From the sequence record MK573636: a stretch of DNA of 64,000 bases; one strand, given 5' to 3'. The notes beneath the pieces are model-generated. The model made no database searches, had not been told where the DNA came from, and saw nothing but the letters and a program-made list of their open reading frames with translations. The translations under genes and the position numbers were made by a program. Each line of letters opens with the position of its first letter. Within the stretch, counting starts at the first letter, position 1. This stretch comes from Escherichia phage vB_EcoM_PHB13. Positions 1 to 64,000 of the stretch are shown here, piece after piece.

Positions 1-975
1 AGATTCACGCATTACCGGAGCAAGTTCACGAATACGTTCGATTGATTCAGGATCACCACCACCATCTGCACCGACATAATCACGATCATTTGTCGGATTC
101 TCAATAATTTTAACAATAGAGATAGATGCAAGGGTATCCGCGTATGTGAAATTGACAGATCCGTTTGCTTCCGCGCCTTTAGTGCTAATATATTCAATTA
201 CGATATTAGCACCAGTTGACGGCTTAAGTCCACCAATATAATTTGCTTCCAGTGCACCGCCAGCAGCAGATAAAGTTGATTCACCCTCACCAAAGAAAAT
301 TTCAGTATGTCCGTCTACGGTTTCACGCATATAGAAAATATTACTAGCGCCAGTTGCATTAACAATACTTTCTCGCGTCCAGTCTTTCCATTCAGCACCG
401 TCTACCCACAACTTAACCTGAGCGCGGTCAATATCAGGATCGCGGATCAGAATTTGTTTCTTCGGATTAAATAACATCTCTGTACGAACGATACGACCTT
501 GTGCGACTTTAAGCATAGGCGTATATAAACCATTTGAACCCAAAACGCTTACAACATCCTCGGTAGTAACAAACGGGTAAGAAGTCTGGCGATCCACACT
601 TGCAATAAATTTAGTTCCTCGTGGGATTCGAATACTTGCCGGATTTCGTGGATGTGATACGTGCAACATAATAGTAGTTGATGCACTAGTTTTACTCGCT
701 GGCAAATATCCTAAATCTTGCGCGGCTTGAACAACTGAACTACGCTTAATTGCCGTTCTGATAAAAGATTCATATAGCGCGGCGTTAGCGAATTGCTGAA
801 TATACAGAGTGTTATATGCGAGCAAGTCCATCAATACGTTAATACCAGCACCATTAAAATCAAAATCTTTAAATTCTTCCTGGTTTCTCATCCAGTCTGT
901 TAATGCGCTTTTAATTTCATCGAATGTAGCAGCATTAAAAATATCAGGAATTTGTGTAATCTTTTGCTTTGTCAT
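1..975 (-). CDS. 6: baseplate wedge subunit gp6, N-terminal ~325 aa (gene runs off the window start)
   Basis: Reverse-complement translation from the ATG at ~975 ([13 protein letters not shown]...[12 protein letters not shown]...SSVVQAAQD...) stays open to the window edge and resembles the conserved N-terminus of T4 gp6. ATGA overlap with the 5.4 stop; synteny 53-5-5.1-5.4-6. Absent from the ORF track because it is truncated. Confidence 0.75.
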
Positions 976-1265
976 TTTATAAACACCTTCGGTGATGCCA
1001 TAGCGACGGTATCGCCACAGCTAATACGATCTGCCATTTGAATTGCTTTCTTTCCGGTAACAAATACTTTCGGGGTACTGGCGACCGTAGTTCCCCCGTG
1101 TGTATCATAAGGTTTTGTTGTTCTTGTATGTGGGGTAATAGAATCACCTTCTACTAATACAGGGATACCCTCAACAAATACCTTAGATTGAGTTGCATTA
1201 ATTACCGTAGGTGGGTAGTTTCCGTGCCCTGTAGTTTTAGCTTTATCGTAGGATAATCCAGCCAT
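972..1265 (-). CDS. 5.4: PAAR-repeat spike tip protein gp5.4
   Basis: 97 aa, same size as T4 gp5.4; immediately downstream of gp5/gp5.1; start overlaps the 5.1 stop. Confidence 0.8.
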
Positions 1266-1831
1266 TAAACACCCCTATGTACATAATCTCTTAGTTGCTG
1301 CGCCCACACATCCCAATTTCCAAAAACGGTTTGAGTATAAACTTTCTCTATTGTGTGCTCGGTTACTACCGGAGGAGGATTAGTTTCACCAGCACCCTCT
1401 CGGCTATTGGAACCACCACTATTTCCTTCACCAGAACCACCAGAAGACTCTGAAACAGATTGGATATAGGTTAGGGTTACTTTATAAGTATAAACCTCCT
1501 GTAGACGTGTAGGAGCGTTAAAATAATATAGATCTGCGGTAGTTGGATCTGGTAAATCATCAAAACTTCCGGCAGATTTTTTAATTCTATCTTTCGTTAT
1601 ATATTTAAGAGAATCCGCGCCAAGCGAAAAACTATCCCGATACTCACCAGATATTTTAGTTTCTTCAACGGTAACGCCCTTATTAGGGCGATACTCGCTG
1701 ATCTTAAACTCTTTAATCGTGTATGTGGTATTTGCATCCGGTGGCGTTGCTTTATAAGAGAACACCACCTCAAAGATTTCTCGCTCGCTGATATCCTCCA
1801 ATTTTGAACTCATCGGAAGAATTTCAACCAT
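1265..1831 (-). CDS. 5.1: baseplate-associated conserved protein gp5.1
   Basis: 188 aa ORF between gp5 and gp5.4 in the late baseplate operon; Gly/Ser-rich central segment. Confidence 0.55.
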
Positions 1832-1839
1832 TAGTTACC

Positions 1840-3639
1840 TCACCCAAGATCAATACGGCTACCATCAATTTTAACTGTACCAGATGCAATATCTTTAACG
1901 CTTGCACCACAATTACGGGACCAGTCACCATTAACCTGGTCTGATTTAGTGCCATTGACGGTCATATTAAAATTACCCTCAACGGTTAAATCATAGTTAC
2001 CTTTAATTGTTTCGGTAGTGTTACCCTCGATCATTAATTCAGCATTACCCTTGACGTTAGCCGTCAAATTGGCGTCAAGCTGCGCGGTAACATCACCTAC
2101 AACATGCATATTTGCAGTACCTTCAACGGTCTGATTAACATTGCCACGAATAAATTCAGTGACGTTACCATCAACGGTTTGCATCACATTACCCATATAA
2201 TAAACTTGCGCGTCACCTTCAACAACAACTTGCAGATTTCCTTTAACGTTGACTTTGCGACCTTGCTTAACGATCAAATAATCATCACCTTCAATCTTTT
2301 CTACCCTCGTTCCGTCCGGTCTGGTTTCTTCAAATGTACCAGAAGGATGTTTACGATGATAACGCTCGTGAGAAGGAGTATCATCAATCTCGATAATATG
2401 ACCGCTCTCTGACTCGTACACATGGTTATATGGATACCTTGCAGAATACGAACTCTTAGGCTCTTTAAACATGATTCGTGTGTCTTGTGGGGTAAACGGT
2501 GCTTCTGGGTCTTCTTCTGCTCTCTGCGTCTTATAGGCAGCAATACGGGCATTTCTCAAACGTGCTCGCGGATCATCCGAAATTGATTCCTCTTTCTTTG
2601 GAGCAATTACGCCATATGATTCTAAGTTACCAGTTAAAATAATTTTAGAAACACGGCTTGAACGTCCTGGAGTTTGGTTAGCCCATACCGATTGACGTAA
2701 TCCATCATAGGCTTGTTTCCATTCTTCCGCTAACATCGCAGCAAGACTATTCTTAAATTTACCCAATCCACCAACGCCCATTTGAAACGCCATATTTTCT
2801 AATGCCATACGACGAGAAGCATTACACTTATTATAGACAGGTGCAATTCGTGGATGTTTGCGCATATCACGACGAGTCTTTTCTATATCGTCAGCAAATA
2901 CTTTACTGACTTCTTCGGCTGTAAGTCTTCCGTTTGTAACTTCACGCCCTACCAGCTTAGAAAGTTCATTATTGATAATACCCAGATCACTGGTTTTCTT
3001 ATAAATGATCAAATGCCCGATTCCTATTGTCGGATATCCTTCTGAATCAAGATACCATTTCTCACGATATCCCTCATCGCCACGAAGCATTTTTTCTATT
3101 GTAAAATCAGGATTATCATCAACCGGAATTTGATCTAATGGCTCGTCGTCTGGATTTACTGCAACTCCAGTGTTTTCATCTCGAATATAGACACTATCAG
3201 GTTTTGTTGTTTGTCCGGTTTCTGGGTTAATACCGCCACGGGCAAGAATATTAACATCATTACCGATATAACGCGGATATGCACCGGAAGGGTCGCAAAA
3301 ACCTTCTGTAGTGAGTGGTTTCTCTGTATATTGTCCGGCAATAGTACCCAGAATAACGCAGTTTAAATAACGTTCATCTAAAGCCAAACCAAATACCATT
3401 GAACCTTCAACAATACCAGTAGGGCTTTGACCTATACCGGAGATCGCCGCGCTTGTAATATCTTGTACTGGCGTAATCCATAATAGATCTTCGGTTGGAA
3501 GACCTTGAATGTCACCGTGTGCGGATAGCGAAGGATGTATACCATGAATCCTAACCTGAACACGCCCCAGCATTAATGGGTCTTCCCTGTTTTCTACAAT
3601 TCCGGTAAACCATTTAACGGAGTTATTAAACATTAGCAT
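1840..3639 (-). CDS. 5: baseplate central spike / tail lysozyme gp5
   Basis: 599 aa. Central T4-lysozyme-like domain (...MLRGDEGYREKWYLDSEGYPTIGIGHLI...) and C-terminal beta-helix repeats (VxGNxxxxV repeated many times) are typical of the T4 cell-puncturing device. Confidence 0.9.
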   Translation of the reverse strand: MLMFNNSVKWFTGIVENREDPLMLGRVQVRIHGIHPSLSAHGDIQGLPTEDLLWITPVQDITSAAISGIGQSPTGIVEGSMVFGLALDERYLNCVILGTIAGQYTEKPLTTEGFCDPSGAYPRYIGNDVNILARGGINPETGQTTKPDSVYIRDENTGVAVNPDDEPLDQIPVDDNPDFTIEKMLRGDEGYREKWYLDSEGYPTIGIGHLIIYKKTSDLGIINNELSKLVGREVTNGRLTAEEVSKVFADDIEKTRRDMRKHPRIAPVYNKCNASRRMALENMAFQMGVGGLGKFKNSLAAMLAEEWKQAYDGLRQSVWANQTPGRSSRVSKIILTGNLESYGVIAPKKEESISDDPRARLRNARIAAYKTQRAEEDPEAPFTPQDTRIMFKEPKSSYSARYPYNHVYESESGHIIEIDDTPSHERYHRKHPSGTFEETRPDGTRVEKIEGDDYLIVKQGRKVNVKGNLQVVVEGDAQVYYMGNVMQTVDGNVTEFIRGNVNQTVEGTANMHVVGDVTAQLDANLTANVKGNAELMIEGNTTETIKGNYDLTVEGNFNMTVNGTKSDQVNGDWSRNCGASVKDIASGTVKIDGSRIDLG

Positions 3640-3650
3640 AATTAATCACC

Positions 3651-4205
3651 TTACACATCAGCCTTTTCCATTTCTCGAATGAATGCGTTAATAAATTGTT
3701 TAATTTGTGTAGGATCTATGATCTTGATCTTGCGTCGTTCCTCATTACGGAGGATCGCATCTTCCAGTGTGTCTACTGCCGATAATGCACCTTGAAACTG
3801 CAAATGACGATGATGAATATCCCCTTTATCATACCAGTTGCTTGATCCTTTCGGATATTCGGTAAGATTCCAATACTTGTTTCCGTCAATATCAACGTGG
3901 TATAATACTTGATTTCCTCCTACATTTGCATATCGTTGTTCGGCTGATTCATATGCTGTCTCTTGATCGGTGATCCAGTCATGAAACGGATCGTATACGT
4001 CATTAAGCATCAGCAAGATCCAATAAAGTTGCTGGTTTCCGTATACTTCATATGCAACTTGTTCCGGTCGTGGACTACCTTGAATGTAATATGTTTGTAT
4101 GTTATAATCAGAAATTATTGCGTTGAAATATGCGCGGTAATTGCGCACAATGTCAGTAATCATCTTGCCGTTGTATTCTATGGCAGGGAAGAAAGAAAAG
4201 AGCAT
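3651..4205 (-). CDS. 53: baseplate wedge subunit gp53
   Basis: 184 aa, first gene of the minus-strand late operon upstream of gp5; size and position match T4 gp53; late promoter motif just upstream. Confidence 0.75.
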   Translation of the reverse strand: MLFSFFPAIEYNGKMITDIVRNYRAYFNAIISDYNIQTYYIQGSPRPEQVAYEVYGNQQLYWILLMLNDVYDPFHDWITDQETAYESAEQRYANVGGNQVLYHVDIDGNKYWNLTEYPKGSSNWYDKGDIHHRHLQFQGALSAVDTLEDAILRNEERRKIKIIDPTQIKQFINAFIREMEKADV

Positions 4206-4237
4206 TTTATCACCCTCAATTGATAAATAGTATTATG

Positions 4238-4245
4238 TATTTATA
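4238..4245 (-). promoter_or_regulatory. T4-type late promoter (TATAAATA on the minus strand) for the 53-5-5.1-5.4-6 operon
   Basis: Plus-strand TATTTATA, i.e. TATAAATA on the minus strand, about 33 bp upstream of the gene 53 start, with a GAGGGTG Shine-Dalgarno between them. Confidence 0.5.
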
Positions 4246-4260
4246 ATAAAGGGTGCTAAA

Positions 4261-4734
4261 ATGGGAGGATCTAACACTTATAAGGGCAAGTATGTTCCTG
4301 AGAATAAGGAAAAATATAAAGGGGATATACGGAAAATCACATACCGTTCAAGCTGGGAATTGCATGTTTTTAAATGGTGTGACCGTAATCCTCATGTGGT
4401 TAAATGGGGGTCTGAGACCGTTGTAATTCCTTACAATTCATCAACAGACGGTAAGCGTCACAGATATTTTGTTGATGTTTATGTTAAGTTTGATGATGGA
4501 AAAGAGCATTTATGGGAAATTAAGCCAGCCAAAGAGACTAGACCACCAGAAAAGCCAAAGCGATTAACGACTAAAACAAAGCAGCGTTATATGATGGAGG
4601 CTTGGACGTGGACGAAAAATACCGAAAAGTGGGCAGCGGCAGTAGCATTGTGTAAAAAACATAATATGGAATTTAAAATCATAACCGAACACACATTAAA
4701 AAAGGTGTTCGGTTTTAAAGGTTTAAATAAGTGA
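4261..4734 (+). CDS. 4: head completion protein gp4
   Basis: 157 aa, divergent from gene 53 as in T4; contains ...ITYRSSWELHVFKWCDRNPHV... region; size matches T4 gp4 (150 aa). Confidence 0.75.
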   Translation: MGGSNTYKGKYVPENKEKYKGDIRKITYRSSWELHVFKWCDRNPHVVKWGSETVVIPYNSSTDGKRHRYFVDVYVKFDDGKEHLWEIKPAKETRPPEKPKRLTTKTKQRYMMEAWTWTKNTEKWAAAVALCKKHNMEFKIITEHTLKKVFGFKGLNK

Positions 4735-5745
4735 GTTCTTAAAGTCTTTTACTATAGTTTGATAGCATTGGTCGGGATACCCATTCTCGACCGCTATTTT
4801 TCTTGTTTTTCTATCGCTAGGCATACCATGTTCTTTCCACAGCTTATATATTTCGTCATAATATACCCAGACACCAGAATTTTTTCTGGGATTTAATTTT
4901 ATTAGGTCGTTTCCATTCTCCTTTATGTACTTATTTTTCATTTCTTTAACGATGTAATCATATGACCTATCTGGGTATCCACGTTTAATGGCCTCGCGCT
5001 TGAATACATATTGACCCGGCATATTCAGATCAATCCATAATGCATATAACTCATCAAATTTCCCCCATGTTTCTTTCGGTTTTTGTGAATCTGAAAGTAG
5101 TTTGGCGATTCTTTGTTTTTCTTCGTCTGACTTTGAGTTTATAGTTTGTAGAAGCCTTTCTCTTCGTAATTTAAGTTTTTCCTCTGATCTATTACTTAAC
5201 GCCTTTGATATTTTCTTTCCACGTTCTTTATACTTTCTTTCTCGTTCTTCATCGCTCAAGTTTCTAAAATGTTCTTTAACGGAATCAGTTCTTTTCTTAT
5301 GGCGACGTTTTAATTCTTCTTCATCAAGAGAAGCCATGAAACGTTTTTGTGATTCCGACATTTTCAGTCTAGATTCTTCCGTGTATACATGTTTTCGCTT
5401 TGCCTCTTCTGATATACCAGCAAGTTTCAACACAATATCTTCTGGCAATTCCTTCATAATATCAATTCTGGTATTAAACATCATAACAACAGACTTCCAA
5501 ATGGAATTTGTTGCTTTACTGAAATAGTAGTGTGCCATCATATGACGAACGGTGTTCAAGTGAACAGCATTAAAATCATGAATTTTAAGGTCTTCATATT
5601 CCTTCCAAATTGATTTTGGTAGAATATGATGCCTCTCTAATTCCCCATCCTTATCTGGGTTTTCACAAATTTCTAGATACTTTTCTAAATACTTGATATC
5701 TGCATTCGGAAACTGCATCAAAATTTTGTTCTTAATATCTTGCAT
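4723..5745 (-). CDS. free-standing HNH homing endonuclease (seg/mob-like)
   Basis: 340 aa. N-terminal His-Asn-His arrangement (ERHHILPKS...NAVHLNTVRHMMAH); C-terminal half carries two copies of a GYPD(R/Q)xY..IVK(E/D)xKN module consistent with a duplicated DNA-binding domain. Opposite strand, inserted between conserved genes 4 and 2. Confidence 0.5.
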   Translation of the reverse strand: MQDIKNKILMQFPNADIKYLEKYLEICENPDKDGELERHHILPKSIWKEYEDLKIHDFNAVHLNTVRHMMAHYYFSKATNSIWKSVVMMFNTRIDIMKELPEDIVLKLAGISEEAKRKHVYTEESRLKMSESQKRFMASLDEEELKRRHKKRTDSVKEHFRNLSDEERERKYKERGKKISKALSNRSEEKLKLRRERLLQTINSKSDEEKQRIAKLLSDSQKPKETWGKFDELYALWIDLNMPGQYVFKREAIKRGYPDRSYDYIVKEMKNKYIKENGNDLIKLNPRKNSGVWVYYDEIYKLWKEHGMPSDRKTRKIAVENGYPDQCYQTIVKDFKNSLI

Positions 5746-5871
5746 CTAATGTTCCTCCTGTGTTATAATGATATTTATCAACAAGTATCGCTGTTTATTT
5801 TCGTCTGCATTTTAGCAATAGCAAAGAGGATTGTCAAGTGTGTAACAAACATAAACATAGAGGATAATATT

Positions 5872-6693
5872 ATGAGCGTATTTGAAATAATCACCGAAGA
5901 CGAAAAGCCGTCTCCCCAAAAACGAAAGTCTAAACAGTGGGTCGAATTGGGTGTAGAATTTGCGAAGGCAAAAGCCAAAGGCATGACAGCTAAAGCATTT
6001 GCAGATTCTAAGGGAATAGCCTATGCGACTTTCACTAAAAGTATGTCTCGTTATGCAAGCGAAATTAAAACAGCAATAGAAGTTGAAAAACTAAAAGGGA
6101 AAGGTGCAAAGGGTCTCAATAAGCAGCAACGCGCAATGATGATGATTAATGATTTTCGTGCGTCTATGCGTGCTGTATCAAAGAGTCGTCCTAAAGAAAA
6201 ATCACAAGAGTGGTTTACTAAAACAATAAAATCGGGAATAAAGGGACACCAGATTGTAAAACCGCAAGTAGGGCGAATCTATACCTTTATGTATGATGCG
6301 AAGTATAAAGACACTTTGCCATATTGGGATGTTTTCCCGCTGATCATTTGTCTGGGTGATTCTAAGACAAAGGCGGGTAATACTGTAATGCTGGGTCTTA
6401 ACTTACACTATGTAACGCCTAAAGCCCGTCAGCAGTTTTTAGAGGCACTTTTAAAGCAATATGCATCTACTCCTACCTTGAGTAATAAAACACGCTTAAA
6501 AATCAAATGGAGCGATGTAAAAGGTATGCGTGGAAGTGATCACATGATCAAAGCATATCTACCGGGACACATTAAAACAAAACTTGTTGAGATTAGCCCG
6601 AAAGATTGGTCGAATATCATCTATATGCCAACATATCAGTTTATGTCAAAAGGCAAGAAATACGACGCAAGGAAAGTCTGGAAGGATGCATAA
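5872..6693 (+). CDS. 2: DNA end protector protein gp2
   Basis: 273 aa from the ATG at 5872 (SD AGAGGATAATATT-ATG); the ORF-track start at 5740 lies in the promoter region. Size and synteny (4-2-3-1) match T4 gp2. Confidence 0.8.
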   Translation: MSVFEIITEDEKPSPQKRKSKQWVELGVEFAKAKAKGMTAKAFADSKGIAYATFTKSMSRYASEIKTAIEVEKLKGKGAKGLNKQQRAMMMINDFRASMRAVSKSRPKEKSQEWFTKTIKSGIKGHQIVKPQVGRIYTFMYDAKYKDTLPYWDVFPLIICLGDSKTKAGNTVMLGLNLHYVTPKARQQFLEALLKQYASTPTLSNKTRLKIKWSDVKGMRGSDHMIKAYLPGHIKTKLVEISPKDWSNIIYMPTYQFMSKGKKYDARKVWKDA

Positions 6694-6699
6694 GATTAA

Positions 6700-6722
6700 G
6701 CCCGTCAATGACGGGCTTTTTA
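6700..6722 (+). terminator. intrinsic terminator after gene 2
   Basis: GCCCGTCAATGACGGGC hairpin followed by a T-tract. Confidence 0.6.
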
Positions 6723-6977
6723 TTATAGATCGATAGCATGAGCATAACCATGTAAGAAGTCTTTTAATTCTTCCTTATTGGTAACACGCTGTAAAATCTC
6801 TAATGCCTTGTCGCGATCACGTAATGCGCCTGAAAGGGATTTTATTTGGTCATCCCTTTCGGCAATCTGCTTAATCAGATCTGTATTGCATTTAGACAAA
6901 TAGAGAACTTCACCCCGCAATGTTGCTAATTCGTTATCCAAACGATCATAGAGTTTTAACAAAATGTCTTCTGTCAT
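6723..6977 (-). CDS. hypothetical coiled-coil protein
   Basis: 84 aa minus-strand ORF between genes 2 and 3; heptad-like charged sequence; no recognisable domain. Confidence 0.35.
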   Translation of the reverse strand: MTEDILLKLYDRLDNELATLRGEVLYLSKCNTDLIKQIAERDDQIKSLSGALRDRDKALEILQRVTNKEELKDFLHGYAHAIDL

Positions 6978-7166
6978 AAGAAGTCCTCGTATAGTACCCG
7001 TTTTATTTATTACTGTATAAAAATATAGTTATTGGTTAAAACATAACCAAAACGAAGAAAGATCTTTAGAATATAGAAAATTTGTTTCGGTTAAAAAGTA
7101 GTCAGTGCCTACGGCACGTCGCAAAGCGACAATTGTTAATAAATATTTTCATTTGAGGAATCGAAA

Positions 7167-7757
7167 ATGTCCAATCTCTTTAATTATGCTAACCCTAGTA
7201 ACTGGCAGATCAATATTCCAGATGGACAACTAACAAAAGGCTTTACTTTAAATGCTCAAGGTGTTACACTTCCGGCTATAACCATTCCACCGACTAAACA
7301 AGTTGCTGGTCAATATGGTTTGGCGGTCGCTGATTATCCTTCCAGTCATGTAGAGTTTGACCCGTTGGTAGTCCGGTTTATTGTCGATGAGCATTTGGAA
7401 AGCTATCTAAACCTTTACACATGGATGCTTTCTATAGTAGACTACAATAACGGTAACTCCACCGCGTGGAAGGATTCAATGCCGGAAGCCGTTCAAGTTC
7501 ACATGATGGACAACGAACGCCGTAACATTGTGTGCACTTTTAACTTTTATGGTTGTTGGTGTTCACAATTGGGGGAACTTGAGTTAACATACACCGATGA
7601 CATGCATGAATCTCTGGTGTGTACTGCAATTCTTCCATTTAAAACAATGAGCATTGAACGTGATGGTCAACTGATCGTTCCTCGCCCAGCAATTCAGGCG
7701 GCGGATCGTCAGCGAGTGGAAGGTATTAAAGCTATGCACCCTGCATTTAGAAAGTAA
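7167..7757 (+). CDS. 3: tail completion and sheath stabiliser gp3
   Basis: 196 aa; position between 2 and 1 as in T4. Confidence 0.7.
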   Translation: MSNLFNYANPSNWQINIPDGQLTKGFTLNAQGVTLPAITIPPTKQVAGQYGLAVADYPSSHVEFDPLVVRFIVDEHLESYLNLYTWMLSIVDYNNGNSTAWKDSMPEAVQVHMMDNERRNIVCTFNFYGCWCSQLGELELTYTDDMHESLVCTAILPFKTMSIERDGQLIVPRPAIQAADRQRVEGIKAMHPAFRK

Positions 7758-7772
7758 CAAGAGGCTTATATT

Positions 7773-8429
7773 ATGAAATTGATTGCACTTTGTGGTAAAA
7801 AGCGCGTAGGAAAAGACACTGCCGCGTTAATCATTGATGGACACAGTTATCAACTGGCAGCACCGATCAAAGAAATCTTATGCGAATGCCAACCAGACTT
7901 AGGTCTGACTTATCTTGACTTTGACGGGTTGGGGCGTGACAGAGAAGCCGATCTAGGTATTGATACATACACAGCGCATAAGTGGTTTATTCAGTGTCTG
8001 CTTATGCTAGATTCGAAGTATGGCGGTAGTTCCTTTACTTGTGATAGTCTGGCTGAGATTTACAAGGTCGTTAATGAGATCGGCGAAAAACATAATAACG
8101 TCTGGTCTATTCGTCTTATGTTAACCACTCTCGGTACTGACATAATGGTTAACTTGATTAATCCGCTTTATTGGTGTAATCTCTTCGTGAATGAGTTTAT
8201 GAAGCGCAAAAGTGAAGAAGGGTATTTTGTAGTAGTTGATGTGCGTCAGCCTATTGAAATTGCTCTCATGCGTACTATGGGTGCTAAGGTGTTGCATATT
8301 CAGCGTGATACCGGTATTGTATCGACTCACTCCACCGAAAAAGGAATTTTGCCTATTGACGGTGAAACCATTATCATAAATAATGGTACATTAGAAGAAT
8401 TTGAAAGCGCGATTCTCGCGAACATTTAA
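7773..8429 (+). CDS. 1: deoxynucleoside monophosphate kinase gp1
   Basis: 218 aa; N-terminal P-loop (LCGKKRVGKDT) with the T4 gp1 pattern; synteny 3-1-57A. Confidence 0.8.
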   Translation: MKLIALCGKKRVGKDTAALIIDGHSYQLAAPIKEILCECQPDLGLTYLDFDGLGRDREADLGIDTYTAHKWFIQCLLMLDSKYGGSSFTCDSLAEIYKVVNEIGEKHNNVWSIRLMLTTLGTDIMVNLINPLYWCNLFVNEFMKRKSEEGYFVVVDVRQPIEIALMRTMGAKVLHIQRDTGIVSTHSTEKGILPIDGETIIINNGTLEEFESAILANI

Positions 8430-8461
8430 TAAAAAGTTATCAACAAGTAGGAGATGTGAAT

Positions 8462-8722
8462 ATGTCCAATCAGCATGAACAAATGATTAATGTCCTGAAA
8501 GTACGTCTGTTCGACACTCAAGAAAAAGCCGCATTCTTAGAAGGCCAACTGAAAGATCGTGAGCGTGTATTGATGGAACTGGTACGCATTCTGGGTATTC
8601 AGCCAGACGAAAACGGGACTGTTTCCCTTGATGCTATTGTCGAAGAAGTGAAAGCACTTCTCCCTAAAGACGAAGCAGCGGAAGACGCAGAAGAGGAAGT
8701 AGAACTGATCACGGAGGCTTGA
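8462..8722 (+). CDS. 57A: tail-fibre assembly chaperone gp57A
   Basis: About 86 aa, acidic coiled-coil protein after AGGAG SD; position after gene 1 as in T4. Confidence 0.65.
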   Translation: MSNQHEQMINVLKVRLFDTQEKAAFLEGQLKDRERVLMELVRILGIQPDENGTVSLDAIVEEVKALLPKDEAAEDAEEEVELITEA

Positions 8723-9189
8723 TTATGACCCCGTTTAGAGAATCCGTTAAAGGTACATATGCGGCGGTTAAATTCACTGAGGATACACTAGACCGCATTG
8801 AAAAATTGCAGGAGTTCTACGATCTGCCTAATGCCGTTCCTCGTGATAAACTGCATAGCACTATCTTATATTCTCGTGTCTATGTTCCGTTTATCCCAGA
8901 AGAAGGGGAGAAGTTCTTAGGCTCTCTATGCCATCTGAAAGTGTTTGAAACTCAATCCGGTACTAATGCTCTTGTGCTGGCATTTGAAAGCGACTACATG
9001 CAATTCAGACACGATATCGGCACTGCTTTAGGTGCGACGTGGGATTATCCTGAATATGTACCGCATATCACGCTTTCTTATGATGTTGGTGCGCGTAAAT
9101 TTGGCACTGACCTAGAGTTCGATTTAGAGATTGTCCGATCTCATGAGTATGTCGAAGATCTAGACCTGGAGTGGACGACCAAACTGTAA
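8719..9189 (+). CDS. 57B: gp57B-like protein, 2H phosphoesterase fold
   Basis: 156 aa with two H-x-T/S-x motifs (HSTI, HITL) characteristic of the 2H phosphoesterase superfamily; T4 57B position. Confidence 0.6.
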   Translation: MIMTPFRESVKGTYAAVKFTEDTLDRIEKLQEFYDLPNAVPRDKLHSTILYSRVYVPFIPEEGEKFLGSLCHLKVFETQSGTNALVLAFESDYMQFRHDIGTALGATWDYPEYVPHITLSYDVGARKFGTDLEFDLEIVRSHEYVEDLDLEWTTKL

Positions 9190-9196
9190 TTTTATA

Positions 9197-9226
9197 CCCC
9201 GAAAATTTTTCGGGGTTTTTTGTTTT
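9197..9226 (+). terminator. intrinsic terminator after 57B
   Basis: CCCCGAAAATTTTTCGGGG hairpin plus T-tract. Confidence 0.65.
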
Positions 9227-9232
9227 TAGTTG

Positions 9233-9261
9233 TTGACAACCATAAACGACTATAGCATAAT
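9233..9261 (+). promoter_or_regulatory. sigma70-type early promoter cassette (TTGACA-N17-CATAAT) with conserved leader
   Basis: TTGACA, 17-bp spacer, CATAAT, then leader ATCGAAACGAAACAC...AGGAGAATCAAA-ATG. Confidence 0.6.
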
Positions 9262-9298
9262 GCACATATCGAAACGAAACACACTTAGGAGAATCAAA

Positions 9299-9676
9299 AT
9301 GATGATGATGTTTAAAGATAAATTCGAATGTCACTACACCCGTAACTTTGACTTAGTATCCCGCTACTACATTCATAAAGAAACTGGTACGCAAGTAGTT
9401 CTTGAATCTCACAGCGAAGTAGGATTCGATTCAACAAAAGTAGCAATTAGTGCTCGCTTCTGGGATAACGGCAAATTTGCTTATATCGCTTGGAACGACG
9501 ACGAAAATGTAATTACAGTAGCTTTCGGTGATGACTACTACACTAAAAAGACTTTCGATAGTAAGCCATCAAATGAATACCTGAAAGCGTATGTGCAGCA
9601 CATGTTCCAACGTGTTCTGACCGGAATGGAAATCAATGTCATGAAAGACATTGTAGACGAAGTAAAATATTCTTAA
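9299..9676 (+). CDS. hypothetical early protein
   Basis: ATG 8 nt after the GGAG of the conserved leader; the ORF-track start at 9230 is a TTG inside the -35 element. Confidence 0.5.
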   Translation: MMMMFKDKFECHYTRNFDLVSRYYIHKETGTQVVLESHSEVGFDSTKVAISARFWDNGKFAYIAWNDDENVITVAFGDDYYTKKTFDSKPSNEYLKAYVQHMFQRVLTGMEINVMKDIVDEVKYS

Positions 9677-9682
9677 AAATAG

Positions 9683-9711
9683 TTGACAATATGAAACGGG
9701 GGTAGTAAGAT
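9683..9711 (+). promoter_or_regulatory. sigma70-type early promoter cassette
   Basis: TTGACA-N17-TAAGAT followed by the AAGGAGAATCAAA-ATG leader. Confidence 0.55.
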
Positions 9712-9742
9712 ACCACCACAAACAAACGAAAGGAGAATCAAA

Positions 9743-9901
9743 ATGAAATTTATCGGTAAAACTTTTATGTTCGTAGCTGGTACTCTGTTTACTGCAACTC
9801 TGTTAGCTGGTGGGTTGGATATCTTTACTACATTTGAAACTTTCGGGTATACTGTAGCATCGGGTGCTCTCTTCGGATTGGGTTTAGCGATTAGCAAATA
9901 A
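9743..9901 (+). CDS. small hydrophobic protein (52 aa)
   Basis: ORF below the ORF-track size cutoff, directly behind a promoter cassette with consensus SD; predicted single or double TM peptide. Confidence 0.4.
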   Translation: MKFIGKTFMFVAGTLFTATLLAGGLDIFTTFETFGYTVASGALFGLGLAISK

Positions 9902-9910
9902 GGTGATAAT

Positions 9911-10114
9911 ATGGAATTGGATATGGTTAAAGCAAAATTTATGGGTAAGGATAAGAGCGGTAAAACATTTGTTATTAATAGAACATTGTTTCGCTCTGAC
10001 CTTAAGTGGGTGACACAACAATTTGCGGAAGTCAACGAGGCAGTTGTGACATGCTTCGTTGATGATAAAAAAGTTTTTGAAATTGATCGTCGTGGGGTGT
10101 CTAATGATCACTAA
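9911..10114 (+). CDS. hypothetical protein
   Basis: 67 aa ORF with AAGGTG SD. Confidence 0.4.
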   Translation: MELDMVKAKFMGKDKSGKTFVINRTLFRSDLKWVTQQFAEVNEAVVTCFVDDKKVFEIDRRGVSNDH

Positions 10115-10301
10115 ACTGTTTAGCAATACTTTGTTTATGATTGCATTTGTTTTCTTTCTGTGTCTGATGATCGGTGTTGTTACAGTAGGTAGCTATTCCG
10201 GTGTTACCTTAGATGATTTTTGCAAACTTGTTATGGTCTCGTTTATACCTAGTATTCTGCTCGCTTTATGTGGTGCTTTTAAATGGCTTTGTACGCTATG
10301 A
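10104..10301 (+). CDS. small membrane protein
   Basis: Hydrophobic 65 aa from an ATG overlapping the previous stop (ATGATCACTAA). Confidence 0.4.
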   Translation: MITKLFSNTLFMIAFVFFLCLMIGVVTVGSYSGVTLDDFCKLVMVSFIPSILLALCGAFKWLCTL

Positions 10302-10389
10302 ACGAAATAGAACGAATGATGTTGATAGGTGGACCTGAGTTCACTAAATTTGATGCAATTCTTATTGCGTTGGGTTTTCTTATGATCTG

Positions 10390-10629
10390 TTGTATGGTGG
10401 CGCTATGAGTAGTATAAAATATTTCGCTTTCTTGTGCTTTATGATGTTCTTTACATTCTTAGCATGTGTTTTCTTTACCTGGCTTGCTCATGTTGATAAT
10501 GCAACCGGACCGTTTTACTTCTTCTGTGTATTGTCTGTGTTGACTGGTGCTCTTGTTACGTGGATGATTCGAGATTGTTACGGAATGTATAAGTTTGAAA
10601 AGACTCGACCGAAATGGGGCAAACGATGA
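10390..10629 (+). CDS. small membrane protein
   Basis: 79 aa with two hydrophobic segments; start uncertain. Confidence 0.4.
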   Translation: MYGGAMSSIKYFAFLCFMMFFTFLACVFFTWLAHVDNATGPFYFFCVLSVLTGALVTWMIRDCYGMYKFEKTRPKWGKR

Positions 10630-10808
10630 AATTATTTGCGTGGCTAATTATTTTAAATGTAATTGTTAAGACCTTTCTCGCTGGTCTGATGATGGCGCAT
10701 AGCACCGAACCAGAAGAAGCATTAACGTATTTTGTTGCTTATGTGTTGGGATTCTTGCTTACTGCGTGGATGTGTGATGAATATCGAAGAATTGAGGTAA
10801 AACCATGA
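10614..10808 (+). CDS. small membrane protein
   Basis: 64 aa hydrophobic ORF overlapping its neighbours. Confidence 0.4.
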   Translation: MGQTMKLFAWLIILNVIVKTFLAGLMMAHSTEPEEALTYFVAYVLGFLLTAWMCDEYRRIEVKP

Positions 10809-11023
10809 AGATGACTTTTTATATCTTAGCAAGTATCATGCTTGTGATCTCTTCTGCACTATTTGCATTTCTTACCGTTTGGGGGATCTGCACTGATGCG
10901 AAGCCGTGGGATATCATAGAAAATACGGTTATGTTCCTGATCAGTGTCATGTGTCTTTTTGATGCATTTAACTCTATCAAGGAAGAAGATCAAAAACGTC
11001 GCGAGAGAAAGCGATATAAATAA
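10805..11023 (+). CDS. small membrane protein
   Basis: 72 aa with two TM segments and a basic C-terminus. Confidence 0.4.
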   Translation: MKMTFYILASIMLVISSALFAFLTVWGICTDAKPWDIIENTVMFLISVMCLFDAFNSIKEEDQKRRERKRYK

Positions 11024-11029
11024 TAGTGA

Positions 11030-11199
11030 ACTAAAGACAGCGCGGTTAGAATGATTTGGACGTCACCTAGCCGCATTTATTGCAGCGTATGGGGTGATCC
11101 GGTACGCTAAAGCATTCACTTGCTAGGCCGCTAGCAGGTTGGAGACAAGGAAGATTCGCTACCTTCCCCTATAAGCCACTCTTCGGAGTGGCTTTTTTA
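11030..11199 (+). ncRNA. candidate structured small RNA
   Basis: About 170 bp without ORF; TATAAATA late-promoter-like motif at 11015-11022 upstream; four consecutive predicted hairpins then an intrinsic terminator. Syntenic with the T4 tRNA/stable-RNA region, but no tRNA T-loop consensus. Confidence 0.3.
11174..11199 (+). terminator. intrinsic terminator
   Basis: AAGCCACTCTTCGGAGTGGCTT hairpin followed by TTTTTT. Confidence 0.65.
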
Positions 11200-11226
11200 T
11201 TGCCTAAATTTTTTTGAAAAAAGTGG

Positions 11227-11255
11227 TTGACACCAGACCCAGCCTATAGCATAAT
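11227..11255 (+). promoter_or_regulatory. sigma70-type early promoter cassette
   Basis: TTGACA-N17-CATAAT followed by ACACCCATCGAAACGAAACAC...GGAGAATCAAATT-ATG. Confidence 0.6.
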
Positions 11256-11301
11256 ACACCCATCGAAACGAAACACACTTTCTTAAACGGAGAATCAAAT
11301 T

Positions 11302-11487
11302 ATGGCACGTCGCATCACTAAAGCACTGAAAGCAGTAAGCAAAGAAAACGTAGTAGCTATTCTGGTAATCTGGGGTTATAACGAAGAATCCGCTAAACAG
11401 AAAGTTGAAGCAGGGTTTGAACTGGCAGTAAAAGCAATGCCGAATGATGACTCTGTAGGGCTGGCAAACTATATTGCATATTTCTGA
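11302..11487 (+). CDS. hypothetical early protein
   Basis: 61 aa behind a promoter cassette. Confidence 0.45.
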   Translation: MARRITKALKAVSKENVVAILVIWGYNEESAKQKVEAGFELAVKAMPNDDSVGLANYIAYF

Positions 11488-11495
11488 TAAAAGTG

Positions 11496-11524
11496 TTGAC
11501 AGGGGAGGATAACTCCCCTACAAT
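11496..11524 (+). promoter_or_regulatory. sigma70-type early promoter cassette with spacer palindrome
   Basis: TTGACA, then AGGGGAG-GATAA-CTCCCCT inverted repeat filling the spacer, then TACAAT. Confidence 0.55.
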
Positions 11525-11553
11525 ACAACCATCAACGAAACGGGAGAATCAAA

Positions 11554-11781
11554 ATGATTAACTTTAAAGACGCAGCAAAAGAAATTATCGACTTTGAGCG
11601 TGAACTGTTTGAGATGGAACCGCAGATGGGTAAAATGGAACTGGCTAACCAGATCTGGGCTACTAGACTGAATCCGGCTGATCGCTTAGAGATCATGAAC
11701 ATTGTAGGCGCAAGCGACATGAAAGGTGGTGCTATGGCTAAACTCCGCAAATGCACCGCATACATTGCTGATCAACTGTAA
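11554..11781 (+). CDS. hypothetical early protein
   Basis: 75 aa behind a promoter cassette. Confidence 0.45.
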   Translation: MINFKDAAKEIIDFERELFEMEPQMGKMELANQIWATRLNPADRLEIMNIVGASDMKGGAMAKLRKCTAYIADQL

Positions 11782-11792
11782 GAGGGTATATT

Positions 11793-11981
11793 ATGGGGGA
11801 GAAACCATTAGTACAACTAAGAGTACGCTATAACCAGATTTTAGCATTACTTAAAGCTGAGGGTGTAGATCCATCGGACCGCGAGGCTGTAAAAGCGTGT
11901 CTATCTGATACGGTACAACCAAAACAGAACTATGCTTGTTATATGTACTTTCAAAATCGATTGAATAACGTTAAGTGTTGA
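11793..11981 (+). CDS. hypothetical protein
   Basis: 62 aa ORF. Confidence 0.35.
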   Translation: MGEKPLVQLRVRYNQILALLKAEGVDPSDREAVKACLSDTVQPKQNYACYMYFQNRLNNVKC

Positions 11982-11990
11982 GGTGATACT

Positions 11991-12179
11991 ATGGAAGACA
12001 AAATTGAACAATTACGCGAATCCGCTAAAGAGCATGGTATGAGCGAAGAGTTTGTAGAATGGTTTATTTCTAAAAAGGCTGATTCCTGCGGGTGCTTTAC
12101 CTTCATCACTATGTCCATTATGTGGGAAGGTTGGAAAGGTGCGGTAGAAACTGCCCTAGAAATTATGAAAAAAGACTAA
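11991..12179 (+). CDS. hypothetical protein
   Basis: 62 aa ORF with SD. Confidence 0.35.
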   Translation: MEDKIEQLRESAKEHGMSEEFVEWFISKKADSCGCFTFITMSIMWEGWKGAVETALEIMKKD

Positions 12180-12188
12180 AAAAAGTTG

Positions 12189-12217
12189 TTGACACACGAT
12201 AGGGTGTATAGCATAAT
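12189..12217 (+). promoter_or_regulatory. sigma70-type early promoter cassette
   Basis: TTGACA-N17-CATAAT followed by ACACCCATCGAAACGAAACAC...AAGGAG...ATG. Confidence 0.6.
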
Positions 12218-12259
12218 ACACCCATCGAAACGAAACACGAACTACTAAGGAGTATCAAA

Positions 12260-12586
12260 ATGAAACCAGTATCTGTTAAAGTTATCTTCTCTGAATCTTC
12301 TGTATTCGCTAACGCAAACGAAGTATTCCACTTCGAAGACTTCGAGCGTAAAGCACAGGACGCGGCAGCAAAAGCCTATGAAAGCGAATATGACAAAACT
12401 CAAATCGAGGTTACTTTCGAAAACGGCACTACTTACGCTTGCCGCCTTGACCTGGGTGATCGTCTGTCTGGCTTCCGTCACCATGTAGAGAAGACAATCG
12501 CTTTCTCTAAAACCGAAAAAGGAAAACACTACTTTTCTGTTTTCGGTACTGAAAATCTGGATTTCTTGAAAACTGTTTCTTTCTAA
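12260..12586 (+). CDS. hypothetical early protein
   Basis: 108 aa behind a promoter cassette. Confidence 0.45.
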   Translation: MKPVSVKVIFSESSVFANANEVFHFEDFERKAQDAAAKAYESEYDKTQIEVTFENGTTYACRLDLGDRLSGFRHHVEKTIAFSKTEKGKHYFSVFGTENLDFLKTVSF

Positions 12587-12594
12587 GGTATATT

Positions 12595-12777
12595 ATGAAA
12601 AAGATTAATTGGTTAGCGAACATAGGCGCGGTCTGCGCCTTTAACATCCTCGGATGGATAATGTTACATTTTGATGAGCGAGTTTCAAAATGTGAGGGTG
12701 TATTGATTCTCGGATCTGCTAGCATATTCATTATGCTGTATGCAATTGCTGTTGACTTAAGCCGCGATGGTTGTTAA
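12595..12777 (+). CDS. small membrane protein
   Basis: 60 aa, two hydrophobic segments. Confidence 0.4.
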   Translation: MKKINWLANIGAVCAFNILGWIMLHFDERVSKCEGVLILGSASIFIMLYAIAVDLSRDGC

Positions 12778-12976
12778 TATGACGCTCAAGAATATGTTTT
12801 TTAACTTCGTAGGTGCTTCCATTCTTTCAATGCTATATCTTGTGATTGTATGGATGGGCGACTATGAATTAACTAACGATGAAAATTTGACAGTGTTTAC
12901 TGTCTTGACGATGATCATTTACACTGTCTTTCTTGTCTTGGATTTTATTGTGTTTCTTTACAAAACGGTGACTTGA
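12767..12976 (+). CDS. small membrane protein
   Basis: 69 aa hydrophobic. Confidence 0.4.
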   Translation: MVVNMTLKNMFFNFVGASILSMLYLVIVWMGDYELTNDENLTVFTVLTMIIYTVFLVLDFIVFLYKTVT

Positions 12977-13173
12977 TGACGATTAGTAAAAATGATATTG
13001 GTTTTGTTGCGGGTATCGCTAGCGTCTTTACTGTTGTTATTTTGCTAATGCTTTTACCCGGTGTATTCTCTGACCAGATTGAATTGTATGTAGCTTTTAT
13101 CTGTTGCATTTATACTTGGTTTGCAATGTTTGTGATTAGTCTAATTATGCAATTCGTCGTTAACAAATTTTAG
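12973..13173 (+). CDS. small membrane protein
   Basis: 66 aa hydrophobic. Confidence 0.4.
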   Translation: MMTISKNDIGFVAGIASVFTVVILLMLLPGVFSDQIELYVAFICCIYTWFAMFVISLIMQFVVNKF

Positions 13174-13194
13174 ATTTAATGTGAGGATTATATT

Positions 13195-13515
13195 ATGAGT
13201 AAACTGTTTGAAACTCCGCGCGAAATTCTGATCGATAAACTGAAAGAACGTGGTTTTAAGATCAAAGATGCAACCAAATACAGCCGAATTGATGAAATTA
13301 AGTTGCATTCTCTTGATGAACTGGTAGAATATGTTGCGGCAGTTGCTGATCCGCAGTTTGATGTGATTGTAGGTGACGTTGAATATCTCGATAATGTATA
13401 TTCATTCTTCACTTATGGTAAAATTGTGTCGGTGAAAATTTCATTCTGTGAAAATGTGGAGGTAGTTGCTAGTGAACCAGAAGAACCAACTGACAACGGT
13501 CCTACGGCAGCGTAA
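13195..13515 (+). CDS. hypothetical protein
   Basis: 106 aa behind a GAGGATTATATT-ATG type initiation region. Confidence 0.45.
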   Translation: MSKLFETPREILIDKLKERGFKIKDATKYSRIDEIKLHSLDELVEYVAAVADPQFDVIVGDVEYLDNVYSFFTYGKIVSVKISFCENVEVVASEPEEPTDNGPTAA

Positions 13516-13786
13516 CAAGGAAGACCGCCTGATTTATGCGCTGGCGGTTATCCTAGAAAAAGAATTACCGGATCTTGAGGTAGTCTTTACTGACCGACCA
13601 GTAGGCCAACGTTACGGAGGGTATGATAGCCTAGTTTATCCTTCATATAGCCTTGAAATGTGGGTAGAAGATTTTAAAAACCTGGCTGATACATCTAAAC
13701 CGCTTTATCTATGGGATGTTGAGTATAATTGCGATCCTAACTGGCCTGGTATTAATGTCTATGCGTCTATGACTTTGAAGGTGTGA
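13466..13786 (+). CDS. hypothetical protein
   Basis: 106 aa ORF; start uncertain, overlaps the preceding gene. Confidence 0.35.
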   Translation: MLVNQKNQLTTVLRQRNKEDRLIYALAVILEKELPDLEVVFTDRPVGQRYGGYDSLVYPSYSLEMWVEDFKNLADTSKPLYLWDVEYNCDPNWPGINVYASMTLKV

Positions 13787-13788
13787 TA

Positions 13789-13947
13789 ATGATTGAACAA
13801 ATGTTAACTGCAATGGTAATGGCTTTCTGTATGGTTGTTGTTATGATTGCAATGATCCCTAAAGAGAGAATGAGTCTTCTTGTCGCTGTCTGTATGGGTG
13901 TTGTTTGCGGATGGTTTGGAATCGCTTTAGAACAAGCTCTACGTTGA
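13789..13947 (+). CDS. small membrane protein (52 aa)
   Basis: Sub-cutoff hydrophobic ORF starting 2 nt after the previous stop. Confidence 0.3.
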   Translation: MIEQMLTAMVMAFCMVVVMIAMIPKERMSLLVAVCMGVVCGWFGIALEQALR

Positions 13948-14170
13948 TTAACAAAGCGGGTAGGGGAATGTACTACCCGCACTAAATTAGCTAACTGGAG
14001 GGCTTTCTATGGCGTTTTATTATAGTATGCTTTGTGCTGGGGTTGTGCTTCTATACTGGCGTATTCTGTTTGATTGGCTGGATAGACGGCGGATTCTCTA
14101 ATATCATTTTGCTTGCTGGATCAATCGCCTCGTTTCTGTTGATATGGCTTTTTTCTTATTTGTTTGGTAA

Positions 14171-14362
14171 ATGGGATTTATTATGAACAAATATATGTTT
14201 TGGGCGACCATTGCCTATGTTGTGATTGCTGTAGTCTGGGGACTCTGTGTTATCGTCGCTTCCCTTATATGGTGGGAATCACTTGGCGCGGGTTGTCTTA
14301 TTAGCGGCGCATCATGTCTTATCACTGGCGTGATTGTTGGTTTTCTTATGTCGGAGGATTGA
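14171..14362 (+). CDS. small membrane protein, holin-like candidate
   Basis: 63 aa with two TM segments, upstream of the endolysin. Confidence 0.4.
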   Translation: MGFIMNKYMFWATIAYVVIAVVWGLCVIVASLIWWESLGAGCLISGASCLITGVIVGFLMSED

Positions 14363-14364
14363 CA

Positions 14365-14580
14365 ATGGTTTTCTTCGGTCTTATTATAATGGTGCTTAAT
14401 GTCATTTGTGGCGTTGCTATGTTAGCTATGGCCTTTACTGTTCCTATGTCTGTTGACAGCGCCGCGTCAGTAGGTGTGTTGGGAATTGTAAACCTGTTTA
14501 CTGCCATAGCATGTTGGATCACCGGACGCGATGAGGTAATGTATTACTTTTATAAACGTAAACAGAGAAAAGGAAAATAA
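14365..14580 (+). CDS. small membrane protein, holin-like candidate
   Basis: About 72 aa, two TM segments and a highly basic C-terminal tail (KRKQRKGK), the classic holin layout. Confidence 0.4.
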   Translation: MVFFGLIIMVLNVICGVAMLAMAFTVPMSVDSAASVGVLGIVNLFTAIACWITGRDEVMYYFYKRKQRKGK

Positions 14581-14581
14581 T

Positions 14582-14773
14582 ATGAGATTTGCATTTGGTT
14601 TTACCGTGATGTTGATTATTGCTCTGAGTATGTGTACCGGAATGCTTGTATTTGGCCTTGCAAACGGATTTGGCATTTATAATAATCCGTGGGTTGATTG
14701 GGGAATGGTTGTCGTTAATGCGATCCTGATTGGTGCTAATACAAGAACTCTATGCAGGATCGCCGGAATCTAA
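14582..14773 (+). CDS. small membrane protein
   Basis: 63 aa with two TM segments, directly upstream of the endolysin. Confidence 0.4.
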   Translation: MRFAFGFTVMLIIALSMCTGMLVFGLANGFGIYNNPWVDWGMVVVNAILIGANTRTLCRIAGI

Positions 14774-14801
14774 ATATTATCACTCACAAAGGGGGTGAAT
14801 A

Positions 14802-15191
14802 ATGTTTAAATTATCTCAAAGAAGCAAAGATCGGCTTGTTGGTGTACATCCAGACCTAGTAAAAGTCGTTCATCGTGCATTAGAACTGACTCCGGTCGAT
14901 TTTGGTATTACGGAAGGTGTGCGTAGTCTAGAAACGCAAAAGAAATATGTTGCGGAAGGTAAATCTAAGACTATGAAATCTCGTCATCTTCACGGTTTCG
15001 CGGTTGACGTTGTAGCGTATCCTAAAGATAAGGATACATGGAACATGAAATATTACCGCATGATCGCTGATGCATTTAAACAAGCTGGTCGAGAATTGGG
15101 TGTTCCTGTTGAATGGGGTGGGGATTGGTCTAGTTTCAAAGATGGTCCTCATCTACAATTGCCACACAGCAAATACCCAGATCCAAAATAA
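14802..15191 (+). CDS. L-alanyl-D-glutamate peptidase endolysin (peptidase M15 / VanY-like)
   Basis: 129 aa with zinc-binding SRHLHGFAVD motif and a second His (DGPHLQ) diagnostic of M15 peptidases such as the T5 endolysin; occupies the approximate position of T4 gene e but is not a T4-type lysozyme. Confidence 0.75.
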   Translation: MFKLSQRSKDRLVGVHPDLVKVVHRALELTPVDFGITEGVRSLETQKKYVAEGKSKTMKSRHLHGFAVDVVAYPKDKDTWNMKYYRMIADAFKQAGRELGVPVEWGGDWSSFKDGPHLQLPHSKYPDPK

Positions 15192-15253
15192 AATATTAAC
15201 CATCAACGGGGAGACAATCTAAGGATCTCTCCCCGTTCACTGGAGACTTTACC

Positions 15254-15739
15254 ATGAATATTGATGTAAAATTAGAAAGTAAAGATTTGATTTATGCTGC
15301 GTGTGTATCTGCCGTAGATGGCATCATAGAACGCCGTAAGCGACGTAATTTTGCTGATGACCTAGATTCCATCGTCTCAATCAATTTAGGCCGTCAAACA
15401 GGGCATACAGACGCTACAATAAAGTTATATGACCATTATACGCGAAAAGGCTATAGTGTCTTTATCGTTTCAACGACGAGGGAACATGCCAAAACGATCC
15501 GAGAACGCGGTCGCGGTGAAAATGTAAATATTTCAAATGTAGATTGTACGTCGATCCGAACTTTCCTGAATCCGATCACATGGCGAGGTCGTAGTCTTGA
15601 CAAAACAATTTTTATCCTAGATACTACCATGCGCGGATTTACTGACAGCGTATTGCAGTTTTTAGAAGTAAATCGACTTAGTGTTGGGATGGGTAATGTA
15701 GAAGACCAACCTATTTTCATTGGCTTAGGTATCAACTAA
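15254..15739 (+). CDS. hypothetical protein
   Basis: 161 aa ORF; no confident domain. Confidence 0.4.
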   Translation: MNIDVKLESKDLIYAACVSAVDGIIERRKRRNFADDLDSIVSINLGRQTGHTDATIKLYDHYTRKGYSVFIVSTTREHAKTIRERGRGENVNISNVDCTSIRTFLNPITWRGRSLDKTIFILDTTMRGFTDSVLQFLEVNRLSVGMGNVEDQPIFIGLGIN

Positions 15740-15874
15740 TGAAAAATAAAGATAGCGTAGCTCGTCGATTCCGTGCTACAATTAAAAAGAATCGTAAAGT
15801 CCAACCTGATAAACTCTATGGTGTTTTGGTTGGTAAAATTAATGACGAACGTCCTGATCTATAAGAGGTGAATT

Positions 15875-16291
15875 ATGGAATTTAAAGCAATTCAAATCAT
15901 GAAAGGTGAGCATAAAGGTACTATTATCGGTGGACACTTCGCGCCTATGATTCTGGTATCCGAACCGAAAGCACTGATCGGCGCTAAAGTAATTGTTAGT
16001 AAGACTTTCGCAGAAGACCATGCGATCACCGCAGAAGACGTCGATTCTCTGGCACTGCACACAACTAGCTTCCGTCCTGTTATTGTAGATAATGGTGCTC
16101 CTGTTGTCGAAGGTGGTCAGCATTTGAATGTTAACGTATTGTTACGAGAAATGTTGCTGGACGCTGTTGAACATCCTGAGAAGTACCCGCAGCTTACAAT
16201 TCGCGTTTCTGGTTACGCAGTGCGCTTCAATAGTCTGACTCCAGACCAGCAACGTGATGTTATCGCTCGTACCTTTACCGAATCTCTCTAA
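15875..16291 (+). CDS. autonomous glycyl radical cofactor (GrcA/YfiD-like)
   Basis: 138 aa; C-terminal ~60 aa ([59 protein letters not shown]) is nearly identical to the glycyl-radical domain of enterobacterial GrcA/PFL, including the RVSGY motif. Confidence 0.85.
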
Positions 16292-16302
16292 TTTTTCATC
16301 AA

Positions 16303-16334
16303 GCCAATCCGAAAAGGGTTGGCTTTTTCGTTTT
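16303..16334 (+). terminator. intrinsic terminator after the grcA-like gene
   Basis: GCCAATCCGAAAAGGGTTGGC hairpin plus T-tract. Confidence 0.6.
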
Positions 16335-16377
16335 ATGATGATATGATGCAATCTCTTAATCAACTGAGGGTTTAATT

Positions 16378-17076
16378 ATGCATACAATGGTTAAAATGGT
16401 CTTCGGATCTCACTTGTACGGCCTTGATACTGAAAATTCCGATAAAGATTATCGTGGTATCTTTGTTCCGACTGCGAAAGAAATTATCTTAGGATCTATG
16501 AAAGAACACTATGACCAAAGCACTAGCGGTCAAGGTATCAAGAACACCAAAGACGATATTGACGTTAATGTGTTCAGTCTAAAACGGTTTATCAATCTGG
16601 CATGTAAAGGCGATATTGGCGCTATTGACATGGTGCACGCGCCTAGTAACATGTTGATTGAATCCTCCAGAGAATGGGAATACATCCGAACACATCGCGA
16701 TAAATTCTATCATGTTGGTATGTGGGGTTTGTCTGGTTATCTCAAAAAGCAGGTAGCCAAATCTGAAAAGTATTTCAGTAACTGGAAAGATCTTTCTCAT
16801 GCTCTGCGTGTTGGTTATCAGCTACTTGAAATCTATCAGACAGGTGATCTACAATTCCCGCTCGCGCGACGTTCTTCTATTTTAGCGTGTAAATTGGGTG
16901 AGAGAACCTTTGATAATGTGCGGGAAGAATTGAAAGATCTCTACGAGCGTGTTAAACTCGCGCGTGAAGAGGCAAAGAAAAACGGTATGCCGGAAGAACC
17001 AGATGTTGACTTTTGGAAAGATTTATTAGAATATATTCATCTGACCGTTGTTCTGGAACACTATACCCGTGGTTAG
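16378..17076 (+). CDS. predicted nucleotidyltransferase (Pol-beta superfamily)
   Basis: 232 aa with N-terminal GSxxxGxDxxxSDxD motif (GSHLYGLDTENSDKDYRGIF), the nucleotidyltransferase-fold signature. Confidence 0.5.
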   Translation: MHTMVKMVFGSHLYGLDTENSDKDYRGIFVPTAKEIILGSMKEHYDQSTSGQGIKNTKDDIDVNVFSLKRFINLACKGDIGAIDMVHAPSNMLIESSREWEYIRTHRDKFYHVGMWGLSGYLKKQVAKSEKYFSNWKDLSHALRVGYQLLEIYQTGDLQFPLARRSSILACKLGERTFDNVREELKDLYERVKLAREEAKKNGMPEEPDVDFWKDLLEYIHLTVVLEHYTRG

Positions 17077-17097
17077 TTAATATAGGAGATTAAGAAA

Positions 17098-17292
17098 ATG
17101 CAAGTTTATACCAATAGCAATAAAGGACAAGATATTACGCCCGGAAAGATGTATGATTTTACCCCGGCACGAGACGACGAACATCCACCGACTATCGGGT
17201 ATATTGAAGATGATGTGGGGTTTCGTATTACGATCCTTCTTGATGGTGGATGTTCTCATCTTCGCGGTGATAAATGGGAGTTAGTACCATGA
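17098..17292 (+). CDS. small paralogous protein A
   Basis: 64 aa; shares K(M/L)Y.FTP...GYI.DD.G...GCSHL...W motifs with the next two ORFs. Confidence 0.45.
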   Translation: MQVYTNSNKGQDITPGKMYDFTPARDDEHPPTIGYIEDDVGFRITILLDGGCSHLRGDKWELVP

Positions 17293-17534
17293 TGTATGTG
17301 ATGACACCTTATAGTAGTAGATCGTACATCACCCCAAATAAACTGTATAAGTTTACGCCAGATGAAAGAATGTCTACCTACGGTTACATCAAAGATGATA
17401 AAGGATACAAACTTTTTATTTCTCTGAAAAGCTGTGCATACTTAGACGACCGTCCGTGGACACTGATCGAAGAACCAAAACAACCTGAGAATAAAGGTCT
17501 TTGGAATGTGCTAAAAAAATTCTTGAAAAAGTAG
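17289..17534 (+). CDS. small paralogous protein B
   Basis: About 81 aa paralog of 17098; ATG after GGAG SD. Confidence 0.45.
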   Translation: MMYVMTPYSSRSYITPNKLYKFTPDERMSTYGYIKDDKGYKLFISLKSCAYLDDRPWTLIEEPKQPENKGLWNVLKKFLKK

Positions 17535-17563
17535 TTGACAGCATGAAACGGGGGTAGTAATAT
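17535..17563 (+). promoter_or_regulatory. sigma70-type early promoter cassette with spacer palindrome
   Basis: TTGACA...GGGGG-TAGTAATATA-CCCCC...; the -10 (TAATAT) lies in the loop of the palindrome; leader ATCGAAACAAAGGAG. Confidence 0.55.
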
Positions 17564-17591
17564 ACCCCCATCGAAACAAAGGAGTATTAAA

Positions 17592-17927
17592 ATGAGTGTT
17601 AAAGAAGTATTTGTTTATACTGACTATGAAGGGTGTGCCTATCTCACTGCTGGAAAACTTTACCGTTGTGAGATTATTCATGGTACGTTAGGTCGAATTA
17701 TGTGCGATCCTATTACAAAATTGTGGAAAAATAATCCTAGTGAGCGAGAAACTCTTATTAACCTAGATCCAGACGGTTGTTCACATTTGGACTATAGAAA
17801 ATGGCATATAGTTACACATGATGCTTATGGTATTCATCTTGCTACTAAAGAATTAACTATTGACAAGTTCAAGTTTAAAGAAATCCCGTTTGTATACTGG
17901 CTTCGCAATTTGTTTAAGAAAGGATAA
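17592..17927 (+). CDS. small paralogous protein C
   Basis: 111 aa, third member of the family (KLYRCE...DPDGCSHLDYRKW). Confidence 0.45.
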   Translation: MSVKEVFVYTDYEGCAYLTAGKLYRCEIIHGTLGRIMCDPITKLWKNNPSERETLINLDPDGCSHLDYRKWHIVTHDAYGIHLATKELTIDKFKFKEIPFVYWLRNLFKKG

Positions 17928-17931
17928 TAAA

Positions 17932-18354
17932 ATGGAAACAATTAACGTACATGTTCGCCGTAGTAAGCTGCGTAGATTCTTCGAAACCGAAATGCGCAAA
18001 ACCAATGCGCAGATCAAAGAAAAGTGCTTGAATGATGGTTACGGTGAGTATATTTTCATTCGCTTTAGTCCGCATATGATCGACCGTCTAACCGATCGTC
18101 ATATCGATGAACATAAGACAATGGAACTATTCAATAAGGTAGAAACTCGTTTGCCGGAGATCTTCGACTTCCTGAGAATGGAAGACCGACCTAATCGATT
18201 AGAAATTACTGACGGTAACATGTGGATCGGAATGACAGTAGATCTAATCGAAGAGGGTAAACCGTATCACGGTCTATGCTGCCGAATGATTATAGAGAAT
18301 CCAAAACGACTTGCGGGTAAAATGTCGGCTGTTGTTTTGAGGGTAGACCAATAA
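17932..18354 (+). CDS. hypothetical protein; possible RegB-like endoribonuclease by position and size
   Basis: 141 aa from the ATG at 17932 (METINVHVRRSKLRRFFETEMRK...RLEITDGNMW...). Located between the e-equivalent region and tk, where T4 carries regB (153 aa). Assignment is by synteny only. Confidence 0.3.
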   Translation: METINVHVRRSKLRRFFETEMRKTNAQIKEKCLNDGYGEYIFIRFSPHMIDRLTDRHIDEHKTMELFNKVETRLPEIFDFLRMEDRPNRLEITDGNMWIGMTVDLIEEGKPYHGLCCRMIIENPKRLAGKMSAVVLRVDQ

Positions 18355-18376
18355 TGGAAATTGGTTAAATTAATGC

Positions 18377-18405
18377 TTGACTTTCTGGTGATAGGGCTAT
18401 ATTAT
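18377..18405 (+). promoter_or_regulatory. sigma70-type promoter upstream of the transglycosylase gene
   Basis: AATGCTTGACT ... TATATTAT; -35 overlaps a TGCTT MotA-box-like motif. Confidence 0.4.
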
Positions 18406-18439
18406 GGAATCAGAAAGTTAAGCCAAACAGGAGAAATTA

Positions 18440-19030
18440 ATGTTAAAAGTTCTAAAAGCGATAGTATTGAGTCTGTCACTAGCCGTTGGTGCTACACACG
18501 CATCGACTAGCGCACCGATCAAAAAAGCGCCGATAGACAACTTTACAGCACACCAACTAGATAATTTACATTTCGCCTATCAATACGGCGAACAATTCGA
18601 GAAAAGCGGTAAGTTGAAAAAGCACCATCCGAATATTCGCTATAACGGAAAGGGTTTAGGCCACATCCTGGCGGGTATCGCATGGCAAGAATCAAGCGCG
18701 GGTGCAAACTTAGCACCAAAGAAAAATCATCATGCTTATGGATTATTTCAAAATTACCTTAAAACGGTGAAAGCGAAAAATGCAAAGCGCGGTGTTAAAA
18801 TGAGTGATCGCCAGACTATCAACTTTATAATGAATCGCGAGGTTTCTGCATTCTACGCGATGGATGAGTTAGCATACTGGCTGGATGTTCGAAACGGTAA
18901 TATCCGACTCGCGCTAGCTTCTTACAATGCAGGATGGAACTATAAAGCCGGTTTAGGTTATGCTGATGATGTACTAAAAAAGGCTAACCATCTAAAGAGT
19001 AAAGGCATTCTTAAAACTAAACGCTATTGA
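18440..19030 (+). CDS. secreted lytic transglycosylase-like protein (SLT domain)
   Basis: 196 aa; N-terminal signal peptide (MLKVLKAIVLSLSLAVGATHA); SLT signature AWQESS...GLFQ...YNAG. Confidence 0.6.
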   Translation: MLKVLKAIVLSLSLAVGATHASTSAPIKKAPIDNFTAHQLDNLHFAYQYGEQFEKSGKLKKHHPNIRYNGKGLGHILAGIAWQESSAGANLAPKKNHHAYGLFQNYLKTVKAKNAKRGVKMSDRQTINFIMNREVSAFYAMDELAYWLDVRNGNIRLALASYNAGWNYKAGLGYADDVLKKANHLKSKGILKTKRY

Positions 19031-19037
19031 GGAATGT

Positions 19038-19397
19038 ATGAAAAAGTTGACAATAATTGCTATGATTGCTATGATGTTCTCTGCTGGTGCGCTTGCTAGT
19101 AATGAGCGACCTTATCCAAAGTTCGAATACAAAGGATTTGAGATCAACAAAAAGATCATTAAAACCTTCTGTGATGATGATAACATGTGTAGCGATTTTA
19201 TAGCACTTGAACTCGACGAAGCCTATAAACAAGGTCGAGATGAAAAACGAAAAAATCGAGCGTGGGATCTGAGTATTGCCAGCTTTGCTAAAACAAAACG
19301 CAATCTGTGTGATACTGCCCCTGATAAGCAATTATGCTTTGCCTATCGAGACACACTGTTAAGCCGTTTTATGGCTGGGTTGTCTTCCCGTGACTAA
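19038..19397 (+). CDS. secreted hypothetical protein
   Basis: 119 aa with cleavable signal peptide (MKKLTIIAMIAMMFSAGALA) and four Cys; immediately downstream of the SLT gene. Confidence 0.45.
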   Translation: MKKLTIIAMIAMMFSAGALASNERPYPKFEYKGFEINKKIIKTFCDDDNMCSDFIALELDEAYKQGRDEKRKNRAWDLSIASFAKTKRNLCDTAPDKQLCFAYRDTLLSRFMAGLSSRD

Positions 19398-19412
19398 TTA
19401 GAGGTTTATATT

Positions 19413-19868
19413 ATGATTATTGATACTGTAAAGGGCGATCTCATCGCCCTGTTTAAACAAGGAAACGGTCATTTAATTCATGGTTGTAATTGTTTTCATA
19501 CTATGGGCGCTGGTATTGCTGCAAAGATCGCGAAAGAGTTCCCACAAGCGTTAGAGATTGACAAGCAAACTTCTCGCGGTAAGGTAGAAAAGCTGGGTGG
19601 GTTTAGTGTCTGGACGCATCAAGTTAATGGTTATAATTGGTGCGGGGTGAATCTCTATACCCAATTCCGACCGGGTCCAAATGCTGAATATGGTGCTATC
19701 CTGAAAGGATTTGAGACTATCAATGATGTTTTTGAAGGTGCTATACAGCCTTTCTATATTCCTAAAATCGGTTGCGGTATCGGTGGCCTTGAGTGGGAAT
19801 GTGTAGAAGAGATCATTAATATTGCTACTCCAGACATTAACATTGTGGTGGTTGAATATGACAAATAA
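19413..19868 (+). CDS. macro-domain protein (putative ADP-ribose binding / ADP-ribosylhydrolase)
   Basis: 151 aa; Gly-rich motifs (HGCNCFHTMGAGIAAKIA and IPKIGCGIGGL) in macrodomain-like arrangement. Confidence 0.5.
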   Translation: MIIDTVKGDLIALFKQGNGHLIHGCNCFHTMGAGIAAKIAKEFPQALEIDKQTSRGKVEKLGGFSVWTHQVNGYNWCGVNLYTQFRPGPNAEYGAILKGFETINDVFEGAIQPFYIPKIGCGIGGLEWECVEEIINIATPDINIVVVEYDK

Positions 19869-20052
19869 AAATGATCTATATTCCGGTGATTGGGTGAAAC
19901 GTCAGTCTGTAGAAAACGTAACTTGTTTTCGTTGTTTCACTGAATACAATATAAAAACCGCTCCTGTTAGTGTTCCAAAGACAGACGGGTATTATATTAA
20001 AGAACCGCATTGCCCTAAATGTAAATGTCGATTATATTGGAGTCATCTATGA
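19858..20052 (+). CDS. Cys-rich zinc-ribbon-like small protein
   Basis: About 64 aa with CxxC...CPKCKC motifs. Confidence 0.4.
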   Translation: MTNKNDLYSGDWVKRQSVENVTCFRCFTEYNIKTAPVSVPKTDGYYIKEPHCPKCKCRLYWSHL

Positions 20053-20267
20053 ATAAGCCTAATACCGCTCACATGAAGGAAAACTGCCGTTGTGGTAGAT
20101 GTGGTTGGCCTATCATCTTCACTTGCTGTAACGACGATATGCAGCGTTTACCGTGGGGAATGTGGGATTGGTGGATGTATTGCAGCAATAAAGGTTGCGA
20201 CCATCATGAAGGTGAAGGAGTCTTTCAGGAAACACCTGATTGGGTGGAGGTGATAGAAAATGCTTGA
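20049..20267 (+). CDS. Cys-rich small protein
   Basis: About 72 aa with CRCGRCG and CCND...CSNKGC motifs. Confidence 0.4.
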   Translation: MNKPNTAHMKENCRCGRCGWPIIFTCCNDDMQRLPWGMWDWWMYCSNKGCDHHEGEGVFQETPDWVEVIENA

Positions 20268-20553
20268 GACTATCATTAACCTTGTTATGTGGACTTTCAA
20301 TTTCGTTATTGTTATTATGGCGGGTATTGAGATTGTCAAGCAGTATCTGTTACAATCCAGAAATAAACATGTTGTAATTGATATGGACTCTCAAGGAAAT
20401 AAGCTGATCCGGTTAGAAGATGGTCGGGAATATTGGGTAGGTTATCCAAAGACACTACGCGGATTTATCTTTGCTATGGGTGTTTGCTTCTTTTTCCTTT
20501 GTATCTGGACTTATATCGGTTTAGGTCTTGTTGGATTTTTGGAGATTAATTAA
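20260..20553 (+). CDS. small membrane protein
   Basis: 97 aa with two TM segments; start overlaps the upstream stop, and its end overlaps the tk start (ATGGCG at 20553). Confidence 0.4.
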   Translation: MLETIINLVMWTFNFVIVIMAGIEIVKQYLLQSRNKHVVIDMDSQGNKLIRLEDGREYWVGYPKTLRGFIFAMGVCFFFLCIWTYIGLGLVGFLEIN

Positions 20554-21149
20554 TGGCGCAATTATATTTCTACTATGCATCTATGAACGCTGGCAAATCA
20601 ACTTCTCTGTTACAAAGTGCTTATAACTATACCGAACGTGATATGCGAGTATTAATTCTTAAGCCAGCGATTGATAATCGAGATTCAGAAAGTGAAGTCG
20701 TTTCCCGAATTGGCCTAAGTGTCCCAGCGATCACCTTCACTAAATCTGATGATCTTTTCGATTTGGTTTATCGTGAATCGTTAGGTAAGCGTAGACCGGA
20801 TCGATGGCGTCCAGATGCAGTTTTTGTAGACGAAGCCCAATTTATGACTAAAGAGCATGTTTTAGGCTTGTGTGCGCTTGTTGATGATGCTAATATCCCT
20901 GTACTGTGCTATGGCCTTCGCACTGACTTTCAGGGCAATCTATTTGAAGGATCTGCGGCATTAATGGCATTTGCTGATAAACTGGTCGAAATGAAGGGTA
21001 TTTGTCATTGTGGCAAGAAAGCGACTATGGTCCTTCGCGTAGATAAAGATGGTAATGTTATTCGCGATGGTGCTCAAATAGAAGTTGGTGCAGAGGATAA
21101 ATATGTTTCTGTGTGTCGTAAACATTTTATTGATGGTACTACCAAATAA
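20553..21149 (+). CDS. tk: thymidine kinase
   Basis: 198 aa; P-loop (ASMNAGKST) and C-terminal zinc ribbon (CHCGKKAT...CRKHF) of type II thymidine kinases; T4 tk position. Confidence 0.9.
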   Translation: MAQLYFYYASMNAGKSTSLLQSAYNYTERDMRVLILKPAIDNRDSESEVVSRIGLSVPAITFTKSDDLFDLVYRESLGKRRPDRWRPDAVFVDEAQFMTKEHVLGLCALVDDANIPVLCYGLRTDFQGNLFEGSAALMAFADKLVEMKGICHCGKKATMVLRVDKDGNVIRDGAQIEVGAEDKYVSVCRKHFIDGTTK

Positions 21150-21176
21150 GAGTTAATCATAAATAAAGCCCCGGAT

Positions 21177-21184
21177 TATAAATA
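21177..21184 (+). promoter_or_regulatory. T4-type late promoter motif TATAAATA upstream of the rI-like gene
   Basis: Exact TATAAATA about 34 bp upstream of the ATG at 21218. Confidence 0.45.
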
Positions 21185-21217
21185 TAACTGAATATTTTCA
21201 ATCTGGGGGAATGACTT

Positions 21218-21520
21218 ATGTCATTTATTCGTAAAACTCTAACAGCGGCAATATGCTTGACTGCGGTCGGAAGTGTCAGTGCTGATCAATATGATCCAAC
21301 TGGTGACTTTACTGATTATTTCGACGGCGCAATGATAGTATATGTAAACAAAATATCTCCTTCCATTGAAACCAGCCAGAAATTTCATGCCCATATTATG
21401 AAGATGTATGCTCGTAGTAAATGTATGGATTCTAGGCAGTGTTTTATTATGGGGGGATATGCCGCACAACAATTTGTTCTGTTGCATAATATGGAGAATC
21501 GAGAACATGAAATTCAGTGA
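21218..21520 (+). CDS. rI: lysis inhibition regulator RI-like periplasmic protein (antiholin)
   Basis: 100 aa with N-terminal signal-anchor sequence and a two-Cys C-terminal domain; directly after tk, as rI is in T4 (97 aa). Confidence 0.5.
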   Translation: MSFIRKTLTAAICLTAVGSVSADQYDPTGDFTDYFDGAMIVYVNKISPSIETSQKFHAHIMKMYARSKCMDSRQCFIMGGYAAQQFVLLHNMENREHEIQ

Positions 21521-21905
21521 TTTTCTAAAGACTTCCGAAGAGGGAAAGGCTAATAAAGTTGACCGCTTTATCGGTGAATGTCTGATGAGTGTTACTTATA
21601 TGCATTCTGCGCATTTTGGGGTAACTGGTCCTGGATCTTATGCAAAACATAAGGCTCTAGAAGAGTTCTATCTTGAAATGCAAGAATTGGTTGATAATTT
21701 CACTGAAACCAATATTGGGATCACTGGTCGTTATCAGCCAAAGTTGGTCGTCCGCAAGGAGATTAGCGAAATTGCCTATTTGCAAGAGTTAACGCAAATG
21801 GCTAGTGAGATTTATAATGATGTTGATAGCTCGTTACAGAGTGTTTTAGACGATATCAAAGCTCTATGCTTTAAAACAATTTATAAACTCACTCGACTGG
21901 CTTAA
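21507..21905 (+). CDS. hypothetical protein (rI.-1 position)
   Basis: About 133 aa from the ATG overlapping the rI-like stop. Confidence 0.4.
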   Translation: MKFSDFLKTSEEGKANKVDRFIGECLMSVTYMHSAHFGVTGPGSYAKHKALEEFYLEMQELVDNFTETNIGITGRYQPKLVVRKEISEIAYLQELTQMASEIYNDVDSSLQSVLDDIKALCFKTIYKLTRLA

Positions 21906-22139
21906 TGTTAGTCACCGTGGGATGCATACCATAAGTAAAAGAATACTAGCATTAACACAACTATTTGGCTTCCTCATAATTTCGCGTGTTCAATTACTGC
22001 CGAATCGGAAGACCCGTCTAAGACGAGGAAGGGTTATCATTGGAAAGGGATGGTGAATTGGTTACTATGTTTAACTAGTTTAGCAAAGGTCGATTCAAAC
22101 ACTACTATACAAATGGACGTGAATAAAATATAATCAAAA

Positions 22140-22164
22140 GCCATCCGAAAGGGTGGCTTTTTTG
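22140..22164 (+). terminator. intrinsic terminator
   Basis: GCCATCCGAAAGGGTGGC hairpin plus TTTTTT. Confidence 0.65.
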
Positions 22165-22174
22165 TTTTTAGGTG

Positions 22175-22203
22175 TTGACAACCGGAATAGTGTATAGCAT
22201 AAT
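22175..22203 (+). promoter_or_regulatory. sigma70-type early promoter cassette
   Basis: TTGACA-N17-CATAAT followed by GCACACATCGACAACAAAGGAGAATCAAAA-ATG. Confidence 0.6.
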
Positions 22204-22233
22204 GCACACATCGACAACAAAGGAGAATCAAAA

Positions 22234-22449
22234 ATGATTAATCCAGTAGCGGCAGCACTTGCTTCCGAAGAAACTTTGAAGTATATGGTAGAACATGCAG
22301 CAAAGAAAGGAGAAATTGTTACTGCCGATGAGATCGTAGAAACCATGCTCCGCGATCCGAATGGTAACACTGCAAAGTTTTTCGGTGATCATCTTAAACT
22401 GGCTTACAAAACAATTATGGAGACCGTGAAAAAATGCAAAATGATGTGA
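22234..22449 (+). CDS. hypothetical early protein
   Basis: 71 aa behind a promoter cassette. Confidence 0.45.
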   Translation: MINPVAAALASEETLKYMVEHAAKKGEIVTADEIVETMLRDPNGNTAKFFGDHLKLAYKTIMETVKKCKMM

Positions 22450-22772
22450 TTGAAGTTATTATGAATCAATACCGAAACCGGATTTGGTCTGGACGTATCA
22501 AAGAAGAAAAGGCAAAACGGATCATCGAAAAATATGCTGAAAAGACTAAGCAAGCGCCAACGGCTAACAGAGTTATGATTCTTAAATGTCTGGTGCTTTC
22601 CGGTGACGATATGCCTATTGATGCAGAGACAGCCACCGATTTTCATAAGACCTATCGCCAGTGTGATGTAATTTTTACTTCTGGCTTCGGTAGTTATGAC
22701 TCTATTATGTGGAATTTAATGCACCTTGACGCAACGATCTGGGATGTACTTTCGGAGGAGGGTTACAAATGA
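22434..22772 (+). CDS. hypothetical protein
   Basis: 112 aa ORF overlapping its neighbours. Confidence 0.4.
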   Translation: MQNDVIEVIMNQYRNRIWSGRIKEEKAKRIIEKYAEKTKQAPTANRVMILKCLVLSGDDMPIDAETATDFHKTYRQCDVIFTSGFGSYDSIMWNLMHLDATIWDVLSEEGYK

Positions 22773-23119
22773 ACATTGACATTCAACGACTAATTGATCA
22801 CCTTCACGCGGGAATACCTTATCATGGCGACGTTACCCGTGATATTCTTGATGTGTTGGAATATACCAAGCAAGTGATCAACGAAAAGCAAGCATTAGAA
22901 TCATGGATCGACGAGGCAATAGGAAACATTGCAACCGAAGATGAATTAGATAATCACTTTGGACCTGTTCTTGATGCTCTTATGGCTGCGCGTGATACCA
23001 AACTGAAACAGGATAAACAAGAATTTATCCTTGATGGTTTAGCTCGTTATCACAATGCAATTGATATTATGAATAACCAGCATGATTATGCTATTAGTGT
23101 TTTGCGAGGTCTGGCATGA
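22769..23119 (+). CDS. hypothetical protein
   Basis: 116 aa; ATGA overlap with the upstream gene. Confidence 0.4.
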   Translation: MNIDIQRLIDHLHAGIPYHGDVTRDILDVLEYTKQVINEKQALESWIDEAIGNIATEDELDNHFGPVLDALMAARDTKLKQDKQEFILDGLARYHNAIDIMNNQHDYAISVLRGLA

Positions 23120-23400
23120 AAGACACAAACGAATTTAACTGTATTCAGGTAAGCCCGAATTTTATTGTTCCATCACTGGTGACTAAGCTGAATGGTCATA
23201 TGGTCGCTTTGTCTTCCACACCGCCAGAATCAGGAAAGTTTATTACTATCGTAGTTTATGCGGGGCAAATTTTCTCTCATGATTGCTGCATGAAAAATGG
23301 TCAGTTGATGGTTGCAAATTATGACTACGGCGACCTTGAATGGGAAGTTTTAGGACTGGCTAAAGGCGCTGAAATTCTGGGCTATATTCGATTAATTTAA
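23116..23400 (+). CDS. hypothetical protein
   Basis: 94 aa; ATGA overlap. Confidence 0.4.
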   Translation: MKDTNEFNCIQVSPNFIVPSLVTKLNGHMVALSSTPPESGKFITIVVYAGQIFSHDCCMKNGQLMVANYDYGDLEWEVLGLAKGAEILGYIRLI

Positions 23401-23418
23401 ATTTTTTCTTAGAAAGTG

Positions 23419-23447
23419 TTGACAGCGATCCGGTGTCATTGCATAAT
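23419..23447 (+). promoter_or_regulatory. sigma70-type early promoter cassette
   Basis: TTGACA-N17-CATAAT followed by ACACCCATCGAAACGAGATAC...AGGAGAATCAAAA-ATG. Confidence 0.6.
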
Positions 23448-23488
23448 ACACCCATCGAAACGAGATACACTTTCTAGGAGAATCAAAA

Positions 23489-23710
23489 ATGGCAACTGTT
23501 AAAATTATCAAATCTTCCGCTGGTTTCGGTTTCATGCGTGGAGCTAAGTACCCGATGATTATTGAAAACGTTGCCATCGAAGATGGTATGGCTAAAGTGA
23601 CCAGCCGTCAATTGTTCGAAGCTGGTGTTAAAACTGCTGAATCATGGGCGCTTCGTTACCCAAACAAAACTTGGTCTTTCTTCCTGAATGGAGAAGCAGA
23701 GGTCATCTAA
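23489..23710 (+). CDS. small protein, KIEII/GVKLPII family member
   Basis: 73 aa; KIIKSSAGFGFMRGAKYPMIIE resembles the N-termini of ORFs at 26061, 26277 and 26534. Confidence 0.45.
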   Translation: MATVKIIKSSAGFGFMRGAKYPMIIENVAIEDGMAKVTSRQLFEAGVKTAESWALRYPNKTWSFFLNGEAEVI

Positions 23711-23728
23711 GTAATATTATTAATCAAT

Positions 23729-23750
23729 GCCCCTTAATTGGGGCTTTTCT
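23729..23750 (+). terminator. intrinsic terminator
   Basis: GCCCCTTAATTGGGGC hairpin plus T-rich tail. Confidence 0.5.
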
Positions 23751-23764
23751 TGTGAGGAAATTTT

Positions 23765-24544
23765 ATGGCAATATCTTCTGGATGGGTAGGATCATCTGCT
23801 GTGTCCGAGACTGGTCAACGGTGGATGAGTGCCGCAATGGAAGCTGTACGCTTAGGTCGTCCGGCGTATATGTCAGCAATGGTCGGACGTTCTAAAGAGA
23901 TTCATTATAGCATTGGTGCTAGTAACTCTTACAATAAAGATACGCTTATTAACTGGATGAAAGCACAAGGATCTACTCCGGTAGTAATTACTATCACAGG
24001 TAATATTGTTTCCCAATCTACTGGCGTTCCTTGTCTTGACTTCCCTAGCTCGTTAACAAACGAATATGTAACATTGATCATTAACTCCGGTGTTCATGTT
24101 TGGGGGCGTGGTGGTAATGGTGGCAATAACTCCGCTGGTGGTGCTGGTGGTAATGCAATTAACAACGGTATAGGCACACGCTTACGCATCACAAATAACG
24201 GTGTTATCGCAGGCGGTGGCGGTGGCGGTGGTGGCGGATATTATTCTCCTACGAAACCAATGAAATTAACCTTTGGTGGTGGCGGCGGTCGTCCATTTGG
24301 TGCTGCTGGTGGGTCTGCTAATATGGAACGGGGTGCTACTGCTGGTACTATTTCCGCGCCAGGTAAAGGGTCTGTCAACGGTGTATATAATGGCGGTAAC
24401 GGTGGTGATGCTGGCGGTGCTGGTGGTAAATGTAATATCCGTGGACAGGGATCGGAATATAATGGCGGTGCGGCTGGTAAGGCTGTTACTGGCAATGCCC
24501 CTCGCTGGGATAAAGTAGGCACGATCTACGGTGCTCGCGTGTAA
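23765..24544 (+). CDS. glycine-rich protein with gp38-adhesin-like polyglycine motifs
   Basis: 259 aa; about 110 aa N-terminal domain, then GGNGGNN, GGAGG, a run of nine Gly, GGGGG and GGNGGDAGGAGG segments resembling the glycine-rich motifs of T2-type gp38 adhesins and colicin translocation domains. Confidence 0.5.
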   Translation: MAISSGWVGSSAVSETGQRWMSAAMEAVRLGRPAYMSAMVGRSKEIHYSIGASNSYNKDTLINWMKAQGSTPVVITITGNIVSQSTGVPCLDFPSSLTNEYVTLIINSGVHVWGRGGNGGNNSAGGAGGNAINNGIGTRLRITNNGVIAGGGGGGGGGYYSPTKPMKLTFGGGGGRPFGAAGGSANMERGATAGTISAPGKGSVNGVYNGGNGGDAGGAGGKCNIRGQGSEYNGGAAGKAVTGNAPRWDKVGTIYGARV

Positions 24545-24550
24545 TTTTAT

Positions 24551-24587
24551 GGGCTATCCTTCGGGATAGCCTTTTTGTTTTTTGGGT
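24551..24587 (+). terminator. intrinsic terminator
   Basis: GGGCTATCCTTCGGGATAGCC hairpin plus T-tract. Confidence 0.65.
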
Positions 24588-24588
24588 G

Positions 24589-24616
24589 TTGACAATGAAA
24601 ATCATAGTGCTATAAT
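24589..24616 (+). promoter_or_regulatory. sigma70-type early promoter cassette
   Basis: TTGACA-N16-TATAAT followed by GCACACATACCAACTAAGGAGAATCAAAG-ATG. Confidence 0.6.
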
Positions 24617-24645
24617 GCACACATACCAACTAAGGAGAATCAAAG

Positions 24646-24936
24646 ATGACCGCTGAACAATTAATCAAACATATCCGCAACATTATTTGGGATCTGTCTG
24701 GTGATAAAGAGGAACAGGCTGAACGCATTTTAGCTAAACTCTATGAGCGCCGTGACCGTGGAGTATCCGTAAAGAAAGTAGAAACTTTCAAAGAGTTATC
24801 TTTCATCGAAGCTAAAAAGGATGGATTAATTTATCAGTTGACAGATGGTTACTGGTGCTATGATAATACTCGCTATGACACCGCGACTGATGCATTAAAA
24901 GCATGTAATGACCATCTTCGCAAAACTACAATTTGA
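24646..24936 (+). CDS. hypothetical early protein
   Basis: 96 aa behind a promoter cassette. Confidence 0.45.
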   Translation: MTAEQLIKHIRNIIWDLSGDKEEQAERILAKLYERRDRGVSVKKVETFKELSFIEAKKDGLIYQLTDGYWCYDNTRYDTATDALKACNDHLRKTTI

Positions 24937-24946
24937 GGATTATATT

Positions 24947-25144
24947 ATGAAGGTTAAAACATTGGCTGATATGGATGAGATCGAGACTCAAGTACATGCG
25001 GCGCTAGTCGGTTATGAGTTTGGTCGATTCCTTAATAAGTTCCATGATTATAAATGCTTAAATTGTGGTGCTCATAACGTAATTGGTGCTTGCTGTATTA
25101 ATCCTGTTATAGTACCATATAAAAGAAATGAAACAGAAGAGTGA
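24947..25144 (+). CDS. Cys-rich small protein
   Basis: About 65 aa from GAGGATTATATT-ATG; CxxC and CC motifs. Confidence 0.4.
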   Translation: MKVKTLADMDEIETQVHAALVGYEFGRFLNKFHDYKCLNCGAHNVIGACCINPVIVPYKRNETEE

Positions 25145-25154
25145 GGAATATAGA

Positions 25155-25412
25155 ATGAATGCCAACGAACAAGTAATACCGCCACCTTTCGGTCGCATTC
25201 CTATAGTTATCACAAAGTCAAATATGTCTTTCGTTGAGGTTGGTGAGCGTACACACATAACAACGATGCACGGAAAACAGTATATTTGGTCATCTTTCTG
25301 TAAATCGTATGAGCTTTTAAGCTGGGCGATTGATGTATGGAAAATTGAATATGAAGTAATTACAGAAGAGAGAGGAATACAAAATGAAAAAGTTGATGGC
25401 TACATTTCATGA
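25155..25412 (+). CDS. small paralogous protein
   Basis: About 85 aa; ITKSNMSFVEVGERTHITTM...SWAIDVWKIEYEVITEE duplicated in the next ORF. Confidence 0.45.
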   Translation: MNANEQVIPPPFGRIPIVITKSNMSFVEVGERTHITTMHGKQYIWSSFCKSYELLSWAIDVWKIEYEVITEERGIQNEKVDGYIS

Positions 25413-25474
25413 CATGCGAGATCTACCAGGTTTAGCACATATCGATTTTCCTGTTACTATGGAAGTGTCGGAAT

Positions 25475-25819
25475 ATGACGGTTATCATGATATTCTGTTC
25501 ATTAAAAAATACTGAGTTTATCCGCTTAGGCGCTAAACCTGCTGTGCTATACCCAGAAGGAAACCGGACAGCGGTCAGAAAAACAAATTCTGTTAAATTG
25601 TCATTTAGTTCAGATGTTGGCTTGGAACCCGCTTTCGGATATACTCCGGTCGAGATCACAAAATCGAATACTTCTTTCGTGAAAGTTGGAGAGAAAACGC
25701 ATATTTCAACTATGCCGAACGGTGCACAATATCTATGGTCCGATTTCTGCCAGCGTTATGAGCGTTTATCATGGGCTACCCGCTTATGGTGTGTTGAGTA
25801 TAAGGAGATCACAAAATGA
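25475..25819 (+). CDS. small paralogous protein
   Basis: Paralog of 25155 (EITKSNTSFVKVGEKTHISTM...SWATRLWCVEYKEITK); start uncertain. Confidence 0.4.
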   Translation: MTVIMIFCSLKNTEFIRLGAKPAVLYPEGNRTAVRKTNSVKLSFSSDVGLEPAFGYTPVEITKSNTSFVKVGEKTHISTMPNGAQYLWSDFCQRYERLSWATRLWCVEYKEITK

Positions 25820-26064
25820 TCACCGGATATATTCCATATTCAACGACAAAACACATTATCGGATTTGAAGACATAGAAAAGTCTTGCTTTCCTCTCAAGG
25901 TTGAAGTAGACTTTATTACAGCGAACGGATGGGCTTACGTCACTGTTTCAGAAATGAAGCGAGTGGGGTGGGAAAACTGCATACACCTACCGCATCTTAT
26001 CCTAGATGTTCGCGCTGGTGAAATTGATATTGCTGGAAAGATCTATGGAGATAATGTAACATGA
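25816..26064 (+). CDS. hypothetical protein
   Basis: 82 aa; ATGA overlap. Confidence 0.4.
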   Translation: MITGYIPYSTTKHIIGFEDIEKSCFPLKVEVDFITANGWAYVTVSEMKRVGWENCIHLPHLILDVRAGEIDIAGKIYGDNVT

Positions 26065-26258
26065 AAATTGAAATTATTGATGACGGTGGATTTTCTTTCA
26101 TGAATGGCGTTAAACTTCCTATTATCGTGGAAGGTCGTCGGTATGGGCTTGATTATCTTGTAGAAACGCAGGAACTACAAAAAGCTGGAGTGCCGATTAA
26201 AGGTTATTTTCCTGAGTATGAATGGTGTTTTCGTGCCAATGAAGCATGGGTAGTGTAA
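26061..26258 (+). CDS. small protein, KIEII/GVKLPII family
   Basis: 65 aa (MKIEIIDDGGFSFMNGVKLPIIVEG...YEWCF). Confidence 0.45.
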   Translation: MKIEIIDDGGFSFMNGVKLPIIVEGRRYGLDYLVETQELQKAGVPIKGYFPEYEWCFRANEAWVV

Positions 26259-26276
26259 CTAATTGAGGATTATATT

Positions 26277-26534
26277 ATGAAGATTGAAATTATTAGTGAT
26301 GCCGATTATTCTTTCTTGAAAGGTGTTAAACTTCCGATCATTGTTAGAGGAACTCCCTTCTATGATAGTTTTTTGGTAACGACCAAAGAATTACGCAAAG
26401 CTGGCGTTTCCTTTGAGGGAATTTACAATGATGATTATGAATGGTGTTTCTTGGATAGATTTGCCCGTAAAGCAGAAAAAGCACGAAAAGAATCATGCTT
26501 TGCTCGCTTTAATAACTGGTTGAGGAAGCTGTAA
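26277..26534 (+). CDS. small protein, KIEII/GVKLPII family
   Basis: 85 aa (MKIEIISDADYSFLKGVKLPIIVRG...YEWCF), tandem paralog. Confidence 0.45.
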   Translation: MKIEIISDADYSFLKGVKLPIIVRGTPFYDSFLVTTKELRKAGVSFEGIYNDDYEWCFLDRFARKAEKARKESCFARFNNWLRKL

Positions 26535-26872
26535 TGAACGAACCGAAAATGTATTTGTTGCTGAATGATTCAGGATACACCTTCTTACAAGGTGTCGAAA
26601 GTGATTCCCGTCCGATTGTATATGGCAAGGAGCATCCGACCATTCCTGGGATCATTCTTGTTACGACAAGATCACTTCGTCGAGTGTCGGAAAGCCCATA
26701 CCTACAAAACGTAAAGCAAGACCGAGAATGGGCTTTCGAGTTGGGTAAAGACCTTGTTGAATGGGTAAACTGTGAAGACAAGAACCAAAGAAATCATGAA
26801 AAGAAGATTGCACGACTTGAACATAGAAGAAAACTTGATGAAATCAAAAACAGGATTCTACAATCAATGTAA
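26534..26872 (+). CDS. small protein, KIEII/GVKLPII family (divergent)
   Basis: 112 aa (..DSGYTFLQGVESDSRPIVYG...REWAF). Confidence 0.4.
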   Translation: MNEPKMYLLLNDSGYTFLQGVESDSRPIVYGKEHPTIPGIILVTTRSLRRVSESPYLQNVKQDREWAFELGKDLVEWVNCEDKNQRNHEKKIARLEHRRKLDEIKNRILQSM

Positions 26873-27101
26873 CAGAGTATTCATTGTCCTGATGGAGTCG
26901 GAAAACTATCCTGAACTCTCTAAAACGCGTTTTCCGTGCGTTGTTGAAGCATATAAGGTAAATGCACCGGATAAACAGTTTATCGTGTTAGCTAGCGAAA
27001 TAGAGCGGCTAGGGGCGATTCCTAAACATGATGAATACGTGTTTCGTAAGGTGTACTCTGTACATCATTTTGATGTAGTAGTTAATTTACTAAAATCATA
27101 A
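26772..27101 (+). CDS. hypothetical protein
   Basis: ORF-track frame; the true start is probably an internal ATG near 26892 after the upstream stop. Confidence 0.3.
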   Translation: MKTRTKEIMKRRLHDLNIEENLMKSKTGFYNQCNRVFIVLMESENYPELSKTRFPCVVEAYKVNAPDKQFIVLASEIERLGAIPKHDEYVFRKVYSVHHFDVVVNLLKS

Positions 27102-27109
27102 AAAAGTTG

Positions 27110-27138
27110 TTGACAGGGGATCGCGTATCCCCTATACT
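27110..27138 (+). promoter_or_regulatory. sigma70-type early promoter cassette with spacer palindrome
   Basis: TTGACA-GGGGATCGCGTATCCCC-TATACT followed by ...ACGAAACACACTTTCTTAAGGAGAATCAAA-ATG. Confidence 0.55.
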
Positions 27139-27180
27139 ACACACATCAAAACGAAACACACTTTCTTAAGGAGAATCAAA

Positions 27181-27459
27181 ATGAGCAATCTGTCTTTCGC
27201 TAAAGTAGAAATTTCTAAAACTCGCGGTGGCTTTAAAATCAAAACTTCCAATATCACTTCCTGCCGTGGTTGCGACCAGTTTGCTCGTGACCTTGCTGTG
27301 AAGCTGGGTATCAAAACCTTTACCGTTGAGAGCGGATCTAACTGGACTACCCTGATTGTTGCTGCCGCTTGGATCAATGGCGAGTATGTGGAAAAAGCAT
27401 ACTTTGACATTTTCTACGACTACGAAGAAAAATGCTTTTATGCACTGCAAGACATGTAA
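27181..27459 (+). CDS. hypothetical early protein
   Basis: 92 aa behind a promoter cassette. Confidence 0.45.
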   Translation: MSNLSFAKVEISKTRGGFKIKTSNITSCRGCDQFARDLAVKLGIKTFTVESGSNWTTLIVAAAWINGEYVEKAYFDIFYDYEEKCFYALQDM

Positions 27460-27468
27460 GGAGGTATT

Positions 27469-27777
27469 ATGGATTTAAACGCGTTAGGCAGAAATCTTTC
27501 TATCTGGGCGGTAGGTGCAATGATCTCGTATCTTGTATTCTGCTTGTATGCCAGATTCGACAAGGACACTAAAGAGGTTGATATAGGAGCATTTTGTATT
27601 GCTGCGATCGTCTGGCCTATAACGTGGATTATTGTAGAAATTGTCATGATCTATAAAGGATTGAAATGTTTTGGTCTATCAATTGCTGGTAAGCCGGAAG
27701 CTAAACCGCGCACGCATAAAGGATTCAGTCCAAAACAGGAAGATGGCGGTCGATATAAACCGGAAGAAGATTTTTAA
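27469..27777 (+). CDS. small membrane protein
   Basis: 102 aa with two TM segments and a charged C-terminus. Confidence 0.4.
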   Translation: MDLNALGRNLSIWAVGAMISYLVFCLYARFDKDTKEVDIGAFCIAAIVWPITWIIVEIVMIYKGLKCFGLSIAGKPEAKPRTHKGFSPKQEDGGRYKPEEDF

Positions 27778-27783
27778 AAACTG

Positions 27784-27812
27784 TTGACATGAAAATGCGG
27801 TTATCCTATAAT
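27784..27812 (+). promoter_or_regulatory. sigma70-type early promoter cassette
   Basis: TTGACA-N17-TATAAT with ATGCGG...CCGCAT inverted repeat around the -10; leader of the GAGGATTATATT-ATG type. Confidence 0.55.
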
Positions 27813-27846
27813 AGCCGCATCAAATGAACGATGTGAGGATTATATT

Positions 27847-28155
27847 ATGTTTATCTCTTCTGCTACTCCAGTTAAAGTTTACGGCGAAACTGTGTATCTT
27901 CCGGCTGGCTATCGCTATGTTATCGTTGACCGTTACGGTGATGTATATGCTTTTAAAGGCCGTCCGGTTGAGATTGATGCTGAATATTGTACATGGGGAT
28001 ATAAAGCCGCTTACATGGATATTCCTGATTTGGGAGTACGCTTAGGAAGATTTGATAATGATGTTAAACCATGCTTGATTAAGTATGCATCCTATGGTAA
28101 AACTGTTAAACCAAATAGCGTCGGCTGGATTGATGACGGCGTTAACGTGAAATAA
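27847..28155 (+). CDS. hypothetical early protein
   Basis: 102 aa. Confidence 0.45.
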   Translation: MFISSATPVKVYGETVYLPAGYRYVIVDRYGDVYAFKGRPVEIDAEYCTWGYKAAYMDIPDLGVRLGRFDNDVKPCLIKYASYGKTVKPNSVGWIDDGVNVK

Positions 28156-28169
28156 TGTGAGGTGAATTT

Positions 28170-28463
28170 ATGCTGTCTACTCGTAAAATGGTTGTTGGTG
28201 TCGCTGAAAATGCTTTAGAAATCGCTGATGAGGCTTTGACCGTCGCTTATGTTCGACGTGAAGAACTGCTACTGAAACACGCGGATCTGTTGGTTGAACT
28301 GAAAGAGACTATGAAAGCGGGTAAAAGCAGTACCGCTATTGCCATTAAACTTTCTGATAGTGAAGATGAGATCGTGGAGATCCACACTAAGATCAAGGAA
28401 GTAGAAAAATACTCTGAAATGCTGCGACACAATCTTGATGAATTGGGGGTAAATCATGGCTAA
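28170..28463 (+). CDS. hypothetical protein
   Basis: 97 aa. Confidence 0.4.
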   Translation: MLSTRKMVVGVAENALEIADEALTVAYVRREELLLKHADLLVELKETMKAGKSSTAIAIKLSDSEDEIVEIHTKIKEVEKYSEMLRHNLDELGVNHG

Positions 28464-28677
28464 GTTACGATCTGGACGAATTTTAACGCTGGCTGAACTG
28501 AGAGAAAAAGGATTAGACCCTGATTCTGTCGGTATAAGACCTATTAATTACATTCTGTTTCTAGAGGGTAAACTCTTTACTAATGCTCATCCAGCATTAA
28601 ATGCACCACATTTTTATAAGTGCAATGACTTTAACGGTTATATCGTTCCAGAATATTTCTTAGAATTTGATGATTAG
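28456..28677 (+). CDS. hypothetical protein
   Basis: 73 aa. Confidence 0.4.
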   Translation: MAKLRSGRILTLAELREKGLDPDSVGIRPINYILFLEGKLFTNAHPALNAPHFYKCNDFNGYIVPEYFLEFDD

Positions 28678-28963
28678 TATAAAACACTCACCGACCGGAA
28701 AGGGGTCGGTGATTTTCAATGACGATAAACCGTTAATCTTAATTCGTAATGGTGACTGGACATTACACGATACCCGTGTTACTATCCATTCACCGCCTAA
28801 AGAGATTCAACGGGAATTGGTTAGGATCGCCCTAACCGATAAGCATAAAGAGGCGGTAGGCTATTCTCTTTTGAAGTTGGGTGTTGACTTTCCTTTCGAG
28901 TATACGCTAACATTCAGAGAGCAGTCAGTGCGATTAACAGAGATTCTATTCTCTGAGATATGA
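28667..28963 (+). CDS. hypothetical protein
   Basis: 98 aa. Confidence 0.4.
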   Translation: MMISIKHSPTGKGSVIFNDDKPLILIRNGDWTLHDTRVTIHSPPKEIQRELVRIALTDKHKEAVGYSLLKLGVDFPFEYTLTFREQSVRLTEILFSEI

Positions 28964-28973
28964 GGATTATATA

Positions 28974-29405
28974 ATGGTTTATCCAACTCCTAGTAAGATT
29001 TACATTGATGATACCCATTTTATGGTTGATATGATGGGTATAAAGTTTAGTGGTATTGTTAAAATTGTAGAATGGGAATTGCACGGTCAACCTGTCACTG
29101 ACTATGACCATTACATTCCTTTTTTGGGTGATGACAATTTTGTCTCGTTTGACCATGAAGGTTACATGATCTTTGAACAGTCTGACGTACCGACCTATCT
29201 GGCAATGATGCAAATTCCTACGAAGGTTTCTGTTGCTGAGGGTGATTGCGATTGCTGCGGTTGGTATAGTGTAACAGATATTAAGTTGCCATCCGGTAAA
29301 GAACTCTATAACGAAGACCATTTTGGAAACTGCAACTTTCCGTGTGATTGGGATGAATTTTTCGAACTGGTAGAAACTGAAAGAACTTATTTAAGGAAGG
29401 GATAA
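28974..29405 (+). CDS. hypothetical Cys-rich protein
   Basis: 143 aa; CDCC and CNFPC motifs. Confidence 0.4.
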   Translation: MVYPTPSKIYIDDTHFMVDMMGIKFSGIVKIVEWELHGQPVTDYDHYIPFLGDDNFVSFDHEGYMIFEQSDVPTYLAMMQIPTKVSVAEGDCDCCGWYSVTDIKLPSGKELYNEDHFGNCNFPCDWDEFFELVETERTYLRKG

Positions 29406-30220
29406 TGAAGAAAGCATTAGGTTTAATTCCCTATACTGGCAATAAGGAAAAGTTATTGCCTGGTGTTAGTAAGTATTTCCCTAAGCACTACAACCGCTTT
29501 GTTGATGCCTTTTGTGGTGGTTTGAGCGTGTCTCTGTATGTTGAAGGTGATGTGCTGGCTAATGACTATGATCACCGTTTAATTGACGCTTACAAGGCCA
29601 TTGATGCGTGTCCTGACCCAGTTTCTACGATCAAGCGGATTATTGCCGAGAATGGTTTGTCTCGCGATGATAAAGATGCTTACATGGCATTCCGCAAGAA
29701 GTATAACGAGAATCCAGATCCGCTATCTCTGTTTGTGTTGATTCAACATAGTTTTAGCAACATTAACCGCCATAACCGGAAGGGCGAATTTAATGCTAAT
29801 TTTGGTCGCCGGACTTTTAACGAAAACGCGGTAGAGCGTGTCCTGAATTTTAAGGAAGAAAACAAAGACGGTCGAATCAGTTTTACGTCTGGACGATATG
29901 ACGAGATCGAGATCTTGCCGGATGATTTCGTTTTCCTTGATCCGCCATATTGGATCACGTCGGCAGAATATAATAAGTTCTGGAGTGAAGAAGAAGAGAT
30001 TAAATTCTACATGTGGATAGAATCATTAATGTCTAGCGGTGCTAAGTTTGGATTAAGCAATGTTACTCACCACAAAGGGAAAGTTAACAACCATCTGCTC
30101 GATTTTATCGAACGTAATGATGTTTCTGTTGTTGAACTGGATAAAACATATTGTTTAGATCGTAGCGGGGGTAAAAAATCCGATACTAAGGAAGTTTATG
30201 TCACCAATGTTAAAATATGA
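29405..30220 (+). CDS. dam: DNA adenine methyltransferase (Dam-like, N6-A MTase)
   Basis: 271 aa; N-terminal AdoMet motif (FVDAFCGGLSV) and catalytic DPPY (FLDPPYW), typical of T4 Dam / GATC MTases. Confidence 0.85.
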   Translation: MKKALGLIPYTGNKEKLLPGVSKYFPKHYNRFVDAFCGGLSVSLYVEGDVLANDYDHRLIDAYKAIDACPDPVSTIKRIIAENGLSRDDKDAYMAFRKKYNENPDPLSLFVLIQHSFSNINRHNRKGEFNANFGRRTFNENAVERVLNFKEENKDGRISFTSGRYDEIEILPDDFVFLDPPYWITSAEYNKFWSEEEEIKFYMWIESLMSSGAKFGLSNVTHHKGKVNNHLLDFIERNDVSVVELDKTYCLDRSGGKKSDTKEVYVTNVKI

Positions 30221-30953
30221 GGTTATACACAAGACTCCAGAAGATAAACGTTTATATGATTTATATCATTCACGGTTTTATTATGATGATGGTTTTCTTA
30301 GGTGGAAGATTCACCCGCACCGAAAAGGTGTTATAAACGGATTAGCTGGAAGTGATACCCCCGATGGGTATCGTATTGTATGGACTGGCGAGCGATACGA
30401 ACGTATGCACCGTGTTATCTATCATATGTTTCATGGTCATTGTCCTAAGTATATAGATCATAAAGACCGAGATCGTTATAATAGCCGCATTGAAAACCTT
30501 AGAGAGACGACAAGCAAACAAAATAATATGAATATGAGCAAGACCAAATGCAAAACATATTCGAAGTATAAAGGTGTGTCGTTTAATAAGAATAAAGGTT
30601 ATTGGACTGGTGCAATAATGTTGGATGGGAAGTCGATACATTTAGGATATTTTCCCTCTGAGATCGGTGCGGCGTATGCATATAATCTTGCAGCGTTGAA
30701 ACATTTTGGTGATAGGTATTGTATAAACGAGATTGATGATATAGAATATGCAAAGTCTGAATATGGCAAGAAGCTCCAAAAAGCAGCAAGTTCCCGTCAT
30801 AGATACGTTTACAAAGTACCAAAACAAGGTAATTACGGTGCTAAAGTTCGCGGTGTGTATATAGGAAGATTTGACACAGAAGATGATGCGGCACGGGCAG
30901 TTAATGCCTATATTATTGAAAATGAACTTGATATAGAACTGAATGAGGTATAA
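30198..30953 (+). CDS. HNH-AP2 homing endonuclease
   Basis: 251 aa; HNH_3-type motif (IDHKDRDRYNSRIENLRETTSKQNNMN) followed by two AP2-like DNA-binding domains (YKGVSFNKNKGYWTGAI..., NYGAKVRGVYIGRFDTEDDAARAVNAYI). Start overlaps the last 23 nt of dam. Confidence 0.75.
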   Translation: MSPMLKYEVIHKTPEDKRLYDLYHSRFYYDDGFLRWKIHPHRKGVINGLAGSDTPDGYRIVWTGERYERMHRVIYHMFHGHCPKYIDHKDRDRYNSRIENLRETTSKQNNMNMSKTKCKTYSKYKGVSFNKNKGYWTGAIMLDGKSIHLGYFPSEIGAAYAYNLAALKHFGDRYCINEIDDIEYAKSEYGKKLQKAASSRHRYVYKVPKQGNYGAKVRGVYIGRFDTEDDAARAVNAYIIENELDIELNEV

Positions 30954-30954
30954 C

Positions 30955-31236
30955 ATGGTAGAAATTTTTGGTTTTGAGGGTTACAACTGTAAGTATTGCC
31001 AGAATGCAAAGCGACTTTGTGAATCGCGTAAGATCCCTTACATCTACATTCCGGTTAATGATGGTGTAGACGAAAACGGTCGTCCGGTAAAGATTGATTA
31101 TATCATTGCCGACATTCAGGATCGCGCAGGGGTAGAAGTTATTGCCACCATGCCGCAGATTTTCTATAATGGTGATTATATTGGTGGTTTTGATGAGTTC
31201 CGTTCCTTTGTAGTCAAAAACAAGATTAATGGTTAA
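30955..31236 (+). CDS. nrdC: glutaredoxin / thioredoxin NrdC
   Basis: About 93 aa with CKYC active site and C-terminal PQIFYNGDYIGGFDEF glutaredoxin signature; T4 nrdC position next to gene 49. Confidence 0.75.
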   Translation: MVEIFGFEGYNCKYCQNAKRLCESRKIPYIYIPVNDGVDENGRPVKIDYIIADIQDRAGVEVIATMPQIFYNGDYIGGFDEFRSFVVKNKING

Positions 31237-31260
31237 ATACCTTCTTTGGAGGGTGAATTT

Positions 31261-31734
31261 ATGTTACTGACTGCTAAGAGTGCTAAAGAGTACAAACAAG
31301 AACTATTCGAAAAACAAGGGGGCATTTGCCCCCTTTGTCAATTGCCACTTTTTGAGGATATGAGCAAAAACCATCTTGACCATGATCACGATCTAGATGG
31401 GAAAGGGCAAGGCCGCGTAAGGGGATTGCTTCATTCGTGTTGCAACCGCCTAGAAGGATCGTTGACCGGAGACTTTAAACGGTTTGGTGTTGGTGCTTTA
31501 GGTGCTGATTTCGTTGTTTGGGCTACAAACTATGTTAATTACATCAAAGGAGACTACACCGACAATCATTTACATCCTCAATATGCTGTTGATAAAGTAA
31601 AACGATTTTCACGCTTGACACGCGCGGAGATGGTTGCTATTATGGACGCAGAAGGTTTCGATTATTGTGACGCTGATACACGAGAAGAAATCACGAAGAA
31701 GTATAAGAAACAATTTATACAAAGATTAAGATAG
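31261..31734 (+). CDS. 49: endonuclease VII (Holliday junction resolvase) gp49
   Basis: 157 aa from MLLTAK; zinc site CPLCQ...HLDHDHDLDG...RGLLHSCCN and overall pattern match T4 endo VII. Confidence 0.85.
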   Translation: MLLTAKSAKEYKQELFEKQGGICPLCQLPLFEDMSKNHLDHDHDLDGKGQGRVRGLLHSCCNRLEGSLTGDFKRFGVGALGADFVVWATNYVNYIKGDYTDNHLHPQYAVDKVKRFSRLTRAEMVAIMDAEGFDYCDADTREEITKKYKKQFIQRLR

Positions 31735-31737
31735 TAG

Positions 31738-31766
31738 TTGACAATAAGAAATGGGAGTAGTAAAAT
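31738..31766 (+). promoter_or_regulatory. sigma70-type early promoter cassette with spacer palindrome
   Basis: TTGACA...GGGAGTAGTAAAATACTCCC...; the -10 is inside the palindrome; leader AAGGAGAATCAACA-ATG. Confidence 0.55.
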
Positions 31767-31797
31767 ACTCCCATCTAATCAAGAAGGAGAATCAACA

Positions 31798-32070
31798 ATG
31801 CGTAAGATGTTTAAATCCGGTGTGGCCTATGTTTTTAAATCTGAGCAAGCACGTAAAGACTTCTTAGAGGATGACTACGAAGGTTTGAAAGATACCTACG
31901 AAGTCATCAAGAATGGGTTTACTGTTCTTAAAGTGTCACCTATTGGTTATGTAAGTGAAATCTCGGTTGATGGGAAAACATATACCGCTAAAGACTTTGA
32001 TCCGCGTTGGGAATTTATGCTTCTTCCGTGTGACCGCATTCTGTTTCGTGCTGTTCAATTAGTGAAATGA
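31798..32070 (+). CDS. hypothetical protein, FKVL/ERKYFKRI-family module
   Basis: About 90 aa; the ORF-track start at 31738 is the promoter TTG. Shares the GFxVLKV...G.V...DG..YTA.DF module with the next two genes. Confidence 0.45.
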   Translation: MRKMFKSGVAYVFKSEQARKDFLEDDYEGLKDTYEVIKNGFTVLKVSPIGYVSEISVDGKTYTAKDFDPRWEFMLLPCDRILFRAVQLVK

Positions 32071-32084
32071 TAGAGGATTATATT

Positions 32085-32645
32085 ATGGTACAGAAAACGT
32101 ATAAATTGTATCCGGCTAAGTCTTCAACTGATGCTGTTTTTGAACGAGGTCGTTATTACACTTTCCGTAATGCTGAGTCCGCAGAGGAATTTATCAAACG
32201 ATGTCCGCAACATAATAAGTTCTTGTATGACGTGCTTTGTAACGGCTTTAAAGTTCTCACTGTTGATGCGATGGGGCGTGTGTATCTGGTAGAAACTCAT
32301 GAGTATGAAGGTGCATCTGTTCTGATTGCTGCAAACGAGCGCAAATACTTTAAACGCATCACTAAAAAGCAGTTTGAAGAAATGAAACCAGTTAAGAAAG
32401 AAGAATCTCTGGGAGATCTGATTAACTTGTTTGGTAAAGTTCGCTCGATCTCCTTTGCGATTGAAGATGACATTACTGACAATAAAATCTTTATCAAGAG
32501 CGCGGAAGACCTGAAAGAGTTTCTTATTGAAAATAGATTTCGGCTGGAAACCTTTCTTGAAAGTGAAATTATTCGACATGATACTTACGCTAAATTCAGC
32601 GCCGATAAAGTAGCTGAACTGAAAGAGATCCAAAAGTCACTTTAA
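32085..32645 (+). CDS. hypothetical protein, FKVL/ERKYFKRI family
   Basis: About 186 aa from GAGGATTATATT-ATG; contains ...GFKVLTVDAMGRVYLVE...ERKYFKRITKKQFEEM. Confidence 0.45.
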   Translation: MVQKTYKLYPAKSSTDAVFERGRYYTFRNAESAEEFIKRCPQHNKFLYDVLCNGFKVLTVDAMGRVYLVETHEYEGASVLIAANERKYFKRITKKQFEEMKPVKKEESLGDLINLFGKVRSISFAIEDDITDNKIFIKSAEDLKEFLIENRFRLETFLESEIIRHDTYAKFSADKVAELKEIQKSL

Positions 32646-32648
32646 CAC

Positions 32649-32677
32649 TTGACATGATGAAACGGGAGTAGTAAGAT
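32649..32677 (+). promoter_or_regulatory. sigma70-type early promoter cassette with spacer palindrome
   Basis: TTGACA...GGGAGTAGTAAGATACTCCC... Confidence 0.55.
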
Positions 32678-32708
32678 ACTCCCATTTAAACAACTAGAGG
32701 ATTATATT

Positions 32709-33887
32709 ATGGCTAAATTCTTTGAAGGTCATTACTATGCATTCCGTGAAGGTGGTAAAGATGAGTTTCTAGACTTTTCTCGCTATTCAATTATTCTGAC
32801 CGATGCTTCGCGCCGTGGTCATATTCGGGTTGCTGAAATCGTCGAAAAGGGCTTTAAAGTATTAGAAAAAGATGACAACGGTCATGTTATTACTATTGAA
32901 GCTGGAGATGTAGTTTATTCCGCTGAGGATATCGTTTATTATTGGGCTACTATGATTATGCACGATGAGCGTAAATACTTTAAACGCATCTCAAAAGAGG
33001 CATACGAAGCGATGAACAAGAAAGAGGATGCAATGCCGACTTACTTTGAAAAAGGTAAATGTTATTCGTTTACACCAGAAGGTTTGCAAGAATTTAAGCG
33101 ATTCTGGGGAGAGCATGATCCAGATCACAAAGAAGCTATGAAACTTGTTGATTTTGTCGAATATGGCTTTTTAGTTGAAGAAGAATTGCACGGATCAGCT
33201 ACCATGATCACCGCGAAAGGTGAAACTGTTAAGGCAGATCGTTTTTGTGATCAATGGGCTTGTGTGTTTGATGGTGGCGAATTTGAATACTTCGCGGAAA
33301 TCACGAAACAACAATTTCATTCTATGCAAGCGGATGGTCAGAGATTTAAAGTAGGTGAACGCTACAAGCCAAATCAGCATAATTTGCCATATTGGTTTAC
33401 CGCTGAAACTGTATCAAGTCATGTTGTTGAAATTGTTCAAAAGCTGGGACAAGGATTTAAGGTGACTAAAGTAGATGATTATGGAAGTGTTGACGCGGTT
33501 GAAATTGATGGTGTAGAATATACACCGAAATCTTTCGGGCTTTGCTGGTATCACTTGATCAGCAATGATGAACGTTATAACTTTGTTGAACTGCCATCTG
33601 AACCGGAAGAAGCACTAGAAGATCATGATCATCTGTCTGAACTGGTTAAACTGTTTGGTGATCTGCCGGATGGTGTAGGCGTGGCGGTAATGGGTGAAGG
33701 TACTGTTATTCGCAACCTGAAAGACCTTAAAAAGTTCTTGATTGACATGCTGCCTAAACTTGATGATAATCTCGATAAAGATATTCAGAATCGCAAAGAA
33801 ATTGTTAAAGATACTGAAAAAGAGATCGAAGAGATTCGAGCAATTCGCCAGAAGGTGAAAGCAGTAAAGAAAAAAGTTAGTGCTTGA
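32709..33887 (+). CDS. hypothetical protein, FKVL/ERKYFKRI family (multi-module)
   Basis: 392 aa with at least three related internal modules (GFKVLEKDDNGHV..ERKYFKRISKEAYEAM; GFLVEEELHG...; GFKVTKVDDYGSV...). Confidence 0.45.
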   Translation: MAKFFEGHYYAFREGGKDEFLDFSRYSIILTDASRRGHIRVAEIVEKGFKVLEKDDNGHVITIEAGDVVYSAEDIVYYWATMIMHDERKYFKRISKEAYEAMNKKEDAMPTYFEKGKCYSFTPEGLQEFKRFWGEHDPDHKEAMKLVDFVEYGFLVEEELHGSATMITAKGETVKADRFCDQWACVFDGGEFEYFAEITKQQFHSMQADGQRFKVGERYKPNQHNLPYWFTAETVSSHVVEIVQKLGQGFKVTKVDDYGSVDAVEIDGVEYTPKSFGLCWYHLISNDERYNFVELPSEPEEALEDHDHLSELVKLFGDLPDGVGVAVMGEGTVIRNLKDLKKFLIDMLPKLDDNLDKDIQNRKEIVKDTEKEIEEIRAIRQKVKAVKKKVSA

Positions 33888-33911
33888 CATGCGAAGGGAG
33901 TATGCTATAAT
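33884..33911 (+). promoter_or_regulatory. sigma70-type early promoter cassette with spacer palindrome
   Basis: TGCTTGACA-...GGGAGTATGCTATAATACTCCC...; consensus TATAAT within the palindrome. Confidence 0.55.
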
Positions 33912-33941
33912 ACTCCCACTTAACAACGAGAGGATTATATT

Positions 33942-34436
33942 ATGTGGGTACAAGATGTTTGGTATACTGTAACTAAAGAAAACCTTGACGCATTCAGCGA
34001 CCAATCTTGCGCTAATAGCTCAATTGCTGGTATACTTACTGATGTGTTTGGTGGTGTAGATAAAATTCGTTTTAAAGTTGTTGTTAGTTCGCTGGGTCAG
34101 GTGAAAGATCTTTACACCGAAGATAAAGACCTTGATCTTGAACTTCGTCTTCGTATTGATAATGCAAGTCTAGGTTATTGGTTTGAAGATAACGAATATG
34201 AATACTTCACACCAGCAATTAAAGTTTTTGCGACTAAACTGGAAGCTGTACTGAATCTACGACCAATTAATGTTGACGGCTACATTATCAAAAATATTCA
34301 GGATTGGGAGTTGTATCTAGATCAGGTTATCCGAAATAGTAAGCAGGAAGCCGCTAATAAGAAGCGACAAGAGATTAAACAGCTTAAAGCTGAACTGGAA
34401 GCGGCGGAAAAAGAATTAGCAGAACTGGTAAAATAA
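33942..34436 (+). CDS. hypothetical protein
   Basis: 164 aa; C-terminal coiled coil. Confidence 0.45.
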   Translation: MWVQDVWYTVTKENLDAFSDQSCANSSIAGILTDVFGGVDKIRFKVVVSSLGQVKDLYTEDKDLDLELRLRIDNASLGYWFEDNEYEYFTPAIKVFATKLEAVLNLRPINVDGYIIKNIQDWELYLDQVIRNSKQEAANKKRQEIKQLKAELEAAEKELAELVK

Positions 34437-34444
34437 CTATCAAC

Positions 34445-34468
34445 GAGCGGGAGAAATCCCGCTTTTTC
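34445..34468 (+). terminator. intrinsic terminator
   Basis: AGCGGGAGAAATCCCGCT hairpin plus TTTTT. Confidence 0.6.
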
Positions 34469-34480
34469 ATAGGTGATACA

Positions 34481-36343
34481 ATGGAAAAACTAATCAAAGA
34501 CATTACAGAGATCGCAACGGGTAAAGAAAACGAAGTAAGCAAAGAGAACGCGAACAAAGACGCGCGAACATTCCCGACACGTCGAGATCTGATTGCTGGT
34601 GCTGTGTCTAAACAGATTGCTAAAACCGTGTTACCTGAGCACATCTATAAAGCGCATGTAGACGGTGACATTCATTATCATGATATGGATTATGCACCCG
34701 CTATGCCGTTTACTAACTGCTGTCTTGTTAATCTCAAAGACATGTTAGAGAATGGTTTTAAATTGGGTAGCGCACAAATCGAAAGTCCGAAATCAATCGG
34801 CGTTGCTTGTGCTGTAACCGCTCAAATTATCGCACAGGTGGCAAGTCATCAATATGGCGGGACCACAATCGCAAACATCGACCAGGTGTTAGCGCCGTAT
34901 GTTAAGAAAACATATCATAAACACCTTGCTGATGCCGAAGCCTACGGAATCAAAGCTGATACTCTCTATGCACAAGAGAAAACAGAAAAAGAAACGTTAG
35001 ACGGATATCAGGCGTTGGAATATGAGATCAACACTTTGTTCTCTACCAACGGTCAAACACCTTTTGTGACTTTAACCTTTGGTATGGGTACTAGCTGGGA
35101 AGAAAAACTGATTCAGAAAGCGATCCTGAAAGTTCGAACTAAAGGTTTAGGTAAAGACGGTATAACTCCGGTGTTTCCTAAGCTGGTGATGTTCTTAGAA
35201 GAAGGATTAAACCTTAAACCGGAAGATCCGAACTACGACATTAAGCAACTTGCATTGGAATGTTCTAGTAAGCGTCTTTACCCTGATTATATCTCTGCGA
35301 AGAATAACCGTAGCATCACTGGATCTAGTGTTCCGGTTAGCCCGATGGGTTGTCGTAGCTTCCTGGGTGTGTGGCATAATGATAAAGGCGAGGAAGTATT
35401 AGACGGACGTAATAACTTAGGTGTTGTGACTCTGAATCTTCCGCGTATTGCCCTTATTGCCGCTCGTCGTGCTGGTAAAGCGTCTGTAATGCGCAGAATT
35501 GAGCTATTCGAACAAGAGCTAGCTAATCGTATGCCTATTTGCTTTGATGCGCTCATGAGTCGCGTAGACGCTTTAAAAGGGGCTAAAGCCAATGTTGCTC
35601 CGGTGCTGTATACAGAAGGTGCATTTTTCCGTATTCATCAAAACGATGAAATTTTGGAAGTGTTGAAAGATGGTCGCGCTAGTATCTCTCTTGGGTATAT
35701 TGGTTTACATGAGGTATTGAGCGTCCTGTTTGGTGTTCATCCGTTTGATTCGGAAGATGCGCAGCGATACGGTAAACATATTCTTAAGATCTTGCGTCAT
35801 TATACTGAAAAATGGAAGGATGAAACCGGACTTGGGTTTAGTCTTTACGGTACGCCAGCCGAGAGCCTTTGCTATCGATTTAATCGACTGGATCGAGAGC
35901 AATTTGGTATTGTTAAGGGTGCTACCGATAAAGACTGGTACACCAACTCATTCCACCTTGACGTAGACCGGAAAGTCACACCATTTGAGAAAATCGACTT
36001 TGAGAAAGATTATCACTGGCTGGCGTCCGGTGGCATGATCTCTTATGTTGAGTTCCCAGACATGAAAAACAACCTGAAAGGTCTTGAAACTGTAGTAGAC
36101 TATGCAATGGATAAATTGCACTACTTCGGTGTTAATACTCCTTCTGATGTATGTCATGTATGCGGATCTAATAAGGAAATGAGAGCGACCGAGTCTGGTT
36201 TTGTTTGCCCTGATTGCGGCAATGACAATCTGGAAAAGATGAATGTTATCCGTCGCGTTAGTGGATATCTTGGATCTGTTGATCTGCGTCCATTCAACCA
36301 CGGGAAACACTCCGAGATGGTAAACCGCGTTAAGCACATGTAA
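34481..36343 (+). CDS. nrdD: anaerobic ribonucleoside-triphosphate reductase NrdD
   Basis: 620 aa; class III RNR size with C-terminal zinc ribbon (CHVCG...CPDCG) and glycyl-radical region (RRVSGYLGS). Uninterrupted reading frame, no intron. Confidence 0.9.
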   Translation: MEKLIKDITEIATGKENEVSKENANKDARTFPTRRDLIAGAVSKQIAKTVLPEHIYKAHVDGDIHYHDMDYAPAMPFTNCCLVNLKDMLENGFKLGSAQIESPKSIGVACAVTAQIIAQVASHQYGGTTIANIDQVLAPYVKKTYHKHLADAEAYGIKADTLYAQEKTEKETLDGYQALEYEINTLFSTNGQTPFVTLTFGMGTSWEEKLIQKAILKVRTKGLGKDGITPVFPKLVMFLEEGLNLKPEDPNYDIKQLALECSSKRLYPDYISAKNNRSITGSSVPVSPMGCRSFLGVWHNDKGEEVLDGRNNLGVVTLNLPRIALIAARRAGKASVMRRIELFEQELANRMPICFDALMSRVDALKGAKANVAPVLYTEGAFFRIHQNDEILEVLKDGRASISLGYIGLHEVLSVLFGVHPFDSEDAQRYGKHILKILRHYTEKWKDETGLGFSLYGTPAESLCYRFNRLDREQFGIVKGATDKDWYTNSFHLDVDRKVTPFEKIDFEKDYHWLASGGMISYVEFPDMKNNLKGLETVVDYAMDKLHYFGVNTPSDVCHVCGSNKEMRATESGFVCPDCGNDNLEKMNVIRRVSGYLGSVDLRPFNHGKHSEMVNRVKHM

Positions 36344-36349
36344 TTTTCA

Positions 36350-36381
36350 GCCGATCCGAAAGGGTCGGCTTTTTCGTTTTT
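36350..36381 (+). terminator. intrinsic terminator after nrdD
   Basis: GCCGATCCGAAAGGGTCGGC hairpin plus T-tract. Confidence 0.65.
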
Positions 36382-36386
36382 GGGTG

Positions 36387-36414
36387 TTGACAACCTGATT
36401 AGCTAATGTATAAT
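36387..36414 (+). promoter_or_regulatory. sigma70-type early promoter cassette
   Basis: TTGACA-N16-TATAAT followed by ...CATCGAAAACAACGAGAGG...ATG. Confidence 0.6.
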
Positions 36415-36443
36415 GCTCACATCGAAAACAACGAGAGGACAAC

Positions 36444-36986
36444 ATGATGATGATGTTTTGTGTACTGAGCAAAGAAGTTAAACTTCGTAAACTGGAAATT
36501 GGCGATGGTGTTGTTGTTAAAATGCACGCTAGCACATTGGCTAGTTTTAATTTAAAGGAAAGTTTTTTTATTAGAGGAACGGTGGTTAATGTCTGCTGGA
36601 GTCAAGGCGAAGGAATCCGTAGCTTTTGCGTAATTGACGATGATAATAACCTGTATGTGATTCGCTATCATAATAATTCTGTATTGGTCTATACCGACAA
36701 TTCACGAGAATTATATACTCTTGAATTTGTTAAGCGTACTGATTGCGACCGATTTGTTCGTGCTTATGAAGAAGATGGCTGTTTTGCGACTGAAACAGAA
36801 ACAAATGAATATGTTCCTATGGAAGTAGGAGCAGAAATTAAACACAAGATCACGGATCGTATTTTTAAGGTTGTGGCGGTTGCTCATACTCAATTTGTAG
36901 CGCAAGCGCCGGATGAAGAATTTATTATCTACAATATTGGTAATGCAAGTTCTCATTTTCATAATGTACTATATCGCGACCTTTGA
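36444..36986 (+). CDS. hypothetical protein
   Basis: 180 aa between nrdD and nrdG, where T4 has mobC / I-TevIII; no nuclease motif recognised. Confidence 0.45.
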   Translation: MMMMFCVLSKEVKLRKLEIGDGVVVKMHASTLASFNLKESFFIRGTVVNVCWSQGEGIRSFCVIDDDNNLYVIRYHNNSVLVYTDNSRELYTLEFVKRTDCDRFVRAYEEDGCFATETETNEYVPMEVGAEIKHKITDRIFKVVAVAHTQFVAQAPDEEFIIYNIGNASSHFHNVLYRDL

Positions 36987-37003
36987 TAATGTGTGAGGTG
37001 AAT

Positions 37004-37531
37004 ATGAAATCATTAAACCGTAAGCGTAAAGCACAACGACACAAAGAACTAGCTAAAAAGATTGCTATTGAACTGGTTGAGCGTGAGGATAGCTATTTGT
37101 CTACGGGTCGTTTGTATACATTCCATGCATTGATTGATGGTAAGCCAGTGTTGCATAATCATGATTGTTTGGCACTGTTTCACGAAATCAAACCAATTCA
37201 TCGTGAATGGGATGACAACAAAGCAAAAGGTCAATATTTCCTTACTTGTTCGTGTGGTCATGCTGGATGTGCTGGATATTGGGAACCTGTTACTATCCGT
37301 GAGAAAAATGATACCATTCAATGGGTCGCCCGTACCCGCGATGGTTATGATAAAGGTGCTGATGGTACTGGAGATAACGTAGTTTACTTTAATCGTGATT
37401 GGTATTATATGGCGCGATGTATGATCCTGTTTTATCTTGACTCGATGCCGTATGAATATTTCAGTTTCCAGAATGGGACCGAACTGACAGGGAAGGAATG
37501 GTCTGACTACATTCGAAAAAATTTAAAATAA
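37004..37531 (+). CDS. hypothetical protein
   Basis: About 175 aa from GAGGTGAAT-ATG; contains CSCGHAGCAG. Confidence 0.45.
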   Translation: MKSLNRKRKAQRHKELAKKIAIELVEREDSYLSTGRLYTFHALIDGKPVLHNHDCLALFHEIKPIHREWDDNKAKGQYFLTCSCGHAGCAGYWEPVTIREKNDTIQWVARTRDGYDKGADGTGDNVVYFNRDWYYMARCMILFYLDSMPYEYFSFQNGTELTGKEWSDYIRKNLK

Positions 37532-37535
37532 ATGC

Positions 37536-37564
37536 TTGACGGGGATCGCGAGATCCCCTATACT
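37536..37564 (+). promoter_or_regulatory. sigma70-type early promoter cassette with spacer palindrome
   Basis: TGCTTGACG-GGGATCGCGAGATCCCC-TATACT followed by ...ACGAGATAC...AGGAGAATCAAAT-ATG. Confidence 0.55.
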
Positions 37565-37606
37565 ATATTCATCAAGACGAGATACAACTTTACAGGAGAA
37601 TCAAAT

Positions 37607-37759
37607 ATGTGGACTTTACTGATTTGGGAAACTGAAAACGCACAAGTAGAAATCCGTGAATACGAATACCTAAGCCCAGCTTATCTATTAGCATCTCGCG
37701 GTGGTTACTATAAAGCGCAGATTGTAAACGAGTTCGGGGTAATTGAATATGAGTTCTGA
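37607..37759 (+). CDS. small hypothetical protein (50 aa)
   Basis: ATG at consensus distance from the cassette SD; the ORF-track start at 37532 lies in the promoter. Confidence 0.4.
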   Translation: MWTLLIWETENAQVEIREYEYLSPAYLLASRGGYYKAQIVNEFGVIEYEF

Positions 37760-38252
37760 TACATACGGCAAACTACGCTATGCCGATATTAAAGATTGTG
37801 ATATGGTTAACGGTGAGGGAGTGAGAGTCTCCCTTTACGTTACCGGATGTTCACACGCATGTGATGGTTGCTTTAATGCTAGCCTACTCAATCCTAAGAA
37901 CGGGGAACCATTCACCGATGATACAATGGGATTGATTCTGGATCTGCTTAGACCTGATTTTATTCAGGGGCTAACATTCTTAGGTGGCGATCCACTGTAT
38001 AAACGCAATTTAAAGGGTGTACAGCGGATCATCGATGAAGTAAAATCATGGATGCCAAATAAAGATATTTGGCTATGGTCTGGTTATACCCTTGACCAAT
38101 TGAATGATGAGCAAAGAAAAATTGTAGAATCAGTTGACATGTTCATCGATGGGCGTTATATTAAAGATATGCCAACGAAGAAGCCGTGGCGGGGGTCTGA
38201 CAATCAAGTACAATACAAGATTGTTAATAGTATTCCAGTGAAAATTATTTGA
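37743..38252 (+). CDS. nrdG: anaerobic RNR activating protein NrdG (radical SAM)
   Basis: 169 aa with radical-SAM Cx3Cx2C cluster motif (GCSHACDGC) and NrdG size; T4 order nrdD-nrdG. Confidence 0.8.
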   Translation: MNMSSDTYGKLRYADIKDCDMVNGEGVRVSLYVTGCSHACDGCFNASLLNPKNGEPFTDDTMGLILDLLRPDFIQGLTFLGGDPLYKRNLKGVQRIIDEVKSWMPNKDIWLWSGYTLDQLNDEQRKIVESVDMFIDGRYIKDMPTKKPWRGSDNQVQYKIVNSIPVKII

Positions 38253-38262
38253 GGTGATTATT

Positions 38263-38790
38263 ATGGAATGGGAAGTTGGTAAAACTTACAAGATTGAATG
38301 CGAAGCGTCGAAAGCCGAACTGACTAAATTTTCGTCGTCTATTAACAGATGTATTGTTGACTTGTTGGCTGGTCGCCCGTTTAGGGTAGAAGACCTTGAC
38401 GATGATGGTGATGTTAGAGAAATTACTATTATTGGTAGTAATTTCGACTCTATGACGTTAAAAGAATCCCCTATTGGCTGTTCCGGTGTGTGGTTTTGGT
38501 CGGGTGAGCGTCGTTTCTTTACCGAAGTTACTATTGAACCTAAGATTCCAGATTCGGAAGAAAAAGAAGAAGACCTAACTTTAGAACGCCTGGGTCTGCT
38601 TATGGAAGCCTACGACATTCAGTTGATCGATAAGATGGGGTTACATAATAGCATTGCCAAAATTACTACCCTAGAAGGTATTAAGAGCGTGCTTGATGGT
38701 ATGCCTAGCCGGATCGGTGCTATCCGAGAATACAAGCAAACGCGCGACCGTATGATCCAATTAGAATCACGTATCAAAAATGAGAGATGA
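38263..38790 (+). CDS. WExGKTY-family protein (paralog 1)
   Basis: About 175 aa starting MEWEVGKTYK. Confidence 0.45.
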   Translation: MEWEVGKTYKIECEASKAELTKFSSSINRCIVDLLAGRPFRVEDLDDDGDVREITIIGSNFDSMTLKESPIGCSGVWFWSGERRFFTEVTIEPKIPDSEEKEEDLTLERLGLLMEAYDIQLIDKMGLHNSIAKITTLEGIKSVLDGMPSRIGAIREYKQTRDRMIQLESRIKNER

Positions 38791-38794
38791 TATT

Positions 38795-39259
38795 ATGAAA
38801 TGGGAAGCTGGTAAGACCTATGCGTGGAAAGATGTAAAAGATGCAAACCAATTTTTTAAATGGTATGATGTTGATTATTTGAAATATCTGAGATTACCGT
38901 TTAAAGTTGCGTCGGTTGATGCGAAAAAAGGATACGTGCGGTCTGTTTATCTTCATGATGGAACTTATATGAGTTCAACCGATGTAGGTCTATCTTGTTG
39001 GTTTCTGGATCATGACCGTAGCAGATTTGAAGAAATTATTATTCCAGAAGAATCTAAATTAATTGATCTTCTCAAGTTGGCGATGGATAATTATAAAATC
39101 CGCTTTGAATGCAAATCACATGCGGCTATCGGTGCTAACGCCTTGCGTCATATCTCCAGTTTTGAAGAGTTGAAAGATTTTCTTGACAAAATGCCGGAAA
39201 GGGTGCAAGCTATACAGGAAGCAGAGAAAGCATTAAACGAACTTGATAAAATCGGTTAA
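38795..39259 (+). CDS. WExGKTY-family protein (paralog 2)
   Basis: About 154 aa starting MKWEAGKTYAWKD. Confidence 0.45.
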   Translation: MKWEAGKTYAWKDVKDANQFFKWYDVDYLKYLRLPFKVASVDAKKGYVRSVYLHDGTYMSSTDVGLSCWFLDHDRSRFEEIIIPEESKLIDLLKLAMDNYKIRFECKSHAAIGANALRHISSFEELKDFLDKMPERVQAIQEAEKALNELDKIG

Positions 39260-39271
39260 GGGGAATATATT

Positions 39272-40096
39272 ATGAAATGGGAAATTGGTAAAACTTACAC
39301 CTGGAAAGACGAAAACGCTAAAACTGAGTTTATTACTAACGGAGAAGGTGTTCTTTCTCCACTTAACAGCGATATTAGTGCAGCTATTGGTGACAAGCCA
39401 TTTACCATCATCGAGATCGAGGGTAACGGTTGGATTGATGCAATAGAGCTAGACGGTGTTTATCATACGGCGAAAACTGCTACAGGAAAAGACATTTGGA
39501 AGTCAACATATTTGTTTAGTCCATTTGATAGAAAATTCTTTCGTGAAGTTGAAGAAGTTCCCCAGAAATGGGAAGTTGGTAAAACTTATACTTGGAAAGA
39601 TATTAAGGCTATGACCGACTTCTGTCATTATGCCGAAAACGTATCTAACCTTAATTATGTTATTGCACGAGCAATAAATTATAGACCTTTTACTGTTAAA
39701 AATGTTCGTCCATGTGGGCAAATTGATGTAATTGAAATTGATGGTAAAGACCATACTCTAATGAGCGCAACCGAAGATAGAGACCATAAAGGAACTAGCT
39801 GGTTTATTGATTCTGATAGAAAATTCTTTCGTGAAGTAGAAGAATTGGAAGTTATAACCACTGATTCTAAGATCGTTGGACAGTTGAAACGTCTGTTTAG
39901 TAGTCGTTACGGCCTGACAATGGTTAAATTTGGCGAAGCAAATGAAGGTAAAACCTTTGAACGTTTCGATGATTTCATTTCGGCACTTGACAAGATGGAT
40001 GAAATCATGCAAGATCGCCAGAAGATTAAAGACCTTCAAGAAGACATTAAACGTCGTGAAGTTGAATTTTTGATTGGTAAAGAGCGAGGATGGTAA
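39272..40096 (+). CDS. WExGKTY-family protein (paralog 3, internally duplicated)
   Basis: 274 aa with two copies of the module (MKWEIGKTYTWKD... and ...QKWEVGKTYTWKD..., each ending DRKFFREVEE). Confidence 0.45.
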   Translation: MKWEIGKTYTWKDENAKTEFITNGEGVLSPLNSDISAAIGDKPFTIIEIEGNGWIDAIELDGVYHTAKTATGKDIWKSTYLFSPFDRKFFREVEEVPQKWEVGKTYTWKDIKAMTDFCHYAENVSNLNYVIARAINYRPFTVKNVRPCGQIDVIEIDGKDHTLMSATEDRDHKGTSWFIDSDRKFFREVEELEVITTDSKIVGQLKRLFSSRYGLTMVKFGEANEGKTFERFDDFISALDKMDEIMQDRQKIKDLQEDIKRREVEFLIGKERGW

Positions 40097-40097
40097 T

Positions 40098-40583
40098 ATG
40101 TTTGTTGCTGGCGTGACCTATCAGTGGAAAGATAAGAAAACGAGAGAAGATTTTGCAAACTTTAGCGTTGCAAATGATGCAATAGCAGAGTTTATCGGCG
40201 ACCGTCCATTTAAAGTTATTGCATTTGATCACCACCATGCATCGGATGTGAATTATGTTTCTGTGATTGAAATTGATGGCACGGTATACACCTGCTGCAA
40301 TGTTGATGATGTACGGGAATACGCGCACAACTGGTTTTTGCAATCAGAAGAACGTCATTTTAAAGTGGTATCGGCAGAGCTATCATCCGAAGCAATGTTG
40401 GAACAATTTTTCAACAACTACGAAGTTTCTGTACGTCGCTATGGCGAAGAAGAAGTGTTTAAAATCGATGATTACAATCAGTTTAAACGAGTATTCGCCA
40501 CTAAGTTACAGCGTGATTTTGAACGCGAGAAGCGCATCAAGGAACTGGAAGAAGAATTGGAAAGATTAAAGGCTGAGAAATGA
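40098..40583 (+). CDS. WExGKTY-family protein (paralog 4)
   Basis: About 161 aa starting MFVAGVTYQWKD. Confidence 0.45.
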   Translation: MFVAGVTYQWKDKKTREDFANFSVANDAIAEFIGDRPFKVIAFDHHHASDVNYVSVIEIDGTVYTCCNVDDVREYAHNWFLQSEERHFKVVSAELSSEAMLEQFFNNYEVSVRRYGEEEVFKIDDYNQFKRVFATKLQRDFEREKRIKELEEELERLKAEK

Positions 40584-40849
40584 TCGAGATATACGGTATA
40601 CCGAAAGAGGCTTATCATTGTTATGGTTGTATTAGTGCAATGAAGCTACTGGATGATCTGGGTATTCCGTATACACTTAAACCAGTATTCAAGCAGGTCG
40701 GGGTTGACATTATTCCCGACCGTGATATGATTGAAGAACTGGCGGGGAGGCTAAACTCAAAGAGCCTCCGGTTTGTATACCCCCAGATATTCATTGACAA
40801 CGAGCACATTGGAGGCTATAAAGAACTGAGGGCGATTTATGATTATTGA
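40580..40849 (+). CDS. nrdH: glutaredoxin-like protein NrdH
   Basis: 89 aa with CYGC redox motif and C-terminal PQIFIDNEHIGGY glutaredoxin signature; T4 nrdH position. Confidence 0.7.
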   Translation: MIEIYGIPKEAYHCYGCISAMKLLDDLGIPYTLKPVFKQVGVDIIPDRDMIEELAGRLNSKSLRFVYPQIFIDNEHIGGYKELRAIYDY

Positions 40850-40997
40850 GAATTTAGTTTCGGTGTTCATTATTGCTTTATTTGCTATAATGACTTTACC
40901 GTTGAAGAAGTGTAAACACTGTAACGGAACAGGATTGCGTGGTGATGGGTGTTGCGCTCATTGTCATGGATCTGGTAAAGTAAGTATCATTAAGTAA
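40839..40997 (+). CDS. small membrane-anchored protein with DnaJ-type zinc-finger repeats (52 aa)
   Basis: Sub-cutoff ORF: N-terminal TM helix followed by two CxxCxGxG repeats (CKHCNGTG, CAHCHGSG). Start overlaps the end of nrdH in another frame. Confidence 0.35.
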   Translation: MIIENLVSVFIIALFAIMTLPLKKCKHCNGTGLRGDGCCAHCHGSGKVSIIK

Positions 40998-41018
40998 TTC
41001 TTGAGTGAGGAATATATT

Positions 41019-41306
41019 ATGTTAGTACACAATGCAATCGCACACATGGTTTATTCTCGATTTGGGCGCAGGGAAGAAATCAATATTACCGACGCAGATT
41101 TAGATCTGATGCAAGTAGAAGGTCAGACATATCTGAAAAATAACGGCGTGAATATCGGTAAAGCGCGTGTGCGTGAATTGTTGGTTGAATATATTCTCTC
41201 TGAATTTGGCATTAGTGCTTTCGGTGTGAAAGAGCTTGCACCTAAGCGCGAAATTTCTGATAAAATGATCAAGAAATGCCAGAAAGCACGACGTAAGGGT
41301 TTCTAA
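41019..41306 (+). CDS. hypothetical protein
   Basis: About 95 aa from GAGGAATATATT-ATG; stop overlaps the start of the NTPase gene. Confidence 0.45.
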   Translation: MLVHNAIAHMVYSRFGRREEINITDADLDLMQVEGQTYLKNNGVNIGKARVRELLVEYILSEFGISAFGVKELAPKREISDKMIKKCQKARRKGF

Positions 41307-42775
41307 TGAAGATTGAAACATTAATCGCATTGCCAGCGGCGGGGAAAACTGATGCTATACTTTCCCACGTCCTAGAGACAAAAGAAAAAGCGGTTATTGC
41401 TTCGCCATCTCGTGTTTTAAGTGAACAATCTTACAATAAGTTTAAAAGAATGGGCGGTCGTGCTGTCTTGATCGATAGCACAAGACTAAGAAGCCTTAAG
41501 ACAGTGCAAGCGTCGATAATGCAATCAGTTAAAGACGGTGCTGATGTGATATTCATTACACATACAGCGTTATCTAATATGGAACGTTCAAAAATGTTTG
41601 GTGAATATGCTCTTTACATTGATGAAGTTCCTCAACTGGTTGAATTTAATGAGTATCCGTTTAAGTCTAATCTTGAACTTATCACGAAGCATTGCGAACC
41701 AATCGCCGACGAATCGGAATGCCTACAGAACTTAGTTCTAAAAGACTCTGAGAAGGCCGCTATCAAAGAAAAGATAGAAAGTGCAAAGGATGGTACTGAT
41801 ATGATCGATTCTTCTCTTAGAGGGCTTTATGAGGCGTTATTAGAGAAGAAAATCAACGTTATGGTAAAACATAACGAAGGACACCGGAAGAATGGGTCGA
41901 AAATTGTTTTCTTGAACGATAACAAACACGGTACGTGGGGAGACTTTAAAAAGGTTACGATAGCATGTGCAAATCTCTTTGATACATATAGCGGGAAGTA
42001 TCTACGATACTATGCAAATTGCGATTTTGTTCCGAGTGCGCTAGAATCCAGACTATATTTCAAAGAGTATAAAAATACAGATAGAGTTAATATCATCCTT
42101 ATGACGGACTCCGAACGATGGTCGCGTCACCAGTCAGAAACAAACAATACCTTTGAACGTCTTGTTGATATGGTTAAAAATGAATGTGGTGATGACTTCA
42201 TTTATACCGTGAATCGGGACCGTGAAGCGTGCACAAATGGTATTGGCGAGCGGATACCTTACGGATCTTATGGTCTTAACTCTTACATTCATCATAAAAA
42301 TGTTGCTGTGATGTTCAGCTTTAACCCTCAACGATGGGAGATTGATATTTTAAAAGGTCTTGCTAATAGTTGTGATCTCCCGACAAATGAGTTTTTGAAA
42401 GCGCGTCATGTGTCTGATTATCTGGAACCAGCATTTCAATTATGTTTGCGTTGTAACCTGAGAGACAACGAGAGCAAGGAGAATGTTAATCTATATGTTC
42501 CTGATTGGGCGTTGGTAGATTATCTAAAAACGTTTCTACCTAATGCCAATGTAATAACAGACAGAATGATTCCGCTAGAATGTGGTGAGCGTAAAGGGCG
42601 AAAATCATTTAAAAAGATGTTCGATTTTAACGAGCAAGAGAATGCAAGATTTAACGGATTTAAGTACCGCATGAAGAAAAAGGGAAAAACTCTTGATCCG
42701 TCTGACGGTGAATCAGTAGAGATGGTTAGAGTGTGGATAACTAAGCAAAGAAAGTATAATGGCAATGGGGAATAG
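41306..42775 (+). CDS. P-loop NTPase of unknown function
   Basis: 489 aa; Walker A-like LPAAGKT near the N-terminus and Walker B-like ALYIDEV about 95 residues later; no further helicase motifs recognised. Lies between nrdH and gene 55, where T4 has only small 55.x ORFs. Confidence 0.5.
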   Translation: MKIETLIALPAAGKTDAILSHVLETKEKAVIASPSRVLSEQSYNKFKRMGGRAVLIDSTRLRSLKTVQASIMQSVKDGADVIFITHTALSNMERSKMFGEYALYIDEVPQLVEFNEYPFKSNLELITKHCEPIADESECLQNLVLKDSEKAAIKEKIESAKDGTDMIDSSLRGLYEALLEKKINVMVKHNEGHRKNGSKIVFLNDNKHGTWGDFKKVTIACANLFDTYSGKYLRYYANCDFVPSALESRLYFKEYKNTDRVNIILMTDSERWSRHQSETNNTFERLVDMVKNECGDDFIYTVNRDREACTNGIGERIPYGSYGLNSYIHHKNVAVMFSFNPQRWEIDILKGLANSCDLPTNEFLKARHVSDYLEPAFQLCLRCNLRDNESKENVNLYVPDWALVDYLKTFLPNANVITDRMIPLECGERKGRKSFKKMFDFNEQENARFNGFKYRMKKKGKTLDPSDGESVEMVRVWITKQRKYNGNGE

Positions 42776-42815
42776 CCCGAAAGGGTTATTTCCTAAATAA
42801 TAGCGAGGGTGCGAA

Positions 42816-43349
42816 GTGTCTGATTATGTAAACAATAAAGAGCTTTACGAAGAAATTTGCCGTTGGAAACAACAAATTGCAGCAGAAGGTCGGCAAGTTC
42901 CAATGAGCGATCAAATCGGCCTAGCAATTATGCAAATCTCTAAAAATCTATCACGTCGTTTTAACTTTTCTGGTTATAGTCAAACATGGCGCGAAGAAAT
43001 GATCGACGACGGAATCGAAGCGGCGGTCAAGGGTTTGATTAATTTTGACGAGACAAAGTATAAAAATCCTCATGCTTACATCACGCAAGCGTGCTTTAAT
43101 GCTTTTGTACAGCGCATTAAAAAAGAGAGAACAGCGACAGCCGCAAAATACAAATATTTTGTGCATCATGTATATGACGAACGCGACGCTGATATGTGCC
43201 AGATTGCTGATGAGGCATTCATACAGGACATTTACGATAAAATCAACAACTACGAGGAATCGGTCAATAAACCGAAAGCGCCAAAGGTTGAAGATGTATT
43301 GACTGAGGAATTGCCTAGCCTGGACCAATTTTATGAGATTGAAAATTAA
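42816..43349 (+). CDS. 55: late-transcription sigma factor gp55
   Basis: 177 aa (GTG start); size, order (nrdH...55...47) and conserved central region ([21 protein letters not shown]...[15 protein letters not shown]) fit T4 gp55. Confidence 0.8.
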
Positions 43350-43566
43350 CATTTCCCGTTTGCTGGAAGAAGCAGAGTTTGAAACTGACCTCGTGCCGTA
43401 TTTCGCCAAATTATTTTTGAGAGATTGCGGCGTTCCGGTGATTATCGATCCGTGCAATATCAAATCACCGGATCTTGAGGTCTTGACGGGTACAATCTCA
43501 CATAGCTATAATGTATCAGAAGATGAATTTTCTTTAATAATTGATTATATCCCAGAGGTAAAATAA
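43333..43566 (+). CDS. hypothetical protein
   Basis: 77 aa. Confidence 0.4.
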
Positions 43567-43567
43567 C

Positions 43568-43855
43568 ATGACTTACGATGAACAGCATGACAAGATTGCA
43601 GTGAATGAAGTAGACAAAGTACAAGCAGAACTAGAGGCTAAAGCCGCTAAGAAAGCGGAAAAGATCTTGCGTAAGAACTCGCGAGAGATTGCACGACTTA
43701 AGCGGTGGGCTGAACAAGCTATCATCGATGATAACCGTGATGCGTATATCTACGCTATCGGAAAGTTACGTGATATCTACAAACAGCCACACACGCCAGA
43801 ACTGCTTTCTGCTATGTGGATTAGTACACGGCAAACGGTATTAAGTATGCTGTAA
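43568..43855 (+). CDS. hypothetical protein
   Basis: 95 aa, basic and helical. Confidence 0.4.
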   Translation: MTYDEQHDKIAVNEVDKVQAELEAKAAKKAEKILRKNSREIARLKRWAEQAIIDDNRDAYIYAIGKLRDIYKQPHTPELLSAMWISTRQTVLSML

Positions 43856-43945
43856 TGGCTTTATAAGGGAGACTCCGAAAGGGGTTTCCCTTTTTATTTT
43901 TCTGTGATATAGTGAGAGCATCGAAAACGAAGAGAGGAAGAGACT

Positions 43946-44971
43946 ATGAAAATTTTGCTTTTAGGTGATCTGCATACTGGCATCGGTGGCGATGATCCGT
44001 GGGTGCATGAGTATATTTTAGACACGATCAAGAAAGCTGTTGATTATTCTAAAGAAAATGGTATTAAGATATGGATTCAAACAGGGGATTGGTTTGATTG
44101 TCGCAAGGCTATCACACATGAAACCATGAAATTTAACCGTACTAAGGTCATCCCATTACTGGAAGAGGCAGGAATCACCTGTTATATCACGGTCGGGAAT
44201 CATGATATGTTTAAACGCAATAAGATCCAGCCTAACGCGCCGCGTGAAGTGTTAAGCCAGTATGATTGCATTAAGGTTATTGATAAGCCAGAAACAGTTA
44301 CCTTTGATGGGGTATCATTCGACCTGTTCCCGTGGTTTTGTGATGACAATAAATCCGAGGTTTTAGAGTTTATTCAAAATTCATTCAGCGAATATTGTGT
44401 AGGCCATTGGGAATTGTCCGGCTACTATTTCTATAAAGGGTTAAAATCCGAAGGTTATAGCGCGGACTTCCTCAAGAAATACCGTGAAGTGTTTTCCGGT
44501 CACTTTCATACTATCAGTGATGGCGGTAACGTAACGTATATTGGCACACCATACACACTAACGGCTGGCGACGAAAATGATCCGCGTGGTTTTTGGGTAT
44601 TCGATACAGATACACACAAAAAGGAGTTTATCCAGAATGACAAAACTTATCATGTGCGTATCACTTACCCGTCAGATGATAAAATCGATGTAGAACGCTT
44701 TAAAGGGCTTAGTGTGCGCCTAATTGCAACGGTCGCTGATAATGGGTTAACTAAGTTAGAAAGCGCGTTAGAAGCCGTTGTGCATAAGCTAAAAGTTGTC
44801 CATAAGCTGGAGAGTAGCGCATCACAGGAAACAGGTGTTATTGAAGTTAAAAGCACTATTCAGATGGTCTATGAATATCTGGAAGAACAAAACCTAGAAC
44901 CGGAAGAACTTGCGGCGGTCAAGCGTATTTCTGATGAACTTTTAGCCGAAGTAAATAACGCAAAAAGTTAG
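43946..44971 (+). CDS. 47: recombination endonuclease subunit gp47 (Mre11-like)
   Basis: 341 aa; calcineurin-like phosphoesterase motifs (LGDLHTG, GDWFD, GNHD, GHFH); T4 gp47 is 339 aa. Confidence 0.85.
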   Translation: MKILLLGDLHTGIGGDDPWVHEYILDTIKKAVDYSKENGIKIWIQTGDWFDCRKAITHETMKFNRTKVIPLLEEAGITCYITVGNHDMFKRNKIQPNAPREVLSQYDCIKVIDKPETVTFDGVSFDLFPWFCDDNKSEVLEFIQNSFSEYCVGHWELSGYYFYKGLKSEGYSADFLKKYREVFSGHFHTISDGGNVTYIGTPYTLTAGDENDPRGFWVFDTDTHKKEFIQNDKTYHVRITYPSDDKIDVERFKGLSVRLIATVADNGLTKLESALEAVVHKLKVVHKLESSASQETGVIEVKSTIQMVYEYLEEQNLEPEELAAVKRISDELLAEVNNAKS

Positions 44972-45000
44972 TTGACGCGGGGAGAAATCCCCGTTATACT
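44972..45000 (+). promoter_or_regulatory. sigma70-type early promoter cassette with spacer palindrome
   Basis: TTGACG-CGGGGAGAAATCCCCG-TATACT. Confidence 0.55.
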
Positions 45001-45025
45001 CTCTAAAAATTGATTGGAGGTTGTT

Positions 45026-45271
45026 ATGGTTACTAATGCACTGAAAGAAATCAACGAAGGTTTGTCGAAATTCACTAAGATCCATGTATTTGAGGTTGTG
45101 CGAGATGGTCAGTATATGCTATCATTTCGGTCTAACTATGGTTTATGGACTCATGACGAAATCCCATTTGATCGTGAAAATATCACCAAAGAGTGGCTAA
45201 CAAACATCGTATCCCGTAAGGTTGCTGATATTACCCAGAATGTTATTGCTCGTGAATCGTGGAGTATGTAA
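45026..45271 (+). CDS. hypothetical protein
   Basis: About 81 aa after GGAGG SD. Confidence 0.4.
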   Translation: MVTNALKEINEGLSKFTKIHVFEVVRDGQYMLSFRSNYGLWTHDEIPFDRENITKEWLTNIVSRKVADITQNVIARESWSM

Positions 45272-45272
45272 A

Positions 45273-45590
45273 ATGAAAACACTTGCACAAAAAGTAGTAG
45301 AATTTAATGCAGCTTTGCCTATGTTTGCTCGACGTAAGGGGATCTCCGTTGATGTATGGTATTCTAAAGAGCATGAAGAAGTTCGGATGATGGTCGAAAA
45401 GCGACTCACCGATACTACTGTTAAGTGTAAGATTCGCTCTATTCCTCGCGCGGAAATAGAATTTGATGAAAGCTATTACTTTACGCTGCGTCATGTGCTG
45501 AAACAAGCAGTGGATGAACTTTTAGAAGACCTGAAACAATATGAGATTGAACGAGGAACATATTATGAATACGACTATGGTCGCGGCTGA
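45273..45590 (+). CDS. hypothetical protein
   Basis: About 105 aa. Confidence 0.4.
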   Translation: MKTLAQKVVEFNAALPMFARRKGISVDVWYSKEHEEVRMMVEKRLTDTTVKCKIRSIPRAEIEFDESYYFTLRHVLKQAVDELLEDLKQYEIERGTYYEYDYGRG

Positions 45591-46137
45591 TTCTGATTGG
45601 TTGGTAATGGAACATTTTATTAAATTGGTGCACACATACACACTAAAACAATCACATTGCAAGAATCCGATCTATGGCTATCTGAAAGCGCGTATTGCTA
45701 AAATGTGGGGTCAGCCAGTGGTTAAGATGTGGTATGATGACGGTTATCGTCGTTACCTTAAAGTGATTCATCCACAGGATTTGATGGTAACTATGGACAT
45801 TGGCGACTTTGTAAAAGACAAAGTAGAATCCATTATTAAGAGTGTGGTTGGTGAATATAATCCGATTGTATATGGTGCTTTCGTACAGTGGAAACAATCC
45901 AGCAAGTATTATTTTCCGAATACTCCATTGACGTTAACAGGTTGGATCTCTGTCATGCATAGTGGGGTATTCCTGGAAGCGTCAGAGACAATGTATAAAG
46001 GGTATATTCTCCCGCATCGACTGGTGAAATGTGATTACCGCTTGACTGTAGGTGAATTTCGCGATATTCTGGAACAGCAAGCGGAAGACCTGCAAGGTGA
46101 AATTGAAGAATTTTTAGAGGAACATAAACTAAAATGA
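45565..46137 (+). CDS. hypothetical protein
   Basis: About 190 aa from GAGGAACATATT-ATG. Confidence 0.4.
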   Translation: MNTTMVAADSDWLVMEHFIKLVHTYTLKQSHCKNPIYGYLKARIAKMWGQPVVKMWYDDGYRRYLKVIHPQDLMVTMDIGDFVKDKVESIIKSVVGEYNPIVYGAFVQWKQSSKYYFPNTPLTLTGWISVMHSGVFLEASETMYKGYILPHRLVKCDYRLTVGEFRDILEQQAEDLQGEIEEFLEEHKLK

Positions 46138-46397
46138 TTCTATCGATGACCTACCTTAGACACAGGGTTATAGAAGGTCTTCGCGAATATCTGGCATTGA
46201 ATAAAGGGATTTATGTTGATCCCTTTATGACATATGATCCTGCGACACTGGATTATGTGATCATGTTGCCAGATCGCAGAGACACATTAGTTAAAGTGAA
46301 GGCGGCAAGTGTTTACAACATTGATGAAGATGTGTTAGCATTTAATATTATGGAATGTGTGATTGCGGAGTGGCTTAATGGCAAAGTTAAATTTTAA
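46134..46397 (+). CDS. hypothetical protein
   Basis: 87 aa; ATGA overlap. Confidence 0.4.
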   Translation: MILSMTYLRHRVIEGLREYLALNKGIYVDPFMTYDPATLDYVIMLPDRRDTLVKVKAASVYNIDEDVLAFNIMECVIAEWLNGKVKF

Positions 46398-48060
46398 AAC
46401 CTTGCGCTATCAAAATATAATGAGCGTGGGTGCTGAACCTGTTGAGATTCAGCTAGACGGATTCAAAAAGACACTAATCACTGGTGTCAACGGTGCTGGT
46501 AAATCGACCATGATCGAGGCGCTTTGCTTTGTGTTGTTCGGTAAACCGTTTCGTAGTATCAAGAAAGGCCAATTGATTAACAGCGTCAACAAAAAGAAAC
46601 TGTTAGTCGAAGTCTGGTTTGAACTGGACGGGAAAGAGTTTTATATCAAACGTGGTCAAAAACCGGAAGTATTCGAAGTGCATCGAGACGGTCAAAAGAT
46701 CGACGAGAGCGCAAGCACCAAAGACTTTCAGGAATATTTTGAAGGTATCATAGGAATGAACCTAGCCAGCTTTAAACAGATCGTTGTTTTAGGCACTGCT
46801 GGTTATGTTCCGTTTATGAGTCTTCCGGCAGCGGGTCGCCGTAAACTGGTCGAGGATTTGCTTGATATTGCTACGCTAGGCGAAATGGATAAACTGAATA
46901 AAGCGTATGTGCGCGAGATAACCCAGAATATCCAAATGCAGGAAATGAAAGCTAATCACGTTCAGCAACAAATCAACACTCATAAAAAGTACATAGAGGA
47001 CGCGAGCAAGGCTAGTGCCGAGAATCTACAGCGTTTGCAGAATATGTATGATAAAGAGGTAGAATCGGCTAAAGCATTTAAAGCCGAAGAAACGCGCTTG
47101 ACCGATGAGCTATTGGCTGTTGTTATGCCGGAAGATCCTAGCGCGGCATTGGCTAAAATTAATACGGCTATCGCACAGATTGGTGCGCAGATCCAGAACT
47201 TTGACCGTGTTATCCATATGCACGAGAAAGGCGGGATCTGTCCTACGTGCACACAACCGATCATTCAAGGTAATGATCAAGCTGTACGCGAACAAAAAGC
47301 ACAAGCAGAACATAAACTGTCTCTGATTGACGAGAAACGCGTAGAATACGCAGAGAAGGCCAATTCTTTCCAGACAGCACAAACTAAGGTCTTGGAAATT
47401 AAACGCGCTATAGAGTCACAGAGAGCGAATTTAACAGCATCTGTAGGTCGGGCTAAACAGATCCAGAAAGAAATTCAGGAATTACAAAAAGAAAGGGTTG
47501 ACAATTCCGAAGAACTTGCTAAACTGGAACACGAACTGGTAGAGATTACTAATGAAAAATCAAAGCTAGTTCTTGAAAAATATCACCGTGGATTTGTAAC
47601 AGAAATGTTGAAGGATTCCGGTGTTAAGGCGTCTATCGTCAAGAAATATATTCCATATTTCAATGATCGGATTGCGTATTATCTTGATATCATGGAAGCG
47701 GATTATATCTTTACGCTAGATGAAGAGTTTAACGAAACAATCAAATCACGGGGGCGTGAATCGTTTTCGTATACATCGTTCAGTCAAGGCGAAAAGGCAC
47801 GTATTGACCTTGCGATGCTCTTTACATGGCGTGATGTTGCTGGTAAAGTATCTGGTACTAATATTTCTTTGTTGGTGCTCGACGAAATTTATGATGGGGC
47901 TACGGACGTTCAAGGCGTAAAAGCACTTGATTCCATCATTGACAAATTAGATGATAACGTGTATATTATCAGCCATCGTGACCATAACCCTGATGATTTT
48001 AGCCGTCATCTCAAGATGGTTAAACGTGGGCGATTCACTGAAATGAATGTTAACATTTGA
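46378..48060 (+). CDS. 46: recombination endonuclease subunit gp46 (Rad50/SbcC-like ATPase)
   Basis: 560 aa; N-terminal Walker A (GVNGAGKST), long central coiled coil with CxxC zinc hook (CPTC), C-terminal ABC signature/Walker B (SQGEKARIDLA...LLVLDE). Confidence 0.85.
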   Translation: MAKLNFKTLRYQNIMSVGAEPVEIQLDGFKKTLITGVNGAGKSTMIEALCFVLFGKPFRSIKKGQLINSVNKKKLLVEVWFELDGKEFYIKRGQKPEVFEVHRDGQKIDESASTKDFQEYFEGIIGMNLASFKQIVVLGTAGYVPFMSLPAAGRRKLVEDLLDIATLGEMDKLNKAYVREITQNIQMQEMKANHVQQQINTHKKYIEDASKASAENLQRLQNMYDKEVESAKAFKAEETRLTDELLAVVMPEDPSAALAKINTAIAQIGAQIQNFDRVIHMHEKGGICPTCTQPIIQGNDQAVREQKAQAEHKLSLIDEKRVEYAEKANSFQTAQTKVLEIKRAIESQRANLTASVGRAKQIQKEIQELQKERVDNSEELAKLEHELVEITNEKSKLVLEKYHRGFVTEMLKDSGVKASIVKKYIPYFNDRIAYYLDIMEADYIFTLDEEFNETIKSRGRESFSYTSFSQGEKARIDLAMLFTWRDVAGKVSGTNISLLVLDEIYDGATDVQGVKALDSIIDKLDDNVYIISHRDHNPDDFSRHLKMVKRGRFTEMNVNI

Positions 48061-48277
48061 CAGAGTAACGCAGCCGGAGTTAGAATTGTATACCTTAATC
48101 AATCTATATTCCGGTGAAGAATATGTAGTTAGTATGGGGGATATGAAAAACAGCATATACAGCGATGCAGACATAACAAAAATGTTGTCTTGTCGTCATC
48201 ATGAGTTTATGCTGGTCCCCAACTTTGATAAACTTGATTACCCTGATGCTGGGGTTGCAACAAACTTTAGAACGTGA
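48047..48277 (+). CDS. hypothetical protein
   Basis: 76 aa. Confidence 0.35.
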   Translation: MLTFDRVTQPELELYTLINLYSGEEYVVSMGDMKNSIYSDADITKMLSCRHHEFMLVPNFDKLDYPDAGVATNFRT

Positions 48278-48307
48278 TATACTGATTTTATTTTGGAGAT
48301 TAATATT

Positions 48308-48685
48308 ATGACTACTTCCGCAAACCTGGCTAAAATTACTGTAGCAGACATTCAGAACAAGAAAACCAGTCTCGAATTTGACCGAGCAATGAACAAGATC
48401 CGTAAAGCGTGGGTACTACAAATGCCAGAAAGCGAGAAAGCTAAAATGAAGGTTATCCCGCAGCAAGCACGCTTTGAACTGTACGCGCATATTGATGATA
48501 TGGTGCAAAAAGAATGGATCGCGGCAATGCGCAAGTATTACGATGATTCAATTGCTAAAGGCGCTAAAACTATTCGAGGTAAAGATATTCTCGAAAAGGG
48601 TTATCAGATTGACACCGATGAACTGCTGATTGAAGCCGCTAGCGTAGTAGTAACTCGTCTGATCGCAATTGCTGATGGGAAGTGA
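48308..48685 (+). CDS. hypothetical protein
   Basis: About 125 aa from GGAGATTAATATT-ATG. Confidence 0.4.
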   Translation: MTTSANLAKITVADIQNKKTSLEFDRAMNKIRKAWVLQMPESEKAKMKVIPQQARFELYAHIDDMVQKEWIAAMRKYYDDSIAKGAKTIRGKDILEKGYQIDTDELLIEAASVVVTRLIAIADGK

Positions 48686-48689
48686 TAGA

Positions 48690-49067
48690 ATGAAACGTAT
48701 GAGCTTAAAAGAACAATTAATGTTTATCGACCTTGACTATAAACTATTCCCGATACCGTTTGATTATGTCAAACGTGGCTGTGTGGTTAATTTTGATATT
48801 GGAACCGATAGCAACATTTGGCATTTTGTTGTTGATGAGTTTGTTGATAATGTGATTCGTCGTAAACTTGCGTTTGATGTTCGTGGTGATCTGGTATATC
48901 TCGAAGGTAAGAAGACCGCAAAGAATCCTGTTACTGTCTATGCTCTGCAACAATACTTGACAGCATACATTGGATTTAAGTATACTCATGCTATTGATGA
49001 GCAAGCTGCGGAAAACTTCCAAAACAAAATGCTCAAGATTCGTAACGAACACGCAGTAAACCCATAA
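48690..49067 (+). CDS. hypothetical protein, possible RNA polymerase-binding protein RpbA by position
   Basis: About 125 aa, immediately upstream of gene 45 where T4 has rpbA (129 aa). Synteny only. Confidence 0.3.
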   Translation: MKRMSLKEQLMFIDLDYKLFPIPFDYVKRGCVVNFDIGTDSNIWHFVVDEFVDNVIRRKLAFDVRGDLVYLEGKKTAKNPVTVYALQQYLTAYIGFKYTHAIDEQAAENFQNKMLKIRNEHAVNP

Positions 49068-49099
49068 TTAATTGATTAACATGATAAGGTGATTTGAAT

Positions 49100-49786
49100 A
49101 TGAAACTAACTAAAGAAACTGTTGCGATCCTGAAAAACTTTTCCGCTATTAACCCAGGTATCATCCTGAAAAAAGGAAACGTCCTGATCACCAAAAACAT
49201 GACAAACGTTGTATATGGTGAAGCGACTCTGAATCAAGAACTGGAACACGAAATCGGGATCTATGATCTTAACTCTTTCCTGGGCATTCTGAATCTGGTG
49301 GGCGATGAAGCAGATATTACGGTTGATAACCGCACCGGAAACATTCGTGTGTCTAATGATCGTCTGAAAATTAATTATCCTGGTGCTAGTGCTGCTGCTA
49401 TCGTATCACCGAAAGGCCGAGTTACTCCACCTGCAAGCGATGTAGATTACGAACTGAGCAACGACGATCTGAAACAGCTTATGAAAATGAGCAATCAGCT
49501 TAAAGTGGATCGCCTTGAATTTCTTCCGATTGATGGTCGTCTGATGATCAAAGGTTGGGAAGAGATTGACAAAAATAATCCTAATGAGATGTTTTGTCTT
49601 GATATGGGCGAATATACCGGAACCGCAGACTTCCATTTCTTTATTCGTAAAGATAACATGAAACTGGTTGCTACTGACTTCGGCGATTACAAACTTAGCT
49701 TCACTCGCCGTAAGGCTGTATGGCTGGCAAGTGAAACCGTATCTTATATGATCGCGTGTGACCTTGACTCAAGCTACACCGACTAA
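49100..49786 (+). CDS. 45: sliding clamp gp45
   Basis: 228 aa, same length as T4 gp45; N-terminus MKLTKETVAILKNFSAINPGIILKKG matches the T4 pattern. Confidence 0.85.
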   Translation: MKLTKETVAILKNFSAINPGIILKKGNVLITKNMTNVVYGEATLNQELEHEIGIYDLNSFLGILNLVGDEADITVDNRTGNIRVSNDRLKINYPGASAAAIVSPKGRVTPPASDVDYELSNDDLKQLMKMSNQLKVDRLEFLPIDGRLMIKGWEEIDKNNPNEMFCLDMGEYTGTADFHFFIRKDNMKLVATDFGDYKLSFTRRKAVWLASETVSYMIACDLDSSYTD

Positions 49787-49851
49787 TATAATATTTGTGG
49801 GGAGTGTAAATACTCCCCGTTTTAATGATGTAATTTGTGAGAGGTGATTAT

Positions 49852-50826
49852 ATGCTGAGTGTTAATGAAAATGAGTTTCAGTGGGAACAGAAATACCGTC
49901 CGAAATCAATTTCTGAATGTATTCTGCCGGAAGCAGATAAAAAGATCTTCGCGCAGATTGTTAAGCAAGGCCGAATCCCTTCTATGATCCTGCATAGCCC
50001 ATCGCCAGGTACTGGTAAAACAACCGTTGCTAAGGCGCTTTGCGAAGATGTGGGTGTTGATTATCTGTTTGTTAACGGCGCAGATTGTAAGATTGATTTT
50101 ATCCGCGATGAGATTACACGCTTTGCGCAGAGTGTATCACTCGATGAAGAAAAACGAGAAAAAGGCAAAGTTGTTATTATCGATGAGTATGACCGAGCGG
50201 GGTTGGCTGACGCTCAAAGACACTTGCGTAGTTTCTCTGAGGCATACTCAAACAACGTGACATTCATTATCACAGCAAACGATCTAGAAGGTATTATCCC
50301 GGCATTACGATCTCGATTTGATCCCATCACGTTTGGATCTCCGACTAAAGATGATCAGCTTCGCATGATGAAAGAAATGATCGTCCGGTGTAAAGCAATT
50401 CTTGATAAAGAAGGTGTACCAGTAGAAGAAATGCGCGTATTAGCGGAATTGGTTAAGCAGAACTTCCCAGACTTCCGGCGCGTAATGAAACTTTTGGACC
50501 GCTACGCTAAACATGGTAAAATTGATGCTGGCGTATTGAGCATGGTTATCGAAAGTAGCAATACCGAAGTAACCGATGTGGTGGAAGCACTTAAAACTAA
50601 ACAGTTTGCTAATGTGCGTAAACTCGCACCACGCTATACCAATACATACGCTCAATTTGTCAAGAAACTTTATAATGAGTTGTATACTCAAGTTAAGCCA
50701 GCTTCTATTATTCGTCTCACTGAGATTATCGGTGAAAATAATCAGATGTTTGCGCACGCGGCTGATAAAGAGATTCACATTGTCTTTTTGTTAATGCAAT
50801 TAATGGTTGAATTGGAGTTCGTATAA
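49852..50826 (+). CDS. 44: clamp loader large subunit gp44 (AAA+)
   Basis: About 324 aa; Walker A SPSPGTGKTT, Walker B VVIIDEYD, sensor SRF; T4 order 45-44-62. Confidence 0.85.
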   Translation: MLSVNENEFQWEQKYRPKSISECILPEADKKIFAQIVKQGRIPSMILHSPSPGTGKTTVAKALCEDVGVDYLFVNGADCKIDFIRDEITRFAQSVSLDEEKREKGKVVIIDEYDRAGLADAQRHLRSFSEAYSNNVTFIITANDLEGIIPALRSRFDPITFGSPTKDDQLRMMKEMIVRCKAILDKEGVPVEEMRVLAELVKQNFPDFRRVMKLLDRYAKHGKIDAGVLSMVIESSNTEVTDVVEALKTKQFANVRKLAPRYTNTYAQFVKKLYNELYTQVKPASIIRLTEIIGENNQMFAHAADKEIHIVFLLMQLMVELEFV

Positions 50827-51404
50827 TGTTAGGTCAATTTTTCGGTGAAGATGATACACAATTAAACGAGCATGAAATTGCATGGCGCTCTCGTGATTGG
50901 GAAAAGGTGTCTGAATTAGCTGACACATTCACCGAGAAAACCGACAATGCATTGTTTGCTCTGATGGATCATATCACCTTAGATAAACAGCGTGTTAATG
51001 TGGGAAACAATTCTGCATATAACCAGAGATGGATTAATACCGCTCTTTCCCAGCACGCAGATTGCCTATATAGCGCGTATGTGATGAATTTAATCGGTCA
51101 TGGCCTCCCAGATCAAATGCATTTTGATTATCTCTTACAGAGTATTTCTAAGGGGAAACGATACGGTAAATGGGCTAAACTAACAGAAGAATTGGACCAA
51201 AAATTGGTTTTAATGGCAGTGGCGAAAGCATATTGTGTAAATATGGATGACGCCCGGTTTTATCTCGATTTGGCTAATGAAAAGGGATATATGGACAAGT
51301 TATTGAAGCACATTAAACCGTATGCGACCGATGAACTTTTGGCGGGTGTTACTAAGAATCAGACAGAAAGGAAACGACTTAAAAAGATTATAGAAAGGTG
51401 GTAA
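50826..51404 (+). CDS. 62: clamp loader small subunit gp62
   Basis: 192 aa; ATGTTAG overlap with the gp44 stop; position as in T4. Confidence 0.7.
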   Translation: MLGQFFGEDDTQLNEHEIAWRSRDWEKVSELADTFTEKTDNALFALMDHITLDKQRVNVGNNSAYNQRWINTALSQHADCLYSAYVMNLIGHGLPDQMHFDYLLQSISKGKRYGKWAKLTEELDQKLVLMAVAKAYCVNMDDARFYLDLANEKGYMDKLLKHIKPYATDELLAGVTKNQTERKRLKKIIERW

Positions 51405-51405
51405 A

Positions 51406-51768
51406 ATGATTGAAATTAATTTGATTAGTCCTGAAAACTTCCTTAAAATTAAGGAGACTTTAACCCGCTGCGGCATTGCCAACAATCGTGACAAGACCCT
51501 GTATCAGTCTTGTCATATTCTCCAGAAGAAAGGGCGCTATTACATCGTTCATTTCAAGGAGTTGTTGAAATTAGATGGTCGTAGTGTTAAAATGACGTGG
51601 GAAGATGAATTACGCCGTAATAACATTGCAAAACTTCTTGCGCAGTGGAATCTGTGTACCCTGATTGATAGTGATTTTGAAACTACCGAAGTTAATAATT
51701 TCCGTGTACTGTCTTTCAAACAGAAAGAAGAGTGGACGCTGATCGAGAAATATCAGATCGGACGCTAA
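51406..51768 (+). CDS. regA: translational repressor RegA
   Basis: 120 aa; MIEINL...HILQKKGRYYIVHFKELL; T4 RegA is 122 aa at the same position. Confidence 0.8.
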   Translation: MIEINLISPENFLKIKETLTRCGIANNRDKTLYQSCHILQKKGRYYIVHFKELLKLDGRSVKMTWEDELRRNNIAKLLAQWNLCTLIDSDFETTEVNNFRVLSFKQKEEWTLIEKYQIGR

Positions 51769-51789
51769 GATACTGATGGGATAGGGGTA

Positions 51790-51818
51790 TTGACAAACTA
51801 AGTCGATTCCCCTATAAT
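51790..51818 (+). promoter_or_regulatory. sigma70-type promoter upstream of gene 43 with palindrome around the -35
   Basis: AGGGG-TATTGACAAACTAAGTCGATT-CCCCT then TATAAT; canonical TTGACA-N17-TATAAT. Confidence 0.55.
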
Positions 51819-51850
51819 GAGTGTCTTTCGTAAGTGAAGGAGTTTATATT

Positions 51851-54529
51851 ATGTATTTTCTGTCATGTGAGCGAGTAGGTGATAAGATCTACGAGCGTTA
51901 TATTGATGATGCTGGACAAGAACAAGAGCGTTACGTTGAATATACGCCAACTTTATTTCATCATGCCGCGCCTGGTATGGTTACGAATTATAAAGATATC
52001 TATGGCAAGCCTTGCATTGCTAAAAAATTCCCCTCTATGAACGAGGCCAACAAATGGCGTAAAAAGATGGGGGAGATGGGGCAAGAGGCACTAGGGATGG
52101 ATGATTTTATCATCTCCTATCTGTCTGATACGTATAAAGGCGAGATTCGATATGACCGAAATAAAATCCGTGTAGCATGGGTTGATATCGAGGTCACTGC
52201 CCCAGAATTTCCTAAACCAGAAGAAGCGAAATATCCTATCGATGCAATTACGCATTATGATTCCGTACATGATCGTTTCTTTGTATTTGATTTGAAAGGA
52301 AAAAACGGTGAATCTTGGGAAGCAAGCAAGTCTATTCTTCGCCCAGATATTGTAGAACGTGTTGTTTATAACGTCTATGACACAGAAGATGAATTGCTGT
52401 TAGAATACATCCGATTCTTTGAGGAAAACCGACCCGTTGGTTTCACTGGCTGGAACACAGAAACATTCGATATTCCATATATCATTAAACGTATCAGTAA
52501 TAAGTTCGGAAGTAGAACCGCTAACCGTCTAAGCCCGTGCGGTAAGATTAAATCCCGAATCTCACAGGATGATTTTGGCAACGAGCGTGAAGCATTTACG
52601 ATCATGGGGATCGAAAGCCTTGATTATATTGACCTGTACAAGAAATTTAGCTTTACGACTCAACCAACATATGCATTAGATTATGTTGCTGAATACGAGA
52701 CAGGAATCGGTAAGGTTGATTATGATGGTCCGTTAAAGAAATTGCGTGATGACAACCATCAACTTTACATCGATTATAACATCGGCGACGTTGATCGTGT
52801 GCTGGCGATTGATAAAAAGCGTGGATTTATCGATCTGGTGTATAGCCTATGTTTCTATGCAAAGATTAAATTTAACCATGTTTATAACCCGATGAAAGTA
52901 TGGGATGCTATTATCTTCGGATCTCTGAAAGCTGAGGGTAAAGTAGTACCGGAAAATAAGATACAACCTAAGCAGACGTATCCAGGCGCATTTGTAAAAG
53001 AACCTGTGCCAAATGCTTACCGTTGGATGATGAGCTTTGACTTAACAAGTTTGTACCCATCTATTATTCGACAGGTTAATATTTCGCCTGAAACAATCGC
53101 TGGATCTTTTGATGCTGCACCGATGCACGAGTATATCAATAAAACTGCACCACGTCCTAGTGATGAGTATTCTTGCTCGCCTAACGGATGGATGTATCGA
53201 AAAGATATTCATGGTATCGTACCGATTGAGATTAAAAAGGTATTCGATCAGCGTAAGCAGTACAAAAACATGATGTTGGCATGTGATCGCAATGCTGAAC
53301 TATGTAAAGCGATTCTACACGATGAAAATCATGTTTATGGGGGAACCATTAGCTATAGCGTTGAAGTGCGTCACGACTTCGATGAAGCGTTTAAATCGAT
53401 GCTTTCTGAATTAAGTAAAGACGCCTTAGAGAAATTGCTGGAAGAATGTAAAGACGAGTCGATCTTGTGCAATACAAACCAGCTTTCTCGAAAAGTTTTG
53501 ATCAACTCCCTTTATGGTGCGTTGGGGAATCCTAAATTCCGTTTTTATGATCTCCGTAACGCTAGTGCGATCACACTGTTCGGTCAGCTTGCAATTCAGT
53601 GGATTGAGCGTAAGATTAACGAATACTTAAACGAGCTTTGCGGAACAACCGATTTTGCATATGTTCGTTATTGTGATACTGACTCCGTTTATGTGCTGGT
53701 TAACAATGTTGTTGATAAGGTTGGCGGGGAAGACCGTTTCGACGATACCGAAAAACTTGTTGACTTCCTTGATAATTTCGGTAAACATCGAATGGAACCT
53801 ATTATCGACAAGGGATATCGCGAGTTATGCGAGTACATGAACAACTATGAGCACTTGATGTTTATGGACCGCGAGGCAATTGCTGGTCCTCCGTTGAAAT
53901 CTGCGGGTATCGGTGGATTCTGGACTGGTAAAAAGCGTTATGCTCTTAATGTTTGGGATATGGAAGGAACGCGCTTTGCTGAACCTAAGCTAAAAATCAT
54001 GGGCTTGGAAACGCAACGTAGCTCCACCCCGAAAGCATGTCAGAAATCACTGAAAGAATGTATTCGCCGTATGTTGCAGGAAGGTGAAGAGTCATTGCAG
54101 GAATACTACGGTATTTTTGAGCAAGAATTTAGAAAACTTGACTATCTTGATGTTGCTGCGGTATCATCTGCAAACAACCTACAGAAATACAGCGATTCAA
54201 ACGGGTATCCGATTAAGGGTTGTCCGTATGCGGTTAAGAGTGTATTGTGTTATAATCGTAATGCTCGAAAATTCGGACTAGATCCGATTCGTGAAGGCGA
54301 GAAGGTTATGATTGTACCGCTGAAAGATCGAAATCCGTTTGGAGAAATCTGTTTTGGTTGGTTGTCCGGTACTCGTATTCCTCCAGAGATTGAAAGCGAG
54401 GTGTTAAAGTGGTTAGACTGGTCTTTGTTGTTTAATAAGACTTTCGTCAAACCACTGGAGAACATTACAACGGCTGCAAAGCTGCAATATGAAAAAGTGG
54501 CATCTCTTACAGACCTGTTTGACATTTAA
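51851..54529 (+). CDS. 43: DNA polymerase gp43 (family B)
   Basis: 892 aa from the ATG at 51851; exonuclease motifs (WVDIEV, YNIGDVD), polymerase motifs (SFDLTSLYPSIIRQ, KILINSLYGALG, YCDTDSVY); strong resemblance to T4 gp43 throughout. Confidence 0.92.
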   Translation: MYFLSCERVGDKIYERYIDDAGQEQERYVEYTPTLFHHAAPGMVTNYKDIYGKPCIAKKFPSMNEANKWRKKMGEMGQEALGMDDFIISYLSDTYKGEIRYDRNKIRVAWVDIEVTAPEFPKPEEAKYPIDAITHYDSVHDRFFVFDLKGKNGESWEASKSILRPDIVERVVYNVYDTEDELLLEYIRFFEENRPVGFTGWNTETFDIPYIIKRISNKFGSRTANRLSPCGKIKSRISQDDFGNEREAFTIMGIESLDYIDLYKKFSFTTQPTYALDYVAEYETGIGKVDYDGPLKKLRDDNHQLYIDYNIGDVDRVLAIDKKRGFIDLVYSLCFYAKIKFNHVYNPMKVWDAIIFGSLKAEGKVVPENKIQPKQTYPGAFVKEPVPNAYRWMMSFDLTSLYPSIIRQVNISPETIAGSFDAAPMHEYINKTAPRPSDEYSCSPNGWMYRKDIHGIVPIEIKKVFDQRKQYKNMMLACDRNAELCKAILHDENHVYGGTISYSVEVRHDFDEAFKSMLSELSKDALEKLLEECKDESILCNTNQLSRKVLINSLYGALGNPKFRFYDLRNASAITLFGQLAIQWIERKINEYLNELCGTTDFAYVRYCDTDSVYVLVNNVVDKVGGEDRFDDTEKLVDFLDNFGKHRMEPIIDKGYRELCEYMNNYEHLMFMDREAIAGPPLKSAGIGGFWTGKKRYALNVWDMEGTRFAEPKLKIMGLETQRSSTPKACQKSLKECIRRMLQEGEESLQEYYGIFEQEFRKLDYLDVAAVSSANNLQKYSDSNGYPIKGCPYAVKSVLCYNRNARKFGLDPIREGEKVMIVPLKDRNPFGEICFGWLSGTRIPPEIESEVLKWLDWSLLFNKTFVKPLENITTAAKLQYEKVASLTDLFDI

Positions 54530-54590
54530 GATAAAGTGTGTATAATGGCGGGTGTTGGGTGACGATACCCGCCAATGTGAGAAATATATT

Positions 54591-54779
54591 ATGAGAGACA
54601 TTGAAAAGATTAAACGTGAACGTGAGGAAGGCATAGAGCATTTCAAGAAAGTTCACGGAAATCACAGTAACGAAGTATTTGTGACGATCAATGTTGATGC
54701 GATGAAAAAGTTAATTCAAGAGCACTACAAAGATCGAATAACAATGAAGCAATTAAAGTATTACGGATTAACTGAATAG
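54591..54779 (+). CDS. small hypothetical protein
   Basis: About 62 aa from GAGAAATATATT-ATG; the only ORF between genes 43 and uvsX. Confidence 0.4.
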   Translation: MRDIEKIKREREEGIEHFKKVHGNHSNEVFVTINVDAMKKLIQEHYKDRITMKQLKYYGLTE

Positions 54780-54790
54780 AGGTATTAATA

Positions 54791-55861
54791 ATGTCTGTAC
54801 TGGAAAAACTGAAAAAGAACTCTACCCTGAAAACTACTGCGGTACTGTCTAAATCCAGCTTCTTTAACGAAAAAACAAATACTCGCACTAAGATCCCGAT
54901 GCTGAATATTGCGTTTTCCGGTGATCTTAAAAAAGGCTTTCAATCTGGTCTGATTTTCTTTGCTGGTCCGTCTAAGCACTTTAAATCAAACATGGGATTA
55001 ACCTGTGTTAGTGCATACATGAAACAGAATCCTGATGCGGCTTGTTTGTTCTTTGATTCTGAGTTCGGTATTACTCCCGCTTATCTGGAATCTATGGGCG
55101 TAGATCCTGATCGCGTAGTGCATGTTCCAATCAAGAACATCGAAGAACTTAAATTTGAAATCATGAACCAGCTTGAGCAAATTACCCGTGAAGATAAAGT
55201 GATCATCTTTATTGACTCAATTGGTAACTTAGCAAGTAAAAAAGAAGTTGAAGACGCGATTAATGAGAAATCCGCACAGGATATGACGCGAGCGAAAGCA
55301 CTTAAAGGCTTGTTCCGTATGGTTACGCCGTATCTGACTATGAATGATATCCCGTGCATCGCTATTAACCACACTTACGAAACGCAAGAAATGTTTAGTA
55401 AGACCGTTATGTCCGGCGGTACGGGCGCGATGTACAGCGCGAATGAAGTTTTTATTATCGGTCGTCGCCAGCAGAAAGAAGGTACAGAGTTGACTGGTTA
55501 TGAGTTTATATTGAAGGCCGATAAGTCACGAACTGTTAAAGAAGGGTCGAAGTTCCCGATTGATGTAACGTTTAGCGGTGGTATTAACCCATATTCCGGT
55601 TTACTGGATCTCGCAATCGAGCTTGGGTGGGTCGTCAGCCCGTCGAAAGGTTGGTATTCTCGTTCCATTCTGAATACTGAAACAGGAGAAATGGAAACAG
55701 AAGAACGCAAGTTCCGTGCTAAAGAAACTAATAGTGTTGATTTTTGGAGACCGCTTCTGACTAATGATAAGTTTAACGAAGCGATTAACGAACACTATCA
55801 GCTGGGTCAAGTTATAAGCGATGAGGCAGTTGACAAAGAAGTCGAAGATATGTTAGCATAA
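54791..55861 (+). CDS. uvsX: RecA-like recombinase UvsX
   Basis: 356 aa; Walker A AGPSKHFKS, conserved IAINHTYETQEMFSKTVMSGGTG region typical of T4 UvsX. Confidence 0.85.
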   Translation: MSVLEKLKKNSTLKTTAVLSKSSFFNEKTNTRTKIPMLNIAFSGDLKKGFQSGLIFFAGPSKHFKSNMGLTCVSAYMKQNPDAACLFFDSEFGITPAYLESMGVDPDRVVHVPIKNIEELKFEIMNQLEQITREDKVIIFIDSIGNLASKKEVEDAINEKSAQDMTRAKALKGLFRMVTPYLTMNDIPCIAINHTYETQEMFSKTVMSGGTGAMYSANEVFIIGRRQQKEGTELTGYEFILKADKSRTVKEGSKFPIDVTFSGGINPYSGLLDLAIELGWVVSPSKGWYSRSILNTETGEMETEERKFRAKETNSVDFWRPLLTNDKFNEAINEHYQLGQVISDEAVDKEVEDMLA

Positions 55862-55872
55862 CAATGGTAGTA

Positions 55873-55895
55873 AAGGGGCTACGTGCCCCTTTTTC
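55873..55895 (+). terminator. intrinsic terminator after uvsX
   Basis: GGGGCTACGTGCCCC hairpin plus TTTTT. Confidence 0.6.
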
Positions 55896-55916
55896 ATATC
55901 TAGAGAGGATTATATT

Positions 55917-56234
55917 ATGGATAAGAAACCAACAAGTTTAGAAGAAGCACACAGCTTGATTCAAGAAGCAATGAAGACAGTTATCCAGGAACTGATAATT
56001 GTTGATGAAGAGGGAGAACATCATATTGTCTATATTCATAATGTTGAATACGATCCAGACACTAAAGGTATTGTGGTCGACTACTCCACGCCGTCAGATC
56101 GTGATGTGGTATATCCACACGTCATTAAGGCGTTAACCGCGCAGATCAAAGAAGCAGAAGAAAAGTTGAAAAAAGAAACTTTCTGGTATAAACTCAAGAC
56201 CTTTGTTATGCGTGTAGTTGGGGGCTATGTATGA
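55917..56234 (+). CDS. 40: gp40-like head vertex assembly chaperone (by position)
   Basis: 105 aa between uvsX and the gene 41 helicase, as gene 40 is in T4; C-terminal hydrophobic tail. Confidence 0.4.
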   Translation: MDKKPTSLEEAHSLIQEAMKTVIQELIIVDEEGEHHIVYIHNVEYDPDTKGIVVDYSTPSDRDVVYPHVIKALTAQIKEAEEKLKKETFWYKLKTFVMRVVGGYV

Positions 56235-57643
56235 TTAAAACTATCTTTTCACAGTTGATTTACAATGGCGCATTCTTTACGAATGTATGGCCTCACCTTA
56301 AAGCGGACTACTTCACCGAAGACGAAGAAAAACTGATTTATAAGCTGATTAAAAAGCACGTAGACGAATATTCCAATATTCCTACGCCAACAGCATTACA
56401 GATTGCTTTAGACAAGGAGAGAGGCAATCAGACAACATATGAAGGGGCTAAAACTCTTCTTGATTCGCTTGAGAATACACCGGAAGACCTTGATTGGTTA
56501 ATGAAGGAAACCGAAAAATTTATTCGTGACCGTGCCATGTATAATGCAATGTCACGGGCGCTAGAGATTCAGGCGAACGCACAACTACCAAAAGAGAAAC
56601 AGAATAAGAAATTGCCGAGTGAGGGTGCTATTCCTGAGATCATGCAGGAAGCACTATCCATTACGTTTGATTCTGATGTAGGTCATGACTGGTTTAATGA
56701 CTTTGAAAAACGATTCTTGCTATATCAGACTAAGGCGAATAAGATCCCGTTTAAGCTGCCGATGTTGAATAAAATCACGAAAGGAGGTGCGGAAAGAAAA
56801 ACGCTAAATGTGTTGCTTGCTGGTGTAAACGTTGGTAAATCGCTTGGCTTGTGTTCTCTTGCTGCGGATTATATGGAATGTGGTTATGATGTATTGTATA
56901 TATCAATGGAGATGGCAGAGCATGTCGTAGCAAAACGTATCGACGCAAACTTGCTTGACATTACATTAGATGAATTGGATAATGGTAATGTTTCTTTTGC
57001 GGAATATTCCGCACGCATGAAGCGTGTTAAGAATAAGAAGATCGGAGATCGTCCGGTTGGAAAATTGATGATCAAGCAGTATCCGACTGGTGGCGCAAAC
57101 TCCAATCACTTTGAGGCGTTAATGAATGAATTGCGACTCAAGAAACAGTTTAAACCTGATGTTGTGATTGTTGACTATCTGGGGATTTGCGCATCGTCTC
57201 GCTTGCGTGTATACTCTGAAAATAGTTACACACTAGTTAAGGCGATTGCGGAAGAACTGCGAGGATTTTTTGTTAAGTGGGATGTTGTTGGTTGGACTGC
57301 GGCACAGACTACCCGCGCGGGTTGGGATGCTTCCGACCTTAACATGAGTGATACCGCTGAATCAGCAGGTCTTCCGGCTACTGCCGACTTTATGTTGGGT
57401 GTTATCGAAACCGAAGACCTGGCTAAAATGGGCGTCCAACTCATGAAGCAGATCAAGTCTCGTTACGGTGATAAGAACTATTATTCACGGTTTAACGTTG
57501 GTGTGAAGAAAGGCAATCAGCGTTGGTATGAAGTACCAAACCAGATCGCAGATCAGGAGAATACACAAGTTAAACCACAAAGCGCACAGCAAGCCGAGAA
57601 ACGCGAAAAACTCGACGAGCTAGCAAATACCATGACTTTCTAA
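56231..57643 (+). CDS. 41: replicative DNA helicase gp41 (DnaB-like)
   Basis: 470 aa; Walker A AGVNVGKS, Walker B VVIVDYLG, DnaB-family layout; T4 gp41 is 475 aa. Confidence 0.85.
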   Translation: MIKTIFSQLIYNGAFFTNVWPHLKADYFTEDEEKLIYKLIKKHVDEYSNIPTPTALQIALDKERGNQTTYEGAKTLLDSLENTPEDLDWLMKETEKFIRDRAMYNAMSRALEIQANAQLPKEKQNKKLPSEGAIPEIMQEALSITFDSDVGHDWFNDFEKRFLLYQTKANKIPFKLPMLNKITKGGAERKTLNVLLAGVNVGKSLGLCSLAADYMECGYDVLYISMEMAEHVVAKRIDANLLDITLDELDNGNVSFAEYSARMKRVKNKKIGDRPVGKLMIKQYPTGGANSNHFEALMNELRLKKQFKPDVVIVDYLGICASSRLRVYSENSYTLVKAIAEELRGFFVKWDVVGWTAAQTTRAGWDASDLNMSDTAESAGLPATADFMLGVIETEDLAKMGVQLMKQIKSRYGDKNYYSRFNVGVKKGNQRWYEVPNQIADQENTQVKPQSAQQAEKREKLDELANTMTF

Positions 57644-57693
57644 TAAAATGCGCCCTACGGGGCGCTGGTGAATGATTTGATAGGAGATATAAC

Positions 57694-58329
57694 ATGATCG
57701 CTAATGCTTTACCGCCAAAATGGATCGTAAGTCGCTTTTATACTCTCAAGGAAGGTAACGCACCTGATGGTCGTCCGATCCGAGATCTGTTTCTGGAGAT
57801 GACTACCGCCGAAGCACAATTTTATAATGATCTGACAGACGATAAGCCGTTTCTTGTAAATTCTGTGGATCTTGATGGTAATGTTACGTCAATTATCGCA
57901 CATGGTGGGGAAGTGAAAAATATTACTTCTCTGCGTGAACACGGTTGGGAAATTGCTTGTGTATTTCCTGCGGATGTACGCGGATTCTTTGATGAGGTAT
58001 CTGATATTAAAGTAAATGCACTAGAACCATATGACGAGATCCCACCACTGAAAGAAGAAAAAGAGTTGACACCGGAAGATGTAGATAGTACACTACACCC
58101 AGACCTATTTAAGAAGATTAGCGGTTTATGGACTGTTACCCTGCATCCAACCGCATTAGGTCTAGAATTGGGTATGCCAACTTATTCTGATATTGATAAT
58201 TGGACTAAGCATATTGATAAAGATGTTGAAAAACAGCGAAATAATGCTAAAATGCAACTTAAAGAGAAACGAAAAGATCTTGAACGACAACTGAAAGAAA
58301 CCAAACATTTGCTTTCTACGTTCGCTTGA
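57694..58329 (+). CDS. hypothetical protein
   Basis: 211 aa. Confidence 0.4.
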   Translation: MIANALPPKWIVSRFYTLKEGNAPDGRPIRDLFLEMTTAEAQFYNDLTDDKPFLVNSVDLDGNVTSIIAHGGEVKNITSLREHGWEIACVFPADVRGFFDEVSDIKVNALEPYDEIPPLKEEKELTPEDVDSTLHPDLFKKISGLWTVTLHPTALGLELGMPTYSDIDNWTKHIDKDVEKQRNNAKMQLKEKRKDLERQLKETKHLLSTFA

Positions 58330-58359
58330 TCTATAATGAAACTCTAAGGAGACTATATT

Positions 58360-58734
58360 ATGAAAAATATGATTACGCCGGAAGATGTAGCATTTAAAAC
58401 CGCAAATAACGGAGACATTCTTATTTTTATCGACGGTAAACATGCTGGTATGGTTGAACCGGAAGGACGCTGGGGAGTCGCCGAACTTTATGATGTGGCT
58501 GGTGTAGATCCGAAAACTGCAATTGTTTTTCTGGCGGATAAAGATCAAATGCGTCGAAAAATTGCTGCGCTCTATAATGAAGCATTGTATTTCTACGAAC
58601 CGTTTCATCGTATTAAAACGATCTCCCGCGTGACTCGAAAAGATGTTAATGCTTGTGTTATCAAGATTGTAGAGAATCAGGATAAACTGACGAAAGACCA
58701 GATTGTTGACTTACTGAAAGAGATTATTCTATGA
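58360..58734 (+). CDS. hypothetical protein
   Basis: 124 aa from AGGAGACTATATT-ATG. Confidence 0.4.
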   Translation: MKNMITPEDVAFKTANNGDILIFIDGKHAGMVEPEGRWGVAELYDVAGVDPKTAIVFLADKDQMRRKIAALYNEALYFYEPFHRIKTISRVTRKDVNACVIKIVENQDKLTKDQIVDLLKEIIL

Positions 58735-59054
58735 TTGGCTTTAAACAGTTTGTTGAAGAAAATAAACTCAAAGAAGATATGACCGCTGGCGATGCTGGCG
58801 GCAATCCTGAGAAGATCGCAGCAGGTGAAACGAGCGGATCTATTACCAATCGTGGACCTAGTGTAGCGGGTAAAGAAAAACGCAAAAAGGAGAAAGACGG
58901 TGCTTAGTATCATCATGTTTATCGTTGGCTTGCTGTCCGCTATTATCGGTGTTGTTGTTTTCGGATTATCTGGACACAAAACAAAAACAGAAAAGTTATC
59001 CGAGATCACAATGTATGTTGGTGTAGTTCTCATTCTGTTGTCGGTGGCGCTTAA

Positions 59055-59258
59055 ATGATTACGATGAAATGTCTTAAAAGCACATATGCACTTTTTGAAG
59101 CCGGAAAAGAATATGAATTTACAGAACTTGACCCGGTAGGACGTTTTCGTGTATTCTCTTACACATCGCCAGATGGTAGTGTCTACAAATTTGGCTTAGA
59201 TGAAAACGGAGAGAATGAAAATGAAAGTGTAGGAACTTTCATGAAATTTGAGCTATAA
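59055..59258 (+). CDS. hypothetical protein
   Basis: 67 aa. Confidence 0.35.
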   Translation: MITMKCLKSTYALFEAGKEYEFTELDPVGRFRVFSYTSPDGSVYKFGLDENGENENESVGTFMKFEL

Positions 59259-59267
59259 GAGGTTATT

Positions 59268-60296
59268 ATGATTTACTACGCAGATTATGAAATAGCGGAA
59301 AAAGCCATATACGGCGAACGAAATTTTAAACGGTTGCATACTAGCTCATTTACGCTGGTCTGTAGTTGTCCGATCTGCGGTGACTCAAAGAAAAATCATA
59401 CTCAAGCGCGATTCCGTATCTATACCTATAAGGATAGTTTGCGTTGCGGCTGTTTCAACTGTAACTACAATCAGCCGTTAGGTGAATTTCTCAAACAGTA
59501 TAAGCCGGACCTATTCAGGGAATGGCTTATGGAACGACGGAAGGAACAAGGCGACCACAAGAACACCACGTTCAAGCCACTGAAAAAGGTAGAAAAGCCG
59601 GAGATTAAGAAAGTGCAAACATTGCCTTTCTGCGAGAGATTAGATACTCTTCCGGCTAATCATCCTATAATAAAGTATGTCAGTGATCGTTGCATCCCTC
59701 ACGATAAATGGGATCTTCTGTATTTCACGAGAGAATGGCAAAAGGTAGCAAATCACATTAAGGCTGATACTTTCAAGAATCCACAACCTGAACCGCGTTT
59801 AGTGATTCCTATCTTTAACCGCGAGAACAAGATAGAATCCATTCAGGGGCGAGCATTGAGAAAGGATTACGGAAAGACCAAATATATGACGATTAAAACT
59901 CACGAGTTAGCGAGTAAGGTCTATGGTCTTGAACGCGCCGATCCGAGTAAACCAGTGTATTTCTTAGAAGGTCCGATCGATTCATTGTTTATTGATAACG
60001 GGTGTGCAATTACTGGCGGTACGTTGGGATTAGATGAAATCCCTTTCCCAGACCAGCGAGTGTTTGTACTTGATGCGGAACCACGGTCTGCCGATACAAT
60101 GCACCGACTGGAAAAGTTTATCAACGCAGGGGAAAAGATTGTATTATGGGATCGTTGCCCGTGGCATTCTAAAGACGTTAACGCCATGATTCAGGATGAG
60201 GGTGCTACACGCGACCAGATCATGGAATATATCAAAGAGAACACCGTACAAGGTCTGATGGCTAAAATGCGGTTTATGAAATATTGTAAATTTTAA
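59268..60296 (+). CDS. 61: DNA primase gp61
   Basis: 342 aa, same length as T4 gp61; N-terminal zinc ribbon (CSCPICGD...CGCFNC) followed by TOPRIM region. Confidence 0.85.
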   Translation: MIYYADYEIAEKAIYGERNFKRLHTSSFTLVCSCPICGDSKKNHTQARFRIYTYKDSLRCGCFNCNYNQPLGEFLKQYKPDLFREWLMERRKEQGDHKNTTFKPLKKVEKPEIKKVQTLPFCERLDTLPANHPIIKYVSDRCIPHDKWDLLYFTREWQKVANHIKADTFKNPQPEPRLVIPIFNRENKIESIQGRALRKDYGKTKYMTIKTHELASKVYGLERADPSKPVYFLEGPIDSLFIDNGCAITGGTLGLDEIPFPDQRVFVLDAEPRSADTMHRLEKFINAGEKIVLWDRCPWHSKDVNAMIQDEGATRDQIMEYIKENTVQGLMAKMRFMKYCKF

Positions 60297-60310
60297 TTAA
60301 TGAGGTGAAT

Positions 60311-60829
60311 ATGTCAGAATTTAATTCTTGTGCTGGTCTGGTTAACGAAAAAGATATTAACGCGGCTATCGCCGCATATCATCACGCTATTGCAGAAGGT
60401 AAAGATCCGTTTCAGGTGATGCTCGAAATGCAAACTGGTTTGCAGGTTGCATTATCCGAAAAATTTGATTGGGTCCCAAATCCAACTAAGCTAGAGACTT
60501 GCGGTGAAATGCTGGATTGGATGCAACGGATGGATGACGCTATCGCAGACGAAACACGAGAGCTTTACACATCGCTGGGTGGAATGTCCAATGGTAAAGA
60601 TGCAAGTGCAATCTGGAAAATGTGGAAAAAGAACCACGGAGAAGCGCGAGCGCGTAAATTCTCTGAACTGTCACCGGAAGATCAGCTTGAAGTGAAATTT
60701 GAATTTGTGGACGCGATCCACTTCATTCTGTCAAAGATGATCCCGCTGGGTATTGACGCTCAAGAACTCTTTATTCTGTACTATCTGAAAAATGCTGAAA
60801 ACTTCGCCCGTCAAGAACGCGGCTACTAA
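60311..60829 (+). CDS. gp56-like nucleotide pyrophosphatase candidate (assignment by position and size)
   Basis: About 172 aa acidic protein after gene 61, where T4 carries gene 56 (dCTPase, 171 aa). No active-site motif verified. Confidence 0.4.
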   Translation: MSEFNSCAGLVNEKDINAAIAAYHHAIAEGKDPFQVMLEMQTGLQVALSEKFDWVPNPTKLETCGEMLDWMQRMDDAIADETRELYTSLGGMSNGKDASAIWKMWKKNHGEARARKFSELSPEDQLEVKFEFVDAIHFILSKMIPLGIDAQELFILYYLKNAENFARQERGY

Positions 60830-60865
60830 AAATTAGTTGACACTACTCTATCATGGTTTTATTAT

Positions 60866-60896
60866 GCCTCCCGTCGAAAGATTGGAGGCTTTTTTA
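60866..60896 (+). terminator. terminator-like hairpin sequestering the SD of the downstream gene
   Basis: GCCTCCCGTCGAAAGATTGGAGGC hairpin plus TTTTTT, ending 3 nt before the ATG at 60899; the only GGAGG upstream of that ATG is the 3-prime arm of the stem. Confidence 0.5.
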
Positions 60897-60898
60897 TT

Positions 60899-61402
60899 AT
60901 GCAATTTACACCAGAAGAACTTAACATCATTGATGAGGTGATGAACTCTAAAGAAAATATCGATATGTCGATCCTTAATGGATTGATTGAAAAGACTGAG
61001 CGGTTAGTGCATCATGAAGCCTTGTATCGCGGTGTGAGCAAAAGAGAAGGTCGTAAGCTGGATACCTTAATTGTAGGCGATTCTTTCGTTGTAGAGCGTC
61101 CTATGAGCTTTACGCCACTGCAATCAACAGCAGAGGACTTTGCAACCGATGTTTATGCAACAGGAAAGATTATTGCAATAAAACCTACCAAGCCTTGCAT
61201 GAATTATTACGAACATGCTATTGACCGAGTGGTGTCTAAAGAGTATGACAATCCGACTACTCGACTGTCTTTGTATGCTATGTTGGCAGATGAGCGCGAG
61301 TGCATATACAAGACAGGGACGACCATGATCCTTGACGAGATCGAGGAAGTTTACGCGTGTAATGGCGATCTGATAGAGATTTACAAATTTTCTTTAATTT
61401 AA
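60899..61402 (+). CDS. putative mono-ADP-ribosyltransferase (ModA/ModB-like)
   Basis: 167 aa with an ordered R (ALYRGVSKR) - S/T (MSFTPLQST) - ExE (DERE) triad like R-S-E ADP-ribosyltransferases; position corresponds to T4 modA/modB between 56 and srd. Confidence 0.4.
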   Translation: MQFTPEELNIIDEVMNSKENIDMSILNGLIEKTERLVHHEALYRGVSKREGRKLDTLIVGDSFVVERPMSFTPLQSTAEDFATDVYATGKIIAIKPTKPCMNYYEHAIDRVVSKEYDNPTTRLSLYAMLADERECIYKTGTTMILDEIEEVYACNGDLIEIYKFSLI

Positions 61403-61405
61403 GTG

Positions 61406-61434
61406 TTGACAGCACAAACCAGATAGACAATAAT
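61406..61434 (+). promoter_or_regulatory. sigma70-type early promoter cassette
   Basis: TTGACA-N17-(C)AATAAT followed by ACACACATACCAACTAAGGAGAATCAATT-ATG, a leader identical to the one at 24617-24645. Confidence 0.55.
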
Positions 61435-61463
61435 ACACACATACCAACTAAGGAGAATCAATT

Positions 61464-62219
61464 ATGAAACTGTTTGCTTTTAAATCTAACGAAGAATTGG
61501 CGCTGGTTGTTTTCCGTCTGAACTCTATCATGGCTGGTGCTTCACGTCGCAACAAAGACTTCTCTATGAGCTTAGTCACTGTGCGTAACATTTACCGACA
61601 GACTCATTGCGCCTATTCCGGTGAGGCTTTCGGTGAAGGTGATGATGGACTCTCCTTAGAGCGCATTGATTGCAATCTGGGATATGTTGATGGCAATGTA
61701 ATTCCGGTTAAACTGAAATACAATTCTTTCCGTGGCAATCACACTATCGAATCTCTTAAAGAGATCCAGGAACTAGGAACTAACGGTAAACTTTCTGATG
61801 ATGAAATTGCCCTACGTGCGAAGTACATCGAGTGGATCGAACTTAACGAGAATCGCATCAAAAATCAGGAAATGGCAATCGAAGAAAAGAAATTAGCAAT
61901 CGAGCGCCATAAAAAGCACAACGAACCGGAGAAAGCAGAGGCAGCCGAGCGAGCGATTAAAAATACTCTCTTCCGTATGGAAGAACGTTATCAGAAAATT
62001 GCAGATCTCAAGCAAGCCCTTAGCGAAATCAACAAGAAAGAAGAAAAACTTAAGGCTATTGCAAACAATACCGAAATCGTGCTAAAATATACCAGCGTTT
62101 TGATTGAATCTCTTTCTAAGTATGAGAACTTAACGCCAGCACAAAAAGAACGCGTGAAATACGGGCTTCCGATTGATGCGTCGTGGATTGAATTGATGAA
62201 AGCGAAGGTAGGTTTATAA
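61464..62219 (+). CDS. Srd-like protein (by synteny)
   Basis: 251 aa; position between the mod-like gene and dda.1/dda matches T4 srd (about 250 aa). Confidence 0.35.
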   Translation: MKLFAFKSNEELALVVFRLNSIMAGASRRNKDFSMSLVTVRNIYRQTHCAYSGEAFGEGDDGLSLERIDCNLGYVDGNVIPVKLKYNSFRGNHTIESLKEIQELGTNGKLSDDEIALRAKYIEWIELNENRIKNQEMAIEEKKLAIERHKKHNEPEKAEAAERAIKNTLFRMEERYQKIADLKQALSEINKKEEKLKAIANNTEIVLKYTSVLIESLSKYENLTPAQKERVKYGLPIDASWIELMKAKVGL

Positions 62220-62533
62220 TGCATGTATTTGCTGTATGTTATCGTGATAAAGACGGATTCTTTCAATACTCAGTGGACGCGAAGGGTCGCGTCCTAACTT
62301 GCGAAACACATGATGCTGCGTTAGCGTCAATGTGTGATCAGATAGATTATTGTGAGAGTCTATTGGCGGGTGAACCGAAATACAAGGTTGTACCTAAACG
62401 AAAATTTGGCATAATCCGGTCTTCTGAAATTGTTCGGGATGGTATCGAATATAAAATTCCTGAATATGAAAAAGAACGGGTACGGCGAGAACTCAATACT
62501 ATCTGTGTTCGCAAGGTGAGGATTTTAGGATAA
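62219..62533 (+). CDS. hypothetical protein (dda.1 position)
   Basis: 104 aa; ATGA overlaps at both ends. Confidence 0.4.
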   Translation: MHVFAVCYRDKDGFFQYSVDAKGRVLTCETHDAALASMCDQIDYCESLLAGEPKYKVVPKRKFGIIRSSEIVRDGIEYKIPEYEKERVRRELNTICVRKVRILG

Positions 62534-63924
62534 TGAGCAGAGTATTAACTTTCGATATGTTAACAGACGGGCAAAAACATGCTTTTGATGTTCTAATGAA
62601 ACGCATTGAACAAAAGAAGCATACAACTGTCCGTGGTGCGGCGGGTACTGGTAAAACCGCAATGATGAAATTCATTGTTCAGGAAATGGTCCGTCGTGGT
62701 GTAACTGGTGTGGTTTTGGCAACGCCTACCCACCAGGCTAAAAAAGTTTTGAGTAAAGCGGTAGGTCGTCAAGCATTTACTTTACATGCTTTATTGCGTC
62801 TTAATCCGACCAACTATGAAGATACTCAAGTATTTGAACAAAAAGATACTCCTAAGCTAGATGATGTTCAGATCATCATTGTTGATGAAGCGAGTATGGT
62901 CGATAAGAAGTTATTTGATATTCTCATGAAGAGTATCAACGGTCGAATTGTTGTTATTGCAGTTGGCGATCCGCACCAGTTACGACCAGTTGATCCAAGC
63001 GGTGCAACGTCAATTTCTCCTTTCTTCACGGATGAAAATTTTCAAAACGTGGAGTTGACAGAAATTAAACGATCTAATGCACCGATCATTGATGTGGCGA
63101 CCGCTGTCCGTAACGGTAAATGGGTATTCGAAAAGCAGTGCGGTAACGAGGGTGTATTCCATAGCTCAACTCTGCCGGAGTTTATGAAGCATTATTTCGA
63201 AACCGTTAAAACGCCGGAAGACCTTCTAGAAAACCGTATTCTGGCTTACACTAACAAGAGCGTCGAAAAACTCAATGAAATTGTGCGTAAGCGCGTTTAT
63301 AACACCGATGAACCCGTGATTGTAGATGAAATTCTGGTTACTCAGGAACCGTTGATCGAATATCTGCGAGATGAACGCGGGAAGAAAATTCCCAATGTTA
63401 TTTTTAACAATGGTGAGATGATCCGGGTTAAAGAGGTTATACCGCGTGAATTTACATTACGTTGCACGGGGGTAGATCCGCAACCAGTTTTAGGCTATAC
63501 TCTGAAAGTGGAAAGCGTCGATGATGACGAAGACAAAGAAATCCTAAATCAGAAAGTCGGTTTAGATGCAGTCGGAATCACTACAGATAAACCAGATTTA
63601 GTAGAAATCAACATTCTGACAGAACAACGTCAGAAGAACATTTTCTCTATCTATCTGAATACGGTCGCCGGACAATATCGCGAAATGAAGAAAGAGAATC
63701 CAAAATTTAAACCAGATTGGGATTCCTTCTGGACGATGAAACGTATGTTCTTGAATGTAAAAGCATTACCAGCTTGCACCATTCATAAGTCACAAGGGAT
63801 CAGCGTAGACCGCGTGTTCCTGTATACTCCTTGTATGTGTACAGACAATGTTGACTTTGAATTGGCAATGCAGTTATTATATGTGGGTGTTACCCGTGCG
63901 CGGTATCGAGTAGACTATATTTGA
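62533..63924 (+). CDS. dda: SF1 DNA helicase Dda
   Basis: 463 aa; Walker A GAAGTGKT, motif II IIVDEASM, conserved ATPTHQAKK and ELTEIKRSNAPIIDVATAVRNGKW regions closely matching T4 Dda. Confidence 0.85.
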   Translation: MSRVLTFDMLTDGQKHAFDVLMKRIEQKKHTTVRGAAGTGKTAMMKFIVQEMVRRGVTGVVLATPTHQAKKVLSKAVGRQAFTLHALLRLNPTNYEDTQVFEQKDTPKLDDVQIIIVDEASMVDKKLFDILMKSINGRIVVIAVGDPHQLRPVDPSGATSISPFFTDENFQNVELTEIKRSNAPIIDVATAVRNGKWVFEKQCGNEGVFHSSTLPEFMKHYFETVKTPEDLLENRILAYTNKSVEKLNEIVRKRVYNTDEPVIVDEILVTQEPLIEYLRDERGKKIPNVIFNNGEMIRVKEVIPREFTLRCTGVDPQPVLGYTLKVESVDDDEDKEILNQKVGLDAVGITTDKPDLVEINILTEQRQKNIFSIYLNTVAGQYREMKKENPKFKPDWDSFWTMKRMFLNVKALPACTIHKSQGISVDRVFLYTPCMCTDNVDFELAMQLLYVGVTRARYRVDYI

Positions 63925-63934
63925 GGAAATTATT

Positions 63935-64000
63935 ATGATTATGCGAAGTATCCCAGAATTTAATGATGTGACGGTAAGCCGTCACAATGGAACTGTTACC
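63935..64000 (+). CDS. start of a further early gene (truncated by the window end)
   Basis: ATG after AGGAAATTATT SD; open to the window edge (MIMRSIPEFNDVTVSRHNGTVT...). Confidence 0.3.
   Translation, partial: MIMRSIPEFNDVTVSRHNGTVT

Follow-up and report, generated by a model that had tools for sequence, protein, structure and literature searches.

Small genes of similar sequence follow one another between rI and dam in Escherichia phage vB_EcoM_PHB13, and the question raised by this locus is whether they arose by recent local duplication under host-interaction selection, as a preliminary description of positions 23489–26872 had proposed, or have an older history. The window analysed, i.e. 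the whole 64,000-nt stretch from sequence record MK573636, comes from a Krischvirus, a T4-type coliphage of the RB49-like kind. The placement of the flagged stretch between rI and dam was confirmed by synteny with the annotated genome of RB49, and the tandem paralogs reported in this hyperplastic region were borne out; an array of repeated small genes is in itself fairly commonplace in phage accessory regions. The features referred to below are as follows (positions in the window; A and B denote the two types of domain).

23401–23488, + strand: candidate PeSL-type early promoter cassette 5′ of B0 (promoter scan 11/12)
23489–23710, + strand: B0, 73 aa, putative monocistronic cassette (phrog_7345, E = 3e-34)
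23729–23744, + strand: terminator-like GC hairpin and T run, immediately 3′ of B0 (GEC-3S terminator annotation at the equivalent site)
23765–24544, + strand: g38 tail-fibre adhesin, outside both families (annotated as g38 in RB49 and relatives)
24551–24645, + strand: candidate PeSL cassette opening the early operon (GEC-3S terminator and promoter annotations at equivalent sites)
24646–24936 and 24947–25144, + strand: two putatively co-transcribed small genes (96 and 65 aa) of neither family, in separate PHROGs
25133–25159, + strand: left copy of a 27-nt direct repeat (D17), 89% identical to 25362–25388
25155–25412, + strand: A1, 85 aa, A-domain alone (A-domain HMM, E = 3e-41)
25362–25388, + strand: right copy of the 27-nt repeat, containing the A2 RBS and ATG
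25384–25819, + strand: A2, two-domain gene, 144 aa when intact (intact orthologues P0049 and P0050)
25816–26064, + strand: 25816 gene, 82 aa, divergent B superfamily member (HMM E = 9e-4, hhalign P = 3.5e-6)
26061–26258, + strand: B1, 65 aa, B-domain alone, acidic (phrog_7345, E = 4e-35)
26277–26534, + strand: B2, 85 aa, B-domain with a basic C-terminal helix, F.RFNNWLRKL (phrog_7345, E = 2.5e-24)
26534–26872, + strand: B3, 112 aa, divergent B-domain with a charged C-terminal helix (HMM E = 8e-6)
26838–27101, + strand: B4, 87 aa, divergent B-domain (HMM E = 5e-7); overlaps B3 by 35 nt
27101–27180, + strand: candidate PeSL cassette ending the operon and starting the next (sequence reading and scan)

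Judging from these elements, B0 would be a one-gene unit with its own sigma-70-type promoter and terminator, and the remaining genes would form one tight early operon, delimited by the promoter at 24589 and the following promoter cassette at 27110. The cassette upstream of B0 comprises an AT-rich stretch, TTGACA at 23419, CATAAT ending at 23447 and the RBS AGGAGAA at 23476–23482, together with repeated motifs (D4, D8, D9) common to other intergenic cassettes; that at 24551–24645 holds a terminator hairpin (24551–24572), a perfect TTGACA-16-TATAAT promoter (24589–24616) and an RBS (24633–24639). All three cassettes fit the sequence description of PeSLs in Arbiol et al. 2010 (PMC2839356), namely an intergenic AT-rich stretch, a sigma-70 promoter, a stem-loop and a Shine-Dalgarno sequence with start codon, located in a hyperplastic region, and the hairpin position in the third cassette corresponds to the commonest subclass given there. 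In that paper, promoter and terminator activity was tested only in other PeSLs of RB49 and phi1; early expression is supported here by the hairpins of terminator type, the consensus promoters and the recurring RBS motifs, and by their resemblance to the tested elements. The g38 insert splits B0 from the remaining array and is missing at this locus in some Krischvirus genomes: L003, G37-3, G2248 and G2494 lack it between B0 and the gene that follows, while phiS carries neither B0 nor g38 at the corresponding place.

Pairwise alignment placed the reported similarities far above chance. A1 shared 50% identity over 80 aa with the ORF at 25475–25819 (BLASTP, E = 3e-25; Smith-Waterman z = 40, 2000 shuffles), and B1 shared 58.6% identity over 58 aa with B2 (E = 1e-19, z = 35). 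The genes at 23489 and 26534, described earlier as divergent copies of B1 and B2, proved to be so: z-scores against B1 and B2 were 8.8 and 10.6 for B0 (none of 2000 shuffles reached the score) and 6.1 and 8.8 for B3, with a profile-profile P = 8.5e-5 (hhalign) for the latter. The HMM of phrog_7345, which recognised B0, B1 and B2, gave no match to B3 or B4 at E ≤ 0.01; these two are tied to the family via a wider profile and two bridging proteins, P0063 and P0065, whose second domains match phrog_17411, the PHROG of B4. B3 itself is closest to the N-domain of P0065, a fused protein.

A B-superfamily HMM was built from B0–B2 and remote homologues only and searched against the 391 window ORFs. 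The candidates left out of the build were recovered with E-values of 5e-7 (B4), 8e-6 (B3), 9e-4 (25816 gene) and 6e-4 (N-domain of A2, corrected as described below; its orthologue P0051 scored 1e-7), and the best unrelated ORF scored 0.24. Comparison to the B profile with hhalign gave P = 2e-6 for the A2 N-domain, 3.5e-6 (probability 87.6%) for the 25816 gene and 3e-5 for B4, versus 0.01–0.37 for five neighbouring-gene controls (0.052 and 0.011 for the genes at 24646–24936 and 24947–25144); in the A2 N-domain and the 25816 gene, the matched region covers the central ~37 columns of the B domain only. Nothing was found in favour of the similarities being chance or compositional artefacts, although the weakest single-sequence pairs, B4 versus other copies, reach z of only 0.2–2.8; this possibility is practically negligible given the z-scores of 35–40 for the main pairs, independent profiles that rank all members top among 391 ORFs, and negative controls that fail. 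The B family, previously counted as four members, thus extends to a phage-specific domain of ~60 residues present in seven copies (B0, the A2 N-domain, the 25816 gene, B1, B2, B3 and B4), the additions being 25816–26064, 26838–27101 and the N-terminal half of A2. Public databases divide these proteins among phrog_7345, phrog_13367, phrog_16316 and phrog_17411 (B type), phrog_16117 and phrog_10407 (A type) and pVOG VOG6032, B3, B4, the 25816 gene and A2 being filed apart from one another in families without assigned function; the annotation of phage kaaroe places the orthologues of B0, B1 and B2 all in VOG6032. The single seven-member B superfamily and the two-domain make-up of A2 were worked out here.

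The A-domain, also of ~60 residues, occurs twice in the array, in A1 and in the C-terminal part of A2, and both proteins match phrog_16117 and phrog_10407 (E = 1e-22 and 1e-18 for A1, 5e-72 and 4e-26 for the A2 ORF). In relatives, A2 is an intact 435-nt ORF of 144 aa with a start equivalent to window position 25384; in the window it is broken by a 1-nt insertion, a run of six A (25504–25509) where relatives have five, visible as a 1-nt gap in the alignment against five of them. Because this extra A splits the gene, the ATG at 25475 is an artefact, and the family A gene previously taken to start there is in fact 25384–25819. Residues ~15–54 of A2 form the B-like N-domain and residues ~80–144 the A-domain (pLDDT 71–89 in the predicted model; the N-domain was modelled poorly, pLDDT < 50). 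Both families proposed earlier therefore exist, albeit joined in A2 rather than simply side by side, and the shared family A motif reads EY..IT, not EY.EIT. A1 can also be read as a longer ORF beginning at 25128.

Next, the age of the array was considered, comparing 14 related loci and surveying 58 Krischvirus records. Synonymous sites were at or near saturation in all paralog pairs (pS 0.70–0.78 for A1/A2, B1/B2 and B0/B1), and paralogs were 47–65% identical at the nucleotide level, versus 88–100% protein identity among orthologues genus-wide. Every copy present in the 14 loci was a recognisable orthologue of a window copy. For B0, B3, B4, the 25816 gene and the N-domain of A2, foreign metagenomic homologues outscored the neighbouring copies (the best relative of B0 is the foreign protein P0088). 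A contig from a divergent metagenomic phage (L022) carries an A-domain gene, a B2-like gene and a fused B3-like and B4-like gene in this order, another (L023) packs six domains into four consecutive genes with a Dam methylase downstream, and phages of Moonvirus, Proteus, Aeromonas, Klebsiella and Pantoea have further relatives in their early or accessory regions. Given this saturation, and with reciprocal closest kinship confined to B1 and B2, the duplications are shown to be old; the copies separated long ago, with no recent burst of duplication.

Orthologue dN/dS values were 0.07 for B0, 0.12 for B1, 0.14 for the 25816 gene, 0.18 for A2, 0.26 for B4 and 0.31 for B3, and most copies are under purifying selection (0.07–0.31); the two small genes at 24646–24936 and 24947–25144 gave 0.07 and 0.06, and A1 0.50, a value drawn from six loci only. 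B2 is the fast-evolving copy, with dN/dS of 0.37–0.86 and two allele classes. No positive selection was demonstrated in B2 by a McDonald-Kreitman test (p = 0.38) or by a comparison of loop versus core (p = 0.39). Host-interaction selection may act here: the raised dN/dS and the two allele classes of B2 would suit it, while the McDonald-Kreitman test lends it no significant support and the other well-sampled copies are under purifying selection. Taken as a whole, a history of recent tandem duplications diverging fast under positive selection, a ‘genomic accordion’ such as the gene amplification by which T4 escapes toxIN, would suit the adjacency and mutual best match of B1 and B2, the behaviour of B2, the differences in copy number between isolates and the precedent of rapid recombination-driven counter-defence evolution in T4 (10.1101/2022.04.14.488369). 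It is nevertheless very unlikely in view of purifying selection on most copies, the order kept in the divergent contig and the nearness of most copies to foreign homologues, and its claim of recency is largely refuted by the saturated synonymous sites. In both cases recombination alters the content of T4-type accessory early genes, but the T4 changes, as reported in that study and in PMC9391042, arose within an evolution experiment, whereas the window paralogs are synonymously saturated and fixed across the genus.

Old as it is, the array is continually reshaped by loss, fusion and allele swapping, and both copy number and alleles vary between isolates via recombination. A1 is an accessory copy found in a minority of relatives (A1 DNA in 9/58 Krischvirus records) and frameshifted in 011D4. 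The pair of 27-nt repeats flanks the 229-bp A1 unit and marks its indel boundaries; in RB49 and GEC-3S the alignment gap falls exactly between the two copies. Window-type B1 was present in 21 of the 58 records and the window-type B2 allele in five; the window B2 is 59–65% identical to B2 of 14 relatives at the amino acid level (70–78% nt), with flanks 91–100% identical. Hybrid or fused proteins were also found (P0044, P0048, P0057, P0058, P0060), and one natural deletion variant keeps only a B0 fusion with B2, B3 and B4. These junctions point to recombination between paralogs, at the 27-nt direct repeat and at promoter cassettes. PeSL cassettes and ORFan shuffling have been described for RB49 and phi1 (Arbiol et al. 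2010, PMC2839356; Comeau et al. 2014, PMC4122927), in the same phage group and type of region, with consensus sigma-70 promoters and stem-loops flanking small ORFans and gene content varying among close relatives as it does here. Unlike PeSL-PeSL exchange, several of the present rearrangements use paralog-paralog homology or the 27-nt repeat; searches of PMC2839356 turned up no reference to paralogs or to the corresponding ORFs of phi1 (ORF073, 074, 076, 080).

A1, A2, B1 and the 25816 gene are each absent from some natural genomes, and since they are lost naturally they are dispensable on some hosts at least. Their loss is also compatible with weak or redundant function. Such absences, the individual isolates with frameshifted A1 and A2, and the PeSL-mediated shuffling of ORFans on record in PMC2839356 could suggest that most of these ORFs have no function and merely ride along with mobile promoter cassettes, kept by recombinational spread without benefit to the phage. 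We give this little credence: B0, B1, A2 and the 25816 gene are under strong purifying selection (dN/dS 0.07–0.18), B2, B3 and B4 occur in every Krischvirus locus examined and in the same order in the divergent contig, the fold of B1 is confidently predicted, and the domain is kept across many phage genera.

B1 was modelled as a small beta-barrel (pLDDT 96) whose fold matches were weak and mostly SH3-like, so that the predicted fold of the B family is probably SH3-like; SH3, KOW and retroviral integrase C-terminal domains are small beta-barrels to which it may be likened. Within BFVD, an 84-aa protein of Makalu_003, comparable in length to B4, aligned with B1 at TM 0.77; structural neighbours there were all uncharacterised, with no protein of known function among them. 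By sequence, no array member matched Pfam, NCBIfam or PDB, and none of Pfam, NCBIfam, PDB and BFVD yielded a characterised homologue, anti-defence inhibitors included. Judged by Sm1 and Sm2 motifs, an N-terminal helix and matches to LSM or Hfq models or structures, the array proteins were not assigned to the ring-forming Sm/Lsm/Hfq group, and the Pfam LSM search returned no match.

With moderate confidence, we regard the locus as an old multigene array remodelled by recombination; its small early accessory proteins are putative cytoplasmic modules binding host or competitor molecules. Produced straight after infection, such modules would probably target macromolecules of the host or of competitors and so serve host takeover or counter-defence; their likeliest role would be to bind host factors in the cytoplasm early on. 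Small nucleic-acid-binding barrels of the KOW, Sm or integrase C-terminal type, regulating phage or host RNA or DNA early, would accord with the strongly basic helical tails of B2 and B3 (+5.8 and +4.0) but are unlikely, the barrel being acidic in B1 (−3.5), the B2 domain (−2.5) and the 25816 gene (−4.2), and Pfam KOW or LSM matches being absent. Returning to binding modules, some copies probably act together, because related phages encode fused two-domain proteins. An extension of this idea, quite unlikely as it stands, would make the seven paralogs subunits of one hetero-oligomeric early-infection complex of tandem barrels, with B2-B3-B4 as conserved core and B0, B1, the 25816 gene and A2 as exchangeable adaptors retargeting it to different host factors; it is suggested by the presence of B2-B3-B4 in all genomes examined, the order kept in a divergent phage and the fused relatives (a Rosetta-stone signal).

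T4-type phages carry large hyperplastic regions of small early genes without assigned function, and this locus offers a defined, tractable example: a phage-only, probably SH3-like domain in seven copies, with a B2-B3-B4 core, a variable periphery and variable alleles, for which natural deletion variants are ready-made controls. At present it is an ordinary but well-resolved accessory gene family, of practical interest as Krischvirus phages have been proposed for therapy. If its products bind host factors or defence components, the B2 allele classes and copy-number variation would provide a compact model of intracellular host-range tuning by lytic phages.

Megablast of the interval 23400–27200 returned 86 matching phage records, and every one of the matches listed was an RB49-like T4-type coliphage assigned to Krischvirus, the top one being vB_EcoM_011D4 (94.6% identity). 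Synteny with the annotated RB49 genome placed rI/rI.-1 upstream and dam downstream of the stretch 23489–26872, so the label of rI-dam hyperplastic region, given in the preliminary description, was correct. Multigene ORFan families are known from the hyperplastic regions of T4-type phages. The members of the two families considered here, A and B, were as follows.

Members of the A and B families, with dN/dS calculated pairwise among orthologues
23489–23710, B0, B-type gene, dN/dS 0.07
25155–25412, A1, A-domain gene, dN/dS 0.50 (six loci with little divergence)
25384–25819, A2 (extent when intact), B-type N-domain and A-domain, dN/dS 0.18
25816–26064, 25816 gene, B-type, dN/dS 0.14
26061–26258, B1, B-type gene, dN/dS 0.12
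26277–26534, B2, B-type gene, dN/dS 0.50
26534–26872, B3, B-type gene, dN/dS 0.31
26838–27101, B4, B-type gene, dN/dS 0.26

The A and B similarities originally noticed in the sequence were borne out in formal alignment. In an all-against-all BLASTP of 391 window ORFs (each at least 40 aa), A1 matched the ORF starting at 25475 with E = 3e-25 (50% identity over 80 aa) and B1 matched B2 with E = 1e-19 (58.6% over 58 aa), with B2 also recovering B0 (E = 5e-5) and B3 (E = 1e-3). Smith-Waterman z-scores after 2000 shuffles were 40 for A1/A2, 35 for B1/B2, 8.8–10.6 for B0 and 6.1–8.8 for B3, and independently, in PHROGs, A1 and A2 fell into phrog_16117/10407 and B0, B1 and B2 into phrog_7345. The same BLASTP revealed other paralogs in the window: an adjacent pair 17098/17274 (17098–17534, E = 7e-11), a pair 30943/40580 (30943–31236 and 40580–40849, E = 8e-9) and a group of seven ORFs (31738, 32067, 32709, 38254, 38780, 39272 and 40074) spanning 31738–33887 and 38254–40583.

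Profile-profile comparison with the B0–B2 core extended the B family to B3 (P = 8.5e-5) and B4 (P = 3e-5). With the B0–B2 profile as query, HMMER was run exhaustively through 1.84 billion representatives and yielded 33 at E ≤ 1e-3, mostly remote homologues, several of them with two tandem domains, and with the consensus MKVKLLNDGGY..M..V.FPVVVEG...V...EL.R.GA...Y.W.F...EVIE. When a wider HMM, built from B0–B2 and these remote homologues, was searched against the 391 window ORFs, the best matches after B0–B2 were B4 (5e-7), B3 (8e-6) and the 25816 gene (9e-4); the frameshift-split N-terminus of A2 was also recovered, and the best unrelated ORF scored 0.24. After repair of the frameshift, the A2 N-domain scored 6e-4 and its orthologue P0051 1e-7. 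Local hhalign against B gave P = 2e-6 for the A2 N-domain and P = 3.5e-6 for the 25816 gene, with five neighbouring genes as controls at P = 0.01–0.37. Another round of HMM searching added no B members anywhere in the 64 kb, and no A-domain was found among window ORFs outside A1 and A2. The gene at 27181, suspected of A-family membership from a 32-nt repeat (D5), was rejected for having no family match, and a distant relationship of the A-domain to B was likewise rejected (hhalign P = 0.2). Because the profile, HMM and hhalign results add B4, the 25816 gene and the A2 N-domain, the locus comprises seven paralogous B-type domains and two A-domains: both proposed families are real, but B is larger than reported and A2 unites the two in one protein.

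The 25475 ATG, initially taken as the start of A2, is a wrong-frame start. Intact A2 of relatives is 144 aa long and begins MKKLMATFHD, and in the window the gene occupies 25384–25819 and reads TTC ATT AAA AAA TAC TGA, with six A at 25504–25509 in place of the five in relatives (F I K N T E), the extra A shifting the frame. Alignment of the window with five relatives showed a single 1-nt gap in A2, at this A run, and the gene was 435 nt in the top GenBank matches among the matches listed versus 436 in the window. The six-A version was present in 0 of 24 fetched loci and in none from IMG/VR, and is private to the window genome; it represents either a natural knockout or a sequencing error. A separate, independent frameshift was seen in A1 of phage 011D4 (locus L002, 3707–3962).

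The proposal of recent local duplication was not supported, since synonymous sites between paralogs are at or near saturation, most copies are closer to foreign relatives than to their neighbours and metagenomic contigs show an old array. Paralog pS (Nei-Gojobori) was at or near saturation (A1/A2 0.78, B1/B2 0.70, B0/B1 0.75), with nucleotide identity of 47–65%; protein identity between orthologues was 88–100% in 14 related loci, except for the adhesin gene g38 and B2. In best-partner analysis only B1 and B2 were mutual closest relatives, and for B0, B3, B4, the 25816 gene and the A2 N-domain foreign metagenomic proteins outscored the neighbours. The contig L022 (GC 42%) carries, in the same order as the window, an A-domain gene, a B2-like gene ending in the F.RFN..L tail of window B2, and P0065, a fusion of B3-like and B4-like domains. 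In L023 (GC 33%; 2918–4913), four adjacent genes contain six B-type domains, and immediately downstream of this array come genes of Mom-like, QueC-like (a faint Pfam hit) and Dam-type methylase character, so the association of the B superfamily with DNA-modification genes occurs outside Krischvirus too. Unrelated phages also carry relatives of the B domains, in regions that are early or accessory. The two contigs show the array itself to be old; divergence of the paralogs is old, and local duplication accounts at most for B1/B2, likewise old. Recent accordion-type duplication is quite improbable.

Recombinational turnover was evident among relatives, compared as individual GenBank records. A1 DNA was present in 9 of 58 records, and the A1 unit is bracketed by a 27-nt direct repeat (25133–25159 and 25362–25388, 89% identical), each copy of which contains an RBS and ATG and with which the gap in RB49 and GEC-3S coincides. 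Window-type B1 was present in 21 records, while ECD7, JSE, Makalu_002 and L003 had a single gene at the B1/B2 position; scanning IMG/VR with the 25816 gene brought up relatives at only 2 loci. Rearranged proteins were also identified in the databases.

Rearranged homologues of A and B proteins
P0058, hybrid of A1 N-terminus and A2 C-domain
P0060, A2 without its N-domain
P0057, fusion of the upstream gene and A1
P0048, foreign N-terminus with B1 C-terminus
P0044, fusion of B0 and the end of the 25816 gene

The last of these lies on a 163.7-kb Krischvirus contig where the locus is reduced to the fusion, B2, B3 and B4; natural phages can therefore do without A1, A2, B1, the greater part of the 25816 gene and the two operon genes outside both families. 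B2-B3-B4 was found in every genome examined. In phiS (L020, ~3210–3473), which lacks B0, B2 has ATA instead of ATG as start codon and may be truncated or inactive, which would make phiS an exception to the otherwise universal presence of B2. A conserved intercistronic motif, TGAGGATTATATTATG, comprising RBS and start codon, precedes four genes of the region (24930–24952, 26260–26282, 27830–27852 and 28957–28979), and its copies could serve as short homology for gene-gene recombination.

By RB49 synteny, the glycine-rich ORF 23765–24544 is the g38 adhesin, which in RB49-like genomes separates B0 from the early operon that follows. It is missing at this position in L003, G37-3, G2248, G2494, phiS and L025, whose adhesin must be located elsewhere or be of a different type; g38 behaves as an insertable cassette within the accessory region. 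Its inner block 24195–24311, inside the glycine-rich repeats (families D1, D7 and D16), is hypervariable (75–91% nt identity to close relatives, flanks 98–100%) and probably represents the receptor-contact segment.

Low orthologue dN/dS indicates that most copies are real genes under purifying selection, B2 being the exception. Window B2 shared just 59–65% aa and 70–78% nt identity with B2 of all 14 relatives, and the divergent block (~26272–26568) had sharp edges, with flanks 91–100% identical. Among 58 Krischvirus records carrying B2, 52 had the other allele class, five the window type and one an intermediate. Between classes, dN was ~0.29, dS ~0.4 and omega 0.5–0.86. The McDonald-Kreitman test on B2 was non-significant (fixed N:S 36:13, polymorphic 29:16, p = 0.38), as was enrichment of fixed replacements in predicted loops versus core (p = 0.39); diversifying selection on B2 is possible. 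A second divergent block with sharp boundaries (27467–27766; 53–91% nt identity to five relatives, flanks 91–100%), in ORF 27469–27777, whose product is hydrophobic over its N-terminal half, appears to be a further hotspot of allele replacement akin to B2.

Three intergenic cassettes (23401–23488, 24551–24645 and 27101–27180) combine an AT-rich stretch, a near-perfect sigma-70 promoter, a GC stem-loop and a repeated RBS, matching the PeSL cassettes of RB49 and phi1, selected examples of which act as promoters or terminators in reporter assays and which were proposed as mediators of ORFan shuffling (PMC2839356). B0 is predicted to be transcribed alone, as a one-gene cassette ending in a terminator of its own, and the genes from 24646 to 27101 are closely packed, with stops overlapping starts, as expected for a single early operon. 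That the ORFs are selfish passengers of such promoter cassettes would fit shuffling, yet given the constraint on most copies we regard it as very doubtful.

AlphaFold2 modelling from the B alignment gave a very confident B1 model (pLDDT 96), a small beta-barrel that includes a single short helix, whose weak fold matches were mostly SH3-like. The full-length A2 model was poor (pLDDT 59) and structural matches of its N-domain were uninformative; its A-domain was predicted with moderate confidence (pLDDT 71–89) as beta-rich with one helix. BFVD searches with both models returned uncharacterised phage proteins only, and Pfam, NCBIfam and PDB sequence searches with both families and the remote homologues gave nothing significant; a weak Imm33 match of B3 (E = 0.12) was set aside. 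B1, the B2 domain and the 25816 gene all have an acidic barrel, and strongly basic C-terminal helices are added in B2 and B3; nucleic-acid binding by the domains, to which the helices might lend themselves and the acidic barrels less so, appears unlikely. We favour a reading in which the proteins of the array would be made early, in the cytoplasm, and serve as modules that bind macromolecules of the host or of competitors; some of the proteins would cooperate, since relatives encode fused versions.

The genes carry hypothetical-protein annotation, and literature searches for an account of these paralogs, or for a functional screen that covers RB49 ORFs, turned up nothing specific. Grouping of B0, B1 and B2 in PHROG and pVOG families was already known; new here are the link joining seven members into one superfamily, the two domains of A2, the conserved trio B2-B3-B4 with its fused relatives, and the two B2 allele classes. 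The outcome is an accessory gene family that is well resolved and fairly ordinary.

Follow-up and report, generated by a model that had tools for sequence, protein, structure and literature searches.

Does the glycine-rich open reading frame (ORF) between rI and dam of Escherichia phage vB_EcoM_PHB13 encode a receptor-binding adhesin stranded outside the tail-fibre module, and does its polyglycine tract change length by slippage? Both points were raised in a preliminary description of the window, the 64-kb stretch (64,000 nt of record MK573636) analysed here. We addressed them through the identity and fold of the protein, its genomic position and mosaic structure, the conservation of the glycine tract and the likely expression of the gene.

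Results

Gene 38 and its product

The ORF, its ribosome-binding site and its longer glycine run are as follows.

23754-23757, plus strand: Shine-Dalgarno (SD) sequence GAGG, read from the sequence, 7 nt 5' of the gene 38 ATG
23765-24544, plus strand: gene 38, long-tail-fibre adhesin (receptor-recognising protein), ATG start, 259 aa
24212-24238, plus strand: nine-Gly run, residues 150-158, part of a conserved glycine-rich motif

The 259-aa ORF with polyglycine blocks is present as first described, with Gly making up 34% of residues 113-259 versus 9% of residues 1-112. The nine-Gly run is encoded by GGC GGT GGC GGT GGC GGT GGT GGC GGA, and a second run of five Gly lies at 24275-24289. A repeat had been placed at 24207-24240; it exists, in a slightly narrower span, as Tandem Repeats Finder returned (GGCGGT)x3.3 with 100% matches at 24212-24231.

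The ORF at 23765-24544 is, with high confidence, a full-length T2/T6/S16-type gp38, the adhesin that sits as a monomer on the tip of each long tail fibre of a Krischvirus phage. Pfam GP38 (PF05268) matches with an E-value of 1.2e-72 (244.7 bits against a cut-off of 25) over positions 1-218 of its 218-position profile, and Gp38_N (PF21721) is covered end to end (E 6.4e-18, 64.9 bits against a cut-off of 25). Among PHROG families, phrog_2056 (‘tail fiber protein; host specificity’) matches with an E-value of 1.4e-101, and structures of known adhesins are recovered at the sequence level: PDB 6F45_D, gp38 of Salmonella phage S16 (E 3.9e-49, aligned over residues 1-257), and PDB 9V85, the receptor-binding domain of PP01 gp38 (E 2.4e-31). 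The identical 259-aa protein is deposited as QBQ74164.1, gp38 of Escherichia phage vB_EcoM_PHB13.

The comparison with gp38 adhesin structures proposed in the preliminary description agrees with these matches. An AlphaFold2 model built from an alignment with 47 homologues reached a mean pLDDT of 92.5 and a pTM of 0.83, and Foldseek against the PDB retrieved 6F45_D (E 2.2e-22, TM 0.81/0.84) and 9V85_C (TM 0.87); beyond the S16 and PP01 gp38 structures, the next match in that search had an E-value above 5. The guess of a T2-type gp38 adhesin was correct. Its companion, a likeness to the glycine-rich translocation domains of colicins, was rejected, there being no Pfam match to such a domain and no sequence or fold match in the PDB except gp38.

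In the 47-sequence alignment, 26 of the 43 invariant columns are Gly, and the conserved blocks GRGGNGG, G9, GGGGGRPFG and GGxGG alternate with variable stretches. This alternation of glycine-rich motifs and hypervariable segments (HVS) is the architecture described by Trojet 2011 and in a 2025 paper. Identity and fold, like the genomic context, mosaicism and conserved Gly-run length reported below, are observations; the adhesin function is taken over from published work on orthologues. Mutants of RB49 that grow on a resistant strain have E230K in the orthologous gp38, alone or together with Y231S, and for other gp38s swaps support a role in receptor determination (2026 preprint).

A displaced position that is normal for the genus

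Over 2.5 kb around gene 38 the window is 98% identical in DNA to Krischvirus vB_EcoM_011D4 and 92-97% identical to RB49, Phi1, JSE, GEC-3S and others; it is a Krischvirus (RB49-like) genome. The gene lies between the following landmarks.

20553-21149: tk, upstream of gene 38
21218-21520: rI homologue, identified by comparing its position and length with the GEC-3S, Phi1 and RB49 annotations
29405-30220: dam, downstream of gene 38

gp38 genes usually, though not by definition, lie directly 3' of gene 37, and this one does not. A tblastn search of the 64 kb returned no homologue of gp34, gp36, gp37 or holin and no second gp38, and gene order places the locus outside the tail-fibre module, between rI and dam, as the preliminary description had it. 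What did not hold is that this is an anomaly of one genome. The gene at the equivalent position is annotated ‘38’ in Phi1 and RB49, the tail-fibre module of Phi1 reads 34-35-36-37-ORF252-t without a gene 38, and gp38 is single-copy in the window and in each relative checked. About 43 of 58 Krischvirus records share the rI-dam location, which is part of the early hyperplastic region. Displacement of gene 38 in RB49-like phages was stated by Trojet 2011, a 2026 preprint gives a distance of about 55 kb between gp38 and gp37 for five Krischvirus phages, and the 2025 paper notes that both arrangements occur within the genus. The position is therefore normal for the genus, already annotated and already in the literature.

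A mosaic adhesin with a T6-class specificity module

Comparison with Krischvirus and T-even homologues divides the protein into three parts.

23765-24091, plus strand: Krischvirus-type scaffold, residues 1-109, with the gp37-attachment domain (1-44) and the first part of the beta-helix
24092-24472, plus strand: internal specificity module, residues 110-236, of the T6/slur04 class, not the RB49 class
24473-24541, plus strand: Krischvirus-type C-terminal end, residues 237-259, which rejoins the beta-helix domain

The two outer parts are 93-100% identical to RB49, Phi1 and GEC-3S. Against T6, FL15 and FL20, identity is 59-66% over residues 1-44 and 34-38% over residues 45-109; the C-terminal end is 100% identical to RB49 and GEC-3S, and 48-65% to FL15 and T6. 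The internal module follows another pattern: its identity is 94% with both GEC-3S and Tequatrovirus slur04, 77% with T6 and 72% with RB49; its DNA is 43-80% identical to RB49 and, in places, 81-93% to slur04. Within it, HVS2-4 have the same lengths as, and are 77-78% identical to, those of the Tsx-dependent adhesins of FL15 and of T6, whose receptor is Tsx; against the OmpA-dependent adhesins of RB49 and FL20, identity is 62-63% and loop lengths differ. The first breakpoint falls just 5' of the first glycine-rich motif, in keeping with reports that recombination occurs at these motifs (Trojet 2011).

The Tsx dependence of FL15 gp38 and the OmpA dependence of RB49 and FL20 gp38 are experimental results from the literature. 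From the T6-like lengths and identity of HVS2-4, we predict with moderate confidence that the receptor is Tsx, rather than that the protein has the OmpA/O-antigen specificity of RB49. Two points bear on this prediction: single substitutions can switch gp38 receptors (2026 preprint), and no other member of the protein's cluster has the HVS2 residues TKP.

Cassette boundaries and the empty site

Gene 38 is flanked by a conserved set of elements.

23489-23710, plus strand: small ORF of 73 aa directly upstream, homologue of Phi1 ORF080 (phrog_7345, unknown function)
23729-23744, plus strand: G+C hairpin of 5 bp with a 6-nt loop, followed by TTTTCTT; a weak terminator or attenuator, annotated as a terminator in GEC-3S
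24551-24572, plus strand: strong intrinsic terminator with a 9-bp stem, UUCG loop and T-run (z -2.3), annotated in GEC-3S
24589-24616, plus strand: perfect sigma-70 early promoter, TTGACA-16-TATAAT with TG, 12/12 matches, serving the ORF at 24646-24936

Hairpin, SD, gene 38, strong terminator and early promoter form a cassette of about 880 nt on the early-gene strand. The stop codon of ORF080, which has paralogues at 26061, 26277 and 26534, marks its left boundary; the promoter at 24589-24616 together with the terminator makes up, at its right boundary, an element like the promoter-early stem-loops (PeSLs) of Arbiol 2010. The terminator at 24551-24572 would end the gene-38 transcription unit. 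The flanking hairpin, terminator and promoter are common to all occupied-site relatives.

FL20 shows what the site looks like without the gene. Its ORF080 stop is directly followed by a single promoter/stem-loop element, TTGACA cggggagaaatccccg TATAAT, in which the stem-loop lies inside the promoter spacer, and homology to the window restarts at the -10 box. By this junction, the unit from 23711 to about 24588 is exactly absent in FL20. A 401-nt empty-site probe found 58 Krischvirus records; the empty site is uninterrupted in 13 of them (about 14 with FL04, counted as empty for its match to the first 300 nt, where the record ends), and in about 43 the two halves of the probe are split by the insert. 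In phiS, ORF080 is absent as well. In the three empty-site phages examined (FL20, FL15 and G2494), gp38 adjoins gene 37 and has a T2/T6-type N-terminal half. Over its distal 300 residues FL15 gp37 shows no relationship to Phi1 gp37, and the chaperone domain of FL20 gp37 is 65% identical to that of Phi1 and 45% to that of slur04. These comparisons suggest that one tail-fibre tip module was replaced by another, in either direction. With gp38 beside gene 37 and an unrelated distal gp37 in FL15, the genus holds two alternative tip systems.

A further-reaching reading would make this host-range determinant a self-contained, early-expressed cassette with stem-loops and a promoter at its borders. It could leave the genome, be lost or be swapped in one piece, perhaps by way of PeSL mini-circles and independently of the tail-fibre module, and would be mutually exclusive with the T-even-type pair of gp37 tip and gp38 at the canonical site. 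The exact absence of the unit from about 14 of 58 genomes and the unrelated distal part of FL15 gp37 fit such a reading; the same data are equally explained if the tail-fibre tip was replaced and the cassette then simply deleted, and we regard the cassette-exchange reading as unlikely.

The nine-Gly tract is structural

The polyglycine tract had been described as slippage-prone, and in its strongest form this would make it a contingency repeat, in which frequent gain or loss of GGN codons alters the adhesin and switches host range. A perfect (GGCGGT)3.3 does exist, and in-frame variants occur in public data. The closest relative, 011D4 (a deposited complete genome), has ten Gly, P0128 has seven, P0004 has six and is otherwise identical to P0002, and P0019 has four; the last two are deletions within the run, each from a single-member cluster on one Logan-assembly contig. 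Each variant of 4-7 Gly is a single sequence from an assembly, either Logan or labelled E. coli, and could reflect a defective gene or an assembly error.

Conservation of the run argues against a switch. Codons differ at most positions among six relatives compared at the DNA level, yet five of the six keep nine Gly with differing mixtures of GGC, GGT, GGA and GGG, 011D4 being the exception; nine residues kept despite such codon turnover point to selection on length. Run lengths were counted in protein clusters, as the glycine-rich patterns are too degenerate for the viral-contig collection (1 and 2 loci). Among the full-length members of four 90% clusters, 49 of 50 have nine Gly, and the remaining one has seven. 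Across the family, too, nine is the commonest length, shown by 57 of 105 cluster representatives, T6 included; lengths of 8, 7, 6 and 4 are less common, and arise partly by substitution rather than indel. In-frame indels in the tract thus occur, but they are rare and do not persist. Deletion of glycine-rich motifs abolishes T6 gp38 function (Trojet 2011), and the motifs are at once the structural core of the fold (2025 paper) and known recombination sites (Trojet 2011). A contingency locus is a long perfect repeat whose length differs among close relatives; here there are just 3.3 hexamer units, nearly always encoding the same number of residues. The nine-Gly tract is structural, not a contingency locus; frequent switching by slippage is very unlikely, and the earlier claim is weak.

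The same composition accounts for a second ORF on the opposite strand.

24241-24522, minus strand: antisense Pro-rich ORF, 93 aa, GTG start, 30% Pro

It has no match in Pfam or PHROG, and every homologue likewise has antisense reading frames that stay open over 54-111 codons, and not in a single frame alone. Such frames are expected, since GGN-rich coding DNA rarely holds the complements of stop codons. A coding role was rejected on these grounds, and the ORF, as had been proposed, is an artefact, here ascribed to the composition of GGN-rich coding DNA.

Early-type expression signals

The nearest recognisable promoter able to serve gene 38 lies before ORF080.

23419-23447, plus strand: sigma-70-type early promoter, TTGACA-17-CATAAT, 11/12 matches, annotated at the same place in GEC-3S

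The sole exact TATAAATA late promoter on the plus strand within several kb is at 21177, before rI. With up to one mismatch allowed, a plus-strand scan of 21184-23765 yielded just TATGAATA at 23068, which lies inside an ORF and was not counted as a late promoter, so no late promoter was found within 2.6 kb upstream of gene 38. In RB49, too, the nearest predicted late promoter upstream of gene 38 is that of rI (Pl:48756; Nolan 2006); with scan and prediction in agreement, a hidden late promoter was rejected. The possibility that the upstream hairpin hides the SD, as in T4 gene e, was rejected too (fold z -0.19; the centroid leaves the SD unpaired). We infer from the signals present that gene 38 is probably co-transcribed with ORF080 from the early promoter through the weak hairpin, and that long late transcripts starting at the rI promoter may contribute. 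For a virion protein, which has to be made at the right time, the absence of a late promoter close by is a difficulty. Our literature search found no Krischvirus transcriptome paper and no paper on phage PHB13.

These signals could be read as pointing to an early, intracellular role in addition to or instead of adhesion, for instance as a receptor-directed superinfection-exclusion or decoy factor: the nearest upstream promoter (23419-23447) is of sigma-70 type, no late promoter lies within 2.6 kb, and the gene sits on the early-gene strand, bracketed by terminators. Against this, it encodes the sole gp38 of these genomes, and a gp37 of such type needs one; host-range genetics favour a virion role, adhesin families alone match, with no sequence sign of export or another activity, and six copies per virion suffice, so that weak or early expression, or read-through, may be enough. 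We consider an early role extremely unlikely.

The product names ‘distal long tail fiber assembly catalyst’ and ‘tail assembly protein’ in the RB49, JSE, GEC-3S, JEP8 and PHB13 records would make the protein a tail-fibre assembly chaperone of the T4 gp38/lambda Tfa type, absent from the virion, a notion of negligible probability that sequence and fold refute: Pfam gives just GP38 and Gp38_N, with no tail-assembly-chaperone family, PHROG matches are to tail-fibre/adhesin families, no fold other than that of the S16 and PP01 adhesins was matched, the T2/T6-type adhesin has no relation to T4 gp38 (Trojet 2011), RB49 host-range mutations map to the orthologue, and gp37 of RB49-like phages has its own self-cleaving chaperone domain (cited literature).

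Discussion

Gene 38 is thus real but ordinary: a known adhesin, experimentally supported via its orthologue, in the usual location of its genus. Its mode of action can be proposed from solved relatives. Through its N-terminal domain the gp38 monomer is held on the gp37 tip (S16 structure, after the 2025 paper; Trojet 2011). The middle and C-terminal end form a beta-helix, and the glycine-rich motifs a three-layer polyglycine-II sandwich (S16 structure; 2025 paper), from which the HVS project as receptor-binding loops (2025 paper; Trojet 2011). By homology with S16, T2 and T6 gp38, residues 1 to about 44 would dock on the tip of the gp37 trimer, and the middle and extreme C-terminus would fold into a small beta-helix. 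Residues ~110-236 would form the sandwich, with the glycine-rich motifs, including the nine-Gly run, packed as its structural core; since such motifs form the sandwich, the polyglycine blocks are best read as the core of the fold. The hypervariable segments between them would be the exposed loops that bind the outer-membrane receptor. The glycine-coding repeats would accordingly serve structure and provide homology for recombinational loop swapping, not a slippage switch.

Correct annotation matters for phage therapy and receptor prediction, gp38 being the main host-range determinant of most T-even-like phages. Many database records mislabel the gene as ‘assembly catalyst’, ‘tail assembly protein’ or ‘hypothetical protein’; in the window the adhesin is present and intact. 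Our additions to what was known are small: the cassette boundaries, the occupancy count, the mosaic with its Tsx prediction and the absence of a nearby late promoter.

Comparison with known systems

The closest counterparts are the gp38 proteins of GEC-3S and 011D4, which are 94-97% identical to the gene 38 protein throughout. RB49, Phi1, JSE and GEC-3S carry gp38 at the same rI-dam locus with the same flanking hairpin, terminator and promoter. RB49/Phi1 gp38 differs in the specificity module (72% identity for RB49, 43-80% at the DNA level) and in loop lengths.

T6 and Krischvirus FL15 gp38 present the converse. They share with the gene 38 protein the loop motifs YYSPxxxM[KR]LTF and CNIRGQGSEY and the nine Gly, whereas their N-terminal and beta-helix parts are of T-even type (34-61% identity) and their genes, unlike gene 38 here, lie between gene 37 and holin.

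S16 gp38 (6F45_D) and PP01 gp38 (9V85) share the three-domain fold of attachment domain, beta-helix and polyglycine-II sandwich, with TM values of 0.81-0.87 and 41-43% identity to the gene 38 protein. Their hypervariable loops are unlike those found here, and S16 has eight Gly at the position of the nine-Gly run. The S16 and PP01 gp38 genes adjoin gene 37.

In its layout, the gene-38 cassette resembles the PeSL cassettes of RB49 and Phi1 (Arbiol 2010), which likewise lie in the hyperplastic region. The downstream boundary is alike, combining a strong consensus sigma-70 promoter, a G/C stem-loop and an SD sequence. As with gene 38, PeSL cassettes are present in some phages and missing from others closely related to them, and the empty site keeps one PeSL. 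The upstream boundary differs, being here a stem-loop without a promoter, and so does the cargo, an ORFan in the PeSL cassettes and an essential virion gene in this one; gene 38 is not mentioned in Arbiol 2010.

Arrangement and surroundings of gene 38

The locus of gene 38, encoding the long-tail-fibre adhesin gp38, occurs in three arrangements within Krischvirus:

State 1: ORF080-g38-ORF078, in the window
State 2: ORF080-ORF078, in FL20 (L009 8128-8188) and 12-13 other genomes
State 3: ORF081-ORF078, with ORF080 missing as well, in phiS (L010 3927-4014)

ORF080 adjoins gene 38 upstream and has short paralogues dispersed within the same hyperplastic region of the window (blastp E 2e-6 to 5e-21; identity 32-59%):

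23489-23710, +, small ORF directly upstream of gene 38; phrog_7345, a PHROG without assigned function
26061-26258, short ORF of this family
26277-26534, short ORF of this family
26534-26872, short ORF of this family

Another pair of paralogues lies in this early region:

25128-25412, ORF neighbouring 25475-25819
25475-25819, ORF neighbouring 25128-25412

Over 80 aa the two are 50% identical (E 1e-26) and, being both adjacent and paralogous, are a tandem duplication. Farther downstream, a 251-aa ORF (30198-30953) overlaps the end of dam, lies upstream of nrdC and is the counterpart of a GEC-3S gene annotated as an HNH homing endonuclease. Phi1 lacks this counterpart, with nrdC directly after dam, and the ORF looks like a mobile insertion. 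Just upstream of rI stands the canonical late promoter TATAAATA (21177-21184, +), which agrees with Pl:48756, a late promoter predicted in RB49 (Nolan 2006). This part of the window has no other exact copy of the motif on its + strand.

Variation and exchange of the adhesin

The HVS2 loop (24239-24274; gp38 residues 159-170) directly follows the nine-Gly run and differs even among members of one 90% protein cluster: the window carries YYSPTKPMKLTF, and other sequences carry YWSPFPQMKLTF, YYSPFSQMRLTF, YYSPMPQMKLTF and YYSPTPQMKLTF. The TKP version was seen in the window sequence only. This loop is probably a host-range hot spot.

Database records label gene-38 orthologues variously as 'distal long tail fiber assembly catalyst', 'tail assembly protein', 'tail fiber protein' or 'hypothetical protein'. 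Certain copies come from assemblies that bear the label E. coli, Bacillus cereus or Bacillus atrophaeus, and these probably represent phage DNA in bacterial sequencing runs.

In the Tequatrovirus slur04, the adhesin gene 38 (L004 3980-4765) occupies a different position from that in the window. Its product has a T-even-type N-terminus, 66% identical to the window protein, and beta-helix and specificity parts 92-94% identical to those of this Krischvirus protein. The comparison shows exchange of gene-38 sequence across the two genera despite the differing gene positions.

Follow-up and report, generated by a model that had tools for sequence, protein, structure and literature searches.

Promoter-early stem-loop (PeSL) cassettes were described in RB49 and phi1 by Arbiol, Comeau, Kutateladze, Adamia and Krisch in 2010 (PMC2839356), and this work was extended by Comeau et al. 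in 2014 (PMC4122927). According to the 2010 paper, about 51–52 such cassettes occur per genome, each running from an AT-rich upstream region to a Shine-Dalgarno sequence and start codon. The paper also documents that the family recombines, the mapped crossovers falling in the -10 to ATG interval, and reports promoter and terminator activity in vivo for PeSL206/205 and PeSL211/210, which are members other than those treated here. A second relevant system is the inactivation of early mRNAs by the RegB endoribonuclease with ribosomal protein S1. In T4 early mRNAs, RegB/S1 targets follow the consensus GGAGRAYARAA, of which GGA does not vary (Durand et al. 2006, PMC1702504). The Shine-Dalgarno sequence of RB49 regB is GGAU and is cleaved by RegB (review PMC3014915).

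We analyzed a 64,000-nt stretch of Escherichia phage vB_EcoM_PHB13 (MK573636), referred to as the window. This phage is a Krischvirus (RB49/phi1/JSE-like, T4-type coliphage), and both loci considered here match only Krischvirus records, at 90–100%. The first-pass annotation had reported an identical 27-nt leader ahead of an open reading frame at 24646 and an srd-like gene at 61464, and had read it as recent copying of a regulatory cassette. The repeat was confirmed, and start codons are present at both positions. The exact identity, by sequence and alignment, covers 26 nt rather than 27, with copy 1 at 24618–24643 and copy 2 at 61436–61461. The quoted 27-mer is exact at 61435–61461, while at 24617–24643 its first base is G instead of A. 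Our preferred reading, with a probability of roughly 80%, is that these 26-nt stretches form the downstream part of two early promoter/leader cassettes belonging to the genus-wide PeSL family and that their identity is ancestral, not recent. The cassette family itself is already known from RB49-like coliphages.

All features given below lie on the + strand. Locus 1 carries the tail-fibre adhesin gene g38 (23765–24544), assigned by Pfam GP38 and by comparison of relatives. An intrinsic terminator follows (24551–24582; terminator scan and sequence), consisting of the 9-bp hairpin GGGCTATCCTTCGGGATAGCCT at 24551–24572 and a T-tract. This stem-loop is part of the locus 1 cassette, and the terminator is kept in relatives carrying g38 at this locus. 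The early sigma70-type promoter (24586–24616, 12/12 consensus match) comprises GTG-TTGACA (24589–24594), a 16-nt spacer with TGn and TATAAT (24611–24616). Upstream of it, TTTTTGTTTTTTGG stands ahead of GTGTTGACA, 40 nt past the g38 stop codon, and the promoter site is also annotated as such in GEC-3S. Copy 1 contains the discriminator CACAC, a predicted start A at 24623, the 5'UTR AUACCAACU, UAAGGAG at 24631–24637 and the spacer. It precedes a 96-aa early gene with no assigned function (24646–24936), identified by homology as the RB49p078 homolog (phrog_14129).

Krischvirus genomes differ in whether the g38 module occupies locus 1, and its right-hand junction is located between the -10 and the shared leader. 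The window, RB49, JSE, Cognac and pEJ01 carry g38 with its promoter half. A different promoter half replaces both in G2248, Skers, kvi, MIZ4, UPWr_E1 and FL04. Roughly every second genome sampled has an exchanged promoter half, in step with the presence or absence of g38, and the leader is retained. Judged from these sequences, the joining of two promoter halves to one leader at locus 1 is an exchange of the PeSL type.

At locus 2, the early sigma70-type promoter of srd (61403–61434, 11/12 consensus match) comprises GTG-TTGACA (61406–61411), a 17-nt spacer and AATAAT (61429–61434). It lies directly 3' of the modB stop codon, which is contained in the upstream sequence AAATTTTCTTTAATTTAA, and is annotated as a promoter in GEC-3S as well. 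No stem-loop or terminator was detected at the srd cassette by terminator scan, and folding of 61380–61440 was no better than that of shuffles (z -0.08). In copy 2, the predicted start A is at 61441 and UAAGGAG is at 61449–61455. The gene downstream (61464–62219) encodes a 251-aa Srd homolog, which corresponds to RB49p013 and matches phrog_1400 'Srd anti-sigma factor' (E 6e-74). Among 14 genomes, no gene insertion, deletion or replacement was seen at the srd locus.

Pairwise alignment of 24612–24649 with 61430–61467 gave 35/38 matching positions. Similarity extends beyond the 26 nt in both copies, upstream into ATAAT of the -10 hexamer and downstream into ATGA, and GTGTTGACA at the -35 is common to both loci. 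The description of the two promoters as different holds for the flank upstream of them and for spacer length (16 vs 17 nt), but not for the GTG-prefixed -35 or for 5/6 bases of the -10. Both copies contain CACAC just ahead of the predicted start, the short 5'UTR AUACCAACU, UAAGGAG as a 7-nt Shine-Dalgarno sequence and an A-rich spacer, with the ATG 8 nt downstream. In both, transcription is predicted to start at the A located 7 nt after the -10.

By scanning, 27 cassettes combining promoter and leader were recovered from the window and 61 from RB49. Their shared architecture is GTTGACA-N16/17-TAnAAT, (A/G)CACNC, a predicted start A, an A/C-rich 5'UTR and AAGGAGAATCAA-ATG, and the length from start site to Shine-Dalgarno ranges from about 9 to 25 nt across the family. 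Members found by scan include TTGACA-ggggatcgcgtatcccc-TATACT-ACACACATCAAAACGAAACACACTTTCTTAAGGAGAATCAAAATG at 27110–27183 and ...CATAAT-GCACACATCGACAACAAAGGAGAATCAAAAATG at 22175–22236. Scanning and pair comparison also identified the cassettes at 11227–11304 and 12189–12262 (leader ...ACGAACTACTAAGGAGTATCAAAATG), which have 27 nt exactly in common.

The possibility that the repeat reflects chance between AT-rich leaders was tested, and two matches occurred in 0/100 dinucleotide-preserving shuffles. A fairer null is provided by comparing promoter-leader cassettes within one genome. Against other cassette pairs, the 26-nt pair falls in the top 0.4% and is not unique: it ranks 2nd among the window's 351 pairs, and in RB49 it is tied 6th–7th of 1830. 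The longest exact runs among cassette pairs are 39, 37, 34, 27, 27, 26 and 26 nt, placing the srd/locus 1 pair within a continuum. Family consensus (CACACAT plus AAGGAGAATCAA) accounts for about 19 of the 26 nt. The ACCAACT core alone is private to these two leaders, and it falls in an 'ATACC' leader subfamily with 11 members in RB49. Pieces of both leaders recur as a mosaic in RB49: AGGAGAATCAATTATG, from the 3' end at srd, is found again at 122816, and AAGGAGAATCAAAGATG and TATAATGCACACATACCAAC, from the 3' and 5' ends of locus 1, at 159693 and 121736, respectively.

The large share of family consensus is one point in favor of a rival reading, in which the two leaders converged independently on a transcription-start/translation optimum in E. 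coli, with an ACCAACT core of no shared origin. Leaders of this kind are strongly A/C-biased, so that with 1830 pairs it is conceivable for 7 nt to agree by coincidence, and look-alikes occur in unrelated Drexlerviridae (CATAATGCACACATCAACCAATCAGGAGAATCAACGATG and ...GGAGAATCAAAAATG). However, leader length varies within the family, and length and sequence are both identical in the srd/locus 1 pair only. Exchange within the family is moreover evident from the 34–39 nt pairs and from clear mosaics. We consider convergence improbable and infer common descent of the 7-nt core.

The leaders were also compared with RegB/S1 targets. The window encodes a RegB endoribonuclease (regB, 17932–18354; phrog_1323 endoribonuclease, E 4e-50) with its own ribosome site GGATAATAAAATG, which reads GGAU-AAUAAAA and can be compared with the GGAU of RB49 regB. 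At locus 1, GGAGAATCAAA (24634–24644), formed by the Shine-Dalgarno core and A-rich spacer, matches the published GGAGRAYARAA at 10/11 positions, with C at position 8, and is a candidate RegB/S1 site. At locus 2, GGAGAATCAAT matches at 9/11, with C at position 8 and T at position 11. Predicted folds from +1 to +68 were weaker than those of shuffles, with GGAG largely unpaired; the prediction is for less folding than in shuffles in the locus 1 transcript (z +0.88) and for an unstructured srd leader transcript (z +1.65). Ribosome sites with at most one mismatch from the RegB consensus were promoter-proximal in 9/9 cases in the window and 23/26 in RB49 (Fisher p 1e-7 and 6e-17, respectively), statistics that are indicative only, given a crude gene caller with 140 calls in 64 kb. 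This enrichment would follow from cassette ancestry alone. Compared with GGAGRAYARAA, the leader element GGAGAAUCAAA is possibly a RegB/S1 cleavage site. That the AAGGAGAAUCAAA-AUG end works as a RegB/S1 site, making each cassette a complete pulse-expression module, is a tentative idea that we consider rather unlikely. If true, a cassette would bring along a terminator for insulation, a promoter of consensus type, a strong ribosome site and its own site for mRNA inactivation, and any captured gene would first be switched on and later off. Still less likely is that, on top of such cleavage, the private AUACCAACU core would co-regulate srd and the 96-aa gene.

In a separate reading, the two genes would share a dedicated post-transcriptional operator, with the AUACCAACU core binding a phage protein or small RNA. 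The core is indeed private to srd and the 96-aa gene, is linked to both in all genomes, and is kept at locus 1 even with the promoter half replaced. Yet RNA folding of the leaders finds no structure, which argues against a riboregulator, and neither locus matched Rfam at E <= 1. Several genomes carry substitutions within the core (A>G, C>A), which is thus tolerant of change, and no functional link connects the two genes. Outside the genus, the leader was not seen to travel with the 96-aa gene: its one clear remote homolog in an E. coli phage, 2725-N35 (Drexlerviridae, 47% identity), has a different leader. We give an operator very little credence.

The age of the identity was assessed in relatives taken singly from the phage collection, with 14 genomes for locus 1 and 14 for locus 2; protein-based locus searches in IMG/VR yielded 2 and 3 loci only. 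The leader precedes srd and the 96-aa gene in every relative examined; 22–26 nt of it stand there in RB49, JSE, Cognac, an ECD7-like genome and metagenome contigs, among others. In JSE, the identity between the two loci is 22 nt, from CATACC on. The exact 22-mer lies upstream of only srd or the RB49p078 homolog in 8/8 loci from IMG/VR and metagenomes, and exact-pattern scans of IMG/VR and metagenome contigs, with 4 stretches each, revealed no other gene contexts. Since the leader stands at the same two genes in all relatives examined, its identity predates the sampled genus.

The two loci have drifted independently. At srd, pEJ01, MIZ4 and kvi have CATGCC in the leader, Cognac has CATACAAAC and GEC-3S has AAACACAT; the locus 1 leader is unchanged in Cognac, kvi and MIZ4. 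At locus 1, GGAT occurs in pEJ01 and FL04, while srd of pEJ01, the only one of these two read at srd, still has GGAG. A CAATACC variant was also found at locus 1. Among the 14 + 14 genomes, point changes were never mirrored at the other locus of the same genome, and these comparisons give no sign of ongoing conversion between the loci. Variable sites at locus 1 number 3/27 in the leader vs 5/33 and 10/60 in the flanks, and at locus 2 they number 2/27 vs 4/33 and 5/60. Special purifying selection on the leader was considered and dropped, with variable-site density about equal to that of the flanks. Low overall divergence would account for the kept leader no less than selection would.

Recent copying or gene conversion between the two loci in the lineage of this genome would fit 26 nt of exact identity inside non-identical flanks and a family known to recombine in exactly the -10 to ATG interval, but it appears highly unlikely and already largely refuted by an identity found across relatives, by CATGCC, CATACAAAC and AAACACAT at srd and GGAT and CAATACC at locus 1 that are all unmirrored, and by a 22-mer tied to the same two genes everywhere. 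What stands of the first-pass annotation is that the leader belongs to a repeated, recombining cassette, of which it is the 3' part; a simple locus-to-locus copy does not stand.

If the repeat represents ancestral cassette halves, host sigma70 RNA polymerase would fire the near-consensus cassette promoters immediately after infection. The leader, an unstructured A/C-rich 5'UTR (AUACCAACU) followed by UAAGGAG as a putatively strong Shine-Dalgarno sequence, would then allow efficient ribosome loading on the first gene. The GGAGAAUCAAA element would probably make the mRNA a substrate of RegB and ribosomal protein S1, shutting off early translation later. The copies would be identical by shared ancestry in a recombining cassette family, from before the sampled Krischvirus genomes diverged, and low divergence and functional constraint would keep them alike with no recent transfer.

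The value of this result lies mainly in annotation, as the repeat should be labeled as two PeSL-family early promoter/leader cassettes and not as a fresh duplication. At locus 1, the joint through which the gp38 host-range adhesin moves in or out lies within the handful of nucleotides that separate the -10 from the shared leader, a clear-cut instance, in natural genomes, of the shuffling model already published. In addition, promoter-proximal ribosome sites of the genus resemble RegB/S1 targets.

Compared with the PeSLs, our cassettes come from the same genus and share a consensus sigma70 promoter, an AT-rich upstream region and a Shine-Dalgarno sequence with start codon at the 3' end. Locus 1 additionally has its stem-loop ahead of the -35, an arrangement that defines one of the five subclasses described, and coincides with the g38 indel. 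The srd copy differs in having no stem-loop and no plasticity in 14 genomes. Because the stem-loop is absent, the srd cassette is better regarded, on its sequence, as a family member of the early promoter/leader type and not as a PeSL in the strict sense. The PeSL papers stress the promoter and stem-loop, and the stereotyped 5'UTR and the srd/locus 1 pair are not discussed in the accessible portions of their text. T4 early promoters and the 'PeSL-like' elements of the IP locus are similar in that repeated early-promoter-based linkers flank variable small genes; Arbiol et al. consider the T4 elements analogs and not homologs, with T4-type early promoters and weaker stem-loops (PMC2839356). Relative to the RegB/S1 targets of T4, the leaders have C at position 8 (GGAGAAUCAAA) where A is strongly preferred, and RB49 RegB is a divergent homolog. 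They resemble those targets in the GGAG of an early-gene Shine-Dalgarno sequence, an adjacent A-rich 7-mer, single-stranded RNA as predicted, and a regB homolog in the window.

Both loci matched only RB49-like T4-type coliphages of the genus Krischvirus (58–65 records, 90–100% identity), and the + strand of the window is the RB49 record's minus strand. The gene at 24646 (locus 1) is RB49p078 in RB49, encoding a 96-aa hypothetical protein directly 3′ of the gp38 adhesin gene. Family searches assigned this protein to phrog_14129 (unknown function) and the gene 5′ of the locus 1 cassette to Pfam GP38. The gene at 61464 (locus 2) is srd in RB49 terms, with modB directly 5′, and its 251-aa product matched phrog_1400 (Srd, E 6e-74). 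Public records variously name this gene (61464–62219) Srd anti-sigma factor, sigma-factor decoy, or anti-termination protein. Its product had no Pfam match, and residues 20–170 gave weak PHROG matches to HNH/endonuclease VII families.

The exact identity between the loci spans 26 nt (24618–24643 and 61436–61461). The first-pass annotation had claimed 27 nt, which holds for 61435–61461 but fails at the first base of 24617–24643. Two matches arose in 0 of 100 shuffles. Promoters and coding regions had been described as different; the spacers (16 vs 17 nt), upstream flanks, and coding regions do differ, but pairwise alignment showed further identity in GTGTTGACA at –35, ATAAT of the –10, and ATGA at the start codon. 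Repeat finding grouped the loci as family D12 (35/38 identity). Other repeat families (D7, D10, D14, D20) are small ORF paralogs, tandem or nearby, at 38259–39626, 26061–26344, and 32337–33016; four copies begin MKWE.GKTY.WKD, and further copies are paired at 26061/26277 and 32337/32967.

At locus 1, a terminator with a 9-bp hairpin and T-tract (24551–24582) is followed by a sigma70 promoter with TGn (12/12; TTGACA 24589–24594, TATAAT 24611–24616). The locus 2 promoter (11/12, 61406–61434) adjoins the modB stop codon and has no stem-loop. Counting 7 nt from the –10, transcription would start at the A of CAT (24623 and 61441). With the start so placed, the common stretch would open with 5 untranscribed bases and the start site, continue through a 9-nt A/C-rich 5′UTR and UAAGGAG, and close with a spacer that sets the AUG 8 nt downstream at both loci.

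By repeat finding and a promoter-plus-ribosome-site scan, the window has 27 such cassettes and the full-length RB49 genome 61. The family design runs from a T-rich stretch or terminator through GTTGACA, N16–17 (often holding a GGGG...CCCC stem-loop), TAnAAT, and (A/G)CACNC to A, continuing with TCGAAACGAAAC... or TACC(G)AAAC... and ending in AAGGAGAATCAA(A)ATG. Eleven RB49 cassettes are of the "ATACC" type; the leader of one, at 122881 (ACACACATACCGAAACGAACTAGGAGAATCAATTATG), departs from the srd leader chiefly in one additional GAAACG-type unit. Cassette pairs were ranked by their longest exact run from –10 to ATG, with medians of 6–7 nt. The srd/RB49p078 pair ranked second of 351 in the window, below 11227 vs 12189 (27 nt), and tied for sixth to seventh of 1830 in RB49, after runs of 39, 37, 34, 27, and 27 nt. 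About 19 of the 26 common bases are family consensus, and ACCAACT is private to this pair. The cassettes are also mosaic: the 3′ ends of both leaders reappear in different third cassettes (RB49 122816 and 159693), and the 5′ end of locus 1 reappears at RB49 121736. The two leaders are members of a family, not a lone pair, and the earlier description of a regulatory cassette was right. Other cassettes, sharing as much as the flagged pair or more (27–39 nt), lie at window 11227–11304 vs 12189–12262, at 27110–27183, and at RB49 123294, 118654, and 117165. The RB49 123294 cassette is chimeric, with 37 nt at its 5′ end identical to the 43031 cassette (window 27110) and 34 nt at its 3′ end identical to the 58685 cassette (window 11227).

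Locus 1 has undergone real exchange, as it occurs in two configurations among relatives. In the window, RB49, JSE, Cognac, pEJ01, and an ECD7-like genome, g38 and a terminator precede GTGTTGACA-N16-TATAAT-GCAC(A/G)C and the leader. G2248, Skers, kvi, MIZ4, UPWr_E1, FL04, and an IMG/VR genome have no g38 there; immediately after a small upstream gene comes TTGTTGACA-cggggagaaatccccg-TATAAT-GATAAC, and this promoter half is attached to the same CATACCAACTAAGGAGAATCAAA leader and 96-aa gene. Two promoter halves thus sit on one leader, so the joint lies in the few bases between –10 and predicted start site. By comparison with L010, L011, and L024–L027, the gp38 gene and promoter half (window 23765–24616) are present at this site in some Krischvirus genomes, and another stem-loop promoter replaces them in others. 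Partial gp38-like matches occur elsewhere, on the opposite strand, in kvi and FL15.

Pure convergence of the 7-nt private core could draw on the A/C bias of the leaders and on look-alikes in Drexlerviridae, where CATAAT, an A/C-rich leader, and GGAGAATCAA-ATG occur at 401–450 of L012, ~9468 and 7905 (minus) of L034, and 150–203 of L035. Given the proven exchange in the family, convergence is less economical than shared descent. The Drexlerviridae concerned include Tlsvirus Stevie_ev116 and Braunvirinae 2725-N35, whose look-alikes follow a conserved AATAGCACTTTTTG motif and have no TTGACA –35 where the upstream region was read; these stretches may reflect either convergence or transfer between phage families. 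A dedicated operator common to srd and the 96-aa gene found no support: folding of the predicted mRNA 5′ ends was weaker than in shuffled controls (z +0.88 and +1.65), an Rfam search of both loci gave no match, substitutions are tolerated in the core, and the leader is a different one in a remote homolog of the 96-aa gene.

Among relatives, both leaders were present throughout the 14 genomes read at locus 1 and the 14 read at locus 2. In the phage collection, 32-mer matches were confined to 58 Krischvirus records. The exact 22-mer CATACCAACTAAGGAGAATCAA occurred in 4 IMG/VR and 4 metagenome stretches, with srd or the RB49p078 homolog downstream in 8/8. The srd leader reads CATGCC in pEJ01, MIZ4, and kvi, CATACAAAC in Cognac, and AAACACAT in GEC-3S, and CATACC is kept at locus 1 of Cognac, kvi, and MIZ4. 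At locus 1, GGAT occurs in pEJ01 and FL04, and GCACGC in JSE, pEJ01, and one metagenome contig; in JSE and pEJ01, the positions that vary at locus 1 are unaltered in srd. With substitutions locus-specific and no concerted evolution across these 14 + 14 genomes, the identity therefore predates the divergence of the sampled genus. Recent conversion between the loci, and with it the "recent" copying of an otherwise correct first-pass observation, is contradicted by the leader's distribution in relatives and by the two loci having drifted independently. By variable-site counts, neither leader is clearly better conserved than its flanks (locus 1, 3/27 vs 5/33 and 10/60; locus 2, 2/27 vs 4/33 and 5/60). 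The persisting identity needs no explanation beyond low divergence and ordinary constraint.

Functionally, host sigma70 polymerase would start at the A, and the A/C-rich unstructured leader with its 7-nt Shine-Dalgarno would give strong first-gene translation. GGAGAAUCAAA may then serve as a RegB/S1 target, by resemblance to GGAGRAYARAA as defined in T4 (PMC1702504). We give this RegB step roughly even odds. The leader's site has C at position 8, where T4 prefers A. Ribosome sites within one mismatch of the T4 motif are promoter-proximal in 9/9 cases in the window and 23/26 in RB49, an enrichment that cassette ancestry alone would also give. The window's regB homolog (17932–18354) has a perfect A-rich RegB/S1-type ribosome site with U at position 4 (17920–17934; GGAUAAUAAAA, listed also as GGATAATAAAATG), in keeping with the cleavage reported for the GGAU Shine-Dalgarno of RB49 regB (PMC3014915). 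Window-wide, ribosome sites form two stereotyped classes: GGAGAATCAAAATG is confined to genes that come first behind an early promoter (9/9), whereas GAGGATTATATTATG serves many genes, mostly not promoter-proximal (5 proximal, 10 not). Examples of one class lie at 13179–13202, 24931–24954, 26261–26284, 27831–27854, and 32693–32716, and of the other at 9730–9748 and 27168–27186.

The leader pair falls within a family that earlier work had described for RB49-like phages. Arbiol et al. 2010 (PMC2839356) reported 51–52 promoter-early stem-loop cassettes (PeSLs) in RB49 and phi1, each with a sigma70-consensus early promoter, an AT-rich upstream region, a stem-loop at any of five positions, and a 3′ end formed by the downstream gene's Shine-Dalgarno and start codon, conserved over ~100 bp. 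The same study showed promoter and terminator activity experimentally for some PeSLs and mapped crossovers between –10 and ATG, exactly the segment flagged at first pass. Both sites carry a promoter annotation in the GEC-3S record. Locus 2 lacks the stem-loop and is strictly an early promoter/leader of the same family, whereas locus 1 has every sequence feature of a PeSL, and its exchange joint lies in the same place as the published mini-circle junctions.
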